DNA of 64,000 bases from NCBI GenBank assembly GCA_964433555.1, contig CAYSRG010000005.1, positions 10,141-74,140 on the forward strand. The letters run 5' to 3'. The position numbers were made by a program, and so were the translations under genes. Below are positions 1 to 64,000 of the stretch, in pieces. A model generated the notes under the pieces. It had not been told where the DNA came from. It did no database searches and worked only from the letters and a program-made list of their open reading frames with translations. Numbering within the stretch: the stretch's first letter is position 1; the number at the start of each line of letters is the position of its first letter. This stretch comes from an uncultured Atribacterota bacterium (GTDB lineage: Bacteria > Atribacterota > Phoenicimicrobiia > Phoenicimicrobiales > Stramentimicrobiaceae).

Positions 1-129
1 TTAGTATATAGTCGTTGGTAAAAATTTTTTAGGTATGTTTATATTTTTCCCAAAAATAACTTTTTATAAAAACAAATTTAAATTATTAGTATAATTTAGT
101 CAGGGGAAATCTCCCCTGAAACCCCTTTA

Positions 130-460
130 TTATTAGTATTGAGTATATAGTATCGAATATCGAGTCCAAGAGAAGAGAAGAAGAGAAAATTAATTTCTTG
201 AATCTTGTCTTTCACTAAATACAAATAACTAACTACTAACACATTATCGAGCTAAGAGTAAAAAACCAAAGATAACAAAATAATATAATACTTTAATCTA
301 ATTTTTTAATTAATCTGGAAGCCATTTTGCAAATATATTGAATTTTCTCTACCATTTCCCCTTTTAGCTCTTCTCTTATATAACCTAACTCATGGGAAAT
401 AATTATTTGTACAAAATTATTTATATTTACTATATACTACATACTCGATACTCAATACAG
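130..460. repeat. ~330-bp non-coding element bounded by imperfect inverted repeats
   Basis: Outer inverted repeats gtattgagtat...cgagt (135-167) and actcgatactcaatac (443-458). Inner inverted repeats aagagaagag (171-190) and ctcttctctt (~370-385). No ORF. Confidence 0.4.
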
Positions 461-463
461 ATT

Positions 464-1195
464 TTATAAGGCAAAACGTTCACCAAGATAATATTTTCGG
501 GTTATTTCTGAACTGGCTACTTCAGAAGGATCACCAGAAGCCAATATTTTTCCATCATGCATAATATAAGTACGATCAGTAATCTTCATGGTCTCCCTAA
601 CATTGTGGTCAGTAATTAGAATACCCAGTCCCTTTTCTTTTAAGTAGCCAATAATTTCCTGAATATCATAAACCGCAATAGGATCTATGCCAGTAAAAGG
701 TTCATCCAGCAGTATAAAGGATGGTGAACTGGCCAGAGTACGTGCAATTTCTACTCTTCGTCTCTCACCACCGGAAAGCATATAGCCCTTATAATCAGCT
801 AAGTGTTTAATTTCTAACTCCTGTAACATTTTAGAACATCTTTTTTCTCTTTCGGTACGTTCTATACCAAGGGCTTCCAGAATTAACAAAATGTTTTCCT
901 CAACAGTTAATTTCCGAAAAATAGAAGGTTCCTGAGCGAGATACCCTAATCCCATCCGTGACCGTTGAAACATTGGTATGTGAGTAATATCTTTGCCTCT
1001 AAAAAACACCTTTCCCTTATCCGGACGAATTAATCCAGTTATCATATAAAAGGTAGTTGTTTTCCCGGCTCCATTAGAACCGAGTAAACCAACTACCTCT
1101 CCTCTATTGATTTCTATATTAACTTCATCAACAACTTTGCGTCTGCGATAAATCTTAACCAGTTGTTCGGTCCATATTTTTTCCAAATTTTCCAA
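464..1195 (-). CDS. lptB: LPS export ABC transporter ATP-binding protein LptB
   Basis: 243 aa. Walker A GSNGAGKTT, ABC signature LSGGERRRVEIAR. LptB-type GLGYLAQEPSIFRKLTVEEN motif. Confidence 0.85.
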   Translation of the reverse strand: MENLEKIWTEQLVKIYRRRKVVDEVNIEINRGEVVGLLGSNGAGKTTTFYMITGLIRPDKGKVFFRGKDITHIPMFQRSRMGLGYLAQEPSIFRKLTVEENILLILEALGIERTEREKRCSKMLQELEIKHLADYKGYMLSGGERRRVEIARTLASSPSFILLDEPFTGIDPIAVYDIQEIIGYLKEKGLGILITDHNVRETMKITDRTYIMHDGKILASGDPSEVASSEITRKYYLGERFAL

Positions 1196-1266
1196 ATGCT
1201 TCTCCCGAAAATTGATTGATAACTAACTGCAAGCTAATTAAATAAACCTTTATCTAAAATAATGAT

Positions 1267-1797
1267 TTATTTGCTGGAGGTAATCCTCTGAATTTCAGCA
1301 ATTACATCCTGCGTCAGATGCTCACCACCATATAAAATGACTGGGTATTCATTGAGGTCATTTCCGGTAAATACTGGAACTTCACTATTAATAATTACTT
1401 GATACTTACCTTTTTCCCCAACAGCCTTTATTGCTTGCAGGATATCTGAATTCCTTTCTGCCTGTAAAGCTTGCATCTGTGCTAATATCTTCTGTTTTAC
1501 CGGTTCCCATTCTGCATTAAATTTCTCCTCCAATTTTTTAAGTTCTGTCTCTTCCAGTCCTTTTCCTTCTTGATTGAGTTTTTCCTGCCTGGTCTGTAAT
1601 TCTGTTCTTAATTCTTGGTTTAACTGATTTATTTTTTCGGTATTAGGATGACTGGCAGTTACTTTAGCCAAACTAACATAACCAACATTCTGAGCTAAAG
1701 CACCTATGGTGAAAAAAGTTAATAAAAAAGCAATTGCTGTTAATAAAAAAGCTACTTTGTATCTGCCCACTATTCTTGCCTTCAAGTTAAAAGTCAT
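1267..1797 (-). CDS. skp: Skp/OmpH-family periplasmic chaperone
   Basis: 176 aa. N-terminal signal/TM segment, then Lys/Glu/Gln-rich coiled-coil typical of OmpH. Lies between bamA and lptB. Confidence 0.7.
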   Translation of the reverse strand: MTFNLKARIVGRYKVAFLLTAIAFLLTFFTIGALAQNVGYVSLAKVTASHPNTEKINQLNQELRTELQTRQEKLNQEGKGLEETELKKLEEKFNAEWEPVKQKILAQMQALQAERNSDILQAIKAVGEKGKYQVIINSEVPVFTGNDLNEYPVILYGGEHLTQDVIAEIQRITSSK

Positions 1798-1966
1798 ATG
1801 CTATCTTCCTCCTTAATTTATATGTTAAATACCATAGAATTTTTCAAATATAATTATTAATCAAGTATTTATACTAATACGGTTACGGTTTCTTAAAATA
1901 ACAAATAAAAACAAAAATAATTTATACTAGGTTATTCCTTAAAATTAAATATATACACATTATAAA

Positions 1967-3739
1967 TTAGAAAGTGTGACCAATGCTGAAATAAGCCTTA
2001 CCCTCCTCATCTTCTCCAAAACCATAATCAATACTGATTGGTCCCAGGAAGGTATCAAAGCGTATTCCCACTCCTTTACCAAACTTCAAATCACCTATAG
2101 TAATAGATTCACCAAAATCCCAGGCATTACCCCAATCAGCAAAGATAACTGCTTGTAAATTCTCCGCTAGAGGAAAACGATATTCAATGTTAAAAATAAG
2201 AGAAGTATCTCCTGAGAATTCTTTATAATCATAGCCCCTTATAGTGCCTAATCCTCCGACTTCGTATTTAGCAAAAGAGGGTAAAGAAGTATCACCAACG
2301 CCGACTACCATTCTCATCGCCAGTACACCCTGATTGATGGTACCGGTGATAGTGGTGTCATCTGCTCGGTCTTCTTCAAATATGTCAGTAGAAAGATAAG
2401 TACGCAAATCTAAATCATATTTACGGTAGTCATAATCTCCTCCCAGTATCCCACCAGCACTTTGAATAGAAGCAGTACCATACCATCCTTCTGTTGGATT
2501 AAATCTGTCATCTCGGGTATCGTAAATCAATATCGGTCGGAAACTATTGGTTAGTCCTTCCTGAATATTATCAGGTAACTTACCGGATATTAATTGATAA
2601 CTAGCATCCTCAGTCTTTAACTCCAAGCCAACTTTAAAGTGTTCTTTAAACTCTCGTCCAAAAGTGAGCTTACCGCCTATTCGTTCCATTTCATATTTTG
2701 AATCAATATCATCAATTTTTTTATTCACTTCCATGAAGGAATCATAAACATCTAAACCAAAAAAAGTAGGGGTATTTCCCAACCAGGGTTCATAGAAGGA
2801 AAAGCTATAAGTAGTCCTGGTACCCACTTCCAGCTTTGCCTCAATGCTCTGACCTCGTCCAAAAAGATTAGATTCTTTAATACTGGCATAGGCAAATAAT
2901 CCCTCACCTGTGCTATAACCTCCTCCACCTCCAAATAGACCGGTACTTTTTTCTTTCACCTCTATTACTACTACAATCAAGTGTTCCTGGCTGCCCGGCT
3001 CTAACCTCATGGCAACATCTTCAAAAAATCCAAGATTATAAACTTCCTGTAATGATTCTTTTACTTTACTAAAATCAAATAACTCTCCGGATTCAATATT
3101 TATTTCTCTCCTTATGACCTTATCAACTGTCTTCTCATTGCCGCTAATCTTTATTTCTTCTATTACCCCTTCAGCCAGTTTAATTAAAAGCACGCCAGTA
3201 TTCTGATTAAAATCAATTTCTTCCAGCTGAGCTAATATTAATCCTCTCTCTTTATATAATTGAGAAATTCTATCCAGGTCATTCTGTAATATCTTTTGAG
3301 AAAATACCTGTCCCTTGCTTAAGACCATAACATCTTTAATTTCCTGAACTGCTAAAATAGTACTTCCTTCAATGACAATATCATCTATAATTGCATTTTC
3401 CTTAACTTGAAAGACGACTCGATAACCATCTCGAAACGGTTCTAACTTAACCTGGACATCCTGGAAATAACCCAAATCAAAGATTGCTTTCATATCAGCC
3501 TGAACTTTATCTTTAGAAAACAGATCTCCAATATCGGAAGAAATTAGAGACACTATAAATTTGGTATCGATATGTTCATTATCGCGTACAACGATGGCAG
3601 TAATTTTCCCATTATTCTGAGCTAGTGCTATATTAAAAAATAGGAAAGGTAATAAAAAAGATATGATAAAAAATAAAAAACATTTATTTATTGTTCTATT
3701 TCTCAACTCTTTTTCCTCCTGGATATTTATTCCTCTCAA
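1967..3739 (-). CDS. bamA: outer membrane protein assembly factor BamA (Omp85)
   Basis: 590 aa. Signal peptide, POTRA-like N-terminus, C-terminal beta-barrel ending in aromatic HTF. Conserved bamA-skp arrangement. Confidence 0.8.
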   Translation of the reverse strand: MRGINIQEEKELRNRTINKCFLFFIISFLLPFLFFNIALAQNNGKITAIVVRDNEHIDTKFIVSLISSDIGDLFSKDKVQADMKAIFDLGYFQDVQVKLEPFRDGYRVVFQVKENAIIDDIVIEGSTILAVQEIKDVMVLSKGQVFSQKILQNDLDRISQLYKERGLILAQLEEIDFNQNTGVLLIKLAEGVIEEIKISGNEKTVDKVIRREINIESGELFDFSKVKESLQEVYNLGFFEDVAMRLEPGSQEHLIVVVIEVKEKSTGLFGGGGGYSTGEGLFAYASIKESNLFGRGQSIEAKLEVGTRTTYSFSFYEPWLGNTPTFFGLDVYDSFMEVNKKIDDIDSKYEMERIGGKLTFGREFKEHFKVGLELKTEDASYQLISGKLPDNIQEGLTNSFRPILIYDTRDDRFNPTEGWYGTASIQSAGGILGGDYDYRKYDLDLRTYLSTDIFEEDRADDTTITGTINQGVLAMRMVVGVGDTSLPSFAKYEVGGLGTIRGYDYKEFSGDTSLIFNIEYRFPLAENLQAVIFADWGNAWDFGESITIGDLKFGKGVGIRFDTFLGPISIDYGFGEDEEGKAYFSIGHTF

Positions 3740-3945
3740 TCATTCCTTTAATAAAAAGTTTTCACTTTTTCTATTATATAACATATCTTAAAATATCTAA
3801 ACCAATTCTAAGAAAATTATTTCAGAAAAATTATTAATTTTACCAAAATGAGATTCAGAATGGTCTATAAATATTTAAAATAGGTGGCAAGGTACCATAT
3901 AGCTTATGGCTTATGCTGCTAATTAGAATAATTCCCTCTGGTAAA

Positions 3946-6900
3946 CTAAAATTGAATATGTAATTTTTTTGCTAAATCATCAAGATAAGTATAAAAAATT
4001 GGTACCACAATAAGGGTTAAGAAAGTTGAAGATGTTAATCCTCCAATAATTGTTACAGCCATAGGGGCTCTCATTTCAGCGCCTTCCCCTGCAGCAATAG
4101 CCATCGGCAACATAGCTAAGACCGTTGTTAAAGTAGTCATTAATATTGGTCTTAAACGTATTTTTCCACCCTGAATAACCGCTTCATTACGTTCTAATCC
4201 TTTTTTCCTTAACTGATTGATATAATCTATTAGTACAATTGCATTATTTACCACAATACCAGCTAACATAATCAAACCGAGAAATGAAAGGACATTAAAG
4301 CTGATATCAGTAATTAATAGCGCCAAAATAACCCCAATCAGTGAAAAAGGAATAGAAAGAATGACTGCAAATGGAAATAATAATGATTCAAATTGGGCAG
4401 CAATAATCATATAAACTAAAAATATAGAAAGAATTAAGGCAAAGAAAAGGCTTTGGAATGACTCTATCATCTCCTCATTTTCACCCGCAAAAGTATAATT
4501 ATAACCTTCTGGTAACACAATTGCCTCCAATTTTTTCTGGGCATCCGGAATAACATGTCCCAGGAAACGACCGCTTATATTGCCTGTGACGGTAACCATT
4601 CTTTGCTGATTTTCTCTGTTTATTACCTGAGGACCGATTCCGGAGACTACTTTAGCAATTTCCTTTAGAGGAATCTGCAATCCATATCCTGAGCTTATAT
4701 ATAAATTTTCTAATTGCTGAATATTTTCTAAATCGCTTTTGTCCAAATTTACCCTGATATCAAACTGGTCTCCGCCTTCCTGATAATAACTAGCAACTTT
4801 TCCTAAAACGGCATCCTGGATATTAGTAGCAATTTGTCCAGCGCTTAAACCATATAAATTAGCCTTTTCTCTATCAATATTAATATGGAGTTCGGGTCGA
4901 ACCTCCTCAACACTACTTTTCAAATCATATATTCCCTCTACTTCACTTAATATGTCTATAATTATCTTTGCAGTATAATCTAACTCTTCAATTGAATCAC
5001 CAGTAATCTTTATAGAAAGAGGGGAGCTGGTAGAAAAAGACATTCCTTGTTCACCGATATTAATTTTTGTATCGGGATAATCACTTATTCGGCTGCGTAA
5101 ATCAGCAATAATTTCTTTGATTCCTCTTTCTCTTTCAGACTGGTCAGTTAAGCTAACCATTAGGGACCCGGAATTGTTACCACCTCCGCCCATACCCATT
5201 CCCATTCCTTCTCCACCAATACCAGTGAAGATATTTTTAACTTCAGGAATGCTCTGGGTAATTCTTTCAATATCTTCTACAACTTCCCTGGTAACCTCAA
5301 GATTCGTACCCACCGGTAAGGATATATTAATATTGAAAGAACCCTGGTCTACAGAAGGAAAAAATTCTGTCCCAATTATTGGCACGAGAAGAAAAGATAT
5401 TATTAATATTATAAAGGCAAATATGGTTACCATGCCACGATGACGTAAAGAACCTCGAATAAGATTTCCATAAATTCTATTTATAAAATTAAATAATCGG
5501 CCTCTCCCTTCAATATACTCGGTACCAACTGCACTATCAGCTTCATGATTATCATTAGCTGGATTATTATTCTTTTCCATAGACGAAGATAAAGATTTTG
5601 TCGGCTTCAGTGTTCTTCTTATCAATTTTGAAGAAAGCATGGGGATTAAAGTCAGTGCAACAAATAAAGACATAAGCAGTGAAAAGGTTATTGTTAAACC
5701 CATTGATTTAAACAATTCTCCGGCTATTCCAGAAACATAAGCTACTGGCAAAAAAACCGCGATGGTAGTCAGAGTGGAAGCTGTAATGGCTTGACTAACC
5801 TCGTTAGCACCTTCCTGAGATGCTAGTAACGCATTTTTCCCCATCTCCCGTTGTCGATAAATATTTTCCGAAACAACTATGCCATTATCAACCAGCATTC
5901 CTATTCCTAATGCCAGTCCACCGAGTGTCATCATGTTTAGCGTTAAATTGGAAAAATATAGTAGGGTAAAAGTAGAAATTACTGAAATAGGTATAGCTAA
6001 TCCGATAATAATTGTGCCACTTATGCTGCGTAAAAATAGATATAATACCAGAATAGCCAGAACAGCTCCAAAAAGGAGAGTATTGGTCACTTCAGAAATA
6101 GTTTTTTTAATGAAATCAGAAGAATCATATATATTTATAATCTGAATATCGCCCGGAAGCAGCTCTTCTATTCGTTTCAATTCATGGTTAATCCTGTTGG
6201 CAACAATTACCGTGTTTGCTCCAGATTCTTTCTGAATACTGAAGGCCACACTGGGCAATCCATTAATATAATTTATTGAATTTTTTTCTTTGAAGGTATC
6301 TGTTATTTGAGCAATATCCTTTAAATAGACTTGATTTCCCTGCAAATTAGTAATCACTACATTGCGAATATCTTCAATGCTTTCAAATCGTCCCAGGGTT
6401 CTAATTAACAAATCAATAGTACCATCACGAACAGTTCCAGCCGGTAAATTGATATTTTCACTTCTTAAAGACATAACAATTTGATCTAATGTCAACTGAT
6501 TCGCACGGATTTTTTCACTATTTAAGGAAACTAATATTTCTCTTTCTAATCCTCCACTTACTGAAGCCTGGGCTATTCCTTCCAATCTTTCCAGTCTTGG
6601 TTTAACAATATCCTGAGCAAATTTTTCCAATTCATTAAGTTCATATTGCTCTGAACCCATACCCAATATCATCATCGGCATCATAGACGGATCTGCTTTG
6701 AATATAATGGGATCACTAGCATCACTGGGGAGCATACTTTTTACCATATCTATTTTTTCTCTTATTTCCAAAGATGCAATGTCCATATCAGTTCCCCATT
6801 GAAAAGAAAGCAGTATTATTGAGCTCCCCTCCTGCGAATAGGAATTAACCGTATCAACCTGATTCATAGTACTTACGGCTTCTTCTAAGGGAATAGTAAT

Positions 6901-7086
6901 AAGCGTTTCTATTTCTTCCGGGGCAACACCTGGATAAGAAACTATAACTGCTGAAACAGGAAAGGATAAATCAGGAAGCAAATCAAGACCTAATCCCTGA
7001 TAAGAAATAATGCCAATCACAATGAGGGTAATAAACAACATTAATATAGTAACTGGTCTATTAACTGAAATTTTTGGCAAGTTCAC
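3946..7086 (-). CDS. RND (HAE1/AcrB-family) efflux transporter
   Basis: 1046 aa, 12-TM AcrB-like architecture with large periplasmic loops. Overlaps the MFP gene by 4 bp. Carries a Gly/Met-rich insertion GGEGMGMGMGGGGNNSGS. Confidence 0.85.
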   Translation of the reverse strand: MNLPKISVNRPVTILMLFITLIVIGIISYQGLGLDLLPDLSFPVSAVIVSYPGVAPEEIETLITIPLEEAVSTMNQVDTVNSYSQEGSSIILLSFQWGTDMDIASLEIREKIDMVKSMLPSDASDPIIFKADPSMMPMMILGMGSEQYELNELEKFAQDIVKPRLERLEGIAQASVSGGLEREILVSLNSEKIRANQLTLDQIVMSLRSENINLPAGTVRDGTIDLLIRTLGRFESIEDIRNVVITNLQGNQVYLKDIAQITDTFKEKNSINYINGLPSVAFSIQKESGANTVIVANRINHELKRIEELLPGDIQIINIYDSSDFIKKTISEVTNTLLFGAVLAILVLYLFLRSISGTIIIGLAIPISVISTFTLLYFSNLTLNMMTLGGLALGIGMLVDNGIVVSENIYRQREMGKNALLASQEGANEVSQAITASTLTTIAVFLPVAYVSGIAGELFKSMGLTITFSLLMSLFVALTLIPMLSSKLIRRTLKPTKSLSSSMEKNNNPANDNHEADSAVGTEYIEGRGRLFNFINRIYGNLIRGSLRHRGMVTIFAFIILIISFLLVPIIGTEFFPSVDQGSFNINISLPVGTNLEVTREVVEDIERITQSIPEVKNIFTGIGGEGMGMGMGGGGNNSGSLMVSLTDQSERERGIKEIIADLRSRISDYPDTKINIGEQGMSFSTSSPLSIKITGDSIEELDYTAKIIIDILSEVEGIYDLKSSVEEVRPELHINIDREKANLYGLSAGQIATNIQDAVLGKVASYYQEGGDQFDIRVNLDKSDLENIQQLENLYISSGYGLQIPLKEIAKVVSGIGPQVINRENQQRMVTVTGNISGRFLGHVIPDAQKKLEAIVLPEGYNYTFAGENEEMIESFQSLFFALILSIFLVYMIIAAQFESLLFPFAVILSIPFSLIGVILALLITDISFNVLSFLGLIMLAGIVVNNAIVLIDYINQLRKKGLERNEAVIQGGKIRLRPILMTTLTTVLAMLPMAIAAGEGAEMRAPMAVTIIGGLTSSTFLTLIVVPIFYTYLDDLAKKLHIQF

Positions 7087-8369
7087 TGCTGCATATCCTC
7101 CCGGTTGATAACCCTGATTTTCTCCCCACCTTGAAGTGTTATATTTCCGGAAATAACAATTTCTTCATCCTTATGCAGACCTTGTAGAATCTCAACCTGA
7201 TTACCCTGGCTAATTCCGGTAACAACTTCTCTTTGTTCAACAATATCTCCATTTAAGACAAATACATAAATCCCATCTTTTTTCCTAGTTAAAGCGGTAT
7301 CCGGAATAATAAGGGTATCCTTAATTTCCCTGATTGCTATATTAGCCCTGGCAAAAACGCCAGGTGGTATCTCTGTATCAGGGTTATTTAGTTTTATTTT
7401 AACTTCCATCGTTTTACTAGCAGGATCAACCATCACCCCTTTACTAGTAATTTCTCCGGAAAACACTTTTTGTGAGAAAGCATCAATAAATATTTCAGCT
7501 TTTTGTCCTAATTGTATGGAAGCAATATCTTTTTCAGATATTCCCGTTGTTACATACAATTCGCTGGTATCCACAATAGCTAAAAGAGGTATTGCGGAGG
7601 AAACCAGTTCTCCAATTTTGGCATTAATTGATGTCACTTTTCCACTGATGGGAGCTTTAACCACAGTATTATTTAGTTGAGATTGAGTCATTTCTAAAGC
7701 AGATTGAGCCTGTCTAACCTGTGCCTCTACCGATCTGAGATCCTGTTCAGAGGCACCTTCCATAACCAGCTTGTAACTCTCATTTGCTACCTGATACTGA
7801 GCTTCAGCAATCTCGAATTGATTTTTAGCCTGGTCATGCTGCTGTTCTGAAACAGCACCTTCAGAAAAAAGTTTTTGCATACGTAAATAATTTTCTTCTG
7901 CGCTATCTCTACTTATCTTGGCTTGACGAACTGCTGCTTCTGCTTGACTTATTTCCTGAGGCCTGGCACCGGTTTTGACCTTTTCTAAAGAAGCCTGAGC
8001 CGCATCAAGAGTAGCTTTGGCCTGAGCTACCTGTAATCTAATCTGTTCATCATCCAGACGCATTAATATATCATTTTTTTGTACAGTATCACCTTCCTTA
8101 ACCGATAATTCCTTTACCTGTCCAATACTCTTTGCGTATACTCTAACTATTTCTTTAGGTTCTACCAATCCACTTACAGTAAAGAATGATTTAATATCGC
8201 CCCCTTGAACCCTGGCAACCTGTACTGGCACTATCCTATCTGGTTGTGTCTGAGGGATTGTAGCTATTTCTTGCCTCTGCTGGTAAAAACGATTTGCTAT
8301 TGGTATGATAAGCAATCCCACAAATATGATAATAATTGCATAAAAAACTTTGCGTTTGGTAATTCTCAT
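7083..8369 (-). CDS. efflux RND periplasmic adaptor (membrane fusion protein, HlyD family)
   Basis: 428 aa. N-terminal TM, coiled-coil hairpin (AQAKATLDAAQASLEKVK...), beta-barrel/lipoyl-like segments. Operonic with the RND and TolC genes. Confidence 0.8.
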   Translation of the reverse strand: MRITKRKVFYAIIIIFVGLLIIPIANRFYQQRQEIATIPQTQPDRIVPVQVARVQGGDIKSFFTVSGLVEPKEIVRVYAKSIGQVKELSVKEGDTVQKNDILMRLDDEQIRLQVAQAKATLDAAQASLEKVKTGARPQEISQAEAAVRQAKISRDSAEENYLRMQKLFSEGAVSEQQHDQAKNQFEIAEAQYQVANESYKLVMEGASEQDLRSVEAQVRQAQSALEMTQSQLNNTVVKAPISGKVTSINAKIGELVSSAIPLLAIVDTSELYVTTGISEKDIASIQLGQKAEIFIDAFSQKVFSGEITSKGVMVDPASKTMEVKIKLNNPDTEIPPGVFARANIAIREIKDTLIIPDTALTRKKDGIYVFVLNGDIVEQREVVTGISQGNQVEILQGLHKDEEIVISGNITLQGGEKIRVINREDMQQ

Positions 8370-8666
8370 ATAATAAATTCCTCTCTTAGTCTTAATAGCA
8401 TAATTTTATTCAGTAAATTGTTACCACTTGCCATTATCTTTTAGTTATACAATGGAAATTCTTCCCCTTGAAAATCTCTAAAATTATTCTTCAGCTCGAT
8501 ATGAATTAATCCTTTTTTACTGAATATGTTTAAGCAATATAACTTCTTACTTTGCATATCTGTAAAATATTCAGTTATTATATCATAATCTTTCTGCTAA
8601 AACTATTTTGCTAGAGTATTAATAAATGCTAAATAAGTAATAAATATATAGTTAAACAATAATTTT

Positions 8667-10010
8667 TTAATAATTCCATAATCCCATAGCCTTTATCAAA
8701 GCTGCTCTGCTGGTATTATAATCATGCAAAGCGTTGAGATGGTTAGTTTCTGCTTCAATTAAAGCACTTTGAGCATCAATTACTTCGATATTGGTAGCAA
8801 TGCCCTCATTATATTTTACCTGGGCAATGCGAAAACTCTCCATAGAATCCTTAATACCCTGTTCGGTTACTTTAACTAATTTCTCTGCTTCCTTCATATT
8901 TAGAAAGGCAGAACGCGCTTCAAATTCTATTAACTGTTCAACCTGTTTTCTACTTTGCTCAACCTGGGATAAATTTATTTCAGCCTGTTTTATTTTTGAT
9001 TTATTTACTCCACCATCAAAGATAGGTACTTCTCCTATTACTGCTACCTGCCAGCCAGTTAATCCTGATTCCATATTCATAACTATCTGTGGTCTTCTAT
9101 TGCTTTTGGCTATATCTACCATTCCTTCCATTATAATTCTCTGTTGATTAATATTGTGTATTTCAGGTCGGCATTGCCAGGCTGTTTCCAATGCTTCCTC
9201 CAGGGTAATCTCGCAAGCTTCATAAGAAAGACTATCCTGTAATTGAATGATAGTCTCCAGGGCAATTCCCATAATGGAATTTAAATTATATACTGCCAGC
9301 ATATAACCATTTTCTGCTTTAATTAAATTATGTTCCAGGTGAGATAGCTGAGAATTAATCCGGTTTAAATCAATGGGAGCAATCATTCCTTCTGCCAGTA
9401 GTGACTGGGAGGTCTCCAGATGTGCCTTAATCTGGGTTAAAGCCTGCTCGCTTACTCTCTTTAGTCCTTCTGCCTGTAATACCCGATAATAAGCTTCGGT
9501 TACTCTATAAATAAGTTCCTGTTTATTTGCTTCCAGTTCATTAGCAGCAATAGATTGTTCCGCTTCAGCAAGTTCAACAAGAGTTTTTAGCTTACCACCA
9601 CTGTACAATACCTTGGAAACATTAACTGAGATAAGAGGAACTCCATAACCAGAGGAATAAAGATAACTAAAATCGCCTTCGGCAATACTTTCCATATCGG
9701 GAGCTTCATTCATTCTGATATAACCACCCTGAAATTTGGCACTTATTTTAGTAGCTCCTTTGGTTTCTTTTACCTGCTCCTCTTTTACTTCTACTTTACT
9801 CTGGGAAATACGATATCCCAGATTGTTCTCCAAAGCAATTCTAATACATTCTTCTATATCCAAGCTGAGACTTTCTGCCGAATGAGCCATTTCTAAAAAA
9901 ATTAAAAATATATATATTATTAATAAAATAAATATTGATAACCGGCATGATTTACCTCTTGTAAATGCTATTAACTTATTCATAAATAAACCTCCTTCAG
10001 AATTTAACAA
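8667..10010 (-). CDS. TolC-like outer membrane efflux protein
   Basis: 447 aa. Signal/TM N-terminus, two-repeat coiled-coil OEP architecture. First gene of the tolC-MFP-RND operon. Confidence 0.75.
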   Translation of the reverse strand: MLNSEGGLFMNKLIAFTRGKSCRLSIFILLIIYIFLIFLEMAHSAESLSLDIEECIRIALENNLGYRISQSKVEVKEEQVKETKGATKISAKFQGGYIRMNEAPDMESIAEGDFSYLYSSGYGVPLISVNVSKVLYSGGKLKTLVELAEAEQSIAANELEANKQELIYRVTEAYYRVLQAEGLKRVSEQALTQIKAHLETSQSLLAEGMIAPIDLNRINSQLSHLEHNLIKAENGYMLAVYNLNSIMGIALETIIQLQDSLSYEACEITLEEALETAWQCRPEIHNINQQRIIMEGMVDIAKSNRRPQIVMNMESGLTGWQVAVIGEVPIFDGGVNKSKIKQAEINLSQVEQSRKQVEQLIEFEARSAFLNMKEAEKLVKVTEQGIKDSMESFRIAQVKYNEGIATNIEVIDAQSALIEAETNHLNALHDYNTSRAALIKAMGLWNY

Positions 10011-10036
10011 TAAAAATGAAAGTGATCTTTTTTATA

Positions 10037-10435
10037 CTATTCATTGTTACTTTCTCTTTCCATCTGTTTCATCTTCTTCCAGACTGCAAGCGCCTCTTCA
10101 GCGCTATTAACTTGAACATTGCTAAAAACATGAGGGTGGCGACGGATAAATTTTTCTTTAGCACCATTTAATACCTGTTGATAATCAAATAGCCCTTCTT
10201 CTCTGGCTATCTGTATCTCCAGCAAAATATCCATTAACAAATCTCCCAGTTCCTCACATAAATTTTGAGAATTTTCATTCTCTACAGCTTCTTTTATTTC
10301 TTGCGCTTCCTCCAGGATATTAATCACCATGGAGCTCAGGGTTTGTTTTTTATCCCAGAGACAACCCTGGGGACCTCTGAGTTGAGTAACAATAGAAATT
10401 AATTCCGAAAATAATTCTTTCTCTTTCTGGAACAT
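10037..10435 (-). CDS. MazG-like nucleotide pyrophosphohydrolase (single domain)
   Basis: 132 aa. EEAQEIKEA...ELGDLLMDIL motifs of the MazG/NTP-PPase all-alpha family. Confidence 0.65.
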   Translation of the reverse strand: MFQKEKELFSELISIVTQLRGPQGCLWDKKQTLSSMVINILEEAQEIKEAVENENSQNLCEELGDLLMDILLEIQIAREEGLFDYQQVLNGAKEKFIRRHPHVFSNVQVNSAEEALAVWKKMKQMERESNNE

Positions 10436-10644
10436 TAAAAAAGGTTCTCCTTCCTGATCTGTCCAAACAGCCTTTTAATGTCTACCTATTATTTTATTTT
10501 AAGATAATTATAATTACATTATATTAAAAAAGTTTTAATAACATTTAAATTAAATATAAAATTTTTATAAAAATATTGGCAATATTCTCAATCATATTAT
10601 ATCAAGGATATTCAAGGGGAATCCTTCCCCTTGAGAACCCCGTT

Positions 10645-10760
10645 ACTCAGTATATAGTATATCGTAGTGAATTACTATAGATATAGTATACCGTACTAAG
10701 TATATTGTATATCGTCAATTTAGTCGTCAGTAGTTGGTAGTTAGCATTTGGTATCCAGTA
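10645..10760. repeat. three tandem imperfect ~20-bp AT-rich direct repeats (AGTATATAGTATAYCGTA) plus GTAGTT-rich tail
   Basis: Units at 10649-10666, 10676-10696 and 10699-10718. Same core recurs at 135-167, 428-458 (reverse complement), 19790-19830 and 63077-63100. Confidence 0.65.
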
Positions 10761-10814
10761 TTTAACTATTTAATTAACCAACATATAGGTAACACTTTTG
10801 ATTCAGGACATAGG

Positions 10815-13800
10815 TTACACTGTTTCAGGAATAACTGTCTTTAAAAAAGATAAATATTGATGGAGAATGCTATGGGAATGGACTAAATTATCAGTCTCCT
10901 GGAAAATCATTTTTAATTCATAATAACGACCTCTCTGAGAGTAGCTTATATTCTTTCTGGTTTCAATCTTTAGGGCATTTTTAATTTTACTCTCCAAAGG
11001 AAAACCTATTTGGTATTTAATAGAAACATAGCGATTAGTTATCCTGATGTTGGTCACTCCTTGATTTTTTAACTTTAATTTCAGTTGAACTAACAGTAAT
11101 AGATTTTCAACCTCTCCTGGATAAATGCCATAGACATCCTGTAGTTCCCTTCTTAAATCATTTAGTTCTTTCTCCGTTTTTATTTGACTTAGCCTTTGAT
11201 AATAACTTATTCTTAATTCAGGATTGGAAATATAATACTCTGGAATATAACTATCCAGCTTTGCTTCAATTTCTGGTTCTGGTTCCTGTTCTATAGTGCT
11301 GACAGTCTCAATCTGGCGAAGCTGATTAATACTCTCTTCCAGCAACTGGCAGTAATAATTGAAACCTACTTCACTTACAAAGCCATGCTGTTCTTTACCC
11401 AGTAAATTACCAGCTCCTCTTATCTCTAAATCACGCATTGCCAGTCGGAAACCTGAACCTAAATCACTAAATTCCTTAATAGCCTCTAACCGTTTTCTGG
11501 CATTATCGCTCAATATCTTTTGAGTGGGATAAAGCAGATAGGCATAAGCCCTTCGATTACTGCGACCAACTCTTCCTCTAAGTTGATATAGCTGGGATAA
11601 ACCAAACTGATGAGCATCATCAATAATGATAGTATTAACATTGGGTATATCCAGACCTATTTCAATAATTGTGGTACAGATTAAAACATCATAATATCGG
11701 TTTAGAAAATCTATCATTATATTTTCCAGTTTTTCTTCAGGCATTTGACCATGAGCAATGACTACTTTTGCCTCCGGGATGAGAAGATTTAACTTTTCAG
11801 CAATATAATCAATATCCTGAACCCGATTATAAACATAATATACCTGACCGCCTCTTTCTAGTTCTCGTCTAATTGCTTCTCTGATAGTGTCATCTGTCTT
11901 GGGTTTGAAAAAAGTAATTATTGGTAAACGCAACTCTGGTGGAGTATTAATAATACTCATCTCTCTAATTCCAGTTAATGATAAATATAGTGTTCTTGGA
12001 ATTGGGGTAGCTGTTAAAGTAAGAGAGTCAACCTGTTCTCTTATTTTTTTTATCCGTTCTTTATGAATTACCCCAAAACGTTGTTCTTCATCAACTACCA
12101 ATAAACCGAGATCTCTGAAGACTACATCTGGCTGAACAAGACGATGAGTTCCAATAATAATGTCAATATCACCTTTTTTTAAATCAACAACTATTTCTTG
12201 CTGTTCCTTTTTAGATTTAAATCTGGAAAGCATTTCGATTCTAACTGGGAAAGCCTTCATCCTTTCGGTAAAATTTTCCCAGTGTTGCTGTGCCAGAATA
12301 GTAGTAGGAGCCAGTACTGCCACCTGTTTGCTATCCATAACCGCTTTAAAAGCAGCCCTGATAGCTATTTCGGTTTTACCATAACCCACATCTCCACATA
12401 TCAGACGTTCCATAGGTTGAGCTGACTCCATATCCTTTTTGACATCCTGAAAGGCTTTTTCCTGATCAGGTGTCTCCTCAAAGGGGAAAGCCATCTCTAA
12501 TTCCTGTTGCCATACCGTATCGGAAGAAAAAGAGAAACCTTGAATACTCCTTCTCTTTCGGTATAACTCAAATAATTCTAGTGCCGCTTTTTGAATAGAC
12601 TCTCTCACTCTTCTTTTCGTTATTCTCCAGGTACTATCTCCCAAGCGATTAAGCCTGGGTGGATTTCCTCCCACCCCAATATATTTATGAACCATAGACA
12701 ATTGTTCAATTGGGACATAAAGTTCATCATCAGCAGCATATTTAATTAAAAGGTAATCCCGTCTGATACCATCTGTACTACGCGATTTAATTCCAGCATA
12801 TTGTCCAATGCCATGGTTTATATGAACTACAAAATCTCCTATTTTTAATTCATCTAATTGATAAAAAGGTTGGCCTTGAAATTTTCGTGGTTTATAGCTT
12901 TTATCTCTCTGCTTGCCAAAGATCTCCTGTTCAGTAATAACGGAAAGATTAAGAGCAGGGATGAAAAAACCATAATTAACCTGTCCATAACTCAAACATA
13001 CCTTTCCAGGATATAAATCTACTTCAGGCAAAGCCATTATTTGATAATCTCTAAATCCCCGGTCTTCAAATATTTCTACCAGCCGTAAAGCCCGGCCTTT
13101 ATTGCTGGCTAAAACCAGAATATTTTGCTTTTCCTCCTGACTTTTCTTTATATCTTTAAAAAAGAATTCCAGATTGCCAAAATAATTCTCAGCAGGTTTT
13201 GTTTCTATTGGAAAAAACGGATAATCCTTAAATATTTTTTGACCTGGAGTAGAATCCTTTTGCTCTAACCAAGATTCTATTGTTAACAATCTCTGTTTTT
13301 GATAAAGCAATTCATTGACCTGATTCCAGGTTAAGTAGTAATACTCCGGAGGTAATAGATCTTTACGATCATCCTTTTTAGCCAGAAAAGATTTCTCGCT
13401 TTCCTTTTCAAAATCCTGAACATTTTTTTCAAAATCCGAAAATTGATGAATAAAAATATCGGTTTGATGAGGTAAATAATCAAAAAAGGAATTCGTTTCT
13501 TTCTCTTTTTCATCTAATGCTGGACTTAGTTCTCTTTGGGGAAGCAGTAGAATTTCCTCAATCTTTTTAATAGATCGTTGTGATCCCGGATCAAAAAAAC
13601 GAAGGGAAGCAATTCTATCTCCGTCTAACTCTATTCTTAAAGGATTTTCCTCAGTAGGAGGGAATACATCAATAATTCCACCTCGTTGACTGAATTGCCC
13701 TTGTGTTTCAATCATACCTGAGGAGTGATAGCCCTGTTCTATAAGAAATTTTAGAAAGCATTCCACTTTTAGTTGACCTTCTCGCTGTAACTTAAGGTGC

Positions 13801-14264
13801 TGCTGGTAAAACTTGTTACAAGACATTATTTTAGGAAGAATAGCCCGATAAGTACTGATAATAATTAAGGGAAAGGGATAATTATCTTTTCCATCTTTAT
13901 TGGATTGGAATAGGTGCAGTAAGGTAGACAAAACCTTTATTCTCTGCTTTACAATCTGGAAATCATGAGACAGATCTTCATAAGGTAAAACCTCATGAGG
14001 TGGAAAGATAAAAACGGGATTATTCTCCTGCCAACCAGTAAAAGCTAACAAATCCTGATATAAACGCATTGCTTCAGTAATATTATCAGTTAAACAAAGT
14101 AATACGCGGTTTAACTCACCTTTTAAAGCCAGGGAAGAAATAAAGAAGGAAAGGGCACTACCATGCAATCCCTTGATACTTAAAGGTCTCTTATTCCTGG
14201 TTCGGAAATCTTCAAGAAATTGGCTATAGATAATATGTTGATCCCACAATTTGATTATTTTCAT
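10815..14264 (-). CDS. mfd: transcription-repair coupling factor Mfd
   Basis: 1149 aa. UvrB-homology N-terminus, RNAP-interacting domain, SF2 helicase motifs (GDVGYGKTE, DEEQRFGV, LTATPIPRTL), TRCF C-terminal domain. Confidence 0.95.
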   Translation of the reverse strand: MKIIKLWDQHIIYSQFLEDFRTRNKRPLSIKGLHGSALSFFISSLALKGELNRVLLCLTDNITEAMRLYQDLLAFTGWQENNPVFIFPPHEVLPYEDLSHDFQIVKQRIKVLSTLLHLFQSNKDGKDNYPFPLIIISTYRAILPKIMSCNKFYQQHLKLQREGQLKVECFLKFLIEQGYHSSGMIETQGQFSQRGGIIDVFPPTEENPLRIELDGDRIASLRFFDPGSQRSIKKIEEILLLPQRELSPALDEKEKETNSFFDYLPHQTDIFIHQFSDFEKNVQDFEKESEKSFLAKKDDRKDLLPPEYYYLTWNQVNELLYQKQRLLTIESWLEQKDSTPGQKIFKDYPFFPIETKPAENYFGNLEFFFKDIKKSQEEKQNILVLASNKGRALRLVEIFEDRGFRDYQIMALPEVDLYPGKVCLSYGQVNYGFFIPALNLSVITEQEIFGKQRDKSYKPRKFQGQPFYQLDELKIGDFVVHINHGIGQYAGIKSRSTDGIRRDYLLIKYAADDELYVPIEQLSMVHKYIGVGGNPPRLNRLGDSTWRITKRRVRESIQKAALELFELYRKRRSIQGFSFSSDTVWQQELEMAFPFEETPDQEKAFQDVKKDMESAQPMERLICGDVGYGKTEIAIRAAFKAVMDSKQVAVLAPTTILAQQHWENFTERMKAFPVRIEMLSRFKSKKEQQEIVVDLKKGDIDIIIGTHRLVQPDVVFRDLGLLVVDEEQRFGVIHKERIKKIREQVDSLTLTATPIPRTLYLSLTGIREMSIINTPPELRLPIITFFKPKTDDTIREAIRRELERGGQVYYVYNRVQDIDYIAEKLNLLIPEAKVVIAHGQMPEEKLENIMIDFLNRYYDVLICTTIIEIGLDIPNVNTIIIDDAHQFGLSQLYQLRGRVGRSNRRAYAYLLYPTQKILSDNARKRLEAIKEFSDLGSGFRLAMRDLEIRGAGNLLGKEQHGFVSEVGFNYYCQLLEESINQLRQIETVSTIEQEPEPEIEAKLDSYIPEYYISNPELRISYYQRLSQIKTEKELNDLRRELQDVYGIYPGEVENLLLLVQLKLKLKNQGVTNIRITNRYVSIKYQIGFPLESKIKNALKIETRKNISYSQRGRYYELKMIFQETDNLVHSHSILHQYLSFLKTVIPETV

Positions 14265-14275
14265 ATTATTTCACT

Positions 14276-14310
14276 CTGAAAAGAAAAGGCTTTGAACATA
14301 ATCAAAGCCT
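14276..14310 (-). terminator. putative intrinsic terminator downstream of pfkA
   Basis: 9-bp perfect stem aggctttga/tcaaagcct (14287-14310) with 6-nt loop. On the minus strand it is followed by TTTTCTTTTC. Confidence 0.5.
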
Positions 14311-14400
14311 AAATGGATTTTTCATTATATGGCTAATTTGTTAGAATAGCAACAAGAAAGAATTCCTAACTCACCTTTATTCTATTCAAATTGTTTAATA

Positions 14401-15396
14401 TTAGCGGGCTAAAACAGCAGCTAACTGGTATAGGGATTCGCGTAATTTCCTCTGGTTAGATAATACTTCTTCCAGAGCAATCACTCTAATATCATTGCCA
14501 GTTAAACCTACCATATGATGATACTGTTTTTTCAGTACTTGTTCTACTGCATCTGCTCCTAATCGGCTGCCTAAGATGCGGTCAAATGCTGAGGGAAAAC
14601 CACCTCTTTGTAAATAGCCAAGTACGGTTACTCTCATTTCAAAGCCAACCTTATCTTCCATGTATTTTCCGGTTTCATATGCGCTACCCGCTCCTTCAGC
14701 TACAATGACAATACAGTGAGTTTTACCTCTTTTATAACCCTGTCTTAACTTATTACTTATTTCCTCCAAATCAGCAGGAAATTCCGGAATAATTACTGCT
14801 TCAACACCACCAGCAATACCACCCATTAAAGCAAGGTATCCTGAATTTCTGCCCATCACCTCAATAATAAATGCCCGGCGATGAGATGAAGCGGTATCCT
14901 TTATTTTATCTATCGCAGAAATAACTGTATTTAATGCTGTATCAACACCAATAGACATATCAGTACCATAAAGGTCATTATCAATACTAGCCGGTATTCC
15001 AACTACAGCAATTCCCTCCTGTTGATATAGGTCCAGGGCACCAGCCAGTGAGCCATCACCACCGATAACTATCAGAGCATCTATCTTATTTTCTTTTAAA
15101 ATGCAGGCAGCTTTATTTACTCCGGATTCAGTTTTAAATTCTTCACTACGTGAAGTCATCAATAAAGTACCACCATGCTGCATAATGCCACCTACGCTTT
15201 TTAAGTTAAGGGGAAGAAATTTTTTATCTAATAATCCCTGATATCCGCATGGTATTCCCCAAACTTCCAATTCATAATATATTCCAGTGCGAACAACCGC
15301 CCGGATAGCTGCATTCATTCCTGGTGAATCTCCACCACTGGTTAAAACAGCGATCCTTTTAATCATCTCACCTACCTGTTTTATCTTTCTATTCAA
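14401..15396 (-). CDS. pfkA: ATP-dependent 6-phosphofructokinase
   Basis: 331 aa. N-terminal IAVLTSGGDSPGMNAAIRAVV and GGDGS motifs of PfkA. Confidence 0.9.
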   Translation of the reverse strand: MNRKIKQVGEMIKRIAVLTSGGDSPGMNAAIRAVVRTGIYYELEVWGIPCGYQGLLDKKFLPLNLKSVGGIMQHGGTLLMTSRSEEFKTESGVNKAACILKENKIDALIVIGGDGSLAGALDLYQQEGIAVVGIPASIDNDLYGTDMSIGVDTALNTVISAIDKIKDTASSHRRAFIIEVMGRNSGYLALMGGIAGGVEAVIIPEFPADLEEISNKLRQGYKRGKTHCIVIVAEGAGSAYETGKYMEDKVGFEMRVTVLGYLQRGGFPSAFDRILGSRLGADAVEQVLKKQYHHMVGLTGNDIRVIALEEVLSNQRKLRESLYQLAAVLAR

Positions 15397-15438
15397 GCAG
15401 ATTTAATTAGATTTTTTAAATCCTTGCTACTGAAGTTT

Positions 15439-16026
15439 TTAATTGTTTAAATCTGATCCGTTATATTCTCTCATAGCAAAATTATAACCTTTGTTCAAAA
15501 TATCTTCTACTGCCTGTACCGCATGGGTAATAGTATTCTCTACCAAATCTTTCTCTTCAGGTAAGAAATTAGATAATACAAAATCAGAATAATCTAAATT
15601 CTCTAACAGCTTATCATTTCTTATTCCAATTCTCAAACGCGGAATATCTTCTGATTCCAGACTATTTATTATAGAATCCATTCCGTTATGCCCACCTGAG
15701 CTTCCCCTTTTTCTAATCCTTATAATTCCCAGAGGAAGATGGAAATCATCATAGATAATTAGTAATTGATTATAGCTAATATTATAATAAGCTACAATTT
15801 CTCTTACCGATCTACCACTAAGATTCATAAAGGTTTGCGGTTTAACCAAAATAATTTCCTGCTCCAAAAATCTGTGATAGAGAATGTGTGCTAAAAATTT
15901 CTTTTTCCATTTCAGATTACGGTCAGTAAACCTAATGGCTAATCTTTTTAGAACTTGAAATCCAATATTATGTCTGGTGTTTTGATATTGAGTTCCTGGA
16001 TTACCCAAACCCACAATTATATTCAC
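15439..16026 (-). CDS. pth: peptidyl-tRNA hydrolase
   Basis: 195 aa. MNIIVGLGNPG...TRHNIGF signature. Confidence 0.9.
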   Translation of the reverse strand: MNIIVGLGNPGTQYQNTRHNIGFQVLKRLAIRFTDRNLKWKKKFLAHILYHRFLEQEIILVKPQTFMNLSGRSVREIVAYYNISYNQLLIIYDDFHLPLGIIRIRKRGSSGGHNGMDSIINSLESEDIPRLRIGIRNDKLLENLDYSDFVLSNFLPEEKDLVENTITHAVQAVEDILNKGYNFAMREYNGSDLNN

Positions 16027-16071
16027 GTCATTACAACCTTAGTTAAATTTTGTTTAAATCTGACAGTATAT

Positions 16072-16758
16072 CTATTCTTTTTCTTCCTTTTCTTCTTCTG
16101 CTTTTGCCTCTTTAGTTTTAATCTTTGCTTCAGGAGCTCCTTCTGTTACTTCTTCAGCCTCTTCTTCGGGTACTTTCTCCTCTACTTTACTGGGAGCAAC
16201 AACTGAGGCAATAGTCCGATTGATATCAGTTAACAGTTTAACACCTTTTGGTAAAACAACGTCTTGCAAAGTGATAACATCATTAAAACTCATTTCACTG
16301 ATATCAATAGTTATTGCTTCCGGTGCATCTACTGGCAGACATTCTACTTCTACCTCTCTCAAAGAGATATCCAGTATACCGCCTTCTTTAACTCCCTTAG
16401 GTTCTCCTTCCAGAATAATAGGAACTTCCAGGGTTACTTTTTCTTTCATGGTAACACCATAAAAATCAAAGTGATTGATTCTTTTCAGTAAAGAGTCATA
16501 CTGGAAATCCTTCATTAACGCTAAACGGGTTATTTCCTTCTCATCATCTGTTTTTATCTTTAAATCTATGATTCCATGTGCATGTTTTTTATCAGATAAA
16601 AATCGGAAAAGTTCTTTCTCTAGTATTTTTAATAAAATATTATTTTTATCATGAGGAGAATAAAAAATACCTGGAACATATCCTGTTTTTCTAAGTCTTT
16701 TACTATCCTCTTTTCCACTTTTCTTTCTGGTTTCTACTTGTAACTGAATTCGTTTCAT
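16072..16758 (-). CDS. ctc: 50S ribosomal protein L25 / general stress protein Ctc
   Basis: 228 aa. L25 N-domain and beta-barrel, acidic Glu/Lys-rich C-terminal tail. Position prs-ctc-pth as in Bacillus. Confidence 0.85.
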   Translation of the reverse strand: MKRIQLQVETRKKSGKEDSKRLRKTGYVPGIFYSPHDKNNILLKILEKELFRFLSDKKHAHGIIDLKIKTDDEKEITRLALMKDFQYDSLLKRINHFDFYGVTMKEKVTLEVPIILEGEPKGVKEGGILDISLREVEVECLPVDAPEAITIDISEMSFNDVITLQDVVLPKGVKLLTDINRTIASVVAPSKVEEKVPEEEAEEVTEGAPEAKIKTKEAKAEEEKEEKE

Positions 16759-16999
16759 AATCCGTTTACCTCCGCAGTAATTCTTTTTCTAAATTAATGA
16801 TTTTACTTAAGATTATCAGAGGAGTGAACTCCCCTGACTGCCTCTATCCCTTCTTTTGATACATATTGATTTTCTTTAAAATTAACATAATACCTGGTTA
16901 AAATATTTTTAAAATATTTATCTTAGAGAGCATCTGGTTTTTGTAATTCTGATACTCTAAAATATTATAAAATAATTATCCAGTTGACTTGTTCAGTTA

Positions 17000-17962
17000 T
17001 TATCTAAATAGTGCGCTTATAGATTGATTATAATGAATACGCTTAATTGCTTCTGAAAATAATTCTGAAACTGACAATACTTCGATACAGGGTAATTGTT
17101 TTTCGGGAGGGATAGGAATAGTATTGGTTACTACTACTTCCTTAAACAATTTTTCTTGCCAGTACTTTTCCAGACGTTCTCTGGCAGGATCAGCAAAAAT
17201 AGGATGAGTTGCACAAACAAAAATCTCTCTCGCTCCAGCATTTAGTACTGCCTGGCTTCCTTTAATAATAGAACCGGCAGTATCAATCATATCATCTACG
17301 ATAATTGCGGTCTTTCCCTGAACATTACCGACTATATGCATTATTTCAACATGAGTATCAGAAGCTCTGTATTTATCAATAATAGCAATCGGTTTATTTA
17401 AATAACCGGCAAAGTTTCTTGCTCTCGTTGTTCCCCCCACATCTGGAGAAACTACTACTGCATTAGACAAATCTTTCATTTTAAAATAATCTGCCAGAAT
17501 CGGGGCAGCCTCTAGGTGGTCAACTGGGATATCAAAAAATCCCTGAATCTGTCCGGCATGTAAATCCATAGTCAAAATACGATTGGCACCTGCTTCAACT
17601 AATAAATTAGCAACCAGCTTAGCAGTTATCGGTTCCCTTGGTCTGGTTTTTCTATCCTGTCTGGCATAGCTATAATATGGTATTACCGCTGTAATTCTTC
17701 CCGCAGAGGCTCGATGAAGTGCATCAATCATTACCAGAAGTTCCATCAGATGATCATGTACCGGATGACAGGTGGGTTGAATCACAAACACATCCTGTCC
17801 TCTGACATTTTCATCAATCTCCACATGTAATTCTCCATCGGGAAATCTTGACACTTCAGCTTTACCAAGTTGAGTTCCCAGATGAGCAACAATTTCTTTA
17901 GCTAATGCTGGATTAGCGTTTCCAGAAAATATCTGTAGTTCTCTATTATCACACGGAATCAC
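17000..17962 (-). CDS. prs: ribose-phosphate pyrophosphokinase
   Basis: 320 aa. PRPP synthase motifs (DLHAGQIQGFFDIPVDH, IVDDMIDTAGS). Confidence 0.95.
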   Translation of the reverse strand: MIPCDNRELQIFSGNANPALAKEIVAHLGTQLGKAEVSRFPDGELHVEIDENVRGQDVFVIQPTCHPVHDHLMELLVMIDALHRASAGRITAVIPYYSYARQDRKTRPREPITAKLVANLLVEAGANRILTMDLHAGQIQGFFDIPVDHLEAAPILADYFKMKDLSNAVVVSPDVGGTTRARNFAGYLNKPIAIIDKYRASDTHVEIMHIVGNVQGKTAIIVDDMIDTAGSIIKGSQAVLNAGAREIFVCATHPIFADPARERLEKYWQEKLFKEVVVTNTIPIPPEKQLPCIEVLSVSELFSEAIKRIHYNQSISALFR

Positions 17963-17985
17963 ATTATTGCCTCCTTATCTTTTCA

Positions 17986-19395
17986 TCATTTTTCTTTCTT
18001 CTTATTTTGCTTTTGCGCTGTTTTCTTTTTCTTATTAACCCAGCCAATAATATTTTTTTGCCTGGATCGGGCAATTCCTAAGCTTCGGGGAGGAACATTA
18101 CCGGTTATAGTAGAACCGGCAGCGGTATAGGAGCCTTTACTAATAATTACCGGGGCAACAAGGGAATTATTACTGCCAATAAAAACACCATCTTCAATAG
18201 TAGTGGGATTCTTTCTTATACCGTCAAAATTACAGGTTATAGTACCGGCACCGATGTTAACCTTTTTCCCCAAAGTGGCATCCCCCAGGTAAGTTAGATG
18301 TCCAACTTTACTACCTTTATCAATAAATGTTTTTTTAATCTCAACATAGTTACCAATTTTTACTTCATTTCCAATGATACTTTCCGGTCTAATATGGGCA
18401 TAAGGACCAATGTTAGTATTATTCCCAATTTGGCTTTCTTCAATTATAGAAGAAAAAACTCTGGTTTGGTCGCCAATGTAGCTTTGTACAACATGGGAAT
18501 AAGGACCGATATGACAGTTACTGCCTATCTGACTTCCAGCAGTTATAATAGTAAAAGGGTATATAATAGTTCCTTTACCTATTTTTACCTGGCTGTCAAT
18601 AAAAGTGTTACCAGGTGAAATAATAGTTACACCTTCTTCCATATGCTCCTTTGCATTCCTCTGATAAACTATTTGAGATGTATAGGCTAGGTCTTGTTGG
18701 GTATTTATTCCTGTTATTTCAATTGGATCCTCTACGGCAATACTTTCAATAGGACATCCCTTATCTTTCATTATTTTAACAACATCCGTTAAATAATATT
18801 CTTTTTGATAATTATTTTTTTTCACTACAGTTAAGGCTGTAAATAATTCTCTACTGTTAAAACAGTATATTCCCCCATTAATCTCCTTAATTTGCTTCTG
18901 CTCTTCATTTGCATCGCGTTGTTCTATAATCTTTATAACTTCTCCGGCTTCATTTCGTATTATTCTTCCATAACCTTCCGGATTTTTTAATTTTACCGTC
19001 AATAGAGTACAACAAGCTGAACTGTTGTGATGGAAAGTGATGATTTTCTGGATGGTAGTTTGCTTCAATAATGGAACATCAGCAGATAAAACTAAAATAA
19101 TACCACAAAAATCAGCTAAGTATGGTTCAACTTCCTGCAAAGCCTGAGCAGTACCTAATTGTTGTTTCTGGTGAACATAAATTGCCTCTTTATCAATATC
19201 TTTTACCGCTTCTTTGATTTTTTCCATCTGATGACCAAATACTATAATTCTCTTTTCAATTCCTAAAGACCTGGCTAGCTCTAAAGAATAAAATATCATA
19301 GGTTTTCCTGCTAAGGGATGCAAAACTTTGGGAAGTGTGGATTTCATTCTTTTTCCCTGACCAGCTGCCAATATAACCGATGTAATAGCTCTCAT
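17986..19395 (-). CDS. glmU: bifunctional UDP-GlcNAc pyrophosphorylase / GlcN-1-P acetyltransferase GlmU
   Basis: 469 aa. N-terminal nucleotidyltransferase (LAAGQGKRM), C-terminal left-handed beta-helix hexapeptide repeats, Lys-rich tail. Confidence 0.9.
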   Translation of the reverse strand: MRAITSVILAAGQGKRMKSTLPKVLHPLAGKPMIFYSLELARSLGIEKRIIVFGHQMEKIKEAVKDIDKEAIYVHQKQQLGTAQALQEVEPYLADFCGIILVLSADVPLLKQTTIQKIITFHHNSSACCTLLTVKLKNPEGYGRIIRNEAGEVIKIIEQRDANEEQKQIKEINGGIYCFNSRELFTALTVVKKNNYQKEYYLTDVVKIMKDKGCPIESIAVEDPIEITGINTQQDLAYTSQIVYQRNAKEHMEEGVTIISPGNTFIDSQVKIGKGTIIYPFTIITAGSQIGSNCHIGPYSHVVQSYIGDQTRVFSSIIEESQIGNNTNIGPYAHIRPESIIGNEVKIGNYVEIKKTFIDKGSKVGHLTYLGDATLGKKVNIGAGTITCNFDGIRKNPTTIEDGVFIGSNNSLVAPVIISKGSYTAAGSTITGNVPPRSLGIARSRQKNIIGWVNKKKKTAQKQNKKKEK

Positions 19396-19506
19396 AGCAT
19401 TATCCTGCCAAAATTTTTTTATGAAAATTCAGAAAAGAAATTATTTGGCTGAGGTAAAATAAATTTTTATATCAGAAAATTTGGATAAATAAAAATAGAC
19501 CATATC

Positions 19507-19580
19507 TGGCTGGGGTGGAAGGATTCGAACCTCCGATGAGGGAGCCAAAGTCCCTTGCCTTACCGCTTGGCTACACCCCA
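19507..19580 (-). tRNA. tRNA-Gln (anticodon TTG)
   Basis: Reverse complement folds as a 74-nt cloverleaf. Anticodon loop CUUUGGC gives UUG. Ends ACCCCAGCCA as in E. coli tRNA-Gln; CCA encoded. Confidence 0.85.
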
Positions 19581-19789
19581 TTCAATTAATGTTCAAAGGG
19601 AATGCTTCCCCTTGAGAATTTCTTAAATTAACCTCAAATTTAATATTGGTCAATCCTAAGACCTGTCTTTAATGTCTTTTCTTTGATAAATCTAATTTTT
19701 ACTTAAAGTGCAATAGTTATAACAATCACACTATCCTAAAATACAACGGAGCAACAGAGCATATATTATTTCTTGTTCAAAATATTTTT

Positions 19790-19830
19790 ATAGTAGTATC
19801 GAAATTAAAGAGTATTTCCGATACTACTAT
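19790..19830. repeat. long imperfect hairpin of the TATAGTA(G)TATCG repeat family
   Basis: atagtagtatcgaaat / atttccgatactactat inverted repeat with 8-nt loop. Shares the core with repeats at 135-167, 428-458, 10645-10718 and 63077-63100. Confidence 0.5.
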
Positions 19831-19972
19831 ATGCTCATTTCTTATTAGATTTTTTAGTCAGGAGAATCACTTATTGTTGCCCTTCTTATTCTCCTGACCA
19901 TTTTAAATTAAATTTAGCCTACTAATATTATAATAAACCAATCAATATTTTAAGCAAACTAAATCTAATTTC

Positions 19973-20320
19973 TTATTGTTCGGATGATTCAGAATCATCT
20001 GAAAGCTCAGCGCTACTGCTCTTTACTTCATCATCTTTTGGAGATTCACTGCTTGCCTTATCTTCCTGCTCAGTTGCTTCGTATTCTTTTAATACAGCGG
20101 TCTGAATCATTTCTCTGACTTCTGTATTTATAGGATGAGCTATATCCTTATGATTTCCATTAGGCAAGAGTTTACTGGGCATTGCAACAAACATTCCCTT
20201 TCTTCCATCAATAATTCTCAAATCATGAACTACAAAGGAGTCATCAAAAGTAATAGAAACATACGCTCTCAGTTTTCCATCAGTCTGTATTCTTCTAATT
20301 CTAACATCAGTAACTTGCAC
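19973..20320 (-). CDS. spoVG: septation/regulatory protein SpoVG
   Basis: 115 aa. [11 protein letters not shown]...[22 protein letters not shown]...DIAHPIN is near-identical in pattern to Bacillus SpoVG. Acidic C-terminal tail. Confidence 0.9.
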
Positions 20321-20619
20321 TTGCTTACACCGCCTTTTCGTTTTTTGTTTTTTCTGTTATCTAGTTACTATTTACAATACCACACTTTAAAATTCAGTTA
20401 ATATCTAAGCTGATTACAAATAATATTTATTATTTTCCAACTTTCAACAAAATAATCTCCCACTGCTACATATTTTCATTTACCTCCTGTTATATCGCAT
20501 TTTAGTATGTAATATATCATCAATCCTAAAGTTAATAGCGTTGGGTTTTCTTGTTCCTTCAGATTCCCAAGAAGAATTTTTCTCCTTGAGAAGTCCTAAA
20601 TAGATCAGGCCTTTCTGTT

Positions 20620-20768
20620 AAAAAATAAACACAGCAAAAAATAATTGCTGTGCTGAAATTAATTCATATAACCAGCTTAGGAACTCTCCTACTCTTATTG
20701 TTGCAATCAATAACCTTTGTGCCATCATAAACTTATTAACTTTTTAAAGTCATTCCTTTTTCAGAGCT
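20620..20768 (-). ncRNA. candidate small RNA (sigma-A promoter + intrinsic terminator) between ksgA and spoVG
   Basis: Minus-strand TTGACA (20799-20804), 18 bp, TG-n-TAAAAT (20775-20780). Hairpin cacagcaa/ttgctgtg (20630-20652) followed on the minus strand by TTTATTTTTT. No ORF of 60 aa or more. Confidence 0.3.
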
Positions 20769-20774
20769 TGTCAA

Positions 20775-20804
20775 ATTTTATCATGCAAAATAGTTATTTG
20801 TCAA
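20775..20804 (-). promoter_or_regulatory. sigma-70/sigma-A-like promoter (extended -10)
   Basis: Reverse complement reads TTGACA-aataactattttgca-TGaTAAAAT. A second TTGACA overlaps the -10. Confidence 0.35.
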
Positions 20805-21062
20805 AAACTTTTTATTTTTTACAAATATTTAACAATTATAACTGGATTAGTTGTCAGTCATTTGTATTCAGTCATCAGATAGTTATTTGGTTTCTGATAT
20901 TTCGTTATTGGTTTTTGGTTAAGAATAATGAAACTACATTTTAAATTGCCAATACTTACTATTTACTCATTATATAATTAAAGCCTGGCTAAAATAATTA
21001 AGCAAATGAGGTCTAATTTAAACTGCTTAACTATCATGCTTTATTGCAGATTTCAACAAAAA

Positions 21063-21956
21063 CTAATTTATAATGTTTTTTATAGCTTTGGTAAGTTCCG
21101 GATATTCTTCTAAAGATAGAGTTTCTCCTCTTTGATTTGGATTAATTCCTGCTTCTTCTAATATTTTTTCCAGCATATACTTTTCCAGGCTTTTTCCAAA
21201 ATATAATTTAAGAGCATTAGCAAGACTTTTTCTTCTATGCTGAAAAATAGCACGAACTATATCAAAAAATAGATCTTCGTCTATCACTTTAATATTCGGT
21301 TTCTGTAAAAAATGTATTTTAATCAGCAAGGATTCTACTTCTGGTTTGGGGAAAAAAACATTAGGCTTTACCAGATGTAATTTATCAATCCTGGTATAAT
21401 AATTTGACATCACTGATAGTAGACCATAATTCTTACTTCCAGGTTTTGCTAACATGCGCTCGGCTACTTCCTTCTGTACCATTACTACTGCAATTTTCAA
21501 TAGGCTCCTCATATCCATTATCTTTCTCAATAAAGGGAGGGAGATGGAATAAGGTAGGTTTCCAACTAATTTTTCGATGTGATAGCCTTCCTGTTTTTTT
21601 AGGCTCAGAAAGTGAGCTAAATCAAAAGTTAAAATATCCTGATATAATACCGTAACAGAATTACTATATGGAGAGAGTAGGTCATCTAATATTGGTTTAA
21701 GACGGGTGTCTTTTTCAAAGGAAAAAACGTGTTGCACGGCAGGAATTAAGGCTAAAGTTAACGCGCCTAAACCGGTACCAATTTCCAATACCGCTTCCTT
21801 TTTTTGTAAGCTTAAAGATTTAACAATAATAGTGGTAATATTATAATCTATAAGGAAATTTTGTCCAAACTTTTTTAGGGGTCGAAATTCATATTTTATC
21901 ATATATTCCCTTATTTTTTTAAGAGAAAGGAAGGAAGTAGGCGGCGATATGGACAT
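21063..21956 (-). CDS. rsmA: 16S rRNA (adenine1518/1519-N6)-dimethyltransferase RsmA/KsgA
   Basis: 297 aa. KKFGQNFL motif, SAM-binding EIGTGLGALT. True start probably the internal Met (MIKYEF...). Confidence 0.85.
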   Translation of the reverse strand: MSISPPTSFLSLKKIREYMIKYEFRPLKKFGQNFLIDYNITTIIVKSLSLQKKEAVLEIGTGLGALTLALIPAVQHVFSFEKDTRLKPILDDLLSPYSNSVTVLYQDILTFDLAHFLSLKKQEGYHIEKLVGNLPYSISLPLLRKIMDMRSLLKIAVVMVQKEVAERMLAKPGSKNYGLLSVMSNYYTRIDKLHLVKPNVFFPKPEVESLLIKIHFLQKPNIKVIDEDLFFDIVRAIFQHRRKSLANALKLYFGKSLEKYMLEKILEEAGINPNQRGETLSLEEYPELTKAIKNIIN

Positions 21957-22203
21957 GAACTTTTACCTCAAAATTATCAGGGGAGCAAGCTCCCTATAAA
22001 CCTCTCTATCTATTTCTTTCATCTATTTTTCCCTAATACTCTACCTGGAAATCTTGTATTTAATACTTTATCATAATCACAAATCTTTTGCCCTAAGGTA
22101 CAAAAAATTATAGTAAATATATACAATATCTTATAATCTAATCTAGCATATTTTGTTCCTTATCTAAAAACTTATGTTATAAATATCTTTGATGGAAAAT
22201 TAA

Positions 22204-22279
22204 TGGAGCCGGCGATCTGAGTCGAACAGACAACCTACGGATTACGATTCCGTTGCTCTGCCAATTGAGCTACGCCGGC
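22204..22279 (-). tRNA. tRNA-Thr (anticodon CGT)
   Basis: Reverse complement GCCGGCGTAGCTCAATTGGCAGAGCA...GATCGCCGGCTCCA. Anticodon loop AUCGUAA. CCA encoded. Confidence 0.8.
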
Positions 22280-22885
22280 TTAATAAGATTAGTTTTTATA
22301 TTAACAAATAAGACAGCCTTGCTCTTTTTCTAACACCATCTTACTACCAAAATATTATCCTGAAAACACCTAATCTCTTCCTTTCTTACTTAAGGAAAAT
22401 TTGCTTTATAGATAAGGTGATTCAGGAAATAGCCTGACCATATTTTTTCTCTACGGTATAATACTTTACCATAAAATCGCTTTTTCTTCCATCTCTTGTT
22501 TTTTGCTAATCCATAAAATCTTCCTTCTTTAATTTCACTAAACAAAATAAGTTAAGATTGAGGAATTGTTCTTCAAATTCACAAAATTCAAATCCTCCGA
22601 AAGGTGCAGCAAGTATATTATAACAATGAGCCAGACTATAACTTCTTATTTCATTTTTCTTAATTTTTCTTAGTTTAGCTATAGCAGAGAGGAAGATAGG
22701 CTGAACCAAAATTGACTTTATCTTTACTATGGTCTGAACATACGCTGTCATAAGCTATTATAAATAGCTAAGACAACTAAAACTTCTTATCACAATATTC
22801 GCAAAAAGAAAGCTTTTATTAGCTTCTCTTTTTAATTAGAGTATTTCTGATGTTATTATGGTAGAAATTCTGAAGAACAAAATAA

Positions 22886-22961
22886 TGGTAGGCGGAACAG
22901 GACTTGAACCTGTGACCCCCTACATGTGAAGCAGGTGCTCTGCCGACTGAGCTATCCGCCC
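22886..22961 (-). tRNA. tRNA-Val (anticodon CAC)
   Basis: Reverse complement GGGCGGATAGCTCAGTCGGCAGAGCACCTGCTTCACATGTAGGGGGTCACAGGTTCAAGTCCTGTTCCGCCTACCA. Resembles E. coli tRNA-Val. Confidence 0.8.
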
Positions 22962-22981
22962 ATTACTCTAAGATAAAAGGA

Positions 22982-23056
22982 GGTGCCTCCAAGGGGATTT
23001 GAACCCCTGTCGCCGCCGTGAAAGGGCGGTGTCCTGAACCCCTAGACGATGGAGGC
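22982..23056 (-). tRNA. tRNA-Glu (anticodon TTC)
   Basis: Reverse complement GCCTCCATCGTCTAGGGGTTCAGGACACCGCCCTTTCACGGCGG...TGGAGGCACC. Classic tRNA-Glu D-arm. Only CC of the CCA end is encoded. Confidence 0.85.
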
Positions 23057-23064
23057 ATAATACC

Positions 23065-23140
23065 TGGTAGGCCGTGCAGGCCTCGAACCTGCGACCCTCT
23101 GATTAAGAGTCAGATGCTCTACCAACTGAGCTAACGGCCC
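23065..23140 (-). tRNA. tRNA-Lys (anticodon CTT)
   Basis: Reverse complement GGGCCGTTAGCTCAGTTGGTAGAGCATCTGACTCTTAATCAGAGGGTCGCAGGTTCGAGGCCTGCACGGCCTACCA. Confidence 0.8.
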
Positions 23141-23257
23141 GCAAATAGGCTCCTTTATTACTTATTCTTTTTTATTGCTTTACAATGGTACTATATTTTA
23201 GAAAAAGTGTCAACGAAATTTCAAAAAATGCTTATTTCAAATACTAGTTCCTATTTC

Positions 23258-24595
23258 TTATTCAACTTCTTCTGGTATTCTGGCTAAGTTCTCAAAACGG
23301 GTATATTCTTTTAAGAAAGCTAATTCTACAGTCCCAGTAGGTCCATTTCTTTGCTTGCTGATAATCACCTCGGCAATTCCCTTTTTACTACTTTTTTGTT
23401 TATAATATTCTTCTCGATATATAAATGCTACAACATCAGCATCCTGTTCTAAAGCTCCGCTCTCCCTTAAATCCGAAAGACGGGGTCGTTGATTAGATCG
23501 TTGTTCTACAGCTCTTGATAATTGTGATACCGCTATTACCGGAACATTTAATTCCCGGGCAAGGCCTTTTAGAGATCGGGAAATTTGTGATATTTCTTGC
23601 TGACGGTTTTCAATTTTTAGTCCCGTCTGAATTAGCTGAAGATAATCAATAAGAATAAGACCCAATTCATGTTTAGCTTTTAATCTTCGGGCTTTTGCTT
23701 TAATTTCCAATGGTGATATTCCTGCAGTATCATCAACAAAGATAGGTGCAGCGGATAATCGGCCAGCAGCCAGAGATAATTTAGGCCAGTCTTCTTCCGG
23801 CATTATCCCCCTGCGCAAAGCATGGGTATCAATACGAGCCTCTGAGCATAACATTCTCTGTACTATTTGTGATTTAGACATTTCCAAACTAAAAATAGCC
23901 ACTGGAACCTTATGCTGCATAGCGGCAAATTGAGCAATATTCAGGCAAAAAGCTGTTTTTCCCATAGATGGTCTTCCGGCAACGATTATCAACTCTGAAG
24001 GTTGAAAACCAGTGGTTAATTCATCAAATTTTATAAAACCAGAAGGAACCCCGGTGATAAAATTTCCACTATGATATAAATCTTCAATCTTTTCAAAACT
24101 CTCTGTTAGCAAATCCTTAAGGGGGCTAAAAAAATTCTTAATTTTTTGTTGAGATACATCAAAAATAAGGTTTTCCGCCTTATCCAGTAATACCCGTGCC
24201 TCTTCCTGTTCTTCATAGCCCATAGTAACAATCTGGGTAGCATGATTAATTAATTTTCTTAAAATTGCCTTTTCTTCCACGATTTTGGCATAATAAACGA
24301 CATTGGCAGCAGTAGGGACACTGCTCATTAAAGTTGCCAGGTAAGAAGCGCCTCCCACTTCATCCAACTGCTTCATTTTTTTTAGCTCTTCCGTTAGAGT
24401 TACTAAATCTACTGCTTGGTTCTTTTCAAATAAATCAAGAGCACATTGATAAATTATTTGATGGGCGCTTTTATAAAAATCTTCCGGTTGTAAGATCTCA
24501 ATGCAATTTAATATGGAATCCTTTTCTAAAAGAATAGAGCCTAAAGTAGCTTGTTCCGCACTAATATTTTGGGGAACACTTCTGGTTAATTCCAT
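23258..24595 (-). CDS. dnaB: replicative DNA helicase DnaB
   Basis: 445 aa. N-terminal DnaG-interaction domain. RecA-like core with Walker A GRPSMGKT and Walker B LILIDYLQL. Confidence 0.95.
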   Translation of the reverse strand: MELTRSVPQNISAEQATLGSILLEKDSILNCIEILQPEDFYKSAHQIIYQCALDLFEKNQAVDLVTLTEELKKMKQLDEVGGASYLATLMSSVPTAANVVYYAKIVEEKAILRKLINHATQIVTMGYEEQEEARVLLDKAENLIFDVSQQKIKNFFSPLKDLLTESFEKIEDLYHSGNFITGVPSGFIKFDELTTGFQPSELIIVAGRPSMGKTAFCLNIAQFAAMQHKVPVAIFSLEMSKSQIVQRMLCSEARIDTHALRRGIMPEEDWPKLSLAAGRLSAAPIFVDDTAGISPLEIKAKARRLKAKHELGLILIDYLQLIQTGLKIENRQQEISQISRSLKGLARELNVPVIAVSQLSRAVEQRSNQRPRLSDLRESGALEQDADVVAFIYREEYYKQKSSKKGIAEVIISKQRNGPTGTVELAFLKEYTRFENLARIPEEVE

Positions 24596-24706
24596 CTTTT
24601 TTCTCCTATTTCTCTCTTATCTGTCTTATCTGTGTGGAAGTTTTTATTATTCCTTATCTTTCTGTTCTATTTTATCTTCCTCTTGTTTTTCCTCAGTGGG
24701 AACCTC

Positions 24707-25171
24707 TTATTCCTTCTTCATTTCCTCCTCAGGAATTATCTTAATACTTAACTGGGCATTTACTTCTTTATGTAAACGAACGCTCACCTGATAGTTTCCA
24801 ATTTTTTTCATAGGTTCATTATGCTCAATTTTTTTACGGTCAATCTCTATCTGACAATTATCTTCCAAATACTGGGCAATATCTTTATGGGTGATAGATC
24901 CAAATAATTTTCCATCTTTACCTGCTTTCACTGTAAAAACTATTTCCAGCTGATTAAGCTTCTCTGCTAATTCTTTTGCTTCCAATATTTCTCGATTTCT
25001 TTTTTCCCATTCTTTCTTCTTGAGATGTTCAATGGATTTCAAATTACCACTGGAATATTCAATGGCCAAACCTCTGGGAAATAAAAAATTTCGAGCATAC
25101 CCCCTATTAACCTCTACTACATCCCCAGTATACCCCAAATTATCAATATCTTCTTTTAATATAACCTTCAT
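24707..25171 (-). CDS. rplI: 50S ribosomal protein L9
   Basis: 154 aa. MKVILKEDIDNLGYTGDVVEVNRGYARNFL, the canonical L9 N-terminus. Confidence 0.9.
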   Translation of the reverse strand: MKVILKEDIDNLGYTGDVVEVNRGYARNFLFPRGLAIEYSSGNLKSIEHLKKKEWEKRNREILEAKELAEKLNQLEIVFTVKAGKDGKLFGSITHKDIAQYLEDNCQIEIDRKKIEHNEPMKKIGNYQVSVRLHKEVNAQLSIKIIPEEEMKKE

Positions 25172-25246
25172 AGACTGTACCTCCCTATGGTTCTCGGGAA
25201 AAATATTTCCCTAAACTTTTATTTTTCTTTCCTTATTATTTTTTCT

Positions 25247-26215
25247 TCAATCAGTTTTCTTCCCCGGAAATAATAATCTGCGAAAATCAAACCAAACATC
25301 GAGTATTCCTATCCAGGTAACCGCTAAAGATAGAAAGGGTAGAAAAAAGATCAAAAAACAGGTTACCCAGAAGAAAAAGGGTTTAATCTTGTAATAATAA
25401 AATATATAAGATACCAGGGCTAAACCAGTAATCAAAAAAATTATAGAGAATAATATTTGAATATTTACGCCCACCCTTTCCAATACAGGTAAATTATATC
25501 TAGCATTTATGATAAGCAGAAACATCCCCAGCATATAACTCCAAAAAAAGGAGTGCCCAACCCTCCATTGATGAAATGGGGTAAAGGGGTGGAGTAAATA
25601 TCCAAATCTCTTTAATATCTTCCCTGCTACCCAATAATTGATTATGGAATCAAACACTGATGCAAGTATTAGCATTGCTGGAAAAGCTATCTTTATCAAT
25701 TCTAATGACTGTAAAAGAGAATTTTTAAGAGTTTCTAACTGTTCAGGACTGATGTTAATATTTTGATAAAAAGATAGACTTTGATTGATGCTCTGATCGA
25801 GCTGTTCCACCCCAAGTAATAACGGATTAACTCCCACCAGCCATAATCCAATAAACATTAATAGTATTTTAGATATAAAAGAAGTAATACTCCCTATTAG
25901 AAGTATTTCAACTACTGAGAATTTTCTTTTTATAGCTATACCTAAAGCAATTCCCAGTATCCCAAAACCCAATACCGCAATCAAGCCCTGAAAGGGTCCA
26001 GCCATTAAAGTAACTAGAAAGAAAGAAATAAAAAGTGCAAGCAAAGCAACTTTTACATTATGTCGTAAACATAAAATAACTATCGGTAAAGGGCATAAGA
26101 AACTAATTAAAGTTCCCAGCAAAGGAATATAAAGGCTGGCTAAAAATAATAATGCTGTAATCGCTGAAAGAAAAGCACCTTCAACAATTGATTTAGTTGG
26201 CATATTATCTCTCAA
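25247..26215 (-). CDS. YybS-like multi-pass membrane protein (DUF2232)
   Basis: 322 aa, about 8 TM helices. Sits between rpsR and rplI as yybS does in Bacillus. No gdpP/yybT partner is present. Confidence 0.55.
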   Translation of the reverse strand: MRDNMPTKSIVEGAFLSAITALLFLASLYIPLLGTLISFLCPLPIVILCLRHNVKVALLALFISFFLVTLMAGPFQGLIAVLGFGILGIALGIAIKRKFSVVEILLIGSITSFISKILLMFIGLWLVGVNPLLLGVEQLDQSINQSLSFYQNINISPEQLETLKNSLLQSLELIKIAFPAMLILASVFDSIINYWVAGKILKRFGYLLHPFTPFHQWRVGHSFFWSYMLGMFLLIINARYNLPVLERVGVNIQILFSIIFLITGLALVSYIFYYYKIKPFFFWVTCFLIFFLPFLSLAVTWIGILDVWFDFRRLLFPGKKTD

Positions 26216-26267
26216 TAATCAAACAATCCCTTCTGTTTCTCCTCTACTGTCTGAATTAAAATGTTTT

Positions 26268-26504
26268 CTAACGATTAACAAAGGGGAGCAGGGCAACCTC
26301 TCTTGCTCTTTTTATTGCCGCAGCCAGGGTTCTCTGATGTTTAGCACAATTTCCAGTAACTCTACGTGGCAAAATCTTCCCCTGATCACTTATAAAACGA
26401 TTTAAAAGTTCGACATCTTTATAGTCTGCTTCTTTTTTTTCAGCACAAAAGTAGCAAATCTTTTTTCTTACTCGTAATCCTCTATAATTATTCCTTCTTA
26501 TCAT
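26268..26504 (-). CDS. rpsR: 30S ribosomal protein S18
   Basis: 78 aa. KKICYFC...[25 protein letters not shown]...KHQR signature. Confidence 0.9.
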
Positions 26505-26594
26505 TCACCATTTCCTTCCTGTTTTCCATATCTTGATATCTTAAATAATCTAAATGTTTACTATTAAAATTACCTTACTAAAGTAAATTAAGAC

Positions 26595-26924
26595 CTATTT
26601 TTCTACTTGCGGTTTTTCATTCTGGGGTTTAACCACTTTTTCTGAGCCAAGAACCAGAAGATACCTTAATATCTTTTCTTCAAATCTAATGCTGTTTTCA
26701 ATATTAGCTATAAGCTCTGGTTCCAATTCAAAATCAATGATTGCATAGAGGGCTTCCTGAAATTTTTTAATTTCATAAGCTAATTTTCTTTTGCCCCATT
26801 GATTTGTTTTGATTATTTTCCCTTGATTGGTAGTTATCGTTTGGCGGATTTTGTCAAGTAAAGCCTTTACGTCCTCTTCCTGCAGATTGGGATCAAATAA
26901 AATCATTAATTCGTAATTACGCAT
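26595..26924 (-). CDS. rpsF: 30S ribosomal protein S6
   Basis: 109 aa. MRNYELMILFDPNL... canonical S6 N-terminus. No ssb between rpsF and rpsR. Confidence 0.9.
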   Translation of the reverse strand: MRNYELMILFDPNLQEEDVKALLDKIRQTITTNQGKIIKTNQWGKRKLAYEIKKFQEALYAIIDFELEPELIANIENSIRFEEKILRYLLVLGSEKVVKPQNEKPQVEK

Positions 26925-27064
26925 TTACTCACCTCCTTCTGGTCATAATAGCCCCTCCCCGGTATTTCGGTTAGGAGCAAGGAAAAATGCTTTATCATTA
27001 TAACATTCAGTATTTTATATATCAAGATTTATATTACAATAAATTTTCTAAAATAATCTTTTAC

Positions 27065-27253
27065 TCAATCTCTTTTAATTATCAGTCTAATCCTTCTTTC
27101 AATCTTTGCTCTGGGAACCAATACCTTTCTACCACAACAAAGACATCTTAATCCAATATCAATTCCAGTCCTGGTTATCTCCCAATGATATCCTCCACAG
27201 GGATGTTTCTTTTTTAATTTAACTATATCTCCTACTCTTAAATCCAGCGGCAT
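27065..27253 (-). CDS. small CxxC zinc-ribbon protein (DUF951-like)
   Basis: 62 aa. Motif DIVKLKKKHPCGG...W.I.R.G.D....C..CGR. A DUF951 gene precedes rpsF in Bacillus. Confidence 0.5.
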   Translation of the reverse strand: MPLDLRVGDIVKLKKKHPCGGYHWEITRTGIDIGLRCLCCGRKVLVPRAKIERRIRLIIKRD

Positions 27254-27269
27254 TGATTGCTCCTACTTT

Positions 27270-28553
27270 TTATACTTTTAAGATGGCGAGCAAACTGTCC
27301 TTTCTGATTTTCATTTCACTGGGTGAAAAGATGACCAGTTTTATCTTATGGTTTTGAAATATATTTTCCGCTAATTTTCTGATATCCTCTGCCTGGACAC
27401 TTTCTATACGGTCAATGATCTCCTGGTAGTTATATTCTTTATCGTATAATAGAGCATAACTTCCCAAGCGAAAAGCAAAGCTTAATGTATTTTCCAGTCC
27501 CATCAAAATGCTTCCCTTATACATTTCCTGGGCTATTTTTAATTCAGTATGAGAAATATGCTTTTCTTTAATTTTTTTTAGCTCATCTAAGATTTTTTGA
27601 ATACTATGCGTTAATCCATCAGCAATTACTCCAGCGTAGATATTAAATGAACCTGTTTGATCAAAATATTGGGGATAGGAATGTATATCATAAGCAAGTC
27701 CTTCTTTAACACGAACCTCCTGAAATAACCTGGAACTCAAGCCAGCTCCCAAAATTATATTTAGCAAATCCATAGCAATTTTATCACGATGAAACCGGGA
27801 AATGCCTTCAAAACCAAAGCAGAGATGGGCTTGTTTGACCCTTTTGTTTATTAGTTTTAACTCAGGAATTTGAGATACTGCTCCACCAATGGTGGAAACT
27901 ATTCTGGGCATGCCTTTCCTGGCAAGAAAAGGAAATTTTTCTAGCATAATAGTAATTGCCTTTGGAGAAATATTGCCGGTAATACTAATTACCATATTTC
28001 GAGGCTGATACATTTCTTGAAAATATAGTAATAATAATTTACGGTTAAATCTTTTGATAGTCCCCTTCTCTCCTAAAACATTTTGTCCCAATGCTGTATC
28101 CTTCCACATTAAACTATTAATTAAAAATACGATCCAATCCTCTGGAATATCCTGATATTTATTAATCTCTTCAATGACTACTTTTTTTTCCTGGCGAATA
28201 TCCTCTGCTCTAAAAAGTGAATTATTCAATATGTCGACCAACACTTCAAAGGCATCAGCAAAATTCCTATGTAATACCTTACTGTAAATAAAGGTGCATT
28301 CCTCCGAAGTAGAAGCATTAATTTCTCCACCTAACTGCTCAATAGCCTGAGATATTTCTAAGGTATTCTTTCTCTTCTCAGTACCTTTAAAAAGCATATG
28401 TTCAATGAAATGAGAAATACCCTGTTGATGTTTTGTTTCATAGATAGAACCGGATTTAATCCCTACTACAATTGAGACAGACTGCATATGTGGCATCAAA
28501 CAGGAAATTATTTGAAGACCATTATCCATTTTTATTGACTCAACCATACCCAT
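27270..28553 (-). CDS. M16-family (pitrilysin/insulinase-like) zinc peptidase
   Basis: 427 aa. Inverted zinc motif HFIEHMLFKGT (HxxEH). Confidence 0.8.
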   Translation of the reverse strand: MGMVESIKMDNGLQIISCLMPHMQSVSIVVGIKSGSIYETKHQQGISHFIEHMLFKGTEKRKNTLEISQAIEQLGGEINASTSEECTFIYSKVLHRNFADAFEVLVDILNNSLFRAEDIRQEKKVVIEEINKYQDIPEDWIVFLINSLMWKDTALGQNVLGEKGTIKRFNRKLLLLYFQEMYQPRNMVISITGNISPKAITIMLEKFPFLARKGMPRIVSTIGGAVSQIPELKLINKRVKQAHLCFGFEGISRFHRDKIAMDLLNIILGAGLSSRLFQEVRVKEGLAYDIHSYPQYFDQTGSFNIYAGVIADGLTHSIQKILDELKKIKEKHISHTELKIAQEMYKGSILMGLENTLSFAFRLGSYALLYDKEYNYQEIIDRIESVQAEDIRKLAENIFQNHKIKLVIFSPSEMKIRKDSLLAILKV

Positions 28554-28578
28554 GCCTTATAAATTATCTCCACCTTTG

Positions 28579-29406
28579 TTATTCATATTCCGGAAGTTTT
28601 ACTATATAAACTTCTTCCAATTTATTAAAGTCAACTTCTGGTTTGATTAAAATTCTTTGAAAAAGGTCGTGTTTTTCCTTTCTCACAGCTACAATCCGAC
28701 CAATGATAATTCCCTTTGGCACTGAACTGCCCATACCAGAGGTAACTACAATATCATTAATCTGAACATCCGCATCGTGAGCAATATAATCAAGATAACA
28801 ATAGGCGCTTTCAGTCCCTCCTTTTATTACTCCAATTTCTCTGGTCCTTTGAATCAGAGCACCCATTGAACAACCTTGATCTATCAATAAAATTACCTCT
28901 GAGGTGTTGTGTCCTACCTGAATCACTTTACCTACCAAACCCCTATAGGTAGCAACTCCCATATCTATCTCAACTCCATCTTTACTCCCCATATCAATAA
29001 TTACACTGTGAAACCAGTTACTCGGTTCTCTGCCAATCACCTGAGCTGGAATCATTTCATAATTATAATATTCCTTAAATTGCACCATTTTTGCTATTTG
29101 CTCATAGGCAGCCAATTTTTCTTTCAAAATGGCGTTCTCATGTAAAATCTCCCGGTTTTCCTGCTGTAATTGCCAATTTTTTTGATGTATACTCTCAGTT
29201 TGAGTAAATATTTGAAAATACTTTTCGAATCGGTTTACTACATTCTGAACAGTATAATTAACTGGCTTCAGGACTAAAAATCCTATATCTTTTAATAATC
29301 CCAAAACCCCCTTACCATGATAGTCAACAGTGATAAGCAGAGCTGATAATAACGAAAGGCATAAAAACAAGATAAATGCCCTTCTCTCTTTAGAAAGCTT
29401 TCTCAA
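28579..29406 (-). CDS. mreC: rod shape-determining protein MreC
   Basis: 275 aa. N-terminal TM, coiled coil, C-terminal beta domain. Immediately downstream of mreB. Confidence 0.8.
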   Translation of the reverse strand: MRKLSKERRAFILFLCLSLLSALLITVDYHGKGVLGLLKDIGFLVLKPVNYTVQNVVNRFEKYFQIFTQTESIHQKNWQLQQENREILHENAILKEKLAAYEQIAKMVQFKEYYNYEMIPAQVIGREPSNWFHSVIIDMGSKDGVEIDMGVATYRGLVGKVIQVGHNTSEVILLIDQGCSMGALIQRTREIGVIKGGTESAYCYLDYIAHDADVQINDIVVTSGMGSSVPKGIIIGRIVAVRKEKHDLFQRILIKPEVDFNKLEEVYIVKLPEYE

Positions 29407-29505
29407 TGAAAAATACTCCTATTTATTCTACCCTTTTTATATGAAAGTGAATAGCACACCCTTTTTATAGGTGACTTTAAAAGCATAAACCATCTGATTT
29501 AGTAA

Positions 29506-30546
29506 TCATTTACTCCTGGAGGTTCTTATGAGAATCCTATTATATCTGTCAAAATTTTCTAACGCTTCTCCAGTTCCTTTTACCACACAATACAGTGGTT
29601 CCTTGGATATAAAAACGGGAATTTTTATTTGTTCCTGAAGGATTTTATCTAAATCAGATAATAAAGCTCCCCCTCCGGTCATAATTAATCCTTTATTTAT
29701 GATATCAGAAACAAGTTCTGGAGGTGTTTTTTCTAAAGCCATCTTCACTGTATTGGCTATTACTTCGACTGAATCATAGAGAGCCTCTCTTAATTCATCC
29801 TTGGTTAATCTGATTCTAATAGGTAAACCACTGAGACGATCTCTGCCTCTTACCTCAAAATAATCTTGTTCTTTCTGAGCGTTGTTTTTGGAAAGTGCAA
29901 TTTTTAAATCCTCAGCAGTTAAATCTCCTATGAAAAGCCCATGGTTATCTTTAATATACTTGATTATTTGTTGATTTAAATAATCGCCAGCAACTTTGGT
30001 TATTTCGTTTACCACAATCCCTCCCAAAGAAATTACCGCTACCTCTGAAGTACCACCACCCATATCAATAATTAAGTTACCCATGGGTTCAAAAATAGGT
30101 AATCCCGCACCAATAGCCGCGGCAATAGGCTCTTCAATTAAAAATACTCTTCGTGAACCACATTCATAAGCAACCTCCGACACTGCTCTTTTTTCAACTT
30201 CAGTAACACCAGAGGGAACACAGATAGTAATAGAAGGCTTGATAAATTGATAACGGGCGAATATTTTTTCAATGAAATAGCGCAGCATTTCAGCAGTTAC
30301 TTCAAAATTAGCAATCACGCCATGCTGTAAAGGGCGAATAGTATAAATACCTCTCGGTGTTCTCCCAATCATAGACTTCGCTTCTTTCCCCACTTTCAAA
30401 ATACGATTGCTATTTTTTTGATAAGCCACTACGGAAGGTTCTTCCAGAATAATCCCCTTTCCCTTTACATATACTAAGGTGGTACTGGTACCCAAATCAA
30501 TACCAATGTTTCGGGAAAGAGTAAGAGAAAGAGAAAGGTTGAACAT
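29506..30546 (-). CDS. mreB: rod shape-determining protein MreB (actin-like ATPase)
   Basis: 346 aa. Actin-fold motifs GIDLGTSTT, DMGGGTSEVA. Confidence 0.9.
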   Translation of the reverse strand: MFNLSLSLTLSRNIGIDLGTSTTLVYVKGKGIILEEPSVVAYQKNSNRILKVGKEAKSMIGRTPRGIYTIRPLQHGVIANFEVTAEMLRYFIEKIFARYQFIKPSITICVPSGVTEVEKRAVSEVAYECGSRRVFLIEEPIAAAIGAGLPIFEPMGNLIIDMGGGTSEVAVISLGGIVVNEITKVAGDYLNQQIIKYIKDNHGLFIGDLTAEDLKIALSKNNAQKEQDYFEVRGRDRLSGLPIRIRLTKDELREALYDSVEVIANTVKMALEKTPPELVSDIINKGLIMTGGGALLSDLDKILQEQIKIPVFISKEPLYCVVKGTGEALENFDRYNRILIRTSRSK

Positions 30547-30890
30547 GTATAGAGCCTCTTTTAGTTAAGATTTTATTATAATAATATATAATTAATTTTC
30601 TGCTTTTCAGGAATATAAATTAACAGACATTCACCTGTATAACAGGTGATTTAAGATACTTAAACCGTTTTATTTAGTCATGAACACCTTAAAAGAAGGT
30701 AATCTTCAATACTGAAATAAATTATTTCCTTTGAGGTGTATCAGGGGTACCTTCCCTGAATACCTTGTCTTAAAAATATTATATGATAAATTCCATTTAT
30801 ACCTGAGTTATAATAATTTTAGAAATTATATACCCTTAGAATCAAATATAGCATTATTGTACCTTATTTAGTTTATTTAAAAAAGATTAT

Positions 30891-30931
30891 TTCATAGTAG
30901 GGGAAATTCAAAAAATTTCCCCTACTATGAA
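30891..30931. repeat. perfect 18-bp-stem hairpin / palindrome with GGGGA core
   Basis: ttcatagtaggggaaatt-caaaa-aatttcccctactatgaa. Lies in the 730-bp divergent intergenic region between mreB and the permease gene. Confidence 0.7.
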
Positions 30932-31276
30932 ATAATGATAACATGTTTTCTAAAATACAAAAAAATAATATTTCTTTCTACCGTAAATGATTTTTTATGT
31001 TATTATATTTTTAGACTATATTTCAAAGCCTCAAATGGATCTGGCGTAATTATATAATACATTCCATTTGTTTAGCAATCCAACTTTGACAATTTCATGA
31101 TTTTTTCCAGGCAAAAAATACCAGAACCATTATTTGCCTGATATTTTTAGTAAATATTTATTTTGAAAATAATAGCTAATAAGGCAAACTTATTAATAAA
31201 AATTATCTCAGATCAAGAGAGCAAGGTAAGATTCTATGGTCGAACCACAATCGATTCTCAGGTGGTGTTCTGATTC

Positions 31277-32560
31277 ATGAATCAACTAATTTTAACCATT
31301 ATAATTATCAGTATAGTCTATTTCTTTATTTTTACCAATCGACGAATACGAACCACTTCATCTTTTTTTGGGGCAATTTTAGTAATTCTTGTCGGCCTCA
31401 TCTCTTTTGAAAAAGCCATTAGTTATATTGATTTTAATAAATTAGGTATTATTATTGGAGTAATAATTTTTACCAACATTGCTAAAGATAGCGGGATGTT
31501 TCAATTTTTAGCAATCAAAGTAATGCGACATAGTCATGGGAATCCCTGGCTATTGCTTATTTTATTATCCCTCTTAACTGGAATCCTGTCTTCCTTCTTT
31601 GATGAAATCACCACAGTCTTATTTATGGCTAATATTACTATAGCATTGACCTCTATCCTGGGAATATCTCCACTACCTTTCTTGATATCTGAAATTATTT
31701 CTGCCAATATAGGTGGTATGGCTACTTACTTAGGAACACCAACAAATATCATGATTGGCTCAGCAGCTCACTTTTCTTATCTTGATTTTATTTACCATGC
31801 TCTTCCGGTAGCAGTAATTCTCACCATAGTAAATATCTATTACTTCAAAATCATTTTTAGTAAAAAACTATTAGAAAGTAAAATACCGGAACATCTATTA
31901 TCTCGCTTAAATGAAGTTAAGGAGAGTGAATGTATTACCGATCATATTCTGTTCAAAAAAATCGTAATCCTGGTAATTATCGGTATTATTCTAATGCTTT
32001 TTTCTCATAGAATAGCAGCTGATCTGGCAGTTATTATTCTTTTTATTTCCCTTATACTATTCTTTTTAACACCTGAAAAATCTACTGATTTTATTCTCTC
32101 TCAGATAGATTGGGGAATTATATTTTTTCTGATTGGATTAAATGTATTGGCTGGTACCATGGAAGAACATGGAATAATAGATATATTAACAAATAAAATT
32201 ATTCAGTTAAGTAGAGCTGATTTTCAATACCTTCATTATTTATTTCTAATATCAACTACTTTTCTCTCTTCATTTCTAGATAATATACCTATTGTTAATA
32301 TTGCTATTCCTATCATTGAACATATCGTCAAAGAATTTCCTGCTACCGCTCCGGTTATCTGGATTACTATAGCCCTGGGTGCAAATATTGGCGCTAATGG
32401 CACCCTAATCGGGACAGCTTCAAATTTAATTGTGGCTAAAATTGCAGAGAAGAACAATCAACCTATTTACTTCTGGCATTTTTTTAAGATTTCCTTCCCT
32501 TTAGTCATTATTGACCTGTTTGTAGTTTCAATCTATTTCTACTTTAGATATCTTTACTGA
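31277..32560 (+). CDS. ArsB/NhaD-superfamily anion/cation permease
   Basis: 427 aa, about 11-12 TM helices with an internal hydrophilic loop. The only long plus-strand gene in the first half of the window. Confidence 0.6.
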   Translation: MNQLILTIIIISIVYFFIFTNRRIRTTSSFFGAILVILVGLISFEKAISYIDFNKLGIIIGVIIFTNIAKDSGMFQFLAIKVMRHSHGNPWLLLILLSLLTGILSSFFDEITTVLFMANITIALTSILGISPLPFLISEIISANIGGMATYLGTPTNIMIGSAAHFSYLDFIYHALPVAVILTIVNIYYFKIIFSKKLLESKIPEHLLSRLNEVKESECITDHILFKKIVILVIIGIILMLFSHRIAADLAVIILFISLILFFLTPEKSTDFILSQIDWGIIFFLIGLNVLAGTMEEHGIIDILTNKIIQLSRADFQYLHYLFLISTTFLSSFLDNIPIVNIAIPIIEHIVKEFPATAPVIWITIALGANIGANGTLIGTASNLIVAKIAEKNNQPIYFWHFFKISFPLVIIDLFVVSIYFYFRYLY

Positions 32561-32738
32561 TTCGCATCAGAAAGCAGGTTTTAAAAAAGGAATGCATAAT
32601 AATTCCAACATGAAAAAATAAGGAAATCTTCTAAAAGGTTAGTGTTATAACTCTTGTTTTACTTCTTATTTTTTAATTTATAAATGAATCTCATAAAATT
32701 GACTGAATAGTAATATAAGACTAAATGCAATTGGCAGT

Positions 32739-33263
32739 TTAATAGTATCTTTTTACCTCAAACCTTTCAATTGTAAAATCTTCACCCACATATATTCCTG
32801 CTTTTTGTCTGGCAATATCAATTTGCTGCTCTACAGTATCTACTCCTTCCAAATCTGGTAATAAAAGGCCTTTTTTAAATCCACAACTGACTATAACACC
32901 ATATTTTTTAGGATTTAGCTGTTTTATATCTTTTACTTCTTCTGGATTGGAAAGAATATCTACTGAAATTGATAATTTATCTACTTCATCTGGAGTGACA
33001 GGAGAAAATCTGGGATCATGCATAGCGGCACTTACTGCATTTTCAATAATCTCTAAAGCAATATTACTTTTTGTAGCAAGAAAAGTACCAATACAACCTC
33101 TTAACCTTTCCTCTTTTTTTAATGAAATAAAAACTCCTGCCTGCTTCTCCATTAGCTCTCGAGGCAGATCATCAGGTGAAATCATTTTTTTTCTGTTTTG
33201 CAAGTAATAAATAATGCTTTTCCTGGCTAATGCTACTGGGGCACTCTCATTTTTTTGGCCCAT
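32739..33263 (-). CDS. AMMECR1-domain protein
   Basis: 174 aa. LRGCIGTF motif characteristic of AMMECR1. Lies immediately downstream of hypE. Confidence 0.6.
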   Translation of the reverse strand: MGQKNESAPVALARKSIIYYLQNRKKMISPDDLPRELMEKQAGVFISLKKEERLRGCIGTFLATKSNIALEIIENAVSAAMHDPRFSPVTPDEVDKLSISVDILSNPEEVKDIKQLNPKKYGVIVSCGFKKGLLLPDLEGVDTVEQQIDIARQKAGIYVGEDFTIERFEVKRYY

Positions 33264-33374
33264 TATAGTTCAGCTCCTTTTTTATACTAGTAATTACTAA
33301 AAAATTATTAGTGAAAACATAATAGTCATATATGAAAATTTACCAAAACCTTTTTATCTTTGTTATATAAAGCT

Positions 33375-34385
33375 TTAGCAAATTCTGGGGAGTTGTTCTC
33401 CACTAAGCATCCCCACTATTCTTTTTCCACCAATATCAGTTTTTAGAGACACTTCTGATCTTCCCTGAGCAATTACTCTACCGATAATAGCCGATTGCTT
33501 TCCATGCCTGCTGGTCTTAATCTTCTGTACTACTTCTTCGGCAAATTGCTCTGGTAAAAAGGCAATTAACTTTCCCTCATTGGCTAAATAAAGAGGATCA
33601 TAACCCAGAATTTTACAGGTATCTTTTACTGTTTCCTCAATAGGAATTTGCTCTTCTTCAATTTCTATTTCCACCTGAGAAGATTGGGCAATTTCATTTA
33701 AAGCAGTAGCCAGTCCGCCTCTGGTAGGATCACGTAATACATGTATTTCCTTGGTTATAGATAGCATCTCTTGTACTAAATCAGCCAGGGGAGCTGTGTC
33801 GCTTATGATACTCTCTTCAAGCTGAAGGTTTTCTCGAGAAGCCAGAATGCTAATACCATGATTTCCGATAGGTCCATTGATAATAATTACATCATTAATC
33901 TGTGCTCTCCCGGGATGAATGTGAACATCTGAATCAATATAACCTATTCCTGTGGTATTTATAAATATACCATCAACATCTCCTTTATTGACAACCTTGG
34001 TATCTCCGGTAACTATCTGAATGCCTGTTTTTTTTGCCGATTCAGCCATGCTACGGGTTATTTGTTCCAGAATTTGCATTGAAATACCCTCTTCAATAAT
34101 AAAAGATACACTGAGGTATTTTGGGATAGCTCCACACATGGCTATATCATTTATGGTCCCATGTATTGCTAGATGTCCGATATTCCCACCTTTAAAAAAT
34201 ATGGGGCTCACAGTGTAAGAGTCTGTAGAAAAGGCTATTTTTTTATTGGTTGGTGGTAAAACTGCTCCATCGTGCAGTTTATTCAAGATTGGATTATTAA
34301 AATATTTTAAAAATAGAGAACGAATTAACTGGTTAGTTAATTTACCTCCACTACCATAATCCAGAGTTATTATTTGGTCGGTCAT
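33375..34385 (-). CDS. hypE: [NiFe]-hydrogenase maturation carbamoyl dehydratase HypE
   Basis: 336 aa. PurM-like fold, N-terminal DYGSGG, C-terminal ...PRIC ending in the catalytic Cys. Confidence 0.9.
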   Translation of the reverse strand: MTDQIITLDYGSGGKLTNQLIRSLFLKYFNNPILNKLHDGAVLPPTNKKIAFSTDSYTVSPIFFKGGNIGHLAIHGTINDIAMCGAIPKYLSVSFIIEEGISMQILEQITRSMAESAKKTGIQIVTGDTKVVNKGDVDGIFINTTGIGYIDSDVHIHPGRAQINDVIIINGPIGNHGISILASRENLQLEESIISDTAPLADLVQEMLSITKEIHVLRDPTRGGLATALNEIAQSSQVEIEIEEEQIPIEETVKDTCKILGYDPLYLANEGKLIAFLPEQFAEEVVQKIKTSRHGKQSAIIGRVIAQGRSEVSLKTDIGGKRIVGMLSGEQLPRIC

Positions 34386-34644
34386 CGTTTATCCTTTCTT
34401 TAGAGAACATGGCAAACTCTTTTAGTTTATCACTATATTTTACCGAATTGGTTTACAGTTTTTAGTTTTTAGTTTCAGAACCGGATAAATAAGCAAGAAA
34501 AATAATATTCCATATTTCACTATTTTTTATTATTGCCGCAGTGTTCTAATAAATTAGAAACACATCAGTGAATATTACTGGTATTGATTTATTTAAACTG
34601 ACTACTGTAATTAAACTTTTTTAATTATTCCTATATTTATAATA

Positions 34645-35727
34645 TTATACTGAACTATATTTGTAATATGCTGCACAAACTCCCTCACTGGAGACCATAC
34701 AGGCGCCCACCGGATGCTCAGGTGTACATAATTTCTGGAAAAGTGGGCATTGTAAGGGTGTAGCCACACCTCTCAAGACATCTCCACATCTACATTGATT
34801 ATTTTCTTTGGTTGTTTCTACTTTAACTAAAAAATTACGGGCATTTAGATCAGAATATTCGGATTTTAAATCTAAACCGCTGTCAGCTACAATTCCTATG
34901 CCTCTCCATTCACTATCGACAGTAGAAAAAACCTGAGTTATTAAATTAAGGGCAATCAGATTACCTTCTTCCCTCACCGCTCTCCGGTATTTATTTTCTA
35001 CCTGCGGTATACCTTTAATCTTCTGCAGGATGAGATGATAGATTGCTATTAAAATATCGATTGGTTCAAAGCCAGCAATTACACAGGCAATATGGTAACA
35101 GTCTGGAATAAATTGATAGGGTTTAGCCCCAATAATAGTGCTGACATGACCGGGACAGAGCATCCCATCAATTTTTACCTCCTGACTCTGTAAAAGTGCT
35201 CTTATAATAGGAGGCATAAGCTTGGTTAGACTTAGGAGATAAAAATTGGTAATCGCTTTCTTTTTTGCTTCCAGAACAATACTGGCTAGCAAAGGTATAG
35301 TTGTCTCAAATCCAATTCCAACTAAAATAATCTGTCTCTGTGGAAATTCCCGGGCAATTTCCAGTGCTTGGAGGGGTGAATAAATCACTCTGACATCAGC
35401 TCCGTCTGCTTTTTCCCTCTTCAAGCTGGAAGAACTACCAGGTACATTAATCATATCTCCAAAAGTTGCTATTATTGCTCGATCCATTCTAGCCAGAGCA
35501 ATCATATGATTGATATCAGATATGGGAGTGACACATACCGGACAACCAGGACCTGAAATTAAATGAATATTTTCCGGCAAAAGGTCTTTTATGCCAGAAC
35601 GAAAAATAGACATAGTATGAGTGCCGCAAACTTCCATTATATTAATATCTTCTGTTGTCAGTTCCTTCATTCTTTCTATTATTGATTGGCAAAGCCTTTT
35701 ATCCCTATATTCATCGAAATACTTCAA
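34645..35727 (-). CDS. hypD: [NiFe]-hydrogenase maturation factor HypD
   Basis: 360 aa. CGTHTM, GPGCPVCV and C-terminal CPVC-type Cys motifs. Overlaps hypC by 4 bp. Confidence 0.9.
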   Translation of the reverse strand: MKYFDEYRDKRLCQSIIERMKELTTEDINIMEVCGTHTMSIFRSGIKDLLPENIHLISGPGCPVCVTPISDINHMIALARMDRAIIATFGDMINVPGSSSSLKREKADGADVRVIYSPLQALEIAREFPQRQIILVGIGFETTIPLLASIVLEAKKKAITNFYLLSLTKLMPPIIRALLQSQEVKIDGMLCPGHVSTIIGAKPYQFIPDCYHIACVIAGFEPIDILIAIYHLILQKIKGIPQVENKYRRAVREEGNLIALNLITQVFSTVDSEWRGIGIVADSGLDLKSEYSDLNARNFLVKVETTKENNQCRCGDVLRGVATPLQCPLFQKLCTPEHPVGACMVSSEGVCAAYYKYSSV

Positions 35728-35939
35728 GACTGTATTTCCTCCCAGATTTGATTTATCTCATTTGCCTCCCGGGAGTTGATTTTAGTAATGGCATATCCAG
35801 CATGAATAAGCACATAATCTCCTTCTTCAATTTCAGGTAAAAGGTCAATCCTAACCGACTTTTTTATATTCCCTAACAGAACCTCTGCCTCTTCACAATT
35901 TATTTTTTTTATTATCTTACCAGGGATAGCCAGACACAT
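35724..35939 (-). CDS. hypC: [NiFe]-hydrogenase maturation chaperone HypC
   Basis: 71 aa beginning MCLAIPGKII (conserved Cys2). Confidence 0.9.
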   Translation of the reverse strand: MCLAIPGKIIKKINCEEAEVLLGNIKKSVRIDLLPEIEEGDYVLIHAGYAITKINSREANEINQIWEEIQS

Positions 35940-35969
35940 ACAAATACCTCTTTTACTTTCTCAAAGATC

Positions 35970-38285
35970 TCATTTACACTCTTGAAAACCACATATCATT
36001 TTACCAGACTTGATACGCGCATTAACGACTACCGCCTGCCCCAGGGCAATACAGGCATCGTTAGGCGGTAATTTTTTATGTATTAATACTTTAAAGTTTT
36101 CCTTTTTTAATTTTTTCATAGTTTGAGTTAAAAGAAAGCTATTCTGAAAAACTCCTCCGCTTAAAGCGACATAATTGATATTAAATTCCTTTTTTATTTT
36201 AACACATAAGGAAAGAATAATATCAGCAACTGTGTTATGGAACTGAGTGGCAATTCTGGGTAAAGGAATTTTTCTTTCTAAATCATTAATTATCTGTAGA
36301 AACATTTCTCCAGTATCTACCACCAAGCCGGTAATTTCTCTGGTAATTTTATAATTATAATTATCCTTGTATTTAGTCTGACATAAAGCTTCCAGCTCCA
36401 TAGCAGCTTGCCCTTCAAAATCCACCTCATCTCTTAGTCCAATTAGAGAGGCCACTGCATCAAACAACCTGCCGCAGCTGGAGGTAAGAGGTGAATTAAT
36501 CCTTTTATCTATCATCTGCTTCAGCAACTGAAATTCTTTTTTCTCTCTTCCTTCCCCTAATATTGAGTGAATAGAATCAGCCTCTTGTCCGAAAAGGGGG
36601 TAAAGATAACTAAAAGCCATCCTCCAGGGTTGATGTATAGCCTGCTCTCCCCCGGGCATAGCAATATATTTTAGATGACCCACTCTCAAGCAATCCTTCG
36701 GTGAAACCACCAGGAATTCACCTCCCCAGATAGCACCGTCCAGACCAAAACCGGTACCATCCAAGGCTACTCCAATCACCTTTTCAGATATATGGTTTTC
36801 AGCTGTACAGCTGGCAATATGGGCATGATGATGTTGAATCTTCAACAAAGGCACTCTGAATTGCTGAGATAACTCCTCAGCATAATGAGTAGAAAGATAA
36901 TCAGGATGTAAATCACAGGCAATAACCTTCGGTTTAAATTGAAATACCCGAATCAGACGTTTGATGGCTTCCTGATATGCCTGGAAGCTATCCCTGTTTT
37001 TCAAATCACCCAGATGCTGACTGGGAAAGGCATAACGATCACGAGTAAGACATACTGTATTCTTTTCTTCTGGACCTAAGGCCAGTATAGATTCGGTCTC
37101 CTCCGGGAGCACAATGGGGAATGGGGCATAACCTCTTGACCTTCTAATAAAGATAGAATGATGAGCAGTTATCTTTAAAACAGAATCATCACAGCGATTG
37201 TAAATCTGTCGATTATGAAGAAGTAAAAAGTCAACCTGCTGTACCAATTTCTGAAATGCTTCTTCATTTTGAATGATAATTGGTTCATCGCTGAAATTAG
37301 CACTGGTCATAACCAGGACCAGGCTACTCTTTTGTAATAATAAAATATGTAAGGGGGTATAAGGTAACATAAAGCCAAGATAGGCATTGCCAGGAGCAAT
37401 ATCTGGTGATAAATGGCAACTTCTTTTCTTTTTTAAAAGTACGATGGGCTTCTCCTTACTCTCTAAATATTTCCGAGCCAGCTCTGATACATAACAAAAA
37501 TTTGTTATTTTGGATATACTTTCAGCCATCAAAGCAAAAGGTTTTTGGTCTCTTTTCTTTATTTCTCTAATTCTGGATACGGCTTCCTTATTCTGAGCAT
37601 CACAGCTCAGATGAAACCCTCCTAGTCCTTTTATTACGCCCACTTCTCCTCCTCTCAATCTCTTTTGCGCCTCTTGGATAGGGTCCTGCGTAACAACTTT
37701 CTGGTTACCCGTATAAAGAGAAACTTGTGGGCCACAAACTGGACAGGCATTGGGTTGGGCATGATAGCGACGGTTTTCTAAATCATGATACTCGTTATAA
37801 CAATCAGTACACATAACAAAATTTTTCATAGTAGTCTTATCCCTATCGTAAGGCATATCTTCAATAATAGTAAAACGGGGACCACAATTGGTACAATTAA
37901 TAAAAGGGTAATGATAACGTCGGTTAGAAGGATCATTCAGTTCTGTTATACAATCCTCACAAATAGAAATATCGGGAGGCATAAGAATAACAGGATGTCT
38001 ATGGTTGGATTTGCTCTTCTTTATGACAAATTTGGAATATCCAATAGGGGATAACCTTTCAATTCTGATATCATCAATAAGGGCTAAGGGAGGGAGATGA
38101 TTTTTTAATTCTTTTAAAAATTTCCTACCATCAGATTCCTCTCCTTCAATTTCCATTTCTACTCCCTGATTGGAGTTACAAATCCATCCATATAAATTAT
38201 ATTTTTTTACCAATTTATGAATAAAGGGACGAAAACCTACTCCCTGAACAATGCCATATATAGTAAGCTTGTATCTTATTTTCAT
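35970..38285 (-). CDS. hypF: carbamoyltransferase HypF
   Basis: 771 aa. Acylphosphatase domain, two Cys4 zinc fingers (CxxC..CxxC x2), YrdC and Kae1/HypF carbamoyltransferase domains. Confidence 0.9.
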   Translation of the reverse strand: MKIRYKLTIYGIVQGVGFRPFIHKLVKKYNLYGWICNSNQGVEMEIEGEESDGRKFLKELKNHLPPLALIDDIRIERLSPIGYSKFVIKKSKSNHRHPVILMPPDISICEDCITELNDPSNRRYHYPFINCTNCGPRFTIIEDMPYDRDKTTMKNFVMCTDCYNEYHDLENRRYHAQPNACPVCGPQVSLYTGNQKVVTQDPIQEAQKRLRGGEVGVIKGLGGFHLSCDAQNKEAVSRIREIKKRDQKPFALMAESISKITNFCYVSELARKYLESKEKPIVLLKKKRSCHLSPDIAPGNAYLGFMLPYTPLHILLLQKSSLVLVMTSANFSDEPIIIQNEEAFQKLVQQVDFLLLHNRQIYNRCDDSVLKITAHHSIFIRRSRGYAPFPIVLPEETESILALGPEEKNTVCLTRDRYAFPSQHLGDLKNRDSFQAYQEAIKRLIRVFQFKPKVIACDLHPDYLSTHYAEELSQQFRVPLLKIQHHHAHIASCTAENHISEKVIGVALDGTGFGLDGAIWGGEFLVVSPKDCLRVGHLKYIAMPGGEQAIHQPWRMAFSYLYPLFGQEADSIHSILGEGREKKEFQLLKQMIDKRINSPLTSSCGRLFDAVASLIGLRDEVDFEGQAAMELEALCQTKYKDNYNYKITREITGLVVDTGEMFLQIINDLERKIPLPRIATQFHNTVADIILSLCVKIKKEFNINYVALSGGVFQNSFLLTQTMKKLKKENFKVLIHKKLPPNDACIALGQAVVVNARIKSGKMICGFQECK

Positions 38286-38477
38286 CTTTTCCCCGAAATA
38301 TATTTAAGTACAATGGTTTTTGGTTAAAGGTTTTTGGTTAAAATAGTTAGCATTTAATATTTTTTGTCTTTGATACCCATTATTACTTTTAGTTCTATTT
38401 TATTAAATATTAAAATCTGATACTATATTTTTCTTACACTATACATTATACGATATGAAGTTGATTAAAGAATGGCA

Positions 38478-38915
38478 TTAAGCCTTATTATTATGTTGAT
38501 AATCAGAGAAAAATCTTCTGGCAATTACATAGGCAGCAAAATCGTCATAAGGCCGAGGAGGTATGCGAAGAGAAATAGGAATAAGTTTTAACCAGCCGGT
38601 TGGCGGATTATATTCAAAGAAATATCTCCTTGCTAATCTGGTAGTATCTTCTTCTGTTATTACAGTGATAAATAACTCCGGAAAATTTTTCTTGATAACT
38701 GCAATAATATTTTCTGAATTTGTTCCACTTCCCACTACTATGCTTTTAATCTGGTATTTCCCTAAATAATTTTTTACCCGGCCCATCAATCCCTCATTGT
38801 TTACAACCTCACCTGCTACATATCTTAATTTGTAATCCACCAGTGCTATACCGCACTTTTTTCTACCTGGATCAATGGATAGTATGAATTTATTCACTTT
38901 TAATCCCTTTATCAA
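38478..38915 (-). CDS. RNase H-fold (YqgF/RuvC-like) nuclease-domain protein
   Basis: 145 aa. FILSIDPGRKKCGIALVD resembles the first catalytic-Asp motif of YqgF/RuvC resolvase-like proteins. Assignment is tentative. Confidence 0.35.
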   Translation of the reverse strand: MIKGLKVNKFILSIDPGRKKCGIALVDYKLRYVAGEVVNNEGLMGRVKNYLGKYQIKSIVVGSGTNSENIIAVIKKNFPELFITVITEEDTTRLARRYFFEYNPPTGWLKLIPISLRIPPRPYDDFAAYVIARRFFSDYQHNNKA

Positions 38916-38962
38916 TTCATTGTACTGTTTACCAACAGCATAGATAAATCTTCAAACTGACC

Positions 38963-39733
38963 TTAATTATTAATTCGTTCAGGATAGGTATAAATATTCA
39001 TTCTTTCCCCACGAGCAAATCCAATAAGAGTGACTCCTTGCTTATCCGCCAGTTGAATAGCATAATCAGTAGGAGCAGATCGGGAAATAACAATAGGAAT
39101 ATTTCCCTTTATAATTTTCTGCATAATTCCAGAAGTAATACGACAGGAAGTTAAAATTATCTTATCATCTGTATTAATATTCTTTAAGAGAGCCTCTCCT
39201 AAAATTCTGTCTATTGTATTATAACGGCTTATATCTTCGCAAAATAGAACAATACAACCATTATGATCAGCCAAACCACAACTATGTACGCCGCCACTTA
39301 ACTTAAAAAATTCAGCTTTTTCCTGCATAAGAGTGATGAGCAAATAAATAGTGCTGATATTGAGTTTGCTACTATTATCAACAGAAAGGGGTTCTCTTTT
39401 TCCTGATACTGTCTGCTTAATTTGATTAATAAGATTAGCACTGTATATTTTATCCGGCAAAAATAAAGAATTATTAATCTGGAAATATATTCCTTTCTTT
39501 CCTGTTTTAGTTGAAATTATTTCACGCTTATCCTTCACAATGCCTGCACTGTATAGAAATCCTGTTGCTAAATATTTCAAATTACCCGGACTGCAATTTA
39601 AGGTAACAATGTATTTCTGATTAACATAAACATTTAAAGTTTCCTCTTTAGCTACTAAATCAATAACCTTATTTCTCTCATATTTGTTAACCTGGATTAT
39701 TTCAGTTTCAGCACCCTTATTATTTGTTAACAT
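38963..39733 (-). CDS. fdhD: formate dehydrogenase accessory sulfurtransferase FdhD
   Basis: 256 aa. FdhD-like two-domain architecture with conserved Cys in the SCR..SGIM region. Overlaps mobA. Confidence 0.75.
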   Translation of the reverse strand: MLTNNKGAETEIIQVNKYERNKVIDLVAKEETLNVYVNQKYIVTLNCSPGNLKYLATGFLYSAGIVKDKREIISTKTGKKGIYFQINNSLFLPDKIYSANLINQIKQTVSGKREPLSVDNSSKLNISTIYLLITLMQEKAEFFKLSGGVHSCGLADHNGCIVLFCEDISRYNTIDRILGEALLKNINTDDKIILTSCRITSGIMQKIIKGNIPIVISRSAPTDYAIQLADKQGVTLIGFARGERMNIYTYPERINN

Positions 39734-40379
39734 TCTTTTTTCTCCGGTCTATTTCCAATTTCTCTGCTTCAATAAAATCACCTTGAAAGTTAATATTAAA
39801 AAAAGAATGTAATTCTGGATCACATCTTCTGATTTCCATTTCGGTAATCCGGCGAATTTTTAAAAAGGGAAAAATATCTCTTATCGCCAGTGTACCCTTT
39901 TTTAGATTCTGTTTAATTATTTTCAGGCAATTTTTACTATAAATGGCACATAAAGGTTCGAATAATTCCTTGCCATGAGTGGGAATTACTATATCATAAC
40001 CTTCCATATTTTCTATCATATATTCCACCAATCTTTTCTCAATAAAGGGCATATCATATCCTATAACTAGATTATAAAATGTTTTGGAATATTGTAAACC
40101 TGAAAAAATCCCTCCTAATGGCCCTTTTTGGGGGTAGATATCCTCTACAGTTAACTTATATTGGGGAAATCTATCTCTGGGTCCCACAATAATAATATCT
40201 TGCTCAGTAATTCCTTCTAGAGAAAGAATATTTAAAATAACTCGCTTTATAAGGATGGTACCCCTAAATTTTAGATAGCCTTTATCTTTACCTAAACCTA
40301 TTCTACTGCTTCTACCGCCTGCTAATACTATAACTGAAATAGCAGTATATTTTTTCTCTGTATCCATTATTATACTCAC
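39720..40379 (-). CDS. mobA: molybdenum cofactor guanylyltransferase MobA
   Basis: 219 aa. N-terminal VLAGGRSSRIG..DKG nucleotidyltransferase motif. Confidence 0.75.
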   Translation of the reverse strand: MSIIMDTEKKYTAISVIVLAGGRSSRIGLGKDKGYLKFRGTILIKRVILNILSLEGITEQDIIIVGPRDRFPQYKLTVEDIYPQKGPLGGIFSGLQYSKTFYNLVIGYDMPFIEKRLVEYMIENMEGYDIVIPTHGKELFEPLCAIYSKNCLKIIKQNLKKGTLAIRDIFPFLKIRRITEMEIRRCDPELHSFFNINFQGDFIEAEKLEIDRRKKNVNK

Positions 40380-40433
40380 TAATCTAAATCAATAATAAGG
40401 AATAAAATCAGCATGAGTGCATATTATAACTAA

Positions 40434-40474
40434 GTTAAAAAGGGCTATACCTATTCTTACCAGTATAGCCCTGA
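40434..40474 (-). terminator. intrinsic terminator downstream of focA
   Basis: 10-bp perfect stem agggctatac/gtatagccct (40441-40472) with 12-nt loop. On the minus strand it is followed by TTTTT. Confidence 0.6.
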
Positions 40475-40511
40475 ATTCATTTAATTATTTCTGTTCTATA
40501 TGTTTTATATG

Positions 40512-41384
40512 TTATTTATTCTCTCTTAAATAAACATACCAATATATAGTAGCTACAAAGAAAGCTCCGCCAATTATATTGCCTATAGTTACTGGTAATA
40601 AATTATTAAATAAAAAACTCCCCCAATTCAATCGGCTAAGCTGATCCGTTAATCCTGCTGCTGCTACTACTGAAGTATTGTTTTTTAGCATAATACCCAT
40701 AGGTACAAAATACATATTGGCAATACTATGCTCAAAACCACTGGCTACAAAAGCCATAATGGGGAAATAGATACCAAGAATTTTACCAGGAACATCCTTA
40801 GCTGCTACTGCCATCCATACTGCCAGACATACCAGCCAGTTACAGAGAATTCCTCGTGCTATGGCTGCACTCCAGGTTAGATTAACCTTACCATTGGCTA
40901 TGGCCAAAGCCTTTGCCCCTACAGCAAAATTTCCGGTCTGCCAGAGCTGAGCATTATACATTAGCCATACTACCAGAAGAGAACCAATAAAGTTTGCTAT
41001 ATATACCCAGACCCAGCTGTTTAACAATTTTCCTACTGAAACATTCTTGTTTAAAGTGCCCACCACTATTAAATTATTTCCGGTAAATAATTCTGCCCCG
41101 GCAATAACAACCAGCATAAGACCAACTGAAAAGACACTACCAAATAGAAATTTGGTAATCCCATCACCTACATATTTTACTGCATCATAAGTAACCATAG
41201 TAGCCAGTTGCGCACCAAAACTGATATAAGCACCAGCTAGAATACCCAAGATAATCATTTTACTCCATGATAGACCAGCCTTGTTCTTACCAATAGTGCA
41301 AAAAGCATTAGCAATTGCACCTGGTGGGTTACATGGTGTTGTTACATCTTGCACTGATTGAATTTTATCTTTCTCTGTACTCAA
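40512..41384 (-). CDS. focA: formate/nitrite transporter family protein (FocA-like)
   Basis: 290 aa, 6-TM FNT fold with conserved GAELFTGN and half-helix motifs. Immediately downstream of fdhA. Confidence 0.85.
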   Translation of the reverse strand: MSTEKDKIQSVQDVTTPCNPPGAIANAFCTIGKNKAGLSWSKMIILGILAGAYISFGAQLATMVTYDAVKYVGDGITKFLFGSVFSVGLMLVVIAGAELFTGNNLIVVGTLNKNVSVGKLLNSWVWVYIANFIGSLLVVWLMYNAQLWQTGNFAVGAKALAIANGKVNLTWSAAIARGILCNWLVCLAVWMAVAAKDVPGKILGIYFPIMAFVASGFEHSIANMYFVPMGIMLKNNTSVVAAAGLTDQLSRLNWGSFLFNNLLPVTIGNIIGGAFFVATIYWYVYLRENK

Positions 41385-41417
41385 CTTAGTATCCTCCTTT
41401 TTTGATAATATTTATTT

Positions 41418-44192
41418 TCAGGATATCTTTTTAATCTTAACAGCACACACTTTATATTCTGGTATCTTAGAAACTGGATCAAGGGCTGCAATGGTTAATA
41501 AATTAGCAGCAGCTTCATGGAAATGGAAACTCATGAATACTACACCATTATCAGATTTTTCAGTAACCTTAGCCTTTGCCTGAATCTTTCCTCTTCGAGA
41601 GGCAACTTCAACCATTTCACCATCTTTTATACTCAATTGGCTGGCATCCTGAGGACTAATCTCAACTAATGCTTCTTTATATACTTCGCTTAGACCCTTA
41701 GATTTTCGGGTAACTGTACCGGTATGGAAGTGATATAATACTCTTCCAGTAGTAAAGATTAAAGGATATTCTTCATCAGGAAGTTCGGCAGCCTCTCTAA
41801 ATTCAACTGGGAAGAATTTTCCCTTTCCTCTAGTAAACTTATCCTCATGCAGGAACCTTGTCCCAGGATGGTTGGCATCTGGACAAGGCCATTGTAAACT
41901 TCCCTTTTCCAATCTTGGGTAGAGTATCCCTCTATAAATTGGAGTGAGTTGAGCAATTTCTTCCATAATTTCAGCAGGGCTATTGTAGCTCATATTATTA
42001 TATCCCATTTTCTGGGCTAGTTCACAGATTATCTGCCATTCCGGTTTTGATTCCCCTATGGGTTCAATAGCTTTATGGAATCTTTGTACTCTTCTCTCAG
42101 TATTAGTAATAGTGCCATCTTTCTCAGCAAAACTAGCACCGGGTAATACTACATCAGCTATTTCAGCTGTTTCAGTCATAAACATATCTGATACGACTAA
42201 AAAATCAACTTTCTTTAAAGCTTCACGGGCATGGTTTAAATCAGGATCTGACATAGCTGGATTTTCTGCCATGACCAATATCCCTCTAACTTTGCCTTCA
42301 TAAGCAGCGTTGAGTATTTCAACAACTGTCAATCCAACCTTGTTAGATAAATCTGCCTGCCAGGCTTTAGAAAACTTCTCTTGAACTGCGGGATCCACTA
42401 CGGCCTGATAACCGGAATACACATTGGGCAAAGCTCCCATATCACAAGCACCCTGAACATTGCTTTGTCCCCTTAAGGGATTTACTCCTGAACTCTCCTT
42501 CCCTATATTACCAGTTAACATCGCTATATTGGCAGTTGAAAGAACATTATCAGTGCCGCTAGTATGTTGGGTAATCCCCATGGAATAAATTAAAGAAGTA
42601 TTAGGACCTTTAGCATAAATTCTTGCTGCTTTTCTAATATCTTCAGCAGGTACTCCGGTAATCTTCGCTACTATTTCTGGATTATACTTAAGAACCACTT
42701 CCTTCATTTTTTCATAATCTTCGGTTCTTTCTTTAATAAATTCCTTATCTTCCAATCCCTCAGTAATTATGACATTCATCAAACCATTAAATAGAGCTAC
42801 ATCTGTTCCTGGTCTATGCCTTAACCAGAGAGTAGCATATTTAGCTAATTCTATTTCTCTAGGATCAGCTAAAATTAATTTTGCTCCATTTTTAGTTACC
42901 GCTTTTTTTATTTCCAGAGCAATGATAGGATGGTTCTCAGTAGTGTTGGAACCAGTTAAATAGATAACCGAGGCATGGGCAATTTCCTTAATAGAATTAG
43001 TCATGGCACCACTGCCAAAGGATTGAGCCAAGCCAGCAACGGTGGCTGAATGGCAAAGTCGGGCACAATGGTCAACATTATTGGTTCCCAGGACTGCCCT
43101 GGCAAATTTCATTAGTAGATAGTTTTCTTCATTAGTACATTTGGCTGAAGAAAGAACCGCTAAGCTATCTTGTCCGCTTTCTTTTTTAATCTCTTGAAAT
43201 TTATCACTGATTAACTGCAGTGCTTCATCCCAGGAAGCTGGTTCTAATTTACCATTTTTCCTGATTAAGGGAGTTTTTAAGCGATCTTCTCTATGAATAT
43301 AATCATTTCCAAAACGCCCTTTCACACAGAGATTAATGCCATTTACAACACTATCAGGATTGGAAGTAACCTTAACTACCTTGCCATCTTTAATATTCAG
43401 GTCAAATCCGCATCCGCATCCGCAGTAATTACAGGTAGTATGAACTTTTTCAAATTCCCAGGCTCTTCCTTTTCCTATAGCTGCCTTATCAGTTAATGCT
43501 CCAACAGGGCATACAGCAACGCACTGTCCACAAGAAACACAATTAGAATAATCGGGATTTTCTTCTGAACCAATAGTAATTTTTGTTTCATGTCCTAATT
43601 TATTGCCCAATCCGGCAATGACTTCTGTTTTTGTACCACGATATCCAAATCCAATAGCTCTTGATTGCTGAATCTCGTTACATATCTCTACACATCTTCG
43701 ACAAAGAATGCATTTATTCAAATCTCTTAAAATAAAAGGATTGCTTTCATCGATAGGAAGATTTCTTTCACTTCTGCCAAAACCGGATTCTTTAATCCCC
43801 ATTTCATAAGCTAAGTCCTGCAAATCACATTCACCATTCTTCTCACAGGTCATGCAATCCAGGGGATGCGTAGTTAATAATAATTCTAATACAGCTCGGC
43901 GAGCGTTTATTACTCTTTCACTATGAGTATATACAACCATACCTTCCTGTACCGGATATACGCATGAGGCAACCAGACAGGGATGACCTTTAACCTCTAC
44001 CACACATATACGACAGGAGCCTGGATAATGATTGATTTCTGGCATAGCACATAATGTGGGAATTATTATGCCTGCCTTAGTTGCTGCATCCAGGATTGTT
44101 GAATCAGGATCTGCCATAATTTTTTTGTCATTTATCGTTACCTGTACCAACGGCATCGCTATTTTTTCCTTTTTTACTCCTGTATCTTTCAT
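41418..44192 (-). CDS. fdhA: formate dehydrogenase catalytic subunit (Mo/W-bisPGD), FdsA/FdhA-like with NuoG-like N-terminus
   Basis: 924 aa. N-terminal 2Fe-2S ferredoxin plus His-ligated and two 4Fe-4S motifs. CNYCGCGCG cluster. MGD domain with active-site ...ARLCHSATVAGL..., Cys rather than Sec, and no in-frame stop. Confidence 0.9.
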   Translation of the reverse strand: MKDTGVKKEKIAMPLVQVTINDKKIMADPDSTILDAATKAGIIIPTLCAMPEINHYPGSCRICVVEVKGHPCLVASCVYPVQEGMVVYTHSERVINARRAVLELLLTTHPLDCMTCEKNGECDLQDLAYEMGIKESGFGRSERNLPIDESNPFILRDLNKCILCRRCVEICNEIQQSRAIGFGYRGTKTEVIAGLGNKLGHETKITIGSEENPDYSNCVSCGQCVAVCPVGALTDKAAIGKGRAWEFEKVHTTCNYCGCGCGFDLNIKDGKVVKVTSNPDSVVNGINLCVKGRFGNDYIHREDRLKTPLIRKNGKLEPASWDEALQLISDKFQEIKKESGQDSLAVLSSAKCTNEENYLLMKFARAVLGTNNVDHCARLCHSATVAGLAQSFGSGAMTNSIKEIAHASVIYLTGSNTTENHPIIALEIKKAVTKNGAKLILADPREIELAKYATLWLRHRPGTDVALFNGLMNVIITEGLEDKEFIKERTEDYEKMKEVVLKYNPEIVAKITGVPAEDIRKAARIYAKGPNTSLIYSMGITQHTSGTDNVLSTANIAMLTGNIGKESSGVNPLRGQSNVQGACDMGALPNVYSGYQAVVDPAVQEKFSKAWQADLSNKVGLTVVEILNAAYEGKVRGILVMAENPAMSDPDLNHAREALKKVDFLVVSDMFMTETAEIADVVLPGASFAEKDGTITNTERRVQRFHKAIEPIGESKPEWQIICELAQKMGYNNMSYNSPAEIMEEIAQLTPIYRGILYPRLEKGSLQWPCPDANHPGTRFLHEDKFTRGKGKFFPVEFREAAELPDEEYPLIFTTGRVLYHFHTGTVTRKSKGLSEVYKEALVEISPQDASQLSIKDGEMVEVASRRGKIQAKAKVTEKSDNGVVFMSFHFHEAAANLLTIAALDPVSKIPEYKVCAVKIKKIS

Positions 44193-44223
44193 TTTAATTT
44201 TATTTCAATCCTTTCTTTCAATA

Positions 44224-47200
44224 TTAGTCCTCTCGATATTCACAACGTAAGCACCTGCTGCTTTCTCGACAGGTTATCTCTTTATTCCATGTTTTCTCTA
44301 CCTCGTTATGAACTCCTCTATCTTGAATCGGAAGGAGATGGACTTGAGAACGTGCATAATCTACTGGATCTGCTTCGGGATCAAAATCTACGTTAATTGG
44401 ATCTTTTATTCTCCAGGGATAAGCTCTTTTCTTACCAGTTAAATAAAAATCAATAGCTTCAGCAGCATTCTGTGCTTCTCCTATTGCCTCAACTACAGTA
44501 GCAGGACCTAATGCCACATCACCACCGGCAAAAACATCTTGTATTTTGGTTACTCCTTTTTCAGTGGGAATAGTTTGATCGCGATTAATAATAATTTCTT
44601 CATTATGGAATAAATCTGAAATAGCAGGTTTTTGTCCAATAGATAAGATTAAACAATCGACTTTCTTGATAAAAGTAGATTCTTTAATTTCAATGGGTCT
44701 ACGCCGACCAGAAGCATCATAATTGCCTAATTTCATATTCACTAACTCTACTTCCAGGGAATCTTTGTTTGATTTCACTGACTTTATATTTTGTAGTAAA
44801 GAAATATTTATACCTTCTCTTTCAGCTTCATTAACTTCAGCTTCATCAGCAGGCATTTCTTCTCTGGTTCTTCGATAAACAATGGTAACCTTTGCTCCAA
44901 GCCTTTTAGCAGTTCTAGCGGCATCAATGGCAGAATTACCACCACCAATTACTATTACCTCTTTGCCAATATCAAGCTTTTCCTTTCTATTAAACTTAGA
45001 TAAGAATTCCAAACCGCTAAAAATCCTGGAATCGTCTAGGTTGTCCATCTCAGGCATAATGCAGTCCCAGGCACCAGCAGAAATATAGAATGCCTGGTAA
45101 CCTTCTTTTCTCAGCTGATCTAAAGTTATATCCTCTCCAATCCTGGTATTTGTTCGTATCTTAACTCCATAATCTACCAGGGCTTGGATCTCTTTTTCCA
45201 CAATATTCTTTGGTAAACGATAAGATGGGATAGCATAGGTTAACATTCCACCTGCTTTGGGCTGTGCTTCAAATACTGTTGTTTCATATCCTAACATAGT
45301 TAGAAAATAAGCATTGGAAAGTCCAGAAGGACCGCCACCGATAATGGCAACTTTTTTACCATTTTTATTATTTTTTTCTGGGAAACAATCCAGATAATTA
45401 TCAACCTGATCGGCCATAAATCGTTTAACAGCACGAATATTTATGGCATCATCGATATCCTTTCTTCGACATCTGGATTCACAGAAAGCAGGGCACACTC
45501 TTCCGCATACCGCTGGAAAAGGATTTGTTCTTAAGTGTGCCTGCATTGCTTTTTTATATTGACCCTCTTTGGTATAAGCCAGATATGCCGGTACATTAAC
45601 TGAAGCAGGACAGGAATTATTACAAGGTGCATATACTAATTCTGCACATACTCCTGCTCTACATTTCTTATCTCTAATATGCTCGATATACTCATGCCTG
45701 AAGTATCTTAATGTGGATAAAATCGGATTGGGGGCAGTTTGCCCTAATCCACAAAGAGCTGTATCTTTAATTCGATAAGATAATTCTTCCAGCGTATCTA
45801 AATCTTCCATCTTGCCTTTACCTTCACAAATCCTGGTCAATATCTCCAGCATCACCCTGGTACCTTCACGACAAGGAGTGCATTTACCACAAGATTCATC
45901 CTGAATAAACTCCATGAAATAACGGGCTATATCGACCATACAGGTATCTTCATCCATTACTATCAATCCACCTGAGCCCATAATGGCACCCAGTTCTTTT
46001 AATGTTTCATAATCAACTATGGTATTTAGATGTTGTGCCGGAATGCAACCACCAGACGGACCGCCAATTTGAACAGCTTTAAATTTTTTATTTCCCGGAA
46101 TCCCTCCACCGATATTATAAACAATTTCACCTAGGGTAATACCTATAGGAACTTCGATTAAACCGGTATTGTTAATATTTCCAGCCAGAGCAAATATCTT
46201 AGTTCCTTTACTCTTTTCAGTTCCAACAGAAGCAAAATTTTCAGCTCCATATAAAATTATATAAGGTATATTAGCCAATGTTTCTACATTATTTAAAACA
46301 GTAGGGGATTCAAATAATCCTTTATTAGCAGGGAAGGGGGGTCTTGGCCTGGGTTCTCCCCTCTTGCCTTCAATAGAGCGCATTAAAGCAGTTTCCTCAC
46401 CACAAACAAATGCTCCTGCACCCATTCTAATTTCTACATCAAAATCAAAACCAGTCCCCAGGATATTCTTGCCCAGTAGCTGATGGTTCCTCATCTCTTT
46501 GATGGCAATTTTTAGCCTTTCAATAGCTAAGGGATATTCAGCCCGCACATAAATATATCCCTGGTTAGCTCCAATAGCATAACCGCCAATCATCATAGCT
46601 TCTAATACACTATAGGAGTCTCCTTCCAGCATACTACGATCCATAAATGCACCGGGATCACCTTCGTCTGCATTACATAAAATATATTTTTGTTTACCAG
46701 AAGCTCTTGCCGCAAATTCCCACTTCAATCCAGTTGGAAAACCGGCACCGCCTCTACCTCTCAACCCGGATTTTTTAATCTCATCAATTACTTGCTGGGG
46801 AGTCATCTCTGTCAAAGCCTTCCCCAAAGCCATAAAACCATCGGCACCGATATAATCATCAATGGTATTAACATCAATAATTCCACAGTTTCGGCGAGCA
46901 ATTTTTCTCTGTAATTTAAAGAAATCAATATCTTCTATCATAGCTACTAATTCTTCTGTTTTTGGCTTTTTATAAAAAAGCCGCTGCACTACTCTGCCTT
47001 TTAAGATATGTTCCTGTACAATTTCCCGGGCATCCTCTGGTTTTAATTGTTGATAAAACACTCCATCAGGATAAACAACCATAATGGGTCCCAGTTCACA
47101 TATACCCATACATCCAGTGGTAATAATTTCTACCTCTTTTTCCAGATTAGCCTCTTTTAATGCCACTTCCAACGCTTCTCTAACCCTTACTGAACCATTA

Positions 47201-47253
47201 GACATACAAGAAGTACCATGACATAGAAGAAGCTGGATTCTTATATTATTCAT
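44224..47253 (-). CDS. fusion protein: Trx-like [2Fe-2S] domain + NuoF/HydB-like flavoprotein + GltD/NfnB-like NAD(P)H oxidoreductase
   Basis: 1009 aa. N-terminal Cx4C..Cx3C. NuoF motifs (GRGGAGFPTGLKWE, FMN/NADH site). Cys-rich 4Fe-4S region. C-terminal two Rossmann GxGxxG (IIGGGPSGL, VIGGGNSAID) as in glutamate synthase small subunit. Confidence 0.8.
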   Translation of the reverse strand: MNNIRIQLLLCHGTSCMSNGSVRVREALEVALKEANLEKEVEIITTGCMGICELGPIMVVYPDGVFYQQLKPEDAREIVQEHILKGRVVQRLFYKKPKTEELVAMIEDIDFFKLQRKIARRNCGIIDVNTIDDYIGADGFMALGKALTEMTPQQVIDEIKKSGLRGRGGAGFPTGLKWEFAARASGKQKYILCNADEGDPGAFMDRSMLEGDSYSVLEAMMIGGYAIGANQGYIYVRAEYPLAIERLKIAIKEMRNHQLLGKNILGTGFDFDVEIRMGAGAFVCGEETALMRSIEGKRGEPRPRPPFPANKGLFESPTVLNNVETLANIPYIILYGAENFASVGTEKSKGTKIFALAGNINNTGLIEVPIGITLGEIVYNIGGGIPGNKKFKAVQIGGPSGGCIPAQHLNTIVDYETLKELGAIMGSGGLIVMDEDTCMVDIARYFMEFIQDESCGKCTPCREGTRVMLEILTRICEGKGKMEDLDTLEELSYRIKDTALCGLGQTAPNPILSTLRYFRHEYIEHIRDKKCRAGVCAELVYAPCNNSCPASVNVPAYLAYTKEGQYKKAMQAHLRTNPFPAVCGRVCPAFCESRCRRKDIDDAINIRAVKRFMADQVDNYLDCFPEKNNKNGKKVAIIGGGPSGLSNAYFLTMLGYETTVFEAQPKAGGMLTYAIPSYRLPKNIVEKEIQALVDYGVKIRTNTRIGEDITLDQLRKEGYQAFYISAGAWDCIMPEMDNLDDSRIFSGLEFLSKFNRKEKLDIGKEVIVIGGGNSAIDAARTAKRLGAKVTIVYRRTREEMPADEAEVNEAEREGINISLLQNIKSVKSNKDSLEVELVNMKLGNYDASGRRRPIEIKESTFIKKVDCLILSIGQKPAISDLFHNEEIIINRDQTIPTEKGVTKIQDVFAGGDVALGPATVVEAIGEAQNAAEAIDFYLTGKKRAYPWRIKDPINVDFDPEADPVDYARSQVHLLPIQDRGVHNEVEKTWNKEITCRESSRCLRCEYRED

Positions 47254-47275
47254 AATTAATCTACTCCTTATTAAA

Positions 47276-47773
47276 CTATTTGTATCTCTCTAAAATTGCG
47301 TCTAATTTACTGGGAGTTAACCGACCATGAACTTCATTGTCAACCATAATAACTGGAGCCATTCCGCATGACCCAAAACAACGTTGTTCTCCTAAAGTAA
47401 ATCTCAGATCTTCTGTTGTTTCGCCTATCTTTATACCCAATTTATTTTCTAATGCCTCCAGAATCTTTTTAGCACCTCTGACATAACAAGCTGTTCCCAT
47501 ACAGATTGTAATAGTGTGCCGACCTACAGGCTGTGTTTTGAAATAAGAATAAAATGTAACTACTCCAAATACTTCACTAACAGAAATATTCATCTCCTCA
47601 GCAACGAATTCTTGGACTTCTGAAGGTAAATAACCAAACAAGGATTGTGCTTTATACAAGACTGGGATTAAATAGCCCTTTTTCTCTTTATTATCTCTAA
47701 TAAAACTCCCTAATTCCTGGTACTTTTCTTCAACAGTGCATTCATCATTTTTAATGATAGCTGTTTCACTCAT
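47276..47773 (-). CDS. NuoE/HydC-like thioredoxin-fold [2Fe-2S] subunit
   Basis: 165 aa. Cx4C (ICMGTAC) and Cx3C (CFGSC). Confidence 0.8.
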   Translation of the reverse strand: MSETAIIKNDECTVEEKYQELGSFIRDNKEKKGYLIPVLYKAQSLFGYLPSEVQEFVAEEMNISVSEVFGVVTFYSYFKTQPVGRHTITICMGTACYVRGAKKILEALENKLGIKIGETTEDLRFTLGEQRCFGSCGMAPVIMVDNEVHGRLTPSKLDAILERYK

Positions 47774-48141
47774 TATTTTTTCCCCTTTGAAAATAAATAT
47801 TTTTCTACTACTCTATTATTTAAAACATGTTCATTAAAAATTATCCTTGCTGCCTCTACATCAACATTGCGATAAGTTACCGGTCTATCTTCTTCTACAT
47901 ATACATGAATCATAGGTTCTTGGGCGCAAAAACCAAAACATCCTGAAGCAGTAATAATAATATCCGTTTTTTTGCTTTTTTCAATCAATTCCAAGAATTC
48001 ATTCATTGTTTCTCTAGCCCCAGCAGCTATTCCACAACTACCCATTCCTACTACTATCTTGACACGATGCTTTCCCGATCTAAGCTTTAAATCTTTCTTT
48101 ACCTTCTCCCGCATTATCTTTAGTTCTTCAAAATTTTTCAT
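47773..48141 (-). CDS. small thioredoxin-like ferredoxin-fold protein (HydD-like; only 3 Cys)
   Basis: 122 aa. GSCG ... GCFGFC. Resembles the N-terminal domain of HydB. Confidence 0.5.
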   Translation of the reverse strand: MKNFEELKIMREKVKKDLKLRSGKHRVKIVVGMGSCGIAAGARETMNEFLELIEKSKKTDIIITASGCFGFCAQEPMIHVYVEEDRPVTYRNVDVEAARIIFNEHVLNNRVVEKYLFSKGKK

Positions 48142-48199
48142 AGCTCCTCCTCTCCAAACATTAATTTATATTGAATAATATTAATACCTTAAAAATAAG

Positions 48200-48736
48200 T
48201 TACCTAATATCTATTTTTTTAAATTCTTTTTGTGATACCTCATAAATATGTTTTCTTATATTTATATAATTTTTTAATCCCTTAGCAATTTCATTTCGTA
48301 ATTCCAGGAAATCTAAAATCAGTTCCTCTCTATCCTCTTTGGTAATAAATAATTTAAGATTAATCTCCGGCCAGGCAAAAAATATATCTGTAAAAGTCCA
48401 GGCCAAATCACCAAAGGGTTTGGCATCAATATGAGACATGTCTATCTTAAATTGAAGAGCAGTCCCTCCTTTTTTATTTATCCTTCTTATCTTTAAATAT
48501 CCGCCGGTATCCTCTGCCGTTCTTTTTAATAAGGGGAGACCCAATCCAACCCTTCTGGTCTTCCTGGAAGTTATAAAAGGATCTAATACTTCCTGCCCAA
48601 TAATTCCTTTCCCATTATCGGAAATGCTACAAAAAAAAATACTTTTAGTATAAGTTATTTTCACAATAACTTCATTAGCCCCGGCATTAACTGAATTTTC
48701 TATAATATCAAAGAAATGGTCCGCTATATTTTTCAT
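48200..48736 (-). CDS. GHKL/histidine-kinase-like ATPase domain protein
   Basis: 178 aa. N-box ENSVNAG, G1 DNGKGI, G2 GLGLPL. Confidence 0.65.
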   Translation of the reverse strand: MKNIADHFFDIIENSVNAGANEVIVKITYTKSIFFCSISDNGKGIIGQEVLDPFITSRKTRRVGLGLPLLKRTAEDTGGYLKIRRINKKGGTALQFKIDMSHIDAKPFGDLAWTFTDIFFAWPEINLKLFITKEDREELILDFLELRNEIAKGLKNYINIRKHIYEVSQKEFKKIDIR

Positions 48737-49487
48737 TTCCGGTCTTCCTTAGAAAATCTTGCAATGAGCTAAAATCTATTATATGATTATCATCTTTTAC
48801 TTCCAAAAAAAATGTTCCAATATCTTCCAAAAAGTGGCTATCTGAACCGCTAATTACTGGGAATCCTTCCAGTAAGTCTCCAATTTCATATTTCTTATTT
48901 ATCCATTCAAATCTTGATACTTCTACTGCATCAAAATTACTAGTAGGATCTAAAAAACCTATCTGGCTCATTAAACTGCAATAATCTCTATTAATATGAG
49001 CCGGTATTGCTATTCCACCCAGAAAATGAATGTAGTCAATTAACTCATCTAAGCTGATTTGTAAAGCATTTTGCCTTAACATATAATCTATTTCAACTAT
49101 CTCTCCTTTTTCATCATAGATTAGCTGGTCACCAAAAAAAGAAGGTTTATTTTTCATTTTTGGCAGACAATCACTTATCTTCTTCTCCATCTCTCTCATA
49201 CTATATTCATCTGGGAAATAACCCAATATATGAATCTCTTCCCGGGTAGTCAGCTCAATCCCGAGAATAATATTAACTGAGCTTATTTTATTAATTTTTC
49301 TAATTAAAATCGAATGGGCAACCGCATTGTGATCAGTAATAGCAATTAAGTTTAGTCCGCTTTTTTCTGCCTTTTTCAATATGTTTTGTGGTGACATAAT
49401 ATTTTCCGCGCACGCTGAAAGAGAAGAGTGAATATGTAAATCAATCTTGATCAGATTTGCCTCCCAGCATCTGGTACAATAGACCAC
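48708..49487 (-). CDS. PHP-domain metal-dependent phosphoesterase
   Basis: 259 aa. IDLHIHSSLS...ITDHN His motifs of the PHP family. Confidence 0.75.
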   Translation of the reverse strand: MVYCTRCWEANLIKIDLHIHSSLSACAENIMSPQNILKKAEKSGLNLIAITDHNAVAHSILIRKINKISSVNIILGIELTTREEIHILGYFPDEYSMREMEKKISDCLPKMKNKPSFFGDQLIYDEKGEIVEIDYMLRQNALQISLDELIDYIHFLGGIAIPAHINRDYCSLMSQIGFLDPTSNFDAVEVSRFEWINKKYEIGDLLEGFPVISGSDSHFLEDIGTFFLEVKDDNHIIDFSSLQDFLRKTGNEKYSGPFL

Positions 49488-49785
49488 ATATTTGAAAAGA
49501 ATTTTTTTCAGTTCTCAATAGATTAATCTGTTCTTCCCTGGCTTTTTCTATCAATTCCTGGTTTATTTCTACATTATTGGTAAAGATAATTGCCCTTATA
49601 TCCTTGATCAGCGCTACAGCTATACTATTTTTATGTGCTTGGATAGTAATCCATACACTATCATTGCTGGCATGGGCAATAACATCTGACATTAAATCTC
49701 CACAATAACCTGTTTTGATTTCCTCATCTGAACAGAATACAATCTTCTCTAAGGAACATCTATTAATAATCTGGCTTAATTTCAT
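49441..49785 (-). CDS. DRTGG-domain protein
   Basis: 114 aa, DRTGG-like fold (GDLMSDV...). Paired with the CBS gene. Confidence 0.55.
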   Translation of the reverse strand: MKLSQIINRCSLEKIVFCSDEEIKTGYCGDLMSDVIAHASNDSVWITIQAHKNSIAVALIKDIRAIIFTNNVEINQELIEKAREEQINLLRTEKNSFQICGLLYQMLGGKSDQD

Positions 49786-49787
49786 CT

Positions 49788-50720
49788 CTATCCTCCTATA
49801 TGGATAACTGCTTTTAAAATAGTACCGGTTTCCATAGAAGATTCTAATTCTAGATGATCAGCGCATTTTTTTATATTGGGTAAACCCATGCCTGCACCAA
49901 ATCCTAAAGCCCTGATCTGTTCAGAAGCAGTTGTAAAACCCGGTTTCATTGCTTCTTCTATATCCGGAATACCTGGACCATAATCAACGGCAGTAATAAT
50001 AATACTATTCTGTTCCAATTCTACTGAAATATATCCCCCTAAGGAATGGATACTGATATTCATCTCTGCCTCATAGCAAATAATGGCAACTCTTCGCATA
50101 ATCTGTTTATCTATGGTCATTTTTTGTAAATAAGTTCTTATGATACTGGCTACTCTGCCAGCATTATCAAAGTCAGCTTTTTTGACTTCAAAACGAAGTG
50201 GCTTCTGTGGAGTATTCTTAATTAAGGTATCGGATAGCTGATAATTTCTGTTTTCTTTTTGTTCCACTTTCTCGGCAATGGTTTGAATAGTTAGCAGCAG
50301 TCTATTTAAAATATCTCCCATAGTTATGATACCAACTATTTTACGGGAATGGACATTCCCTGTTACCGGCAAACGACCAAATTTATATCTTTCAAACTTT
50401 TTTATAGCTGAAACCAAAGAATAATTTTGAGGAATGGTTATCACATCTTTAGTCATATAATCTTTTACCGTATCGTTCACATAATCTTCATCCAGAGCAG
50501 TAATTACATTATCAATACTGACAATACCAATAATATTTTTCTGTTCATCCAGGATGGGAACTCCTGAAATTCTATTTTGTTTCAAAGATAATTGAATCTC
50601 ACGAAAGGTAGCCTGCTCACCAAAAAATATTACCTTACTGGTCATAGCATCTTTCACTTTTAACTCATAAACCAGCTCATTGGCTAAAGTTAATTTTTCT
50701 CTGGAATGTAAAATTGTCAT
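49788..50720 (-). CDS. CBS-pair + GHKL ATPase domain protein
   Basis: 310 aa. Two CBS motifs, C-terminal HATPase-like G-boxes (GPGIPD, GFGAGMGL). Confidence 0.7.
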   Translation of the reverse strand: MTILHSREKLTLANELVYELKVKDAMTSKVIFFGEQATFREIQLSLKQNRISGVPILDEQKNIIGIVSIDNVITALDEDYVNDTVKDYMTKDVITIPQNYSLVSAIKKFERYKFGRLPVTGNVHSRKIVGIITMGDILNRLLLTIQTIAEKVEQKENRNYQLSDTLIKNTPQKPLRFEVKKADFDNAGRVASIIRTYLQKMTIDKQIMRRVAIICYEAEMNISIHSLGGYISVELEQNSIIITAVDYGPGIPDIEEAMKPGFTTASEQIRALGFGAGMGLPNIKKCADHLELESSMETGTILKAVIHIGG

Positions 50721-51064
50721 TTCTTCTCTTCACTAATAATTGCCTCAACAATTGCTCGACAGGCATCAAACATTGTTTTGGAGGTCATTAGAAGTGGGAT
50801 ACGGTGGGAACGGGCTAGACCAATTGCTTCCTGTTCAGGAGCTTTCCCCCTCACAAAAACCACACCTACCCCTCCGGCAATCTCAGCGGTTCTTACCACC
50901 TGCTGAGAGGTTAATCCAGTTAATAATAAAAAATCGTCCTTGCTTAAAGCAAGAACATCACTTAATAAATCACTGGCTGCAAATTCCTCAATATTCTGGT
51001 CTAGCAAGTTTTCTCCAGTCAAGACCTCAGCATCTAATATGTTGACAATATCTTTTATTTTCAT
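50717..51064 (-). CDS. DRTGG-domain protein
   Basis: 115 aa, second DRTGG paralog. First gene of the FDH operon. Confidence 0.55.
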   Translation of the reverse strand: MKIKDIVNILDAEVLTGENLLDQNIEEFAASDLLSDVLALSKDDFLLLTGLTSQQVVRTAEIAGGVGVVFVRGKAPEQEAIGLARSHRIPLLMTSKTMFDACRAIVEAIISEEKK

Positions 51065-51163
51065 AATATACTCTCATGAATATAAAGTTTAAATAAATAG
51101 AAAAGGTAATAACTAAAATAAATAAAAATTAATTCTTATATTACTTTCTACCAAAAGATAAAT

Positions 51164-51181
51164 TTGTGAAAAATATCACAA
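51164..51181. promoter_or_regulatory. Rex operator (Rex box)
   Basis: TTGTGAA-AAAT-ATCACAA, one mismatch to the Firmicutes Rex consensus TTGTGAAnnnnTTCACAA. Lies between rex and the first gene of the FDH operon. Confidence 0.6.
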
Positions 51182-51317
51182 AGCACACCAAGTCATTTTA
51201 TCACATGCCCTTAATATATGTCAAACTCGTCCTTAAATTTTTGGCCATAAATTATTTCGCCCTCTAGTTTTATTTTAAATACATCACTCCTGTTGGCAAA
51301 TAATAATTTTACAAAAT

Positions 51318-51911
51318 TTAAGATAAGTAATAGACCAGCTTTTCAAGTTCAATAGCAATATCAATATGTTTAATTGATATTCTCCGGGGATGTTTAATAC
51401 TAATGGGAGCAAAATTAAGTATTGACCTGACTCCTCCAGCTATCATCTGGTCAGCTACTTCCTGAGCCGATTGGGAAGGTACTGTAATAATACCAATTCG
51501 TATTTTCTGCTCTTTGAGAAATTTTTCCATGTCCTGGATATGTCTTATCCTGATATGGCCAATTTTTTTACCTACTTTAGCCATATCATTATCAAATACT
51601 GCTTTTATGATGAAGCCTCTTTTGGAGAATCCTTTATAACGAAGGAAGGCAGTCCCTAAATTGCCAGCACCAGCGAGCACTAAATTCCATTTTTGATTTG
51701 ATTTCAATATCTCCTTTAATTTATTAAATAATTCCAGGACAGGATAACCAATTCCCCTTTTCCCAAATTCACCAAAATAAGAAAAGTCTTTTCTAATTTG
51801 ATGGGGATTAATACCAGTTATATCTGACAGTCTGGACGAGGAAATTGTGGAAAACTCATTAACTCTCTTTGCTTCAATCAAAGATTCTAAGGTTCTATGA
51901 TAAATTGACAA
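51318..51911 (-). CDS. rex: redox-sensing transcriptional repressor Rex
   Basis: 197 aa. Winged-helix ISS..L....G....QIRKDFSYFGEFG, Rossmann GAGNLG NADH-binding domain. Confidence 0.85.
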   Translation of the reverse strand: MSIYHRTLESLIEAKRVNEFSTISSSRLSDITGINPHQIRKDFSYFGEFGKRGIGYPVLELFNKLKEILKSNQKWNLVLAGAGNLGTAFLRYKGFSKRGFIIKAVFDNDMAKVGKKIGHIRIRHIQDMEKFLKEQKIRIGIITVPSQSAQEVADQMIAGGVRSILNFAPISIKHPRRISIKHIDIAIELEKLVYYLS

Positions 51912-52014
51912 TCGATCGATAGTAGCTTGCGGAATGTACTTTTTACTAATCTTAATAAGACATTATCCTTTCTAAATGTTGTATCTCTGAAAGACTGTCT
52001 GAATACTCTTATTG

Positions 52015-52659
52015 TTATCTCTGGGTAATCCAGGTTTCATAACCCAATTTCTTTAATTGCTGAGAAGCTTCTTCAGCTTGTGCTCGCAAGGGGTAGGCAC
52101 CTATCTGCACTTTAAAAGCTTTATTATGTTCTATAACAAAGGTCTGAAATCCATGATTTTCGATTTCTCTGGCTAAACCCCTGGCATTGCTCTCAATGGA
52201 AAAGTAACCTACCTGAATGGTATAAACTGTACCTGATGGAGTTACTGTCTCAGTCTGACTGACAGAAACTTCTTGTTTTGGCGGTGTTGGTGTAGTCACA
52301 GTCTGTCGGGGTACTGAATTACTTTCCTTCTGAGCCATTTGCTCCGTTGTTTGGCTTGAAACTTCTCTTTCTACTGGCTTTTGTGCTATAGATGTGTCAG
52401 ATTCAGTCGGTCTTTCACCAGTAGGGATATCCTGAGTAATTAACTGATCAATTTCCCTTTGCTCTTCTTCACCAACTTTAACCATTTCCTCTCTAGAAAT
52501 AGTTTGCTGTTCTGATTCTAATTCCTCTGGAGGCAAGAAACTCTTTTCCCTTGCCATATAAAAGGCAACGGATAAGATAACTATCGCTCCAACTAAGATA
52601 ATGAGGGTTTCCAGATTACTCCTGGTTTTTCTTTTATAAATACGTCTGGTTCTTCTCAA
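52015..52659 (-). CDS. SPOR-domain protein (TTG start)
   Basis: 214 aa. N-terminal TM, low-complexity Pro/Thr/Gln linker, C-terminal SPOR domain. Confidence 0.6.
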   Translation of the reverse strand: MRRTRRIYKRKTRSNLETLIILVGAIVILSVAFYMAREKSFLPPEELESEQQTISREEMVKVGEEEQREIDQLITQDIPTGERPTESDTSIAQKPVEREVSSQTTEQMAQKESNSVPRQTVTTPTPPKQEVSVSQTETVTPSGTVYTIQVGYFSIESNARGLAREIENHGFQTFVIEHNKAFKVQIGAYPLRAQAEEASQQLKKLGYETWITQR

Positions 52660-53160
52660 AGATATGCCCCTCCTTTAATTAAAATAGTCAGGGAGTATTC
52701 CCCTACCATCCTTCTGTCTATTTTTTAAATCCATATTGATTTTTTGTCAAACTTTACCCGATAATCTTGTTAAAAATTCTGTTTTGAAAACATTCAGGAT
52801 AAATCATTCAAACAACAAAAGGAAATTATATCTTTATTATAATATAATATTACAATCCTTTGTACTTTACTGCAACTTTTTATAATCTTTGCTCCAATAG
52901 CAAATATTATTGTTTAATTCGACCCCAATATTATGTTATTTCAATATCCTATTTGAGTTATGTTCTATAAAACATTCTTCAATTACACCAATGATGTACT
53001 TTTTTACAGCTTTATTCATACAGGACTACATAGTACAATAACCATGATCTACATGCCCTTATTTTTATGATATTATATTAGCATAGACTCGATGATCATA
53101 TGAGTTAAGAACTTAATTATAAAATATTTAAATTTTTAAAGATTAAGGAATGCATTTTCA

Positions 53161-53607
53161 GTGTCCAAAAATTGTCTATTAGGGATAGGTAACTCTTTAA
53201 GGTCTGATGATGGTGCTGGTTCTTTTCTTGCCCAACATTTCAATCATCATAACTGGATGGTGATAGACGGAAAATCGGCTCCAGAAAACTACACTTCAGT
53301 TATTAAAAACATTCATCCTGAACTGTTGGTAATTATCGATGCTGTTGAAATGAATCTTATTGCAGGTAGTATTAGAATAATCCCCGTAGAAAAAATTATT
53401 TCCCTGCAACTTTCCACTCATTACCTGTCACTGTCCTATCTCATAGAATACTTGGCTCCTGATTGCCATAAAATCATACTTATTGGTATTCAACCTCTTT
53501 CCACTGAAATGAGTGAAAATTTAAGTAAACCAGTGCTAAAGGCTTGCTATCAACTTATAAACTTACTGAAAAAGAATCAACTTAAGGCTATTCCAATTTT
53601 CACCTAA
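53161..53607 (+). CDS. [NiFe]-hydrogenase maturation endopeptidase (HycI/HyaD family)
   Basis: 148 aa. LLGIGNSLRSDDGAGSFLAQHF...IDA motifs of hydrogenase maturation proteases. Convergent with the Mbh operon. Confidence 0.8.
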   Translation: MSKNCLLGIGNSLRSDDGAGSFLAQHFNHHNWMVIDGKSAPENYTSVIKNIHPELLVIIDAVEMNLIAGSIRIIPVEKIISLQLSTHYLSLSYLIEYLAPDCHKIILIGIQPLSTEMSENLSKPVLKACYQLINLLKKNQLKAIPIFT

Positions 53608-53932
53608 TCCTTTCTCCTTTTACTCTCCTATTGACTAGAAAGAATTATAAATCTCAAACTGACTTAATGTATAGGCAAGCACATACCTATATCACTGATT
53701 GCTTTAAGAACTACTATACTAGACTAAACTTTTATGAAATTGCTTTTTATTCTCCTCTTTTCTTTTTTTGCAATATTTTATTTAATCTTAATAATCTAAG
53801 TAACACAACTTACCACTTTGAACATAGAGTATAAAATAGTCAATTAATCTATACCAATTTTTGTGGTAAAGTCATTTCATCTAACCATAAGACAGTCTTT
53901 CAAGATGTTAGTAATGGCTATATAAAAATCAA

Positions 53933-53975
53933 ATACTAAGATACTTCATAAAAATGTAGCATCTTAGTATTTTAT
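53933..53975 (-). terminator. putative intrinsic terminator of the Mbh operon
   Basis: 12-bp stem aaatactaagat/atcttagtattt with 18-nt loop. On the minus strand it is followed by GATTTTTATAT. Confidence 0.45.
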
Positions 53976-54016
53976 AAAACAATCATTATACTTCATCTTA
54001 TCTTATTTAATTTAAA

Positions 54017-54424
54017 TTATTGGACAATCATCTCTGAATCAAAACGATCTTCATTTGCTAGAAGAAAATTTTCCGACATACTCAGACAATTGACCGGACA
54101 AACATCATTACACTGTGCACAAAATATACAGCGGTCAATTCTGATTTTAATCTTTTTTTCTTCCGGAAGAAATTCAATCGCCCTGGAAGGACATACTCTA
54201 ACACATAAGCGACATCCGATACATTTTTCCCTATCATATACTATTTTCCCTCTAAATTTCTCCGGTACTGTTACCGGTGAGTTTATTTTCACCTGGCCAT
54301 CCTGGACTTTTTTAATAAGATCAGTAACAGTTGTTTGGCTGGGATAATATTTCACCGGGAAACAATTTGTTGCAGGTCTATGAAAAAGTTGTTTGATTAA
54401 CTCAAACACTATTGGTGTCGGCAT
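54017..54424 (-). CDS. mbhN: Mbh subunit N: NuoI-like 2x[4Fe-4S] ferredoxin
   Basis: 135 aa. CIGCRLCVRVCP and CIFCAQCNDVCP motifs. Confidence 0.85.
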   Translation of the reverse strand: MPTPIVFELIKQLFHRPATNCFPVKYYPSQTTVTDLIKKVQDGQVKINSPVTVPEKFRGKIVYDREKCIGCRLCVRVCPSRAIEFLPEEKKIKIRIDRCIFCAQCNDVCPVNCLSMSENFLLANEDRFDSEMIVQ

Positions 54425-54638
54425 TCTTTTTCACCTCATTTCATTTATATTACCCGTAATCAGGGGAGATAGACCTTGAAACCACTTAAGTAAATATGTT
54501 TAAAAAAATTTCTTTCATCTTATAATCAGTATATCCAGGGAAATTATTCCCCTTAGGAATATCTGAACACTTCTTCTATATGGATTATGTAAATAAATTC
54601 GCTTTAGCAAATATCAAAACTTCAAAGAAATTTCGATA

Positions 54639-55646
54639 TTAGATAATATAATCAACGGCTATCAATAATAAACCCATCAGACCAACTATAGAAAGAAATA
54701 CTAAATAAGCAACTGAAGCTTGGTCAATTTTTAAACGTGCTATAGCAACTCTAATAAGGGTTGCTTCAAAAAATATGACAATGAATAATTTAAAGAAAAA
54801 GAATAACGTATCGACAATATAGGCAAAAAAACCACTTAATGAAAATAAATGGGCAATATTATATGGGAAAAATAAAACAACAGTCAAGGCTCCCATTATT
54901 ATCATTTTTACTGCATTAGCCAGTTCAAATAAGGCTAAGTTCCGACCAGAATACTCCACCAAGATGCCTCCTGCCAGTTCGGTTTCTGCCTCAGGAATAT
55001 CAAAAGGAACAATGGATAACTCTGCCGGGGTTACAATAGCTAAGGTAAAGAGCAACAATATGGCGCCGATGAAACCCAGCGGGCCAACTAAACTCCAGAT
55101 AGGATTAGCACTTAAAACTGCTAAGGAAAAAACCTTTAATCCGGGGTAGGCTAAATTTAATCTCCACCCTAAAACAACAATGGTAGTAACCAGAGGGAGT
55201 TCATAACTCATCATCAAAACCATCTCTCTTTGTGCTCCAATACTGGCATAAGTAGATCCTGAAGAAAAACCACCAGCTACCAGGGCAATTGCTGGAATAG
55301 CCAGCAGATAGGCAATTAATATCAAATCACCAGAATTTCCAAACAATGCTGGCAGGGAACCATAAGGAATATAAAATAAAATGGTAATTGTGGAAACCAG
55401 AGCCAGCATTGGCGCACCATTAAAAATCCAGGGAATAGCATTCTCGGGAACGATATTTTCCTTTATCATTAGCTTAAAAAAATCAAGAAAAGGCTGTCTA
55501 ACTGGGGGCCCTACCCGGGATTGCATCATAGCAGCTAATTTACGATCAATGCCCTTATAAAATAAACCTACCAATATACCAATTACGGCAATTATTAGAG
55601 CGCCAACAATTTTGAGAATAAAGATTAAAATACTGCTCCCACTCAT
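54639..55646 (-). CDS. mbhM: Mbh subunit M: NuoH/HycD-like membrane subunit
   Basis: 335 aa, 8 TM. Complex I subunit H-like. Overlaps mbhL by 4 bp. Confidence 0.85.
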   Translation of the reverse strand: MSGSSILIFILKIVGALIIAVIGILVGLFYKGIDRKLAAMMQSRVGPPVRQPFLDFFKLMIKENIVPENAIPWIFNGAPMLALVSTITILFYIPYGSLPALFGNSGDLILIAYLLAIPAIALVAGGFSSGSTYASIGAQREMVLMMSYELPLVTTIVVLGWRLNLAYPGLKVFSLAVLSANPIWSLVGPLGFIGAILLLFTLAIVTPAELSIVPFDIPEAETELAGGILVEYSGRNLALFELANAVKMIIMGALTVVLFFPYNIAHLFSLSGFFAYIVDTLFFFFKLFIVIFFEATLIRVAIARLKIDQASVAYLVFLSIVGLMGLLLIAVDYII

Positions 55647-56866
55647 CTTAACATCCTCCTGGTTTTTTCGATACTTAACTTTCTTAATTCTTCTCTAGTT
55701 AACACCTGTTTTTTATAGGTATTAGAATCAACCAGTGTTACTCTATCCATACAACCAATGCAGGGATCAATGGAAGCTATTACAATAGGAATATCTGCTA
55801 CTTCCTGCCTCTGTAACATTGGCATCCAGGACATTAGATTATTATAAGTCGGTGCCCTTGCTTTCCACACCTCTGGATTTTCCGATTCATTTAATTTTAC
55901 ATAGTGAATAACTTCACCACGTGGAGCTTCGTGTCTGCCCACACCTTCTCCCTTTGCTTTTTTCAAAACACCTAATAACTTGGCAATTTTTGGCTCTGAT
56001 AATATTTCTCCATCGGGTAAGTTGTTGATACAATATTCTATGATTTGAACAGACTGAAAAACCTCTAATATTCGAACAATAATACGGTCAAAAACATCTC
56101 CATTTACTTCACCGGAATAACTATCCGGTGTGATAGCTTGAACATCAAAATCAGCATAAGCCGAATATGGCTGATCCTGCCTGATATCTTTTTTTACTCC
56201 TGAAGCTCTGGTGGTAGGGCCAACACTGGCTAAATTGAGTGCTTCCTCATAGGTTAAAACACCAACATTCTTAGTCCTTAAGGCGATACTGGGATCTTTG
56301 AGAAAAACATCTTCTAGTTTCTGATAAACATCCTTATAATATTGTAAAGTTTTTCTAATCTGAGGAATTTGTTGCTCTGTAATGTCCCTTCTGACTCCAC
56401 CAATCATAAACATCCCATAATTTACCCGGTTACCAGTAAGCATTTCCAGTAGATCCATTACCTCTTCTCTCACTTTCCAGGAAAGGAATAAGACTGAATC
56501 AAAACCTAACTCATGTGCGGCTACTCCTGCCCATAAAATATGAGAATGAATTCTTTCTAACTCAGAAATAATAACCCTAATATATTCTGCTCTGGGCGGT
56601 ACCTCTATACCGGCAGCGTTTTCAACAGCACGACAAAAAGCAAAGGGATGAGAAGCTGAACATATCCCACAAATTCTTTCTGCTAGATATATTATTTGAA
56701 TAATATTTCTATTTCTACCCATAAATTCGATACCCCGATGATTATCACCCGGTGCTAAATCTACCGACTGAATTCTTTCGCCGGATATCTCAAAATTGAA
56801 GGTCATTGGTTCTTCCAATGACGGATGAATAGGCCCGATAGGTACCTTATAAGTAGATTTACTCAA
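55643..56866 (-). CDS. mbhL: group-4 [NiFe] hydrogenase large subunit (NuoD-like)
   Basis: 407 aa. N-terminal Ni-Fe ligands RICGICSASH. C-terminal DPCIGCMDR followed by a ~33-aa extension, a protease substrate. Confidence 0.9.
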   Translation of the reverse strand: MSKSTYKVPIGPIHPSLEEPMTFNFEISGERIQSVDLAPGDNHRGIEFMGRNRNIIQIIYLAERICGICSASHPFAFCRAVENAAGIEVPPRAEYIRVIISELERIHSHILWAGVAAHELGFDSVLFLSWKVREEVMDLLEMLTGNRVNYGMFMIGGVRRDITEQQIPQIRKTLQYYKDVYQKLEDVFLKDPSIALRTKNVGVLTYEEALNLASVGPTTRASGVKKDIRQDQPYSAYADFDVQAITPDSYSGEVNGDVFDRIIVRILEVFQSVQIIEYCINNLPDGEILSEPKIAKLLGVLKKAKGEGVGRHEAPRGEVIHYVKLNESENPEVWKARAPTYNNLMSWMPMLQRQEVADIPIVIASIDPCIGCMDRVTLVDSNTYKKQVLTREELRKLSIEKTRRMLR

Positions 56867-56877
56867 CTGTAGTCACC

Positions 56878-57393
56878 TCAACTTTCCTTTGGAACGAGTT
56901 CGTCCAAGCCTTTTTGATCTTTTCGGAAGGGAAAAACATTTTTAGGAAAATCGTATGGTAAAAAGATATTTCGCATATCCGGAAGTCCTATGAATTCTAC
57001 TCCCAGCATCTCTTTAATTTCCCTTTCGGTTGTTTGAGCTCCAGGAATTAGATCAGTTATACTCTCGATAGCTGGATTCTTTCTCTCTAATCTCACCTTG
57101 ATATTAATTGAAATTTCTTTAAATTTCTCTCCATAAAAGAGGGAAAAAAGATAAACCAGTTCAATGGTTTCACCGGTATCATGGCCGGAAATAATAGCAA
57201 TGTGAGGATATTGTAAGCTCATTAATAGCTTTACAGTATCCCTGAATTTTTCTCTTTTCACCTCTAACCAGATATTATGAAACTCTTCCTGCTTGATGCC
57301 TGCCTTTCTGGATTCAAGGCGAATTCCTAAAATGTTTTCTTTCAAATTTTCTTCTAAAAATGATAATAACTCTTGGGCATTATAATATTCCAT
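56878..57393 (-). CDS. mbhK: Mbh subunit K: NuoC-like
   Basis: 171 aa. Complex I 30-kDa subunit fold. Confidence 0.8.
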   Translation of the reverse strand: MEYYNAQELLSFLEENLKENILGIRLESRKAGIKQEEFHNIWLEVKREKFRDTVKLLMSLQYPHIAIISGHDTGETIELVYLFSLFYGEKFKEISINIKVRLERKNPAIESITDLIPGAQTTEREIKEMLGVEFIGLPDMRNIFLPYDFPKNVFPFRKDQKGLDELVPKES

Positions 57394-57421
57394 ATTATCA
57401 CCTGAACCTTCTCATTTTATT

Positions 57422-57892
57422 TTAAGCACTAACCTCTTCTATTTTCTTTTCAATCTCTGCACCAGAGGAGCCTCTTAATCTCTCTAATTTTAACCAGGCT
57501 TTCAAGACCCCATTAATTATTGCTTCTGGCCTTATTGGACATCCAGGTACATATACATCCACAGGAATATGCTTGTCCACTGGTCCCACTATATTATAAG
57601 AATCATAAAATACGCCGCCACTTGTACCACAGGTGCCAACTACAATAACAGCTTTGGGATCAGGAGTCTGTTCATATATCAGTTTCAACCTTGGTAGCAT
57701 CTTTCGATTGACAGGACCAGTCACTAATAGTATATCGGCATGCTTTGGGCTTCCCACTAGTTTTATACCAAATCTTTCCACATCATATCTTGGTGTTAAT
57801 AAGGCCACAATTTCAATATCACAACCATTACAAGAACCTGTATTTAAATGAAATACCCATAAAGAACGATCTAAATACTTATCTAATTTCAT
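57422..57892 (-). CDS. mbhJ: [NiFe] hydrogenase small subunit (NuoB-like)
   Basis: 156 aa. CNGCDIE ... GTCGTSGG ... PGCP proximal-cluster Cys. Confidence 0.85.
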   Translation of the reverse strand: MKLDKYLDRSLWVFHLNTGSCNGCDIEIVALLTPRYDVERFGIKLVGSPKHADILLVTGPVNRKMLPRLKLIYEQTPDPKAVIVVGTCGTSGGVFYDSYNIVGPVDKHIPVDVYVPGCPIRPEAIINGVLKAWLKLERLRGSSGAEIEKKIEEVSA

Positions 57893-57896
57893 TGTG

Positions 57897-58238
57897 CTAA
57901 CTCACCCCAACTATAATAAATATAATAGCCATTACTAAAACAATCCATCCACTATAATCATTAATGTCCCCGGTATGTAGTTTAATCAGGGGCTCATAAT
58001 AATTCTTTAAAGCCTCAGTGAATCCCCAGTAGATATGGCTTGCTCCGACATGAGAGTCTTCTTTACTTACTTCTGGATTGCCAGAAAGGAAAGGTTTTGT
58101 TTGATTGGTATCTTTTTTATAGCTTCCTTCACCTTTATTTCTTAGCCATAAAACACCAATTCCAACTATAATAGTAACTAAGACCCATATTATCGCATTC
58201 CAGTAACCACTTCCTGTTTCTAATAAACCAATATTCAT
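57897..58238 (-). CDS. mbhI: Mbh subunit I: small membrane protein
   Basis: 113 aa, 2 TM. At the Pyrococcus MbhI position. Confidence 0.5.
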   Translation of the reverse strand: MNIGLLETGSGYWNAIIWVLVTIIVGIGVLWLRNKGEGSYKKDTNQTKPFLSGNPEVSKEDSHVGASHIYWGFTEALKNYYEPLIKLHTGDINDYSGWIVLVMAIIFIIVGVS

Positions 58239-58239
58239 A

Positions 58240-59808
58240 CTATATTCCTCCCAATATTGTTGCGGTATAGTGAGTCTGATTAATCAAAGCCATTACTGCA
58301 GGATGAACAATATGTTTAACAATGAGATCGGGAAATAATCCAAAAAATACAATGATGCAGGCTAAGGTAGCCATTGCCACTACCATACTTTTAGGAACCT
58401 CCTGTACTGACTTATATTGTTCCAGTTTAGGACCTAAAAAGGCACTATGAAATACTTTCACAAAAGAAGCCAGGGTTAAAATACTAACCAGCATAGCAAT
58501 AATTGATAATAAAGGATTAAATTGATAGACTGACTCATAGATAATTAACTTGGAGGCAAAACCATTAAAGGGTGGTATTCCAGCAATAGCTGCTGCACCG
58601 ATTATAAAGAAGATAGTAGTGTACATCATGTTATTAGCTAAACCACCCATCTTATTTAAATCTCTGGTACCTGTCCTATAGAATAAGGCACCAGCAGTTA
58701 AAAATAATAAACCTTTATACATAGCATGGTTCATAATATGAAAGATTCCACCTTCCATTGCTTTTATTCCAAAATTTTCTAAAGCTACCGGATTTGCTAA
58801 AACAGCCAGGCCTACTCCCACTCCTAAAAGCATATAACCAGTCTGAGAAATGGCGTGATAAGCCATTAAACGCTTGATATCCTTCTGAATAATAGCCATA
58901 GTAACACCGATAAACATAGAAAGTATACCCAGAATAATAATAATCCAACCAACTGTTACCGTATTTAAAGTCACATTATAGAGAGAAAATGTGGTTCTAA
59001 AAAGAGCATAAAGGCTAGCTTGACTGGCAGCAACCAGAACCATAGTAATCGCTGCAGGGGCTTCCGAATAAGCATCTGGTGTCCACATATGCATGGGCAC
59101 TGAACCTGCCTTCATTGCCAAAACAGATACTAAAAGTACTAAAGCTATTTTATCAAGCTGGGTAAATTGCATAACACTGGCAATGGTTGCCATATTCAAA
59201 ACATCATATTGACCATAAAATAATCCAATAGCAAATAGTACCATTAAGGCAGATATGGAACTAACTACCATATATTTAAATCCTGCCTCAGCAGGTTCAC
59301 CTGCAAGAGTACTCCGAAAGGAAATCAGCGCTACTGAAGCAATAGAAGCGATCTCTAAAAAAACAAAAAAGTTGAAAATATCTCCGGTTAATTCCATACC
59401 AAACATCCCGGTTGCCAATAAGAGTAATAGTGTGTAATACTTTTCTAACCCACTATGTTGTTCCATAAAAGAAATTGAATAAATAGCAGCTAAAAAAGAT
59501 ACAACAGCGGTTATCAATCCCATAAATATTCCCATTCCGTCAATATGGAAAATAATTCTGATGGGTACCGTATATCCAGATGGTAATGTTAAACCTGCCT
59601 CAGTTCCCCCAAAAACATAAATCAAAGCGCCATTAGTTAAGACCTGATTAGCTATAAATATAATCAATAATAACGTTAGTCCTAATATAAAGGATACAAA
59701 CCAACTTATTGTTTTACGATTAAAACGACCTATAACAGGAGTAACAAAAGCTGTTAATAGAGGCAAGGCAATTACTAAAGCAGGTGCATGCATCAAAATG
59801 CTACTCAT
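58240..59808 (-). CDS. mbhH: Mbh subunit H: MrpD/NuoL-like antiporter subunit
   Basis: 522 aa, about 14 TM. Complex I L/M/N antiporter-family motifs. Confidence 0.85.
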   Translation of the reverse strand: MSSILMHAPALVIALPLLTAFVTPVIGRFNRKTISWFVSFILGLTLLLIIFIANQVLTNGALIYVFGGTEAGLTLPSGYTVPIRIIFHIDGMGIFMGLITAVVSFLAAIYSISFMEQHSGLEKYYTLLLLLATGMFGMELTGDIFNFFVFLEIASIASVALISFRSTLAGEPAEAGFKYMVVSSISALMVLFAIGLFYGQYDVLNMATIASVMQFTQLDKIALVLLVSVLAMKAGSVPMHMWTPDAYSEAPAAITMVLVAASQASLYALFRTTFSLYNVTLNTVTVGWIIIILGILSMFIGVTMAIIQKDIKRLMAYHAISQTGYMLLGVGVGLAVLANPVALENFGIKAMEGGIFHIMNHAMYKGLLFLTAGALFYRTGTRDLNKMGGLANNMMYTTIFFIIGAAAIAGIPPFNGFASKLIIYESVYQFNPLLSIIAMLVSILTLASFVKVFHSAFLGPKLEQYKSVQEVPKSMVVAMATLACIIVFFGLFPDLIVKHIVHPAVMALINQTHYTATILGGI

Positions 59809-60152
59809 CCTCTTAACCTCCTTATCTCATCTGTATTTAATGTGCCATATTTTTGGTAAAGAATCATGGCAATAGAAAGAATCAACGCAGTTGTAGCAAC
59901 TCCTATAACAATACTGGTCAAGGTTAAGGCTTGAGGTGTAGGAAGAACCATTTTGACTCCTTCTGGCGCCTGTGTATAAATTGGCGCTATGGCTCCCTTT
60001 CGGTATCCTAAAGTAATTAAAAATAAATTGGTACCATTTTCAATTAGTGTTATTCCGATAGCAATCTTAATTAGATTTTTCTTAAAAATCAGGGTATAAA
60101 TTCCTAATCCAATCAAAATTACCACTGCCACAAAGGGAAAATTTCCAATCAT
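59805..60152 (-). CDS. mbhG: Mbh subunit G: MrpC/NuoK-like
   Basis: About 115 aa from internal Met MIGNF. The ORF-track start at 60209 overlaps mbhF. Confidence 0.65.
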   Translation of the reverse strand: MIGNFPFVAVVILIGLGIYTLIFKKNLIKIAIGITLIENGTNLFLITLGYRKGAIAPIYTQAPEGVKMVLPTPQALTLTSIVIGVATTALILSIAMILYQKYGTLNTDEIRRLRG

Positions 60153-60153
60153 T

Positions 60154-60633
60154 TCACGGCTTCTCCTTCTTCTGTATAGTTTCAGCGGCAACAGACATGG
60201 TAAGAACAATTACTCCTAATGCTGCCAGCACTTCTAAACCCACTGCCATATTCATCAGCGTTATAGTACCACCTGTATTTAGATCACCTGGATTGACACC
60301 GATTGTAGCTGGTGAACCGAATAATCCGCCACTGTTGGAAAGAAAATTATAAAAAAAGGTTGCACCTAATCCAAAAAATGCAAACGTGATAAAAAGAACC
60401 AAACCGGTACTTTCCAGCAAAGAAAGAATATCTTTTGCTAAAAAGCTTTGAGTATTTTTATTGCCATAGGTTACTAACAATAAAGCAAAAGCTGATGCTA
60501 CTATCGCTCCTCCCTGAAAACCTCCTCCAGGAGTGAGATGGCCATGTATTATGACATAAAATCCATAAACAGCGATAAAACCATAAATCAATGTAGTTAT
60601 GGTTCTAACAATACGAGACATTTCTTCTATCAT
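60154..60633 (-). CDS. mbhF: Mbh subunit F: MrpB-like
   Basis: 159 aa, 4 TM. GGGFQGGAIVAS motif of MnhB. Confidence 0.7.
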   Translation of the reverse strand: MIEEMSRIVRTITTLIYGFIAVYGFYVIIHGHLTPGGGFQGGAIVASAFALLLVTYGNKNTQSFLAKDILSLLESTGLVLFITFAFFGLGATFFYNFLSNSGGLFGSPATIGVNPGDLNTGGTITLMNMAVGLEVLAALGVIVLTMSVAAETIQKKEKP

Positions 60634-60896
60634 TTTGCCACCTCCCTAAATAATGCCACAATACCTACCACTGCTGTAAATAAAACAGTTGCCTCTCCCA
60701 GGGTATCAAAACCACGGTAATCGAAAACTATGGTAGTTACTACATTATTAGCTCCTGTTTCAGCCTGAGCATTTTCTATATAATAGTCATCCATTTCACT
60801 AAAAGCTGGCTCCCCAAAAGGTCTCATACCAAAGGCTGCTAGAATCATAAAAGCCACAAATAATATAAAAGCAATACCAAATATTGATTTTTTCAT
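60630..60896 (-). CDS. mbhE: Mbh subunit E: small membrane protein
   Basis: 88 aa. Confidence 0.5.
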   Translation of the reverse strand: MKKSIFGIAFILFVAFMILAAFGMRPFGEPAFSEMDDYYIENAQAETGANNVVTTIVFDYRGFDTLGEATVLFTAVVGIVALFREVAK

Positions 60897-60907
60897 AATC
60901 TCACCTC

Positions 60908-61150
60908 TTACTTCTTTGTTGCCCTGATGGCAAAAATATAAATTGCCATAGTCAAAGCTGCCCCAATTCCTGCTTCTGCTATTGCTACATCAGGAGCATG
61001 CAGAAGATAAAATTCTAAGGACAAAAGCAAACTGGCTGCAGCCAGGGCAATAACTGAAGGTAATAAATCCCTTAGTACTACAGCTAAAATTGATGCAATA
61101 ATCATAACAACCAGTACGGCAATATGAGCAATACTTACTAATGGGCTCAT
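60908..61150 (-). CDS. mbhD: Mbh subunit D: small membrane protein
   Basis: 80 aa, 3 TM. Confidence 0.5.
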   Translation of the reverse strand: MSPLVSIAHIAVLVVMIIASILAVVLRDLLPSVIALAAASLLLSLEFYLLHAPDVAIAEAGIGAALTMAIYIFAIRATKK

Positions 61151-61509
61151 TTCAGCTTTGCCTCCTTTAATTGATCAATCACTGCCTGTTTAGGCATCAC
61201 TCCACTGCGGTAAGCTGCCCGAGCAATAGCATGAGCTCCAGTAGGATTGGTTATAATCAAACAAACCAAAGCTATTATGGTATGCAATGCCAGAACTCCG
61301 AATTTAGAATCACCGTTTACTTTCCAAAAATAAAAACCAAAAATGATAACAGACAATGATGTGAATATAGAACCAAACGTAGTGCATTTTGTAGCAGCAT
61401 GCAATCTGGTGTAAACATCAGGAAATCTCATTAAACCAATGGAACCCAATCCATTGAAAAATATTCCTATTAATAAAAATAAAAATAAAATAATCGATAA
61501 AATGGTCAC
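61147..61509 (-). CDS. mbhC: Mbh subunit C: MrpG-like
   Basis: 120 aa. MnhG-like N-terminal motif (GLMRFPDVYTRLHA). Confidence 0.7.
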   Translation of the reverse strand: MTILSIILFLFLLIGIFFNGLGSIGLMRFPDVYTRLHAATKCTTFGSIFTSLSVIIFGFYFWKVNGDSKFGVLALHTIIALVCLIITNPTGAHAIARAAYRSGVMPKQAVIDQLKEAKLK

Positions 61510-61781
61510 TTATCTTTTGCCCTCCTCTCAAGATATTTAGCAATATACAGAGTAGCAATATATGATAATAAGGCATATACTATTGCCACATCGATATAAA
61601 TAACTTCTTCAAAAGCTGCACCAAATAGAATCATTCCTGCTACAATTAAAGTATTAATGGTATCCATAGCCACAACACGATCAGGTACAGTGGGACCGGA
61701 AATCAAACGAAACAGAGATATTAGAATAAATACTGTTAACAATACTCCTGTAATTAAAAAATAGTTCAACAATTGAGTCAT
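61506..61781 (-). CDS. mbhB: Mbh subunit B: MrpF-like
   Basis: About 91 aa from MTQLL. ATGA overlap with the mbhA stop. The ORF-track start at 61820 is probably too long. Confidence 0.65.
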
Positions 61782-62287
61782 TCTGCTATCCTCCTCGCCC
61801 ATTCGGGAAAAGTACCGCAAATATCTTCAATAGAAGGTTTCAAATTAGTGACATTAATCCAATGGATATAAAGATCATTATTCTTTTCATCTATATCCAC
61901 ACTTAGTGTTCCAGGAGTAAGGGTAATAGAGTTTGCCAGTAAGGTTATGGCAGCATCGCTCTTTAATTTGGGAGATATTTTTACAATACCTGGGTTGATT
62001 TTACCTGTAATTACGCGGTAAGCAACATCAATATTTGCTTTGGCCATAGCATAAAAAAAGGGGCCGACCAGATAAAACAAAAAAATAACCCATTTTAATG
62101 GGTTTAAAAGGTGGTAACGTTTTTTCTGAAATAATACTCTGGCAGAGATAATAGTTACAATAAGACCAACAATTAGGGCGGCTATTATTTCATTTTGACT
62201 CCATAATCCCAAAACTTCTCCTTGACTGGCAGTTAAAAATAGATAAGCGAAAAAACTCAAAACAAAAGTGATAATAAAACTTATCAT
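61778..62287 (-). CDS. mbhA: Mbh subunit A: MrpE-like
   Basis: 169 aa. LTPGTLSVD motif typical of MnhE. Confidence 0.7.
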
Positions 62288-62727
62288 TACATCACCTCGC
62301 TATAGGTCTGTATTTATTGATTGACTATAATGGGTAAGGTTTACTAAAAAAAATCTTTGATTTATTGTTGTTTTACTATTTCTTATTATCAAAATAGATT
62401 TGTTAAAGAACTTACCAAAATATATCATTCTTACAATTTTATGATTCATTTCTATTTTACAAAACACTGGCAAAAGTATAGCACATTTTTACCGGATGAT
62501 GCAATTTCTTTAGCAAAATTTTTTATTCTCTTTTTCTCTAGATTCCTGTTTATCCTGTACCGCATCTCTCCACTCATTATTTTCTCTTTCTTCTTACTTA
62601 CAGTAAAAATTATGACCTTATCTATCTTAAATCTTTAATAGTAAAACAAAAAAATAAAAAGGGCACCAACGTCCCCTTCATAACTATCATTATAATAAAA
62701 TTTTAATTTCTCTTAAAATAGAATCTA

Positions 62728-62815
62728 TGGTGCCGGGAGGGGGATTTGAACCCCCACAAGCAATATGCCTACCAGCCCCTCAAGCTGGCGCGTCTACCTA
62801 TTCCGCCATCCCGGC
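62728..62815 (-). tRNA. tRNA-Leu (anticodon GAG)
   Basis: 88-nt class-II tRNA on the minus strand. Anticodon loop UUGAGGG, long variable arm, CCA encoded. Confidence 0.8.
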
Positions 62816-63095
62816 AATTAATTAAAAGATGGCATTGTGTATATTGTTTTTAAGCGAAACCATTAGTTTAAAATCATCAATATAAAACTGAGTACTAAAT
62901 ATCTAAAATAGCTTATAGATTTTTTGTGTTTTTACATATTCAATGTAACTTCTGATTTTGTAGTTTTATTCTATCATTACAGTCATGCTTACATTATTTA
63001 TTATCTCACGTTTTATGGTATACGATTTTTACTTAATACGCGATACTCACGACACACGACTATTTTATTTTATACCTCATACGGTATATGTTATA

Positions 63096-64000
63096 CTATA
63101 TTAATTTCACAAGTTTTTTATTTTCTATTTTGCCAGGTATCCGCCCTCTTTTGGCAATTGGCTTTCCTTCAACTTCCTTAATATCAAGAGTCATATCAAT
63201 GGGTGAGGCATCGCTAATGTAACTACCCACTCCAAAGGCATCAACAGCTTCCTTGCTTAATAAAACAATTCTCTCTGGTGTTACTCCTCCTGAAACAAAA
63301 ATCTTAACATGAGCATATCCTGCCTGATCTAATCGTGCTCGTACCTCTTTAACCAAATCAGGGGATACTCCTCCTCTTTCACTTGGAGTGTCAAGACGGA
63401 CACCCAGAAGGTTCTTGCCCAACGCATTAGCAACCCTAATTGATTCTTCAGCCTCATCCTTGAAAGTATCTATCAAAATTACTCTGGGTATATCCGGAGA
63501 AAAACAGTCATGATAAGTTTTTGCTGCTTTCACTGTATCCCCGGTAATTATTATTACAGTATGTGGAATAGTACCTTGAGGTTCTTGCCCCATCAATTTT
63601 GCTCCCAGTACACAACTTGCTCCATCCACTCCTCCAATAAGTGCTGCTCTTTCCATAACAGGAGCAACAGCTGGATGAATATGCCGCGAGCCAAAACAGA
63701 TAATTTTTTTACCATTGGCGACCTCACGGCATTCCCATGCTGCAGTTGCCCAGGCAGAACTACTGGCTAATATCCCTAATATAATTGTTTCATACACTCC
63801 AAATTCATTATAGGGACCCTGGATTCTCATTACTGTCTCTTTGGATTGAAATGAATCTCCTTCTTGTAGTGACCAAAGTTTGATCTTTTTATCTTTGAGC
63901 AAATTATATACTTCCTGTACACCAGCAAAAATTCCTGCTCGCCTGGCAAATATTTCTGCAGTAACCTCTTTATCATCCAGTTTCAAGAAATTAAGGAGCT
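63096..64000 (-). CDS. nicotinate phosphoribosyltransferase-family protein (PncB/NadC-like), N-terminally truncated by the window edge
   Basis: GVRLDTPSERGG resembles the NAPRTase GVRLDSGD motif. The ORF stays open upstream of the TTG at 63986 to the window end. Confidence 0.55.
   Translation of the reverse strand, partial: LLNFLKLDDKEVTAEIFARRAGIFAGVQEVYNLLKDKKIKLWSLQEGDSFQSKETVMRIQGPYNEFGVYETIILGILASSSAWATAAWECREVANGKKIICFGSRHIHPAVAPVMERAALIGGVDGASCVLGAKLMGQEPQGTIPHTVIIITGDTVKAAKTYHDCFSPDIPRVILIDTFKDEAEESIRVANALGKNLLGVRLDTPSERGGVSPDLVKEVRARLDQAGYAHVKIFVSGGVTPERIVLLSKEAVDAFGVGSYISDASPIDMTLDIKEVEGKPIAKRGRIPGKIENKKLVKLI

Follow-up and report, generated by a model that had tools for sequence, protein, structure and literature searches.

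The short GC-rich palindromes scattered through the spacers of a 64,000-nucleotide stretch of Atribacterota DNA (hereafter, the window) are best explained as copies of a newly described, high-copy, modular, non-coding repeat family resembling REP, BIME and BOX elements, a reading to which we assign a probability of roughly 0.55. Atribacterota are abundant subsurface bacteria, almost uncultured and with unusual cell biology, and we know of no description of their non-coding DNA. The contig that supplies the window (Atribacterota, OP9/JS1 metagenome) has a GC content of 34%, and intergenic sequence makes up 12.3% of the window (43 spacers, 7,849 nt). An initial annotation had cited ten intergenic hairpins here; all ten are present as described, and every cited copy falls within the intergenic share. 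The bare heptamer CAGGGGA is not enriched (10 found vs 6.0 +/- 2.6 expected), and generic GGG/CCC hairpins are not enriched in the window either (4 vs 2.3 +/- 1.5 expected). The signal resides in the paired, flanked unit.

The repeat extends beyond the core first noticed, as RGGGGTT(C) + stem-loop + (A/T)TATC, and we refer to this constant module of 35-40 nt as H. Its parts are a G-run flank, RGGGGTT(C), a GC-rich stem-loop, and a tail, (A/T)TATC(TTG). Two versions of the stem-loop co-exist, A1 (TCAGGGGA-N4-TCCCCTGA, loop consensus NAYY) and A2 (TCAAGGGGAA-GNA-TTCCCCTTGA, with the loop G-N-A in every copy), and they differ by double changes at two stem pairs. An extended string reported at three sites does exist and is the reverse complement of the A2 signature TTCTCAAGGGGAAG, although its coordinates were 1-2 bases off. 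Stems are 8-10 bp long, and 99.5% of stem cells are paired across copies. Stems and flanks are near-invariant, whereas the loop is variable, and the span from G-run to C-run is 13 to 16 nt. Predicted folding gives approximately -13 to -17 kcal/mol for the stem-loop as RNA and -8 to -10 kcal/mol for H as a DNA hairpin. Stem mismatches comprise 30 G:T and 31 A:C, and thus give no sign of selection specific to a sense-strand RNA. There is no consistent ORF, since an NTG start is found in only ~64% of A1 copies and in none of the A2 copies.

The LDZP-LDZU accession series comprises oil-reservoir metagenomes, with Atribacteria at 12-30% in two samples (PMC4725000). Profile HMMs trained only on copies from oil-reservoir metagenomes and run on the window with nhmmer recovered seven sites at E<0.05. 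Four others (54460, 16816, 21977 and 52689) are marginal (E 0.13-0.81), yet these are the next-best matches window-wide, and an independent covariance model (CM) gives the same top ranking of window sites. That four window copies are statistically marginal does count against the family reading. All 11 sites are intergenic; they and their associated modules are as follows.

80..97, minus strand: AT-only second hairpin AAATTAT-ACTA-ATAATTT, after the A1 element; same module pairing in L088 and L033
94..126 (hairpin 100-119), minus strand: A1 element, AAAGGGGTT + TCAGGGGA-GATT-TCCCCTGA + CTAA; nhmmer a1 E=1.3e-9, CM R2 E=9e-7
127..163, minus strand: W leader module of ATACT-type heptads, immediately 5' of the A1 element; W likewise precedes H in oil-reservoir loci
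8446..8478, minus strand: decayed A2-type element (TTTTCAAGGGGAAGAATTTCCATTG); nhmmer a2 E=1.3e-4, CM R1 18.2 bits, outside the training set
10606..10641 (hairpin 10612-10634), minus strand: A2 element, GGGGTTC + TCAAGGGGAA-GGA-TTCCCCTTGA + ATATCC; nhmmer a2 E=1e-14, CM R2 E=8e-6
10642..10716, minus strand: W leader module of TATAC/ATACT repeats, 5' of the A2 element
16809..16837, minus strand: diverged hairpin TCAGGGGAGT-TCAC-ACTCCTCTGA between prs and ctc; marginal, independent profile E=0.24
19589..19618 (hairpin 19593-19615), minus strand: A2 element with loop GCA; nhmmer a2 E=2e-8
20568..20598, minus strand: weak, AT-shifted A2-like copy TCAAGGAGAA-AAA-TTCTTCTTGG upstream of spoVG; nhmmer a2 E=0.02, CM R1 13.6 bits, E=0.78
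21969..21996, minus strand: diverged A1-like hairpin TAGGGAGC-TTGC-GCTCCCCTGA; marginal, E=0.28
30733..30767, plus strand: A1 element, TTTGAGGTGTA + TCAGGGG-TACC-TTCCCTGA + ATACCTTG; nhmmer a1 E=3.3e-4 on the plus strand
52681..52704, minus strand: diverged short copy GGTAGGGGA-ATAC-TCCCTGACTAT; marginal, E=0.81, CM R1 21 bits, copy within the training set
54457..54483, minus strand: diverged copy in the mbhM-mbhN intercistronic spacer; marginal, E=0.13
54534..54564, orientation ambiguous: diverged copy AAGGGGAATAATTTCCCTGG, also in the mbhM-mbhN spacer; nhmmer a2 E=0.03 on plus and 0.16 on minus, CM R1 20.5 bits, outside the training set

The copy at 20568-20598 is a new site, missed initially. 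An identical second copy of the 94-126 element lies 132 nt downstream, just beyond the window (L025 11199-11236). As the initial annotation had observed, several copies sit close to gene starts: the 21969-21996 hairpin is 20 nt upstream of the ksgA/rsmA ATG, the 52681-52704 copy lies between a TTGACA-17-TAAAAA site and the SPOR-domain gene, which follows 29 nt downstream of the copy, and the 54457-54483 copy is 35 nt upstream of the start of a ferredoxin (mbhN-like) gene. The 19589-19618 element ends 12 nt ahead of the mature 5' end of tRNA-Gln, with a promoter-like TTGACC-17-TAATTT just upstream of the element. The 10606-10641 element is located 180 nt past the mfd stop, and a gap of 6 nt separates its end from the downstream TG of the mazG promoter element TGaTATAAT, which is conserved by comparison with L005. 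The 16809-16837 hairpin, with a predicted RNA fold of -17.3 kcal/mol (z -4.4), precedes the ctc start by 57 nt. The 30733-30767 element, which scores 25.6 bits on the plus strand vs 18.6 on the minus strand (CM R1), lies in a divergent spacer and faces CitMHS, a gene on the plus strand. One cited palindrome, at 30891-30931, is real (30886-30936, 23 pairs) but lies outside the family, and the related loci (485 kb) contain no counterpart to it.

Copies of H are numerous beyond the window. The exact 19-base A2 core occurs in at least 118 metagenome stretches, and we obtained 225 non-overlapping profile hits in 567 kb and ~210 covariance-model hits in 485 kb. The positional bias towards spacers holds more widely, with 103 of 108 copies intergenic (~95%). 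On whole contigs, 27 of 94 copies (~29%) lie within 130 nt of a contig end, vs 6.1 expected; H breaks metagenome assemblies, which for Atribacterota genomics means that assemblies are fragmented by H. All copies seen so far belong to one clade of Atribacterota; viral contigs have none. Rfam 15 at the gathering threshold finds only six tRNAs in the window, and at E<=1 gives only spurious miRNA matches in four array-rich loci. DNA uptake sequences were considered and rejected, since 230 of 258 arm 9-mers are inside hairpins and all five occurrences in an 82-kb contig are intergenic; we likewise rejected a CRISPR array, because spacings are 69-306 nt and the would-be spacers are themselves repeated modules.

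The orientation of H is strongly biased. Flanking genes are co-oriented with H at ratios of 68:14 upstream and 68:11 downstream, and in tandem spacers, between co-directional genes, H points in the same direction as the genes at 51:1. Genes here are almost all co-oriented, such that the bias could reflect replication rather than transcription; copies in divergent spacers align with the adjacent gene and not with the majority strand of the contig. Neighbouring copies (within 350 nt) have the same orientation in 96 cases and opposite orientations in three. Together with conserved modules, H is chained head-to-tail into arrays with 77-155 nt periods; the partners, all of which recur beside H at many loci, are the leader modules W, X and Z and a second hairpin that is AT-rich. 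H copies are spaced 69-306 nt apart, the spacings falling into two broad groups. Gene-proximal copies are without the second hairpin; H is 20-35 nt upstream of three start codons, and in four of 10 tRNA units the first tRNA begins 9-28 nt past the end of H.

Positions of H turn over rapidly. The window is orthologous to L031, L078, L081, L102 and L106 at 72-81% identity, and H positions are not conserved between genomes at ~78% nucleotide identity: the pfk-mfd spacer has a copy in L106 and none in the window. Two Atribacteria MAGs, L005 and L006, served as relatives for comparison of spacers, and H is missing from all four of their orthologous spacers. The 16809-16837 hairpin is absent from the same spacer in both, the 19589-19618 element has no counterpart in L005, and L005 keeps only a vestige of the 21969-21996 hairpin. 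L085 and L097 differ by whole modules, L031 and L078 have A1 and A2 swapped at one orthologous site, and between L073 and L094 there is a single clean indel, a 134-nt unit bounded by two identical second hairpins, which argues for recombination or slippage rather than target-site duplication. Filled/empty pairs, compared for the signs of a MITE, revealed neither a target-site duplication nor a clean insertion boundary, those beyond L073/L094 being too diverged to read, and population variants 99.9% identical show no variation at H sites.

We propose that H behaves as a selfish or semi-domesticated element of the REP/BIME/BOX type. The 134-nt unit indel and the A1/A2 swap suggest that local turnover occurs by recombination or gene conversion between copies. 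Seeding of new spacers would require a hairpin-specific activity, a candidate being an HUH/Y1-type enzyme acting on single-stranded DNA. Since H is sense-oriented in 5' leaders, tRNA leaders and intercistronic spacers, it is presumably transcribed, and its most plausible role at RNA ends would be that of a passive structural barrier or a mark for processing. Against the family reading, no transposase is tied to the repeat in ~590 kb; against selfish spread, near-invariant flanks and stems with a variable loop could mean functional constraint.

A true REP/REPIN-RAYT system, in which a single-copy domesticated Y1 transposase encoded elsewhere cuts and pastes the hairpins as single-stranded DNA, would account for short, high-copy palindromes that lie outside genes and are conserved in both their 5' and 3' flanks, for the predicted stability of the DNA hairpins, and for the constant A2 loop, as GNA-type loops can form very stable DNA triloops (PMC3201870). 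Nonetheless, we consider this improbable. The favourable closing pair for such loops is C-G (PMC3201870), whereas here the GNA loop has an A-T closing pair; neighbouring copies run head-to-tail (96:3), not as inverted doublets; and divergent-spacer copies follow the local gene, not the contig's majority strand. Moreover, no RAYT was found: an HMM of 80 IS200-type TnpA proteins, searched against all ORFs of ~590 kb, detected only an IS200 pseudogene (L103), the sole Y1 gene, beside an H array. Intact relatives of this pseudogene have end hairpins (CCACCTTC..GAAGGTGG on the left, CCACCTGC..GCGGGTGG on the right) unrelated to H. A RAYT would be single-copy, however, and hence easily missed in ~0.6 Mb. 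The REP/BIME-like character suggested by the initial annotation stands insofar as H is a high-copy extragenic palindrome within a mosaic of modules, and falls short in its 96:3 head-to-tail arrangement; no RAYT was found in ~590 kb.

Neither terminator nor operator is a likely role for H. Intrinsic (or U-tract-independent) termination of upstream genes, very unlikely in our view, would fit stems 160-360 nt past the stops of mfd, prs, spoVG and an ABC ATPase gene, with no canonical terminator between, and array units in which an AT-rich hairpin and a U-rich tail follow H. The T-run after H is absent on both strands, however, canonical terminators are present elsewhere in the window, a terminator-like test scores equally on both strands, and some copies occupy divergent spacers or precede start codons by 20-35 nt and tRNAs by 9-12 nt; terminator-like sites exclude H, save one weak call at 52705-52689. 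Less probable still is the shared protein-binding site raised in the initial annotation, an operator for a dimeric DNA-binding regulator: palindromes upstream of several genes are what a regulon would show, but the arm spacing is not fixed (13 to 16 nt), copies number in the hundreds and form tandem arrays, neighbouring genes are unrelated, and the site is missing at orthologous genes of L005 and L006, its positions being unconserved. Finally, that the palindromes arise by chance or composition from purine-rich spacers in an AT-rich genome is scarcely credible; the unenriched heptamer and generic hairpins would agree with this, but independent profile E-values reach 1e-14 and at least 118 exact 19-base matches with conserved flanks exist elsewhere.

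A tentative alternative, which we consider unlikely but more probable than the other rivals, is that H is not junk but a functional sense-strand RNA element, making up with its leader modules an RNA unit that is portable and specific to the sense strand. H might be the 5'-terminal stem-loop of a mobile promoter-leader cassette, with W, X or Z as promoter and H as leader; H, the AT-rich hairpin and the U-rich tail might make up a multicopy ~60-nt small-RNA mini-gene; or H might be the site for a dedicated RNA-binding protein or RNase. Consistent with this are a stem and flanks that hardly vary, next to a loop base that is free to do so, the strict sense orientation, divergent-spacer copies that face their own gene, the lack of a second hairpin on gene-proximal copies, and the fact that H ends 9-12 nt before tRNA 5' ends. 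At tRNA-Gln, H starts no more than a few nt from the transcription start predicted by TTGACC-17-TAATTT; at the SPOR gene it begins ~10 nt after that predicted from TTGACA-17-TAAAAA; and in W, X and Z modules the G-run is preceded, at 3-15 nt, by -10-like hexamers. On the other hand, the -35 of the leader modules is poor and the distance of the -10-like hexamer differs per module, H at mazG and ctc is upstream of a conserved -10 and hence outside the downstream transcript, stems have no excess of G:U over A:C, a hairpin and T-rich tail after H are no commoner than on the opposite strand, and Rfam has no match. If H were a portable RNA unit, Atribacterota would start, cap or process transcripts with it, including tRNA precursors, and the invariant stem, together with its GGGGUU and AUAUC flanks, would be the target of a dedicated protein.

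As a repeat family, H fills Atribacterota intergenic regions and remodels them rapidly, and is a potential lineage marker and strain-typing handle. Its architecture invites comparison with several known systems. BOX elements of Streptococcus pneumoniae are modular boxA-boxB(n)-boxC repeats, bounded and with defined end modules. Like H, they are modular with a variable number of boxes, intergenic, transcribed and predicted to form stable hairpins, with no transposase of their own; H differs in sequence and host, alternates with several linker modules, and forms open-ended arrays. MIRUs of Mycobacterium are tandem repeats of 40-100 bp that lie between cistrons in the orientation of the operon. 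They share with H short direct tandem units in fixed orientation between genes of one transcription unit but, unlike H, are not palindromic and have small ORFs that couple translation of the flanking genes. IS200/IS605 ends and their miniature derivatives (PATEs) have subterminal hairpins recognised as single-stranded DNA, with strand-specific insertion; the link to H is the IS200-type tnpA pseudogene that adjoins an H array, although the end hairpins are unrelated. REP/BIME elements of Enterobacteria and REPIN-RAYT systems of Pseudomonas, like H, consist of 20-40 nt imperfect palindromes with conserved flanks in hundreds of extragenic copies, form mosaics with other conserved motifs, are lineage-specific and positionally unstable, and are co-transcribed with their neighbours (Bertels & Rainey 2011, PMC3116915; Messing et al. 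2012, PMC3479197). H is distinguished by its 5' flank (GGGGTT vs GTAG in REP), by its host phylum, by the failure to find a RAYT in ~590 kb, by head-to-tail arrangement with a strong sense orientation rather than the inverted doublets of REPINs or the alternating units of BIMEs, and by its frequent placement right upstream of start codons and tRNAs, also in divergent spacers. Since its sense orientation, head-to-tail arrays and position before tRNAs and start codons are unlike REP/BIME, H is well suited to asking whether repeats of this kind are selfish and nothing more, or have come to serve in RNA-end biology.

Every hairpin cited in the initial annotation, which had described dispersed palindromes with a CAGGGGA core, was found in the window, and each is intergenic, as had been claimed; intergenic sequence makes up 12.3% of the window. 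The core motif taken alone would not have been significant: in a motif count, the bare heptamer CAGGGGA is not enriched (10 found versus 6.0 +/- 2.6 expected), and a generic count of GGG/CCC hairpins likewise showed no enrichment. The signal is a paired unit together with its flanks. Read along the genes (minus strand), the hairpins have the form TCA(A)GGGGA..loop..TCCCC(T)TGA, and the flanks are conserved too. We refer to this constant module of 35-40 nt, with its G-run flank, GC-rich stem-loop and (A/T)TATC tail, as H. Profile HMMs built from oil-reservoir copies only gave the following matches in the window.

H sites in the window, with profile HMM E values
10641-10606, minus strand, H site, E=1e-14
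126-94, minus strand, H site, E=1.3e-9
19618-19589, minus strand, H site, E=2e-8
8478-8446, minus strand, H site, E=1.3e-4
30733-30767, plus strand, H site, E=3.3e-4
20598-20568, minus strand, H site, E=0.02
54537-54564, strand not given, H site, E=0.03

Sites 54460, 16816, 21977 and 52689 are marginal (E 0.13-0.81), yet they are the next-best matches in the window, and the top window matches of a covariance model, trained likewise on oil-reservoir copies, were concordant with those of the profile HMMs. The 485 kb of related loci contain no relative of the long hairpin at 30886-30936, previously listed as a copy, which is therefore a separate feature. This AT-rich hairpin of 23 bp, unique and nearly perfect (core GGGGAAAT/ATTTCCCC), sits in the divergent mreB/CitMHS spacer with a T-run after it on the minus strand, and may serve to terminate or attenuate an unannotated small transcript.

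Two versions of H co-exist. In aligned copies, the A2 consensus is CAGGGG(T/A)TC TCAAGGGGAA-GNA-TTCCCCTTGA ATATCTTG and the A1 consensus is GAGGGGTT TCAGGGGA-NAYY-TCCCCTGA (A/T)TATCTTG, with double changes between them at two stem pairs. Stem cells are paired in 99.5% of cases in the aligned copies, where the loop is the sole free part of H; in A2 the loop is always G-N-A. The stem is stable as single-stranded DNA (-8 to -10 kcal/mol), and the stem-loop as RNA has about -13 to -17 kcal/mol. G-N-A loops are known for stable DNA triloops, for which C-G is a favourable closing pair (PMC3201870); the A2 loop, by contrast, is closed by A-T. Sites 100 and 10612 have the 5' side ..ATACTATATACT..GGGGTT(C) in common. 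The site-100 element has an identical second copy 132 nt further on, just beyond the window, and rpoN is preceded, at 41 nt, by a further A2 copy.

H sits within a mosaic, in which one of several leader modules (W, X or Z) comes first, and H is usually followed on its 3' side by an AT-rich second hairpin and then a U-rich stretch. The W module consists of ATACT/ACGTAAT heptads, and the Z module of a CCTCTCCCTTAGAAGGGAGAGG hairpin plus AAGGTGAGGGTGATAAT.

Modules of the mosaic
Window 127-163, minus strand, W module directly 5' of H
Window 10642-10716, minus strand, W module directly 5' of H
Window 430-458, inverted, inverted copy of the W module right after the ABC-ATPase stop codon
Window 80-97, strand not given, second hairpin as in other H loci
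Window 19791-19829, strand not given, second hairpin as in other H loci
L047 3435, L066 1169, L073 2116, L090 1387 and L094 534 (metagenome loci), module CTGAGGA..CTACTACCCAA, 3' of H

The W runs, of the ATACT/TATAC/ACGTAAT type, are G-poor and rich in TAnnnT hexamers, and they recur among oil-reservoir Atribacterota (L031, L103, L088). The conserved module CTGAGGA..CTACTACCCAA..TCCTCAGGATC, which lies 3' of H in five loci representing at least two species, resembles a structured RNA; L094, one of the five, has no Rfam match. At L031 (8180-8110, reverse strand) and L078 (3626-3560), the Z module, a hairpin with AAGGTGAGGGTGATA and ATG AGG GGT TTC AGG GGA ... CCC TGA, reads as a strong ribosome-binding site and a 9-codon ORF ending at the TGA of the hairpin; this ORF is not general across copies. 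Long spacers in the window (34456-34472 and 38315-38337, minus strand) and in the Atribacteria relative L005 (14880-15200) alike contain short G-poor simple repeats (CTAAAAACTAAAAACTG, CCAAAAACCTTTAACCAAAAACC, TAGTCGTTAGTCGTTGG), which form a second class of repeats between genes.

At 34% GC, the window carries nearly all of its genes on the minus strand. Their order is spoVG-glmU-prs-ctc-pth-pfk-mfd, and an Mrp/Mbh-type hydrogenase cluster comes next. By exact protein matches the window belongs to a metagenome contig of 110 kb; two flanking sequences lengthened it to 81.8 kb. The closest relatives of its L25/Ctc protein in the genome collection are from two MAGs titled Atribacteria/Atribacterota (L005 and L006; 88% and 84% identity). 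The fetched H-bearing loci also have a median GC of 34%, and five are orthologous to the window, at 72-81% identity. The LDZP-LDZU accession series comprises Alaska North Slope oil-reservoir metagenomes, with Atribacteria accounting for 12-30% in two of the samples (PMC4725000).

Exact matching of the 19-base core TCTCAAGGGGAAGNATTCCC to JGI metagenome contigs gave at least 118 stretches, and among the matches listed, many core-bearing contigs have 2-4 copies. On whole contigs, a contig end is no more than 130 nt away for 27 of 94 copies, versus 6.1 expected, which is the mark of an assembly-breaking repeat. There are 225 non-overlapping profile matches across 567 kb, and 103 of 108 exact-core copies are intergenic. 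Copies are co-oriented with their flanking genes (68:14 upstream, 68:11 downstream), at a ratio of 51:1 in co-directional spacers; no minority-strand tandem spacers with H were found. In divergent spacers, H faces the adjoining gene (four times in L103, and in L070 and L074), and the 30733-30767 copy points at the plus-strand CitMHS gene. A block inversion could explain the orientation exception in L103. Since genes here are almost all co-oriented, the orientation bias may reflect either transcription or replication. Adjacent copies are head-to-tail (96:3), with spacings that cluster at 77-84 and 120-155 nt.

Positions of H turn over between relatives. L005 and L006, with genes ~78% identical, lack H in 4/4 orthologous spacers, and a covariance model scores nowhere in all 23.6 kb of their sequence. 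Unlike the H copies, a long-range hairpin just 3' of spoVG (GTCAGGAGAAT..ATTCTCCTGAC; window 19857-19898, minus strand) is kept in L005 (6884-6960); it probably represents the terminator of spoVG or a 3' structure. The pfk-mfd spacer has an A2 copy in L106 and only a canonical terminator in the window. Two strains at 90% identity have the gene-proximal Z+H in common, with a different loop, and differ by whole modules further out. L094 has one additional 134-nt unit relative to L073; because identical second hairpins bound this unit, the comparison points to unequal recombination or slippage. L031 and L078 are 91% identical, but at one shared site, between matching flanks, L031 has A1 and L078 has A2, a pattern that suggests conversion or replacement. 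Seven near-identical contigs (99.9% identity) from the population of the window itself showed no H-site variation.

Several other identities were rejected. H is not a terminator: T-runs are absent after the hairpins on either strand, and the window has canonical terminators at other positions; a hairpin with a T-rich tail follows H in 40/126 cases versus 58/126 on the opposite strand, with no sense-strand excess, and H copies precede start codons by 20-35 nt and tRNAs by 9-12 nt. A sigma-70 promoter in H or its leader modules fares no better, with a poor -35 and -10-like hexamers at module-specific distances. A leader peptide through H would draw on the in-frame ATG/TTG in ~64% of A1 copies, with TAG there in ~22% and none of this in A2. 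CsrA-type GGA loops occur in only about half of the listed A2 copies and never in A1. The shared binding site suggested in the initial annotation does not hold as an operator, given the variable arm spacing, hundreds of copies and unconserved positions. Arms almost never occur alone, which argues against an uptake sequence, and the periods are too irregular for CRISPR arrays, the "spacers" being repeated modules. H had no match in Rfam, and so is no known RNA family, and neither core matched IMG/VR, which was searched for a viral origin.

We conclude that H is a lineage-restricted, high-copy intergenic repeat, oriented and modular, whose positions turn over rapidly and whose copies recombine with one another. 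Its spread into new spacers would need a hairpin-specific activity. An IS200-type Y1 tnpA pseudogene, with one frameshift and one stop codon, adjoins the array in L103 (10613-11010, minus strand), and there is no other Y1-like ORF in ~590 kb. Intact tnpA genes of this type occur in other metagenome contigs (L149 1501-1944; L153 829-1272), where the end hairpins (CCACCTTC..GAAGGTGG) are unrelated to H, so IS200 was rejected as the cognate transposase; the IS200-type element is a separate mobile element of the same community.

The sense orientation of H inside leaders and intercistronic spacers suggests that it is transcribed, in which case the stem-loop could stop exonucleases or act as a processing mark. 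Counting against an RNA-specific role, stems lack a sense-strand wobble bias (G:T 30, A:C 31), and H is located immediately 5' of a conserved -10 at mazG and ctc, outside the downstream transcript. The mazG promoter has an extended -10, TGaTATAAT (window 10596-10605, minus strand; TGgTATAAT in L005 at about 14800), and in the window's mazG spacer H ends 6 nt 5' of the TG, where a -35 would be. In 4/10 tRNA units, H lies 5' of the first tRNA and stops 9, 10, 12 or 28 nt short of its mature 5' end; by virtue of this spacing, H would be part of a pre-tRNA leader cut off by RNase P.

H before tRNAs
Window 19507-19580, with hairpin 19593-19615
L088 3468-3543
L105 2150-2244
L071 675-750

Full-text literature searches returned no description of repeats in Atribacteria, and we file the high-copy intergenic repeat H as a new family within a known kind of element; a minority reading takes it for a portable unit, either an RNA leader or a small RNA. 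The REP/BIME-like character proposed initially stands for the broad kind (REP/BIME, BOX, MIRU) and falls for the specific classes: H has neither the inverted doublets that define REPINs nor the alternating orientation that defines BIMEs, and no RAYT, the cognate Y1 transposase that also defines REPINs, was found in ~590 kb. As a family, nonetheless, H works in the same way as REP/BIME, BOX and MIRU repeats.

Follow-up and report, generated by a model that had tools for sequence, protein, structure and literature searches.

Intergenic heptameric simple-sequence arrays are a known class, exemplified by cyanobacterial STRR, Xanthomonas GGGAATC and Beggiatoaceae TAACTGA repeats. The STRR units CCCCAGT, TTGGTCA and CAACAGT all contain AGT or GGT, like the core of the Atribacterota arrays described here; in both, tandem heptamers occupy non-coding DNA at numerous places in each genome, but they differ in phylum and in words. 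For STRR we know of no description of a polarity rule or of a relation to stop and start codons. The heptanucleotides of Calothrix, Nostoc and Anabaena are cited as STRR by Rehm et al. 2015 (PMC4692102), who describe the GGGAATC heptamers of Xanthomonas as intergenic and mostly transcribed; these make up 70-75 convergent inverted pairs and occupy the same spacers in two Xanthomonas species with varying length. TAACTGA repeats lie a few nucleotides upstream of start codons (MacGregor 2015, PMC4679880).

We analyzed a 64,000-nt stretch ("the window") of an uncultured Atribacterota metagenome-assembled genome (GCA_964433555.1, CAYSRG010000005.1 positions 10,141 to 74,140). On sequence criteria, its arrays are a new example, in Atribacterota, of this class. 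Like Xanthomonas GGGAATC and Nostoc GGGGA(C/T)T, they have a 7-base unit, are intergenic and include perfect and heterogeneous arrays (PMC4692102); in both sets convergent inverted pairs are frequent, the arm that contains G coming first, and the same spacers of related species are occupied with varying length and sequence. However, the GGGAATC and GGGGA(C/T)T units are G-rich and G-quadruplex-capable, whereas the Atribacterota words are AT-rich, carry a single G and cannot form quadruplexes, so quadruplex formation cannot be the explanation common to both; Atribacterota also mixes several words per array and is much more degenerate. TAACTGA repeats (marine Beggiatoaceae, some Cyanobacteria, Bacteroidetes) likewise comprise 2-6 or more units near start codons (PMC4679880), in one orientation relative to the gene with the ACT-type strand on the mRNA, and precede genes without a common functional class; their rotated complement is AGTTATC, and the window genome carries GGTTATC AGTTATC. 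One word dominates there and "related heptamers are rarely found as direct repeats", whereas Atribacterota uses a lexicon with the core alone in common. Unlike TAACTGA, Atribacterota arrays are also found at stop codons, in the opposite orientation, and they form inverted pairs.

A seven-base unit with an (A/G)GT core

The original prediction described a dispersed intergenic family with an 18-base core, and its non-random dispersal was borne out: allowing ≤3 mismatches, AGTATATAGTATAYCGWA has seven matches in the window against 0.23 expected, and 0 of 100 dinucleotide shuffles reach seven.

135-152, 10649-10666 (exact), 10678-10695 and 10699-10716, plus strand: AGTATATAGTATAYCGWA matches (≤3 mismatches)
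421-438, 428-445 and 63080-63097, minus strand: AGTATATAGTATAYCGWA matches (≤3 mismatches)

The same mismatch search in related genomes gave 24 matches in 347 kb of Atribacterota sequence (8 of the 23 loci of our comparison set) and 3 in 1.09 Mb of unrelated, higher-GC control loci. The copies proposed at 135-167, 428-458 (inverted), 10649-10718 (three) and 63077-63100 (inverted) stand; the one at 19790-19830 does not, as it has no match within three mismatches and shares only word composition with the core (AGTAGTATCG). All copies lie outside open reading frames, as proposed, except that the first TAG of the 63027-63097 array (minus strand), within the match at 63080-63097, doubles as the stop of the nadC-like ORF 63096-63986.

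The unit is not 18 bases long. AGTATATAGTATAYCGWA consists of two and a half heptamer words, TRF returns a period of 7 at 10649-10712, and 10649-10763 read in register holds ~16 units with GT at unit positions 2-3 in 13. The irregular spacing of the three 18-mer "tandem copies" at 10649-10716 (one exact, the others with 3 and 2 mismatches), 29 and 21 nt, follows from the true unit being the heptamer: a T-(A/G)-G-T core plus a 3-base variable part (e.g. AGTATAT, AGTATCG, AGTATTG, AGTCGTT, AGTTTTT, GGTTTAT). RGT chains with period 7 number 5 in the window against 0.2 in shuffles, with 0-1 at periods 5, 6 and 8-11. The 23 Atribacterota loci contain 38 period-7 chains and the controls 2 (11 versus 0.18 per 100 kb), and periods 5, 6, 9 and 10 yield 0-2 chains in the 347 kb (0-0.6 per 100 kb). 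A motif-blind detector found 10.7 period-7 regions per 100 kb in Atribacterota versus 0.55 in controls. At these loci, degenerate heptanucleotides stand in tandem, with an (A/G)GT core kept in seven-base phase. Copies absent from the original prediction lie at 1-24, 10720-10763 and 63027-63076, with T-rich ones at 20886-20920, 34450-34477 and 38307-38342. The features of the window are:

1-24, plus strand: array AGTATAT AGTCGTT GGTAAAA, ACY-type on the gene strand
101-125, minus strand: GGGG hairpin module GGGGTTTCAGGGGAGATTTCCCCTG (gene strand), directly 3' of an ACY array
135-169, plus strand: array AGTATTG AGTATAT AGTATCG AATATCG AGTCCAA, forming the 3' (ACY-sense) arm of an inverted pair; a purine tract follows at 168-189
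425-459, minus strand: array TGTATTG AGTATCG AGTATGT AGTATAT AGTAAAT, 5' (RGT-sense) arm, beginning 5 nt past the TAA stop of an ABC ATPase gene (464-1195)
10613-10641, minus strand: GGGG hairpin module GGGGTTCTCAAGGGGAAGGATTCCCCTTG, directly 3' of an ACY array
10649-10763, plus strand: ~16 degenerate heptamers, unpaired, ACY-type on the gene strand, with the mfd stop on one side and the GGGG hairpin on the other; AGTATAT AGTATAT CGTAGTG AATTACT ATAGATAT AGTATAC CGTACTA AGTATAT TGTATAT CGTCAAT, then, after tt, AGTCGTC AGTAGTT GGTAGTT AGCATTT GGTATCC AGTATTT
19790-19830, no strand assigned: 16-bp hairpin ATAGTAGTATCGGAAAT...ATTTCGATACTACTAT with 5'-RGT / 3'-ACY polarity (z -6.4), doubtful as a member of the family
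20886-20920, plus strand: T-rich variant array, TTTGGTT, 5 units, TRF period 7
34450-34477, plus strand: T-rich variant GGTTTAC AGTTTTT AGTTTTT AGTTTCA, ACY-sense, 64 nt ahead of the start of gene 33375-34385
38307-38342, plus strand: T-rich variant GGTTTTT GGTTAAA GGTTTTT GGTTAAA, ACY-sense, 21 nt ahead of the start of gene 35970-38285
63027-63097, minus strand: array AGTATAA CATATAC CGTATGA GGTATAA aataaaat AGTCGTG TGTCGTG AGTATCG CGTATTA AGTAAAA, RGT-type on the gene strand, unpaired

The array at 1-24 is part of a second [array + GGGG hairpin] module that runs past the window start; on the same contig (L093), ...ACCAACGACTATATACTAATAATAAAGGGGTTTCAGGGGAGATTTCCCCTGACTAAATT adjoins the DUF3084 start. 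The tandem locus had been placed upstream of mfd and downstream of the mazG-like gene, but the reverse holds: the genes are on the minus strand (mfd stop 10815, mazG-like start 10435), so that the array follows mfd and precedes the mazG-like gene.

Polarity and predicted folding at gene boundaries

All arrays but 2 are intergenic, and their polarity is strict: the RGT strand points away from the nearest gene, so that pairs run 5'-RGT...ACY-3'. Within Atribacterota spacers, RGT..ACY order outnumbers ACY..RGT by 9 to 0; adjacent pairs in independent metagenome contigs split 40 to 3 (p = 3e-9). Counted near an upstream stop and near a downstream start, respectively, RGT-sense arrays number 12 and 2, ACY-sense arrays 1 and 17 (Fisher p = 5e-6), and 80 independent metagenome loci replicated this split (43/6 RGT-sense versus 11/29 ACY-sense, p = 5e-9). 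Read as mRNA, RGT arrays set in at or close to stop codons and most ACY arrays finish 6-30 nt ahead of the next start codon, the array at 10649-10763 being the sole exception to the position rule among those of ACY sense. Unpaired arrays, and those between convergent genes, keep the polarity.

Folding predicts long stems for paired arrays (z -2.9 to -4.6). MFE and centroid structures alike join the arm at 135-169 to 425-459 (95-470, minus strand, z -2.9), as they do the arms of other spacers (L023 z -4.6, L025 z -3.3, L011 z -3.3, L012 z -3.5). The two best copies of the original prediction are both unpaired, with no significant fold at 10649-10763 (z -1.7 and -1.2) or at 63027-63097 (z -0.1). 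A general test of the first against the second half of spacers was negative overall (mean z -0.36). Each genome draws on a single lexicon, so that the arms of one spacer were no more complementary to each other than arms taken from separate spacers, and spacer-specific covariation is therefore absent.

Persistence and turnover in relatives

Sequence comparison of relatives shows that words, copy number and position turn over and that the presence of an array in a given spacer persists. The same two spacers carry arrays in L007, L009, L011 and L012 with differing words, and orthologous spacers keep arrays that change in words, copy number and position relative to a conserved promoter block. At the mfd-mazG spacer, the 10649-10763 array is partly kept, with indels, in L007 (a 95% relative); L011 has no array there, and in L009 and L012 T-rich words follow the promoter. 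The order array-linker-GGGG hairpin also occurs in L007, L009, L011, L012 and L093. The hairpin at 19790-19830 is kept in L007 and L011, with a different RGT..ACY hairpin at that position in L009 and L012. Over the mfd-mazG spacer, seven metagenome contigs from the same population have 100% identity, and there is therefore no copy-number polymorphism.

Origin and possible role of the arrays

We consider it probable that the arrays are slippage-born, transcribed structural elements at gene boundaries, and not iterons or operators of a dedicated regulator. Slipped-strand or fold-back events would create and expand them in dispensable spacer DNA. Those touching a stop codon or abutting a ribosome-binding site must, judging by that position, be transcribed, and whatever effect they have would be exerted in RNA, as generic structural elements. 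Paired arrays may represent two arms of a non-terminating stem closing a spacer or 5' leader, and lone arrays a G-poor leader or stop-rich trailer. Ongoing slippage gains no support from the population, which shows no length variation, or from the window arrays, which are far from perfect repeats (65% matches in TRF).

The tandem copies had been likened to iterons or regulator binding arrays. Replicon iterons, or an operator array of AGTATATAGTATAYCG units bound by a dedicated double-stranded-DNA-binding regulator of mfd/mazG, would fit the three direct 18-mer copies, two of them 21 bp apart (two helical turns), but the other spacing is 29 bp, and we regard this reading as extremely improbable. 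Cumulative GC skew is monotonic, without an inflection in the 64,000-nt window, which therefore contains no origin; neither a rep nor a dnaA gene turned up, and the flanking genes scanned are housekeeping (mfd, mazG, LptB-like ABC ATPase, nadC, spoVG). Neighbouring genes share no functional class. The same array type recurs in many spacers and the same words in unrelated ones, and the replacement or loss of the mfd-mazG array in relatives, with changes of sequence, copy number and position, makes a specific regulator unlikely; a global single-strand-binding factor is possible as array binder. If the arrays were what is left of a small mobile or duplicative element (MITE- or REPIN-like) with inverted ends made of heptamer words, the fixed RGT...ACY arrangement would arise automatically. 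REP/BIME/REPIN elements are also dispersed and intergenic, form transcript hairpins at gene boundaries and often lie in inverted pairs. Variable interiors flanked by inverted pairs, an [ACY array + GGGG hairpin] module duplicated with 47 identical nt within one spacer, a ~130-nt hairpin-bounded unit repeated 2-3 times in L007 and L008, and TTGTATTTATTTCCTGTATTTTCTTT plus an array in two L023 spacers and again in L030 point this way. A REP, however, is one imperfect palindrome of 20-40 nt with a conserved head; REPs occur in hundreds of near-identical copies and have a cognate RAYT transposase. Atribacterota arms are tandem 7-nt words whose copies share words only, and no RAYT was seen. The 74 kb of window-genome sequence contains short shared words but no long near-identical dispersed copies, neither transposase nor target-site duplications were observed, the duplications present are local and tandem, and many arrays are unpaired; we consider a mobile origin very unlikely.

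Neutral mutation by-products without function seem to us rather unlikely. GT-rich heptamer tracts would slip and fold back via G-T wobble, yielding X-loop-reverse-complement(X) with the GT-rich arm first, and persist only in dispensable spacer DNA. This would account for the turnover of words, copy number and position, also relative to the promoter block, for the lack of a common functional class, and for long perfect arrays, typical of slippage, in mid-to-high-GC metagenome contigs (e.g. near-perfect ~18 x AGTCGGC, (AGTCGTT)8); bacterial heptamer excess has been attributed to polymerase slippage (PMC4692102). It fits poorly with identical words across deep lineages, arrays tight against stop codons and ribosome-binding sites, the polarity of unpaired arrays, and window arrays too degenerate for present slipping that yet keep GT phase. 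An unlikely alternative in which sequence is read by a protein holds that U-R-G-U motifs spaced 7 nt (or 8 nt) apart are recognised by a protein that binds single-stranded RNA or DNA; its binding would determine whether the stem forms and so tune expression at gene boundaries. The binder could have a ~7-nt footprint, like a cold-shock-domain protein, or be a HutP-like oligomer that reads triplets every 7 nt; since transcription reaches the RGU arm first, the protein could bind there before the complementary arm appears, and the strict 5'-RGT polarity fits such co-transcriptional binding. The core is conserved and the spacer variable, ACTA/TAGT columns are often invariant in arrays found by the motif-blind detector (1.00 in L023:11704), and some lineages use 8-base units with an unchanged core. 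The CspB footprint is a heptanucleotide with consensus GTCTTTG/T (PMC1904285), the commonest word here being (A)GTCGTT, and cold-shock proteins were earlier proposed as TAACTGA-repeat binders (PMC4679880). HutP reads three XAG motifs with 4-nt spacers (3+4 = 7 nt) from the 5' site, and HutP/TRAP targets resemble the arrays in a conserved triplet at fixed short spacing, sited in the 5' arm of a hairpin and bound 5' to 3' during transcription (PMC2425495); they are, however, single gene-specific leaders with a terminator, whereas the arrays occupy many loci in both orientations without one, and no HutP or TRAP gene was identified here. Further against a binder, the sampled loci, a small sample, contain no cold-shock-domain gene, a blind tally of conserved triplets is only moderately favourable (ACT/AGT 8/39; ATA and AAA 7 each), half of all arrays show the ACY strand in mRNA, and RGT-core arrays in many unrelated metagenomes at GC 33-71% would imply a universal binder or none.

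Words are common across the phylum (AGTCGTT in 8 loci; AGTATATAGTATCGAGTATTG in L027), and identical ones recur between genomes with MazG only 62-64% identical, as a shared binder would predict. With respect to the slippage-born elements that we favor, such sharing across deep lineages, together with the conserved core, argues for an extra selective or mechanistic constraint beyond slippage.

Seven-base word arrays in the window and related genomes

With up to three mismatches allowed, the core AGTATATAGTATAYCGWA matched seven times in the window against 0.23 expected, a count reached in 0/100 dinucleotide-preserving shuffles of the window; the motif is therefore not AT-rich background, in agreement with the original prediction of a non-random repeat rather than a common AT-rich k-mer. 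The matches fall in strings of degenerate seven-base words with an (A/G)GT core, listed here in register.

Word arrays and core matches (≤3 mismatches) in the window
10649-10763(+), tandem locus between mfd and the mazG-like gene: AGTATAT AGTATAT CGTAGTG AATTACT ATAGATAT AGTATAC CGTACTA AGTATAT TGTATAT CGTCAAT tt AGTCGTC AGTAGTT GGTAGTT AGCATTT GGTATCC AGTATTT; core at 10649-10666(+, exact), 10678-10695(+) and 10699-10716(+)
135-169, array in the ABC-DUF3084 spacer: AGTATTG AGTATAT AGTATCG AATATCG AGTCCAA; core at 135-152(+)
425-459(-), array in the same spacer: TGTATTG AGTATCG AGTATGT AGTATAT AGTAAAT; core at 421-438(-) and 428-445(-)
63027-63097(-), array: AGTATAA CATATAC CGTATGA GGTATAA .. 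AGTCGTG TGTCGTG AGTATCG CGTATTA AGTAAAA; core at 63080-63097(-)
20886-20920, 34457-34475 and 38314-38339: other period-7 arrays found by TRF

The tandem copies had been described as upstream of mfd and downstream of the mazG-like gene; all genes around the loci lie on the minus strand, so this order is reversed: the tandem locus follows mfd and precedes the mazG-like gene. The hairpin at 19790-19830, counted earlier as a family copy, has no core match at ≤3 mismatches; it is a stem-loop in its own right, of 16 bp and very stable (z -6.4). TRF assigned period 7 to 10649-10712, where perfect or near-perfect unit identity was absent (65% matches, 13% indels): words are mixed and degenerate, and the core alone is kept. 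Self-similarity at lag 7 appeared in 21 windows, all in intergenic DNA, and at lags 4, 5, 6 and 8 in none; likewise, (A/G)GT chains in 7-nt phase numbered five versus 0.2 in shuffles, with 0-1 at periods 5, 6 and 8-11. That these loci are heptamer arrays is well supported. At least eight lie within the 64 kb, and a further three within the adjoining 10 kb.

Metagenome contigs encode proteins 100% identical to the mazG-like protein, whose relatives are named Atribacterota; across the mfd-mazG spacer, 7/7 same-population contigs were identical, without polymorphism. Close relatives, given here with the identity of their MazG to that of the window (L007 and L008, 95%; L011, 82%; L009 and L010, 79%; L012, 76%), were compared together with 18 Atribacterota species representatives, 62 non-Atribacterota control loci and L093, the window contig extended 10 kb past the window start. 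Mean GC differed (controls 49%, Atribacterota loci 35%), so other periods within the same loci served as the composition-matched control. A protein look-up for relatives of the nadC-tRNA-Leu spacer found nothing on record.

Chains, periodic regions and core matches in Atribacterota loci (23 loci, 347 kb) and controls (62 loci, 1.09 Mb)
Period-7 RGT chains: Atribacterota 38 (11 per 100 kb); controls 2 (0.18 per 100 kb)
RGT chains at periods 5, 6, 9 and 10: Atribacterota 0-2; controls 0-3
Period-8 RGT chains: Atribacterota 13; controls 0
Period-7 regions per 100 kb, motif-blind detector: Atribacterota 10.7; controls 0.55
18-mer AGTATATAGTATAYCGWA, ≤3 mismatches: Atribacterota 24 matches in 8/23 loci; controls 3 matches

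The enrichment of the 18-mer in related genomes thus bears out the earlier claim of a true repeat family. Period-8 chains derive from octamer arrays present in some lineages, such as GGTTAACT AGTTAACT. Words common to deep lineages include AGTCGTT (8 loci), AGTTTTT, AGTTTAT, AGTAATA, AGTGAAT, AGTATAT and AGTATTT, and L027 (MazG 62% identical) carries AGTATATAGTATCGAGTATTGCGTATTACG, which nearly repeats the words of window loci 1, 2 and 5. From the shared words and the octamers it follows that the AGTATAT family is one form of a broader array type, T-(A/G)-G-T with 3-nt (or 4-nt) spacers.

Five Atribacterota loci (L021, L024, L025, L028, L029) have units of 8 nt that share this core (GGTTAACT, AGTTAGCT, GGTAAATT), placed and oriented like the heptamers; the AGTTAACT octamer is a palindrome by itself.

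Polarity, turnover and predicted folding

The same array reads as RGT or ACY words on opposite strands, and we term it RGT-sense or ACY-sense according to the strand that appears in mRNA. Atribacterota arrays are intergenic except in two cases. In the window, the earlier statement that all copies are intergenic held for every array bar one doubtful match, and failed in part at 63080-63097, since the first TAG of array 63027-63097(-) is the stop codon of the nadC-like ORF. Many RGT-sense arrays overlap a stop codon, and the TAA stop of the window's ABC ATPase is followed by an array 5 nt on; an upstream gene can take its stop codon from an array.

Between co-directional genes of the Atribacterota loci, RGT-sense arrays lie near the upstream gene (stop distances include -2, 3, 3 and 5 nt), and ACY-sense arrays mostly end right before the downstream start (the closest 12/18 end 6-31 nt upstream). 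Near-upstream/near-downstream counts were 12/2 for RGT-sense versus 1/17 for ACY-sense arrays (Fisher p = 5e-6), the sole ACY-sense exception being the tandem locus at 10649-10763; same-spacer pairs were RGT..ACY (RGT arm 5', ACY arm 3') in nine cases and ACY..RGT in none. Because these loci are partly orthologous, the polarity test was replicated on independent metagenome DNA, where a scan for AGTCGTTAGTCGTTAGTNNNNAGT gave at least 120 stretches (GC 33-71%), of which 80 loci were kept. Among the matches listed, the position rule recurred in these loci (43/6 vs 11/29, p = 5e-9), extended to unpaired arrays (p = 3e-4) and to arrays between convergent genes (7/0 vs 0/8), and adjacent pairs were RGT..ACY 40 times and ACY..RGT three times (p = 3e-9), in every GC class. 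Viral-contig scans for AGTAT units at 6, 7 and 8 nt spacing each gave at least 120 matches and so do not inform on period specificity; AGTCGTT arrays were rare in viral contigs (12 stretches).

Just outside the window, two arrays obey the polarity rule: L093:12390-12430 (GGTTATC AGTTATC AGTTTTT AGTTTTT, ~30 nt past the DUF3084 stop) and L093:15490-15550 (ACTAAAAACTAAAAACGAAAAACC...ACTAACGACTAAATACT, immediately 5' of the next gene's ribosome-binding site). Heptamer arrays with an AGT core (AGTCGTT, AGTCGGC, AGTGACG, AGTCGAA) are common in 55-71% GC contigs of the metagenome set, from soil, rhizosphere and other samples, often as tight convergent pairs; some are long and near-perfect (~18 AGTCGGC units).

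Paired arrays are predicted to fold on each other in some spacers. In 95-470(-), array 425-459 pairs with array 135-169 in both MFE and centroid folds (z -2.9), and a long closing stem of this kind is also predicted where a spacer has wholly different words (L023, heptamers, z -4.6; L025, octamers, z -3.3; L011, z -3.3; L012, z -3.5). In the mazG-downstream spacer of L023, L030, L025 and L027, the RGT arm begins ~5 nt after a conserved promoter-like TGATATAAT, the ACY arm lies directly against the ribosome-binding site, and the switch from heptamers to octamers affects both arms together. A start of RGT arrays at transcription start sites fits that spacer and is not general: a -10-like hexamer lay ≤30 nt upstream of 35% of RGT-sense arrays vs 40% of random intergenic 30-mers. 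The unpaired tandem locus 10649-10763 showed no significant self-fold, nor did 62990-63105, which holds the unpaired array 63027-63097. Spacer-specific covariation was also rejected, as same-spacer arms were not consistently more complementary than arms across spacers, because one genome uses one lexicon. A duplex test of first versus second halves of 89 spacers was negative overall (mean z -0.36; only seven below -2), and long closing stems are therefore a trait of some spacers, not all.

Arrays persist while their content turns over. Across the mfd-mazG and ABC-DUF3084 spacers of L007, L009, L011 and L012 the arrays are kept, and words, numbers and positions differ; the mfd spacer of L011 is without arrays. 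T-rich words stand downstream of a conserved promoter block in L009 and L012, and AGTATAT-type words upstream of it in the window and L007. The 95% relative retains two array blocks and the adjoining hairpin, with indels in between. This hairpin is part of a recurrent module, in which an A-rich linker and then a GGGGTTTC-AGGGG..CCCCT hairpin regularly come after the ACY array; array and hairpin are duplicated in the window genome (47 identical nt), the second copy abutting the DUF3084 start.

GGGG hairpins in the window
101-125, 10613-10641, 19594-19614 and 8452-8474 (all minus strand): hairpins
near 16800, 21980, 30740, 52690 and 54450-54540: degenerate copies

Hairpins of the type (GGGG)TTTC-AGGGGA-loop-TCCCCT-GA make up a second repeat family, located in 5' leaders and separated by 10-40 nt from the ribosome-binding site or tRNA that follows. 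A search for AGGGG..YCCCYT gave eight matches vs 0.98 expected; several of these count one hairpin twice, once per strand, and two fall within a tRNA, so that three clear copies remain. AAAGGGG/AAAGGAG 5' of the hairpin resembles a Shine-Dalgarno sequence, the hairpin standing between it and the start codon, and in L007 and L008 a ~130-nt unit bounded by the hairpin occurs in 2-3 tandem copies.

Known heptamer repeats and possible roles

Heptamer repeats have been on record in bacteria for decades, and to our knowledge no function has yet been accepted for them. Like the STRR-like class, the Atribacterota arrays consist of 7-nt tandem units, are non-coding at many loci, occupy orthologous spacers with length and sequence variation and form convergent inverted pairs. 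All defining features of the intergenic heptamer class except unit perfection are present, and the arrays therefore belong to it. Described members include three heptanucleotides in the cyanobacterium Calothrix (cited second-hand in PMC4692102), intergenic GGGGA(C/T)T in Nostoc, and GGGAATC in Xanthomonas, which forms 70-75 convergent inverted pairs per genome, occupies the same spacers in two species at variable length and is mostly transcribed (PMC4692102). The TAACTGA repeats of Beggiatoaceae are found a few nt 5' of start codons, with S1, cold-shock proteins and CsrA as proposed binders (PMC4679880); TAACTGA is ACT-type on the mRNA strand, like Atribacterota arrays upstream of starts, and the window genome has the similar GGTTATC AGTTATC. 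New here are the phylum and its AT-rich lexicon, the explicit RGT core, and a quantified polarity with its relation to stop and start codons. AT-rich Atribacterota arrays cannot form G-quadruplexes, which removes these as a general explanation of heptamer repeats.

Any explanation must accommodate the common (A/G)GT core, the strict GT-arm-first polarity (40 pairs vs 3 among the matches listed) and the tendency of arrays to start on or beside a stop codon and to finish a short way upstream of a start codon. Core, polarity and codon positions point to RNA or single-stranded DNA rather than duplex-DNA operators. We consider it probable that arrays are born by slippage or fold-back and are transcribed, and that their effect, if any, would be that of generic structural elements in the RNA between genes, a role that we infer solely from position and folding. 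The leading alternative is a candidate single-strand-binding protein reading U-R-G-U every 7 nt. Arrays would then be landing pads for a conserved cold-shock-domain-like or HutP-like protein, whose co-transcriptional binding would decide whether long stems form at gene boundaries; it is favoured by the 7-base phase, by conservation of U-R-G-U alongside free spacers (7 or 8 nt) and by the near-absolute GU-rich-arm-first rule, and the same core and polarity recur in 33-71% GC contigs and, on this reading, in the classic repeats of cyanobacteria, Xanthomonas and Beggiatoa. Such recognition has parallels, as HutP reads XAG triplets with 4-nt spacers (PMC2425495) and the CspB footprint is a heptanucleotide, GTCTTTG/T (PMC1904285). 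T-R-G-T does recur at 7-nt (or 8-nt) spacing in the arrays, with a motif-blind tally of conserved triplets favouring the triplet reading only moderately. Of HutP/TRAP-type features, spacers 1-600 and 10400-10900 showed no terminator overlap and no cognate gene was identified; the sampled Atribacterota loci held no cold-shock-domain gene. We regard binding by such a protein as unlikely; if true, it would amount to a widespread layer of post-transcriptional control and finally explain bacterial heptamer repeats.

Three other readings rank lower: arrays of wholly neutral origin, mobile elements, and the iterons proposed originally for the tandem copies. Against iterons, spacing is irregular (29 and 21 nt), cumulative GC skew is monotonic across the window, without the inflection of an origin, and the flanking genes scanned are all housekeeping, with no rep or dnaA. 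Mobile forms fare similarly: the repeat search of the window found no high-identity dispersed array copies of a REP/REPIN kind, the arms being tandem words, and the window plus L093 held no full-length MITE copies, only local tandem duplications of the array and hairpin module. Annotators should not take heptamer arrays for iterons, promoters or regulator sites. Terminators were rejected as well, since spacers 1-600 and 10400-10900, the two scanned, contained no terminator-like site; ordinary terminators of this genome differ, comprising a GC hairpin and then a T run (L093). CRISPR, riboswitch or other known RNA families drew no Rfam match: tRNAs alone reached the gathering threshold of the covariance models, and array loci had no match at E up to 0.1.

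Neighbouring elements

Within the ABC-DUF3084 spacer, 293-355(-) holds a small ORF, MVEKIQYICKMASRLIKKLD, with AAGGGG upstream, inside a ~110-nt block that is conserved with L011 (…EKIQYICKMTSRLIKKLD*) and missing in L007, L009 and L012; the ORF may represent a small protein, what is left of a gene, or an sRNA. Downstream of spoVG, at ~19855-19900(-), a conserved stem GGTCAGGAGAATAAGAAGGGCAACAATAAGTGATTCTCCTGACT without Rfam match occupies the same place in L007, L011, L009 and L012, its interior variable and its arms GTCAGGAG/CTCCTGAC conserved. At 30886-30936, in a 730-nt spacer between divergent genes, two perfectly inverted 23-nt arms (ATTATTTCATAGTAGGGGAAATT / AATTTCCCCTACTATGAAATAAT) enclose a 5-nt loop, an arrangement that looks like a putative operator or bidirectional element. 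A GTCATTGCGAGGAxCGAAGTGACGTGGCAATC-type hairpin, not present in the window, adjoins heptamer arrays at L009:19740-19830, L012:19960-20040, L023:10355-10400 and L007:9230-9300; we take it to resemble a repeat of many uncultured bacteria. Four minus-strand stretches labelled intergenic through the 100-aa ORF cut-off (35728-35969, 26216-26594, 26925-27269 and 60634-61146) are small-protein coding rather than true spacers: 60634-61146(-) encodes hydrophobic proteins, and 35728-35969(-) reads MCLAIPGKI..., presumably HypC-like.

What the first reader, a model, noticed from the sequence alone, without database searches (positions are those of the whole stretch)
20620..20804. Candidate ~150-nt sRNA with strong promoter and terminator in the 740-bp ksgA-spoVG gap
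On the minus strand there is a near-consensus promoter TTGACA-18-TGaTAAAAT. About 140 nt downstream is a stem-loop cacagcaa/ttgctgtg plus TTTATTTTTT. In Bacillus this position holds yabG/veg/sspF. Here no ORF of 60 aa or more exists. The only reading frame, a 41-codon hydrophobic ORF, runs through the terminator. It could alternatively be a terminated leader or attenuator for spoVG.
Basis: inference. Interest (0 to 1): 0.5.

Follow-up and report, generated by a model that had tools for sequence, protein, structure and literature searches.

The report
Conserved spoVG leader RNA in Atribacterota
The promoter-plus-terminator pair is real and is kept in front of the spoVG regulator gene across the whole uncultured phylum Atribacterota; it most likely makes a short leader RNA that decides how much transcription continues into spoVG, rather than a free-standing small RNA.

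Summary
A near-consensus promoter (TTGACA-18-TGaTAAAAT, 20804-20775, minus strand) is followed about 115 nt after the predicted start by a 10-bp hairpin plus U-run (20654-20620). The window comes from an Atribacterota metagenome contig, not a Firmicute.

In the window alone, such matches occur at chance frequency. Conservation is what makes the unit real:
- It is present once per locus, always upstream of and co-oriented with spoVG, in 87 metagenome loci from three deep clades.
- Neutral sites in the flanking genes are saturated between these clades.
- The unit stays with spoVG when the upstream gene is not ksgA.

No Rfam family matches. The only consensus structure is the terminator, so this is not a riboswitch. 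A short ORF is kept in 22 of 24 lineages, with its stop 10-28 nt before the hairpin (2.7 expected). Its peptide is not conserved. In the window the ORF runs through the terminator. Two relatives from the other clades have no other sigma-70-like promoter before spoVG. A conserved SD-11 nt-AUG-stop block lies just beyond the terminator.

Best reading: a spoVG leader with a translation-coupled attenuator. A stand-alone sRNA is not excluded. It is a new member of a known kind, of moderate interest.

The parts
20799..20804 (-). P1 -35 hexamer TTGACA, preceded by an A/T-rich tract at 20807-20820
   Evidence: Invariant in all three clades.
20775..20783 (-). P1 extended -10, TGaTAAAAT, with an 18-nt spacer after the -35 hexamer
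   Evidence: The pattern is unique in the window, with 0 expected. In clade C the same promoter is a perfect 12/12 match plus TG.
20769..20774 (-). Second TTGACA overlapping the predicted transcription start. TTTGACAA repeats 30 bp apart. Role unknown.
   Evidence: Read from the sequence. Conserved in clades A and B.
20620..20768 (-). Predicted P1 transcript of about 150 nt: a largely unstructured, A-rich body followed by the terminator. The start at about 20768 is inferred from the -10 position.
   Evidence: The length is 141-172 nt in all relatives. nhmmer E = 1e-23.
20618..20728 (-). Short upstream ORF of 36 codons (MMAQRLLIATIRVGEF...), with no Shine-Dalgarno sequence. In this organism it reads through the terminator and ends at TAA directly after the U-run.
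   Evidence: Homologous ORFs end 10-28 nt before the hairpin in 22 of 24 lineages, against 2.7 expected. There is no codon periodicity and no Pfam or NCBIfam hit.
20620..20654 (-). Intrinsic terminator or attenuator: a 10-bp stem, a 7-nt loop and the U-run UAUUUUUU
   Evidence: It is the only consensus structure in the 22-sequence alignment, with C-G/U-G/U-A covariation. The variant CACAGCT/AGCTGTG also occurs.
20457..20510 (-). Conserved block C, outside the finding's coordinates. AGGAGG is at 20488-20483, then exactly 11 nt, then ATG (20471-20469) followed at once by TAG (20468-20466), a start-stop minimal ORF.
   Evidence: Present in 83 loci. The stop is TAG, TAA or TGA depending on lineage, and the 11-nt spacing is invariant.
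20318..20334 (-). spoVG ribosome-binding site GGCGGTG, 7 nt, then the GTG start codon
   Evidence: Invariant across clades.
19973..20320 (-). spoVG (115 aa), the gene the unit is linked to
   Evidence: Pfam PF04026.
19507..19580 (-). tRNA-Gln(UUG) downstream of spoVG, followed by glmU and prs. Possibly part of the same transcription unit.
   Evidence: A tRNA sits at the same position in L092, L099 and L104.

Best explanation
The region is the promoter-proximal part of the spoVG transcription unit of an Atribacterota bacterium. The strong promoter P1 starts a long leader of about 450 nt. About 115 nt after the start, transcription meets an efficient intrinsic terminator, so the roughly 150-nt RNA is the prematurely terminated leader. 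Polymerases that read through continue past a conserved SD-AUG-stop element into spoVG, and possibly into tRNA-Gln, glmU and prs.

The most likely control is translational. A short, sequence-unconstrained ORF in the leader places a ribosome at the foot of the terminator hairpin, or across it in this organism. That stops the lowest stem pairs from forming and favours read-through. When the ORF is not translated, termination prevails. This would be pyrBI- or ampC-like coupling of read-through to translation capacity.

Shown here: the anatomy, the conservation, the linkage to spoVG and the positional conservation of the ORF. Inferred: the transcription start, read-through, translation of the ORF and the direction of the effect.
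For: Conservation:
- The promoter, transcript length (141-172 nt), terminator and block C are kept in three clades whose KsgA is only 45-73% identical to the window's.
- Four-fold sites are saturated.
- 87 of 119 promoter-pattern hits in metagenomes carry the terminator and 83 carry block C.

Linkage to spoVG:
- There is one copy per locus, always upstream of and co-oriented with spoVG.
- There are none in 80 non-Atribacterota ksgA loci.
- In L160 the upstream gene is not ksgA but the unit is still in front of spoVG.
- A lineage whose ksgA is not followed by spoVG has no unit there.

Read-through needed:
- No sigma-70-like site scoring 9/12 or better lies between the terminator and spoVG in L104 (clade C) or L099 (clade B). 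P1 scores 11-12/12 plus TG.
- Only 25-40 nt separate the U-run from the SD-AUG-stop block in those clades.
- In clade C a 10-17 bp helix joins the sequence just 5' of the terminator to the sequence just 3' of the start-stop. The duplex z-score is about -3 to -4.3 in 7 of 8 representatives. It is kept by RNAalifold, and the whole domain has z = -4.6.

ORF:
- An ATG/GTG ORF of 13 or more codons ends 10-28 nt before the hairpin in 22 of 24 lineages, against 2.7 expected from shuffles (positions).
- The two exceptions, the window and L096, read through the hairpin.
- Substitutions show no codon periodicity (20/19/18), as expected if the act of translation matters rather than the peptide.

Not a riboswitch:
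- The terminator is the only consensus structure.
- The fold z-score is -1.
- No Rfam hit was found.
Against: - No expression data exist. The transcription start, read-through and ORF translation are all inferred.
- The terminator is strong (-10.5 to -16.9 kcal/mol with a good U-run), and no conserved antiterminator pairing exists. Unaided read-through may therefore be low.
- The ORF has a Shine-Dalgarno sequence only in clade C. In the window and in clade B it has none, although this genome normally uses SD sequences.
- Promoter scans in AT-rich DNA are unreliable, so a non-consensus or alternative-sigma promoter downstream of the terminator cannot be excluded. The window has a non-conserved TTGAAA-16-TATTAT at 20447-20420.
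- The bridging helix is not detectable in the window's own clade.
- A small ORF followed closely by a terminator is also what an ordinary small gene looks like.
Confidence: 0.45

Rival explanations
1. Stand-alone small RNA. P1 and the terminator define an abundant sRNA of about 150 nt with its own function. It might act in trans, or on the neighbouring spoVG mRNA, by pairing its 3' single-stranded segment with the ribosome-binding window of the SD-AUG-stop element. spoVG would then be transcribed from a separate, weak or non-consensus promoter.
For: - The unit has a strong promoter and a strong terminator with a U-tail.
- The body is unstructured and A-rich with a 3' hairpin, which is typical of chaperone-dependent sRNAs.
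- The segment just 5' of the terminator is complementary to the start-stop region in clade C (z about -3 to -4.3) and to the SD itself in clade B. That pairing would work in trans as well as in cis.
- There is precedent for sRNA control of spoVG: SprX in S. aureus (PMC8383071).
Against: - The unit is never found away from spoVG, is never in another orientation and occurs once per locus.
- No conserved promoter for spoVG lies downstream of the terminator in L104 (clade C) or L099 (clade B).
- There is no conserved seed across clades. The body outside the terminator is the least conserved part.
- The complementarity is absent in the window's clade.
- The clade B pairing is not better than shuffles.
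Confidence: 0.25
2. Leader-attenuator as in the best explanation, but controlled by a protein rather than by the ORF, or simply acting as a constitutive partial terminator. An example of protein control would be SpoVG binding its own leader for autoregulation.
For: - The linkage and read-through arguments are the same as above.
- B. burgdorferi SpoVG binds the 5' end of its own mRNA with the highest affinity of the RNAs tested (PMC11086051).
- Short motifs resembling the terminator's 5' arm recur at the ORF start: GGCACA versus AGCACAGC in clades A and B, and GACAGUG versus CACAGUAG in clade C. These were read and could be protein sites.
- The ORF lacks an SD in two clades.
Against: - Nothing tested here identifies a protein site.
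- The positional conservation of the ORF stop (22 of 24 against 2.7 expected) would be left unexplained.
Confidence: 0.15
3. Ordinary small-protein gene. P1, the short ORF and the terminator form a complete gene for a peptide of 13-43 aa. The hydrophobic window version could be a membrane peptide or a type I toxin.
For: - The ORF is present in all lineages, with the stop close to the terminator as in normal genes.
- Gene callers annotated 27-43 aa products in several metagenomes.
- Clade C has an SD 7-8 nt before the GTG start.
Against: - There is no codon periodicity of substitutions: 20/19/18 in clade C and 12/11/11 in clade A.
- Length and character change completely between clades: hydrophobic in A, Lys/Gln-rich in B, Asn/Lys-rich in C.
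- Frame shifts occur relative to conserved nucleotides.
- The ORF body is the least conserved part of the unit.
- No family hit was found.
- The window's version has no SD.
Confidence: 0.1
4. Chance juxtaposition of a promoter-like and a terminator-like sequence in AT-rich intergenic DNA, with no function.
For: Within the window, promoter-like and terminator-like matches occur at the frequency expected from shuffles.
Against: - Sequence and spacing are conserved phylum-wide despite saturated neutral sites.
- The stem shows compensatory changes.
Confidence: 0.01

Closest known systems
Translation-coupled transcription attenuators without an antiterminator hairpin: the E. coli pyrBI leader and the ampC attenuator (recalled from the literature: Turnbough and colleagues; Jaurin et al. 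1981; not re-read here)
   Same: - A strong promoter, a short leader ORF with an unimportant peptide, and an intrinsic terminator in the leader.
- A ribosome sitting on or next to the 5' arm would prevent hairpin completion.
- In the window the ORF runs through the terminator, as in pyrBI.
- A ribosome site with AUG followed directly by a stop occurs in the ampC leader, as in block C here.
   Different: - There is no sequence homology, and the phylum and the downstream gene differ.
- In most lineages the ORF stops 10-28 nt before the hairpin instead of crossing it.
- The start-stop lies after the terminator, not before it.
- No U-rich pause-site logic has been shown.
- Nothing has been tested experimentally.
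Classical leader-peptide attenuators (trp, his, leu, ilv)
   Same: A short ORF in a leader followed by a terminator upstream of the regulated gene.
   Different: - There are no runs of regulatory codons.
- There is no conserved 2:3 antiterminator alternative.
- The regulated gene is a nucleic-acid-binding regulator, not a biosynthetic operon.
sRNA control of spoVG in Firmicutes (S. aureus SprX; PMC8383071) and SpoVG binding to its own 5' mRNA (B. burgdorferi; PMC11086051)
   Same: spoVG expression is controlled post-transcriptionally through its 5' region. An RNA partner or the protein itself acts on the leader.
   Different: - SprX is encoded elsewhere and is unrelated in sequence.
- No binding data exist for Atribacterota.
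- Here the RNA is encoded in cis, immediately upstream.
Start-stop minimal ORFs (E. coli yecJ and hslR; bioRxiv 10.1101/520783)
   Same: An SD-like sequence is followed by AUG and an immediate stop, with a proposed regulatory role for ribosome occupancy.
   Different: - Here it sits in a 5' leader, is conserved across a phylum and has a fixed 11-nt SD spacing. That spacing is slightly longer than the genome's usual 7-10 nt.
- The E. coli cases lie inside genes.
Terminated riboswitch leaders that double as sRNAs (for example Listeria SreA/SreB; recalled, not re-read)
   Same: A short terminated leader RNA made from a strong promoter could also act in trans.
   Different: No aptamer-like conserved structure is present.

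Membership tests
Any Rfam 15 family | Covariance-model score at or above the family's gathering threshold | tested here: not met
   Only tRNAs were found in the window at gathering threshold. The best sub-threshold hits in 20200-21200 score 24.6 bits against a threshold of 100 (manA-II, driven by the terminator). Nothing was found in the leaders of L092, L099 or L104.
Sigma-70/sigma-A promoter with extended -10 | TTGACA and TATAAT-like hexamers 16-18 bp apart, with TG one base upstream of the -10 | tested here: met
   11 of 12 matches plus TG in the window. 12 of 12 plus TG in L104. The hexamers are invariant in 87 loci, but that set was retrieved with a pattern containing them, so this is partly by construction. 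Activity was not tested.
Intrinsic (Rho-independent) terminator | A G+C-containing stem, a short loop and a U-run immediately 3' | tested here: met
   The energy is -13.3 kcal/mol.
Intrinsic (Rho-independent) terminator | Pairing maintained by compensatory change in relatives | tested here: met
   All 11 pairs are kept in 22 sequences. One pair varies C-G, U-G and U-A. CACAGCT/AGCTGTG occurs in L125 and L163.
Ribosome-mediated (leader-ORF) transcription attenuator | A short ORF in the leader that ends at or overlaps the terminator | tested here: met
   22 of 24 lineages have the stop 10-28 nt before the stem, against 2.7 expected. The window and L096 read through the stem.
Ribosome-mediated (leader-ORF) transcription attenuator | A functional ribosome-binding site on the leader ORF | tested here: inconclusive
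   AAGGA/AGGGA lies 7-8 nt before the GTG in clade C. No SD is present in the window or in clade B.
Ribosome-mediated (leader-ORF) transcription attenuator | Regulatory codon runs and an alternative antiterminator hairpin (trp/his type) | tested here: not met
   There are no codon runs. There is no conserved pairing to the terminator's 5' arm, with z between -1.9 and +0.9. This feature is not required for the pyrBI type.
Ribosome-mediated (leader-ORF) transcription attenuator | Read-through transcript continues into the regulated gene, and read-through depends on translation | not testable with these tools
   No expression data are available. Only indirect support exists.
Riboswitch or structured cis-regulatory leader | A conserved ligand-binding structure with covariation upstream of the expression platform | tested here: not met
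   RNAalifold finds only the terminator. The single-sequence fold has z = -1.
Trans-acting base-pairing sRNA | Own promoter and own terminator giving a discrete RNA | tested here: inconclusive
   The signals are present. A discrete RNA cannot be shown without expression data.
Trans-acting base-pairing sRNA | A conserved single-stranded seed complementary to targets | tested here: inconclusive
   Complementarity to the start-stop region is significant in clade C, not significant in clade B and absent in the window's clade.
Type I toxin or small membrane protein gene | A peptide under purifying selection with a conserved hydrophobic segment | tested here: not met
   There is no codon periodicity. 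The peptides are hydrophobic only in clade A. No family hits were found.
Bacillus occupants of this position (YabG, Veg, SspF) | An ORF with similarity to these proteins | tested here: not met
   There is no minus-strand ORF over 36 aa in the gap. The peptides have no Pfam or NCBIfam match.
Start-stop minimal ORF (block C, outside the finding) | An SD, then a start codon immediately followed by a stop | tested here: met
   AGGAGG, 11 nt, then ATG-TAG at 20488-20466. The stop varies TAG/TAA/TGA in 83 loci. Ribosome occupancy is not testable here.

The most novel reading that the evidence does not exclude
This would be a phylum-specific, two-stage translation-capacity sensor in front of the global regulator SpoVG.
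- Stage 1: a ribosome on a peptide-irrelevant leader ORF blocks the foot of an intrinsic terminator.
- Stage 2: a conserved SD-AUG-stop minimal ORF beyond the terminator is masked by long-range pairing with the pre-terminator segment. It is unmasked by the same ribosome, and then stabilises or licenses the long leader.

Together these would tie spoVG, tRNA-Gln, glmU and prs to ribosome availability. The terminated 150-nt RNA might also feed back in trans on the same site.
Probability: 0.15. Interest if true: 0.65.

Novelty: new member of a known kind. Interest (0 to 1): 0.45.

Why it matters
Atribacterota (OP9/JS1) are abundant in subsurface sediments and anaerobic digesters but are almost uncultured, and I know of no regulatory RNA described for them.

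This unit is one of the most conserved non-coding sequences that could be seen in the phylum here. It sits in front of spoVG, a pleiotropic DNA- and RNA-binding regulator whose own control is poorly understood outside a few Firmicutes and Borrelia.

If the leader-attenuator reading holds, it gives a directly testable handle on how these slow-growing organisms couple a global regulator, and perhaps tRNA-Gln, UDP-GlcNAc and PRPP synthesis, to translational status. It would also add a conserved natural example of a 5'-leader start-stop ORF.

The promoter is also a ready-made strong consensus promoter for genetic tools in the phylum.

Tried and rejected
- **Rfam.** Searches at gathering and permissive thresholds on the window and three relatives found nothing.
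- **Riboswitch or structured RNA.** Rejected, because only the terminator is a consensus structure.
- **Antiterminator.** A search for pairing against the terminator's 5' arm found no conserved partner.
- **Coding test of the short ORF.** There is no three-base periodicity in clade C or clade A, and only a weak hint in clade B (4/7/12 on very few sites). Pfam and NCBIfam gave no hit apart from one spurious sub-threshold Hexapep match.
- **Gln-codon attenuation linked to the downstream tRNA-Gln.** Gln is frequent in clade B peptides, and CAG-CAA lies in the terminator arm in the window's frame. It is absent in clade C and in several clade A members, and A-rich composition explains it. Dropped.
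- **Sigma-H-type promoter reading of block C.** The pattern AGGAnnT-14-GAAT fits only clade C. Dropped.
- **Second promoter between terminator and spoVG.** Several -10-like AT-rich motifs exist (TACTnAAAT, TATAAC), but none is consistent in position across clades. No site reaches 9/12 in L104 (clade C) or L099 (clade B). Unresolved rather than rejected.
- **Whole-body duplex search between the transcript and the downstream leader.** Uninformative long AU pairings.
- **Genome-collection scan with KsgA.** It returned only distant relatives (44% identity or less) from other phyla, so it was useless for synteny. It did serve as a negative set for the nhmmer search.
- **Script artefact.** In some searches some loci were silently skipped, because alignment records with the same names overwrote them. 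One search repeats the ORF test correctly.

Full report
**What is in the window.** On the minus strand the gene order is dnaB, four tRNAs, ksgA (21063-21956), a 742-bp gap, spoVG (19973-20320, GTG start), tRNA-Gln (19507-19580), glmU and prs.
- TTGACA at 20804-20799, an 18-nt spacer, and TGaTAAAAT at 20783-20775.
- A hairpin AGCACAGCAA/TTGCTGTGTT at 20654-20628, followed by TATTTTTT to 20620. Its energy is -13.3 kcal/mol.

The only minus-strand ORF has 36 codons, not 41. It runs from 20728 to 20618, lacks a Shine-Dalgarno sequence, crosses the hairpin and stops at the TAA that ends the U-run. In this AT-rich DNA such promoter-like and terminator-like matches are as frequent as in shuffled sequence. 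The window alone therefore does not prove anything.

**Whose genome it is.** KsgA homologues that carry a source name are called Atribacterota. The best match among species-representative genomes is only 44% identical. The identical locus occurs on several digester metagenome contigs. The Bacillus comparison (yabG/veg/sspF) is therefore not applicable. No such ORFs are present, and the short peptides hit no Pfam or NCBIfam family.

**Conservation.** I took contigs encoding KsgA proteins 46-73% identical to the window's, sampled without regard to the intergenic sequence.
- Seven KsgA lineages have the same architecture between ksgA and spoVG (sequences).
- One further lineage has ksgA without spoVG downstream and has no element.
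- A metagenome scan with the promoter pattern returned 119 loci. Of these, 87 have the terminator at the same distance and 83 have a further conserved block. The rest are unrelated promoter look-alikes.
- Three clades emerge. Clade A includes the window. Clade B has KsgA about 60% identical, and clade C has 44-50%.
- Four-fold degenerate sites of ksgA are only 30-47% identical between the window and these relatives, which means saturation (spoVG: 31-67%). The promoter, the first ~25 nt of the transcript, the terminator and block C remain almost invariant.
- A profile HMM of the transcript finds exactly one copy per locus (window 20767-20620, E = 1e-23). It finds none in 80 ksgA loci from other phyla.
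- In L160 the upstream gene is an unrelated 346-aa protein, and the element still precedes spoVG.

The unit is therefore real, single-copy, phylum-specific and tied to spoVG rather than to ksgA.

**What kind of RNA.**
- No Rfam family matches in the window or in relatives.
- The predicted transcript is 141-172 nt in all lineages.
- RNAalifold on 22 sequences from the three clades predicts only the terminator hairpin. One of its pairs varies C-G, U-G and U-A. A further variant, CACAGCT/AGCTGTG, occurs in L125 and L163.
- The body is A-rich and unstructured, with a fold z-score of -1. A riboswitch-type aptamer is excluded.
- No upstream segment conservedly pairs with the terminator's 5' arm. A classical antiterminator is absent too.

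**The short ORF.** Every lineage has an ATG (clades A and B) or an SD-preceded GTG (clade C) at the same place in the transcript. Examples of the encoded peptides:
- MMAQRLLIATIRVGEF... in clade A.
- MKAQKILKAQK... in clade B.
- MLTNNIAENKDRYNLLRKEKYKY in clade C.

The peptides are unrelated in character. Substitutions show no codon periodicity: 20/19/18 in clade C and 12/11/11 in clade A. The ORF body is the least conserved part of the unit. Even so, in 22 of 24 diverse representatives an ORF of 13 or more codons stops 10-28 nt before the hairpin, against 2.7 expected from shuffles. The two exceptions, the window and L096, read through the hairpin.

That pattern means the position is conserved but the peptide is not. 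It is what is expected of a regulatory leader ORF. A ribosome at such a stop reaches about to the foot of the stem, whose lowest pairs are the ones needed for termination. This last step is inference from general knowledge of ribosome footprints and terminator mechanics.

**Beyond the terminator.** A second invariant block lies 25-40 nt downstream of the U-run in clades B and C, and 125 nt downstream in the window. It consists of [A/G]GGAGGT, exactly 11 nt, then ATG followed at once by a stop. The stop is TAG in clade A, TAG or TAA in clade B and TGA in clade C. In the window it is at 20488-20466. The genome uses GGAGG sites with 7-10 nt spacing, so 11 nt is slightly long.

In clade C the segment just 5' of the terminator (UUAUUCCAGA) pairs with the segment just 3' of the start-stop (UCUGGAGUAA).
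- The duplex z-score is about -3 to -4.3 in 7 of 8 representatives, including divergent ones.
- RNAalifold keeps this helix stacked on the terminator.
- The whole domain folds with z = -4.6.

In clade B the same position (GGUACUCCU) is complementary to the SD itself, but no better than shuffles. In the window's clade I found no such pairing.

**Leader or sRNA.** The consensus scan finds no sigma-70-like site of 9/12 or better between the terminator and spoVG in L104 (clade C) or L099 (clade B). P1 is 11-12/12 with an extended -10. The window has one non-conserved candidate at 20447-20420.

RNA-level features therefore begin 25-40 nt after the U-run with no recognisable promoter to make them. 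A helix bridges the terminator. The linkage to spoVG is absolute. Together these favour one transcription unit in which the terminator is an attenuator and the 150-nt RNA is its terminated product.

The same complementarity would equally serve an sRNA acting on a separately transcribed spoVG leader, and promoter prediction in AT-rich DNA is weak. That rival therefore stays at about 0.25. There is precedent for both kinds of control of spoVG. The SprX sRNA represses it in S. aureus (PMC8383071). Borrelia SpoVG binds the 5' end of its own mRNA best among the RNAs tested (PMC11086051). Start-stop ORFs that bind ribosomes have been shown in E. coli (bioRxiv 10.1101/520783). No paper in the library mentions spoVG together with Atribacteria.

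**Verdict.** It is not in Rfam, and I found no paper linking spoVG and Atribacteria. It is best filed as a new, phylum-specific spoVG leader with an intrinsic attenuator and a positionally conserved leader ORF. The free-standing sRNA reading is still possible. Nothing about it is categorically new, but the conserved leader ORF, terminator and start-stop arrangement in an almost unstudied phylum is worth an expression check.

Noticed in passing
window 20457-20510 (minus strand): Invariant block with AGGAGG (20488-20483), then exactly 11 nt, then ATG-TAG (20471-20466). This is a start-stop minimal ORF conserved in 83 loci. The stop codon changes between TAG, TAA and TGA by lineage.
   Followed up: partly
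L134, L104, L111, L179, L151, L160 and others (clade C), from about 15 nt 5' of the terminator to about 5 nt 3' of the start-stop: A long-range 10-17 bp helix (UUAUUCCAGA with UCUGGAGUAA) encloses the terminator and the SD-start-stop. The duplex z-score is about -3 to -4.3. An alternative fold pairs the terminator's 5' arm with the start-stop itself. Neither is seen in the window's clade.
   Followed up: partly
window 19507-19580 (minus strand): tRNA-Gln(UUG) lies directly downstream of spoVG and before glmU-prs. A tRNA sits at the same position in L092, L099 and L104. No canonical terminator was detected between spoVG and the tRNA, so they may be co-transcribed from P1.
   Followed up: partly
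window 20769-20774 and 20799-20806 (minus strand): TTTGACAA occurs twice, 30 bp apart. The second copy overlaps the predicted transcription start. It is conserved in clades A and B. It could be an operator or a polymerase-contact element.
   Followed up: no
window 20991-21030 (minus strand): An AT-rich hairpin TTAAGCA...TGCTTAA followed by TTATTTT sits just after the ksgA stop. It is probably the ksgA terminator. It accounts for the weak sub-threshold Rfam hit SpF01_sRNA.
   Followed up: no
window 20520-20617 (minus strand): About 100 nt between the terminator and block C are specific to this species. Relatives have 25-40 nt here. This stretch contains local hairpins such as TTCTTCTTGGGAATCTGAAGGAA.
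   Followed up: no
L133, between the terminator and block C: An insertion of about 330 nt carries two copies of a unit that includes AGAGGGGTTTCAGGGGATACCTCCCCTGA. It may be a small mobile or repeat element. The insertion leaves the terminator and block C intact.
   Followed up: no
window 20717-20944 (plus strand): A 75-aa TTG-initiated ORF lies antisense to the promoter region. It is low-complexity, and most of it lies in sequence with no apparent similarity among relatives. It is probably spurious.
   Followed up: partly
window 22506-22751 (minus strand): An 81-aa ORF between the tRNA cluster and tRNA-Thr is called as a gene in metagenome annotations and has no Pfam hit.
   Followed up: no
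L096, L099, L228 (upstream of ksgA): In several relatives an AbiEi/AbiEii toxin-antitoxin pair lies upstream of ksgA, where the window has dnaB and the tRNA cluster.
   Followed up: no
window 20318-20345 (minus strand): The spoVG translation start region A-rich-AAAGGCGGTG-N7-GTG is invariant across all three clades. It includes an unusual interrupted SD (GGCGGTG) and a GTG start.
   Followed up: no
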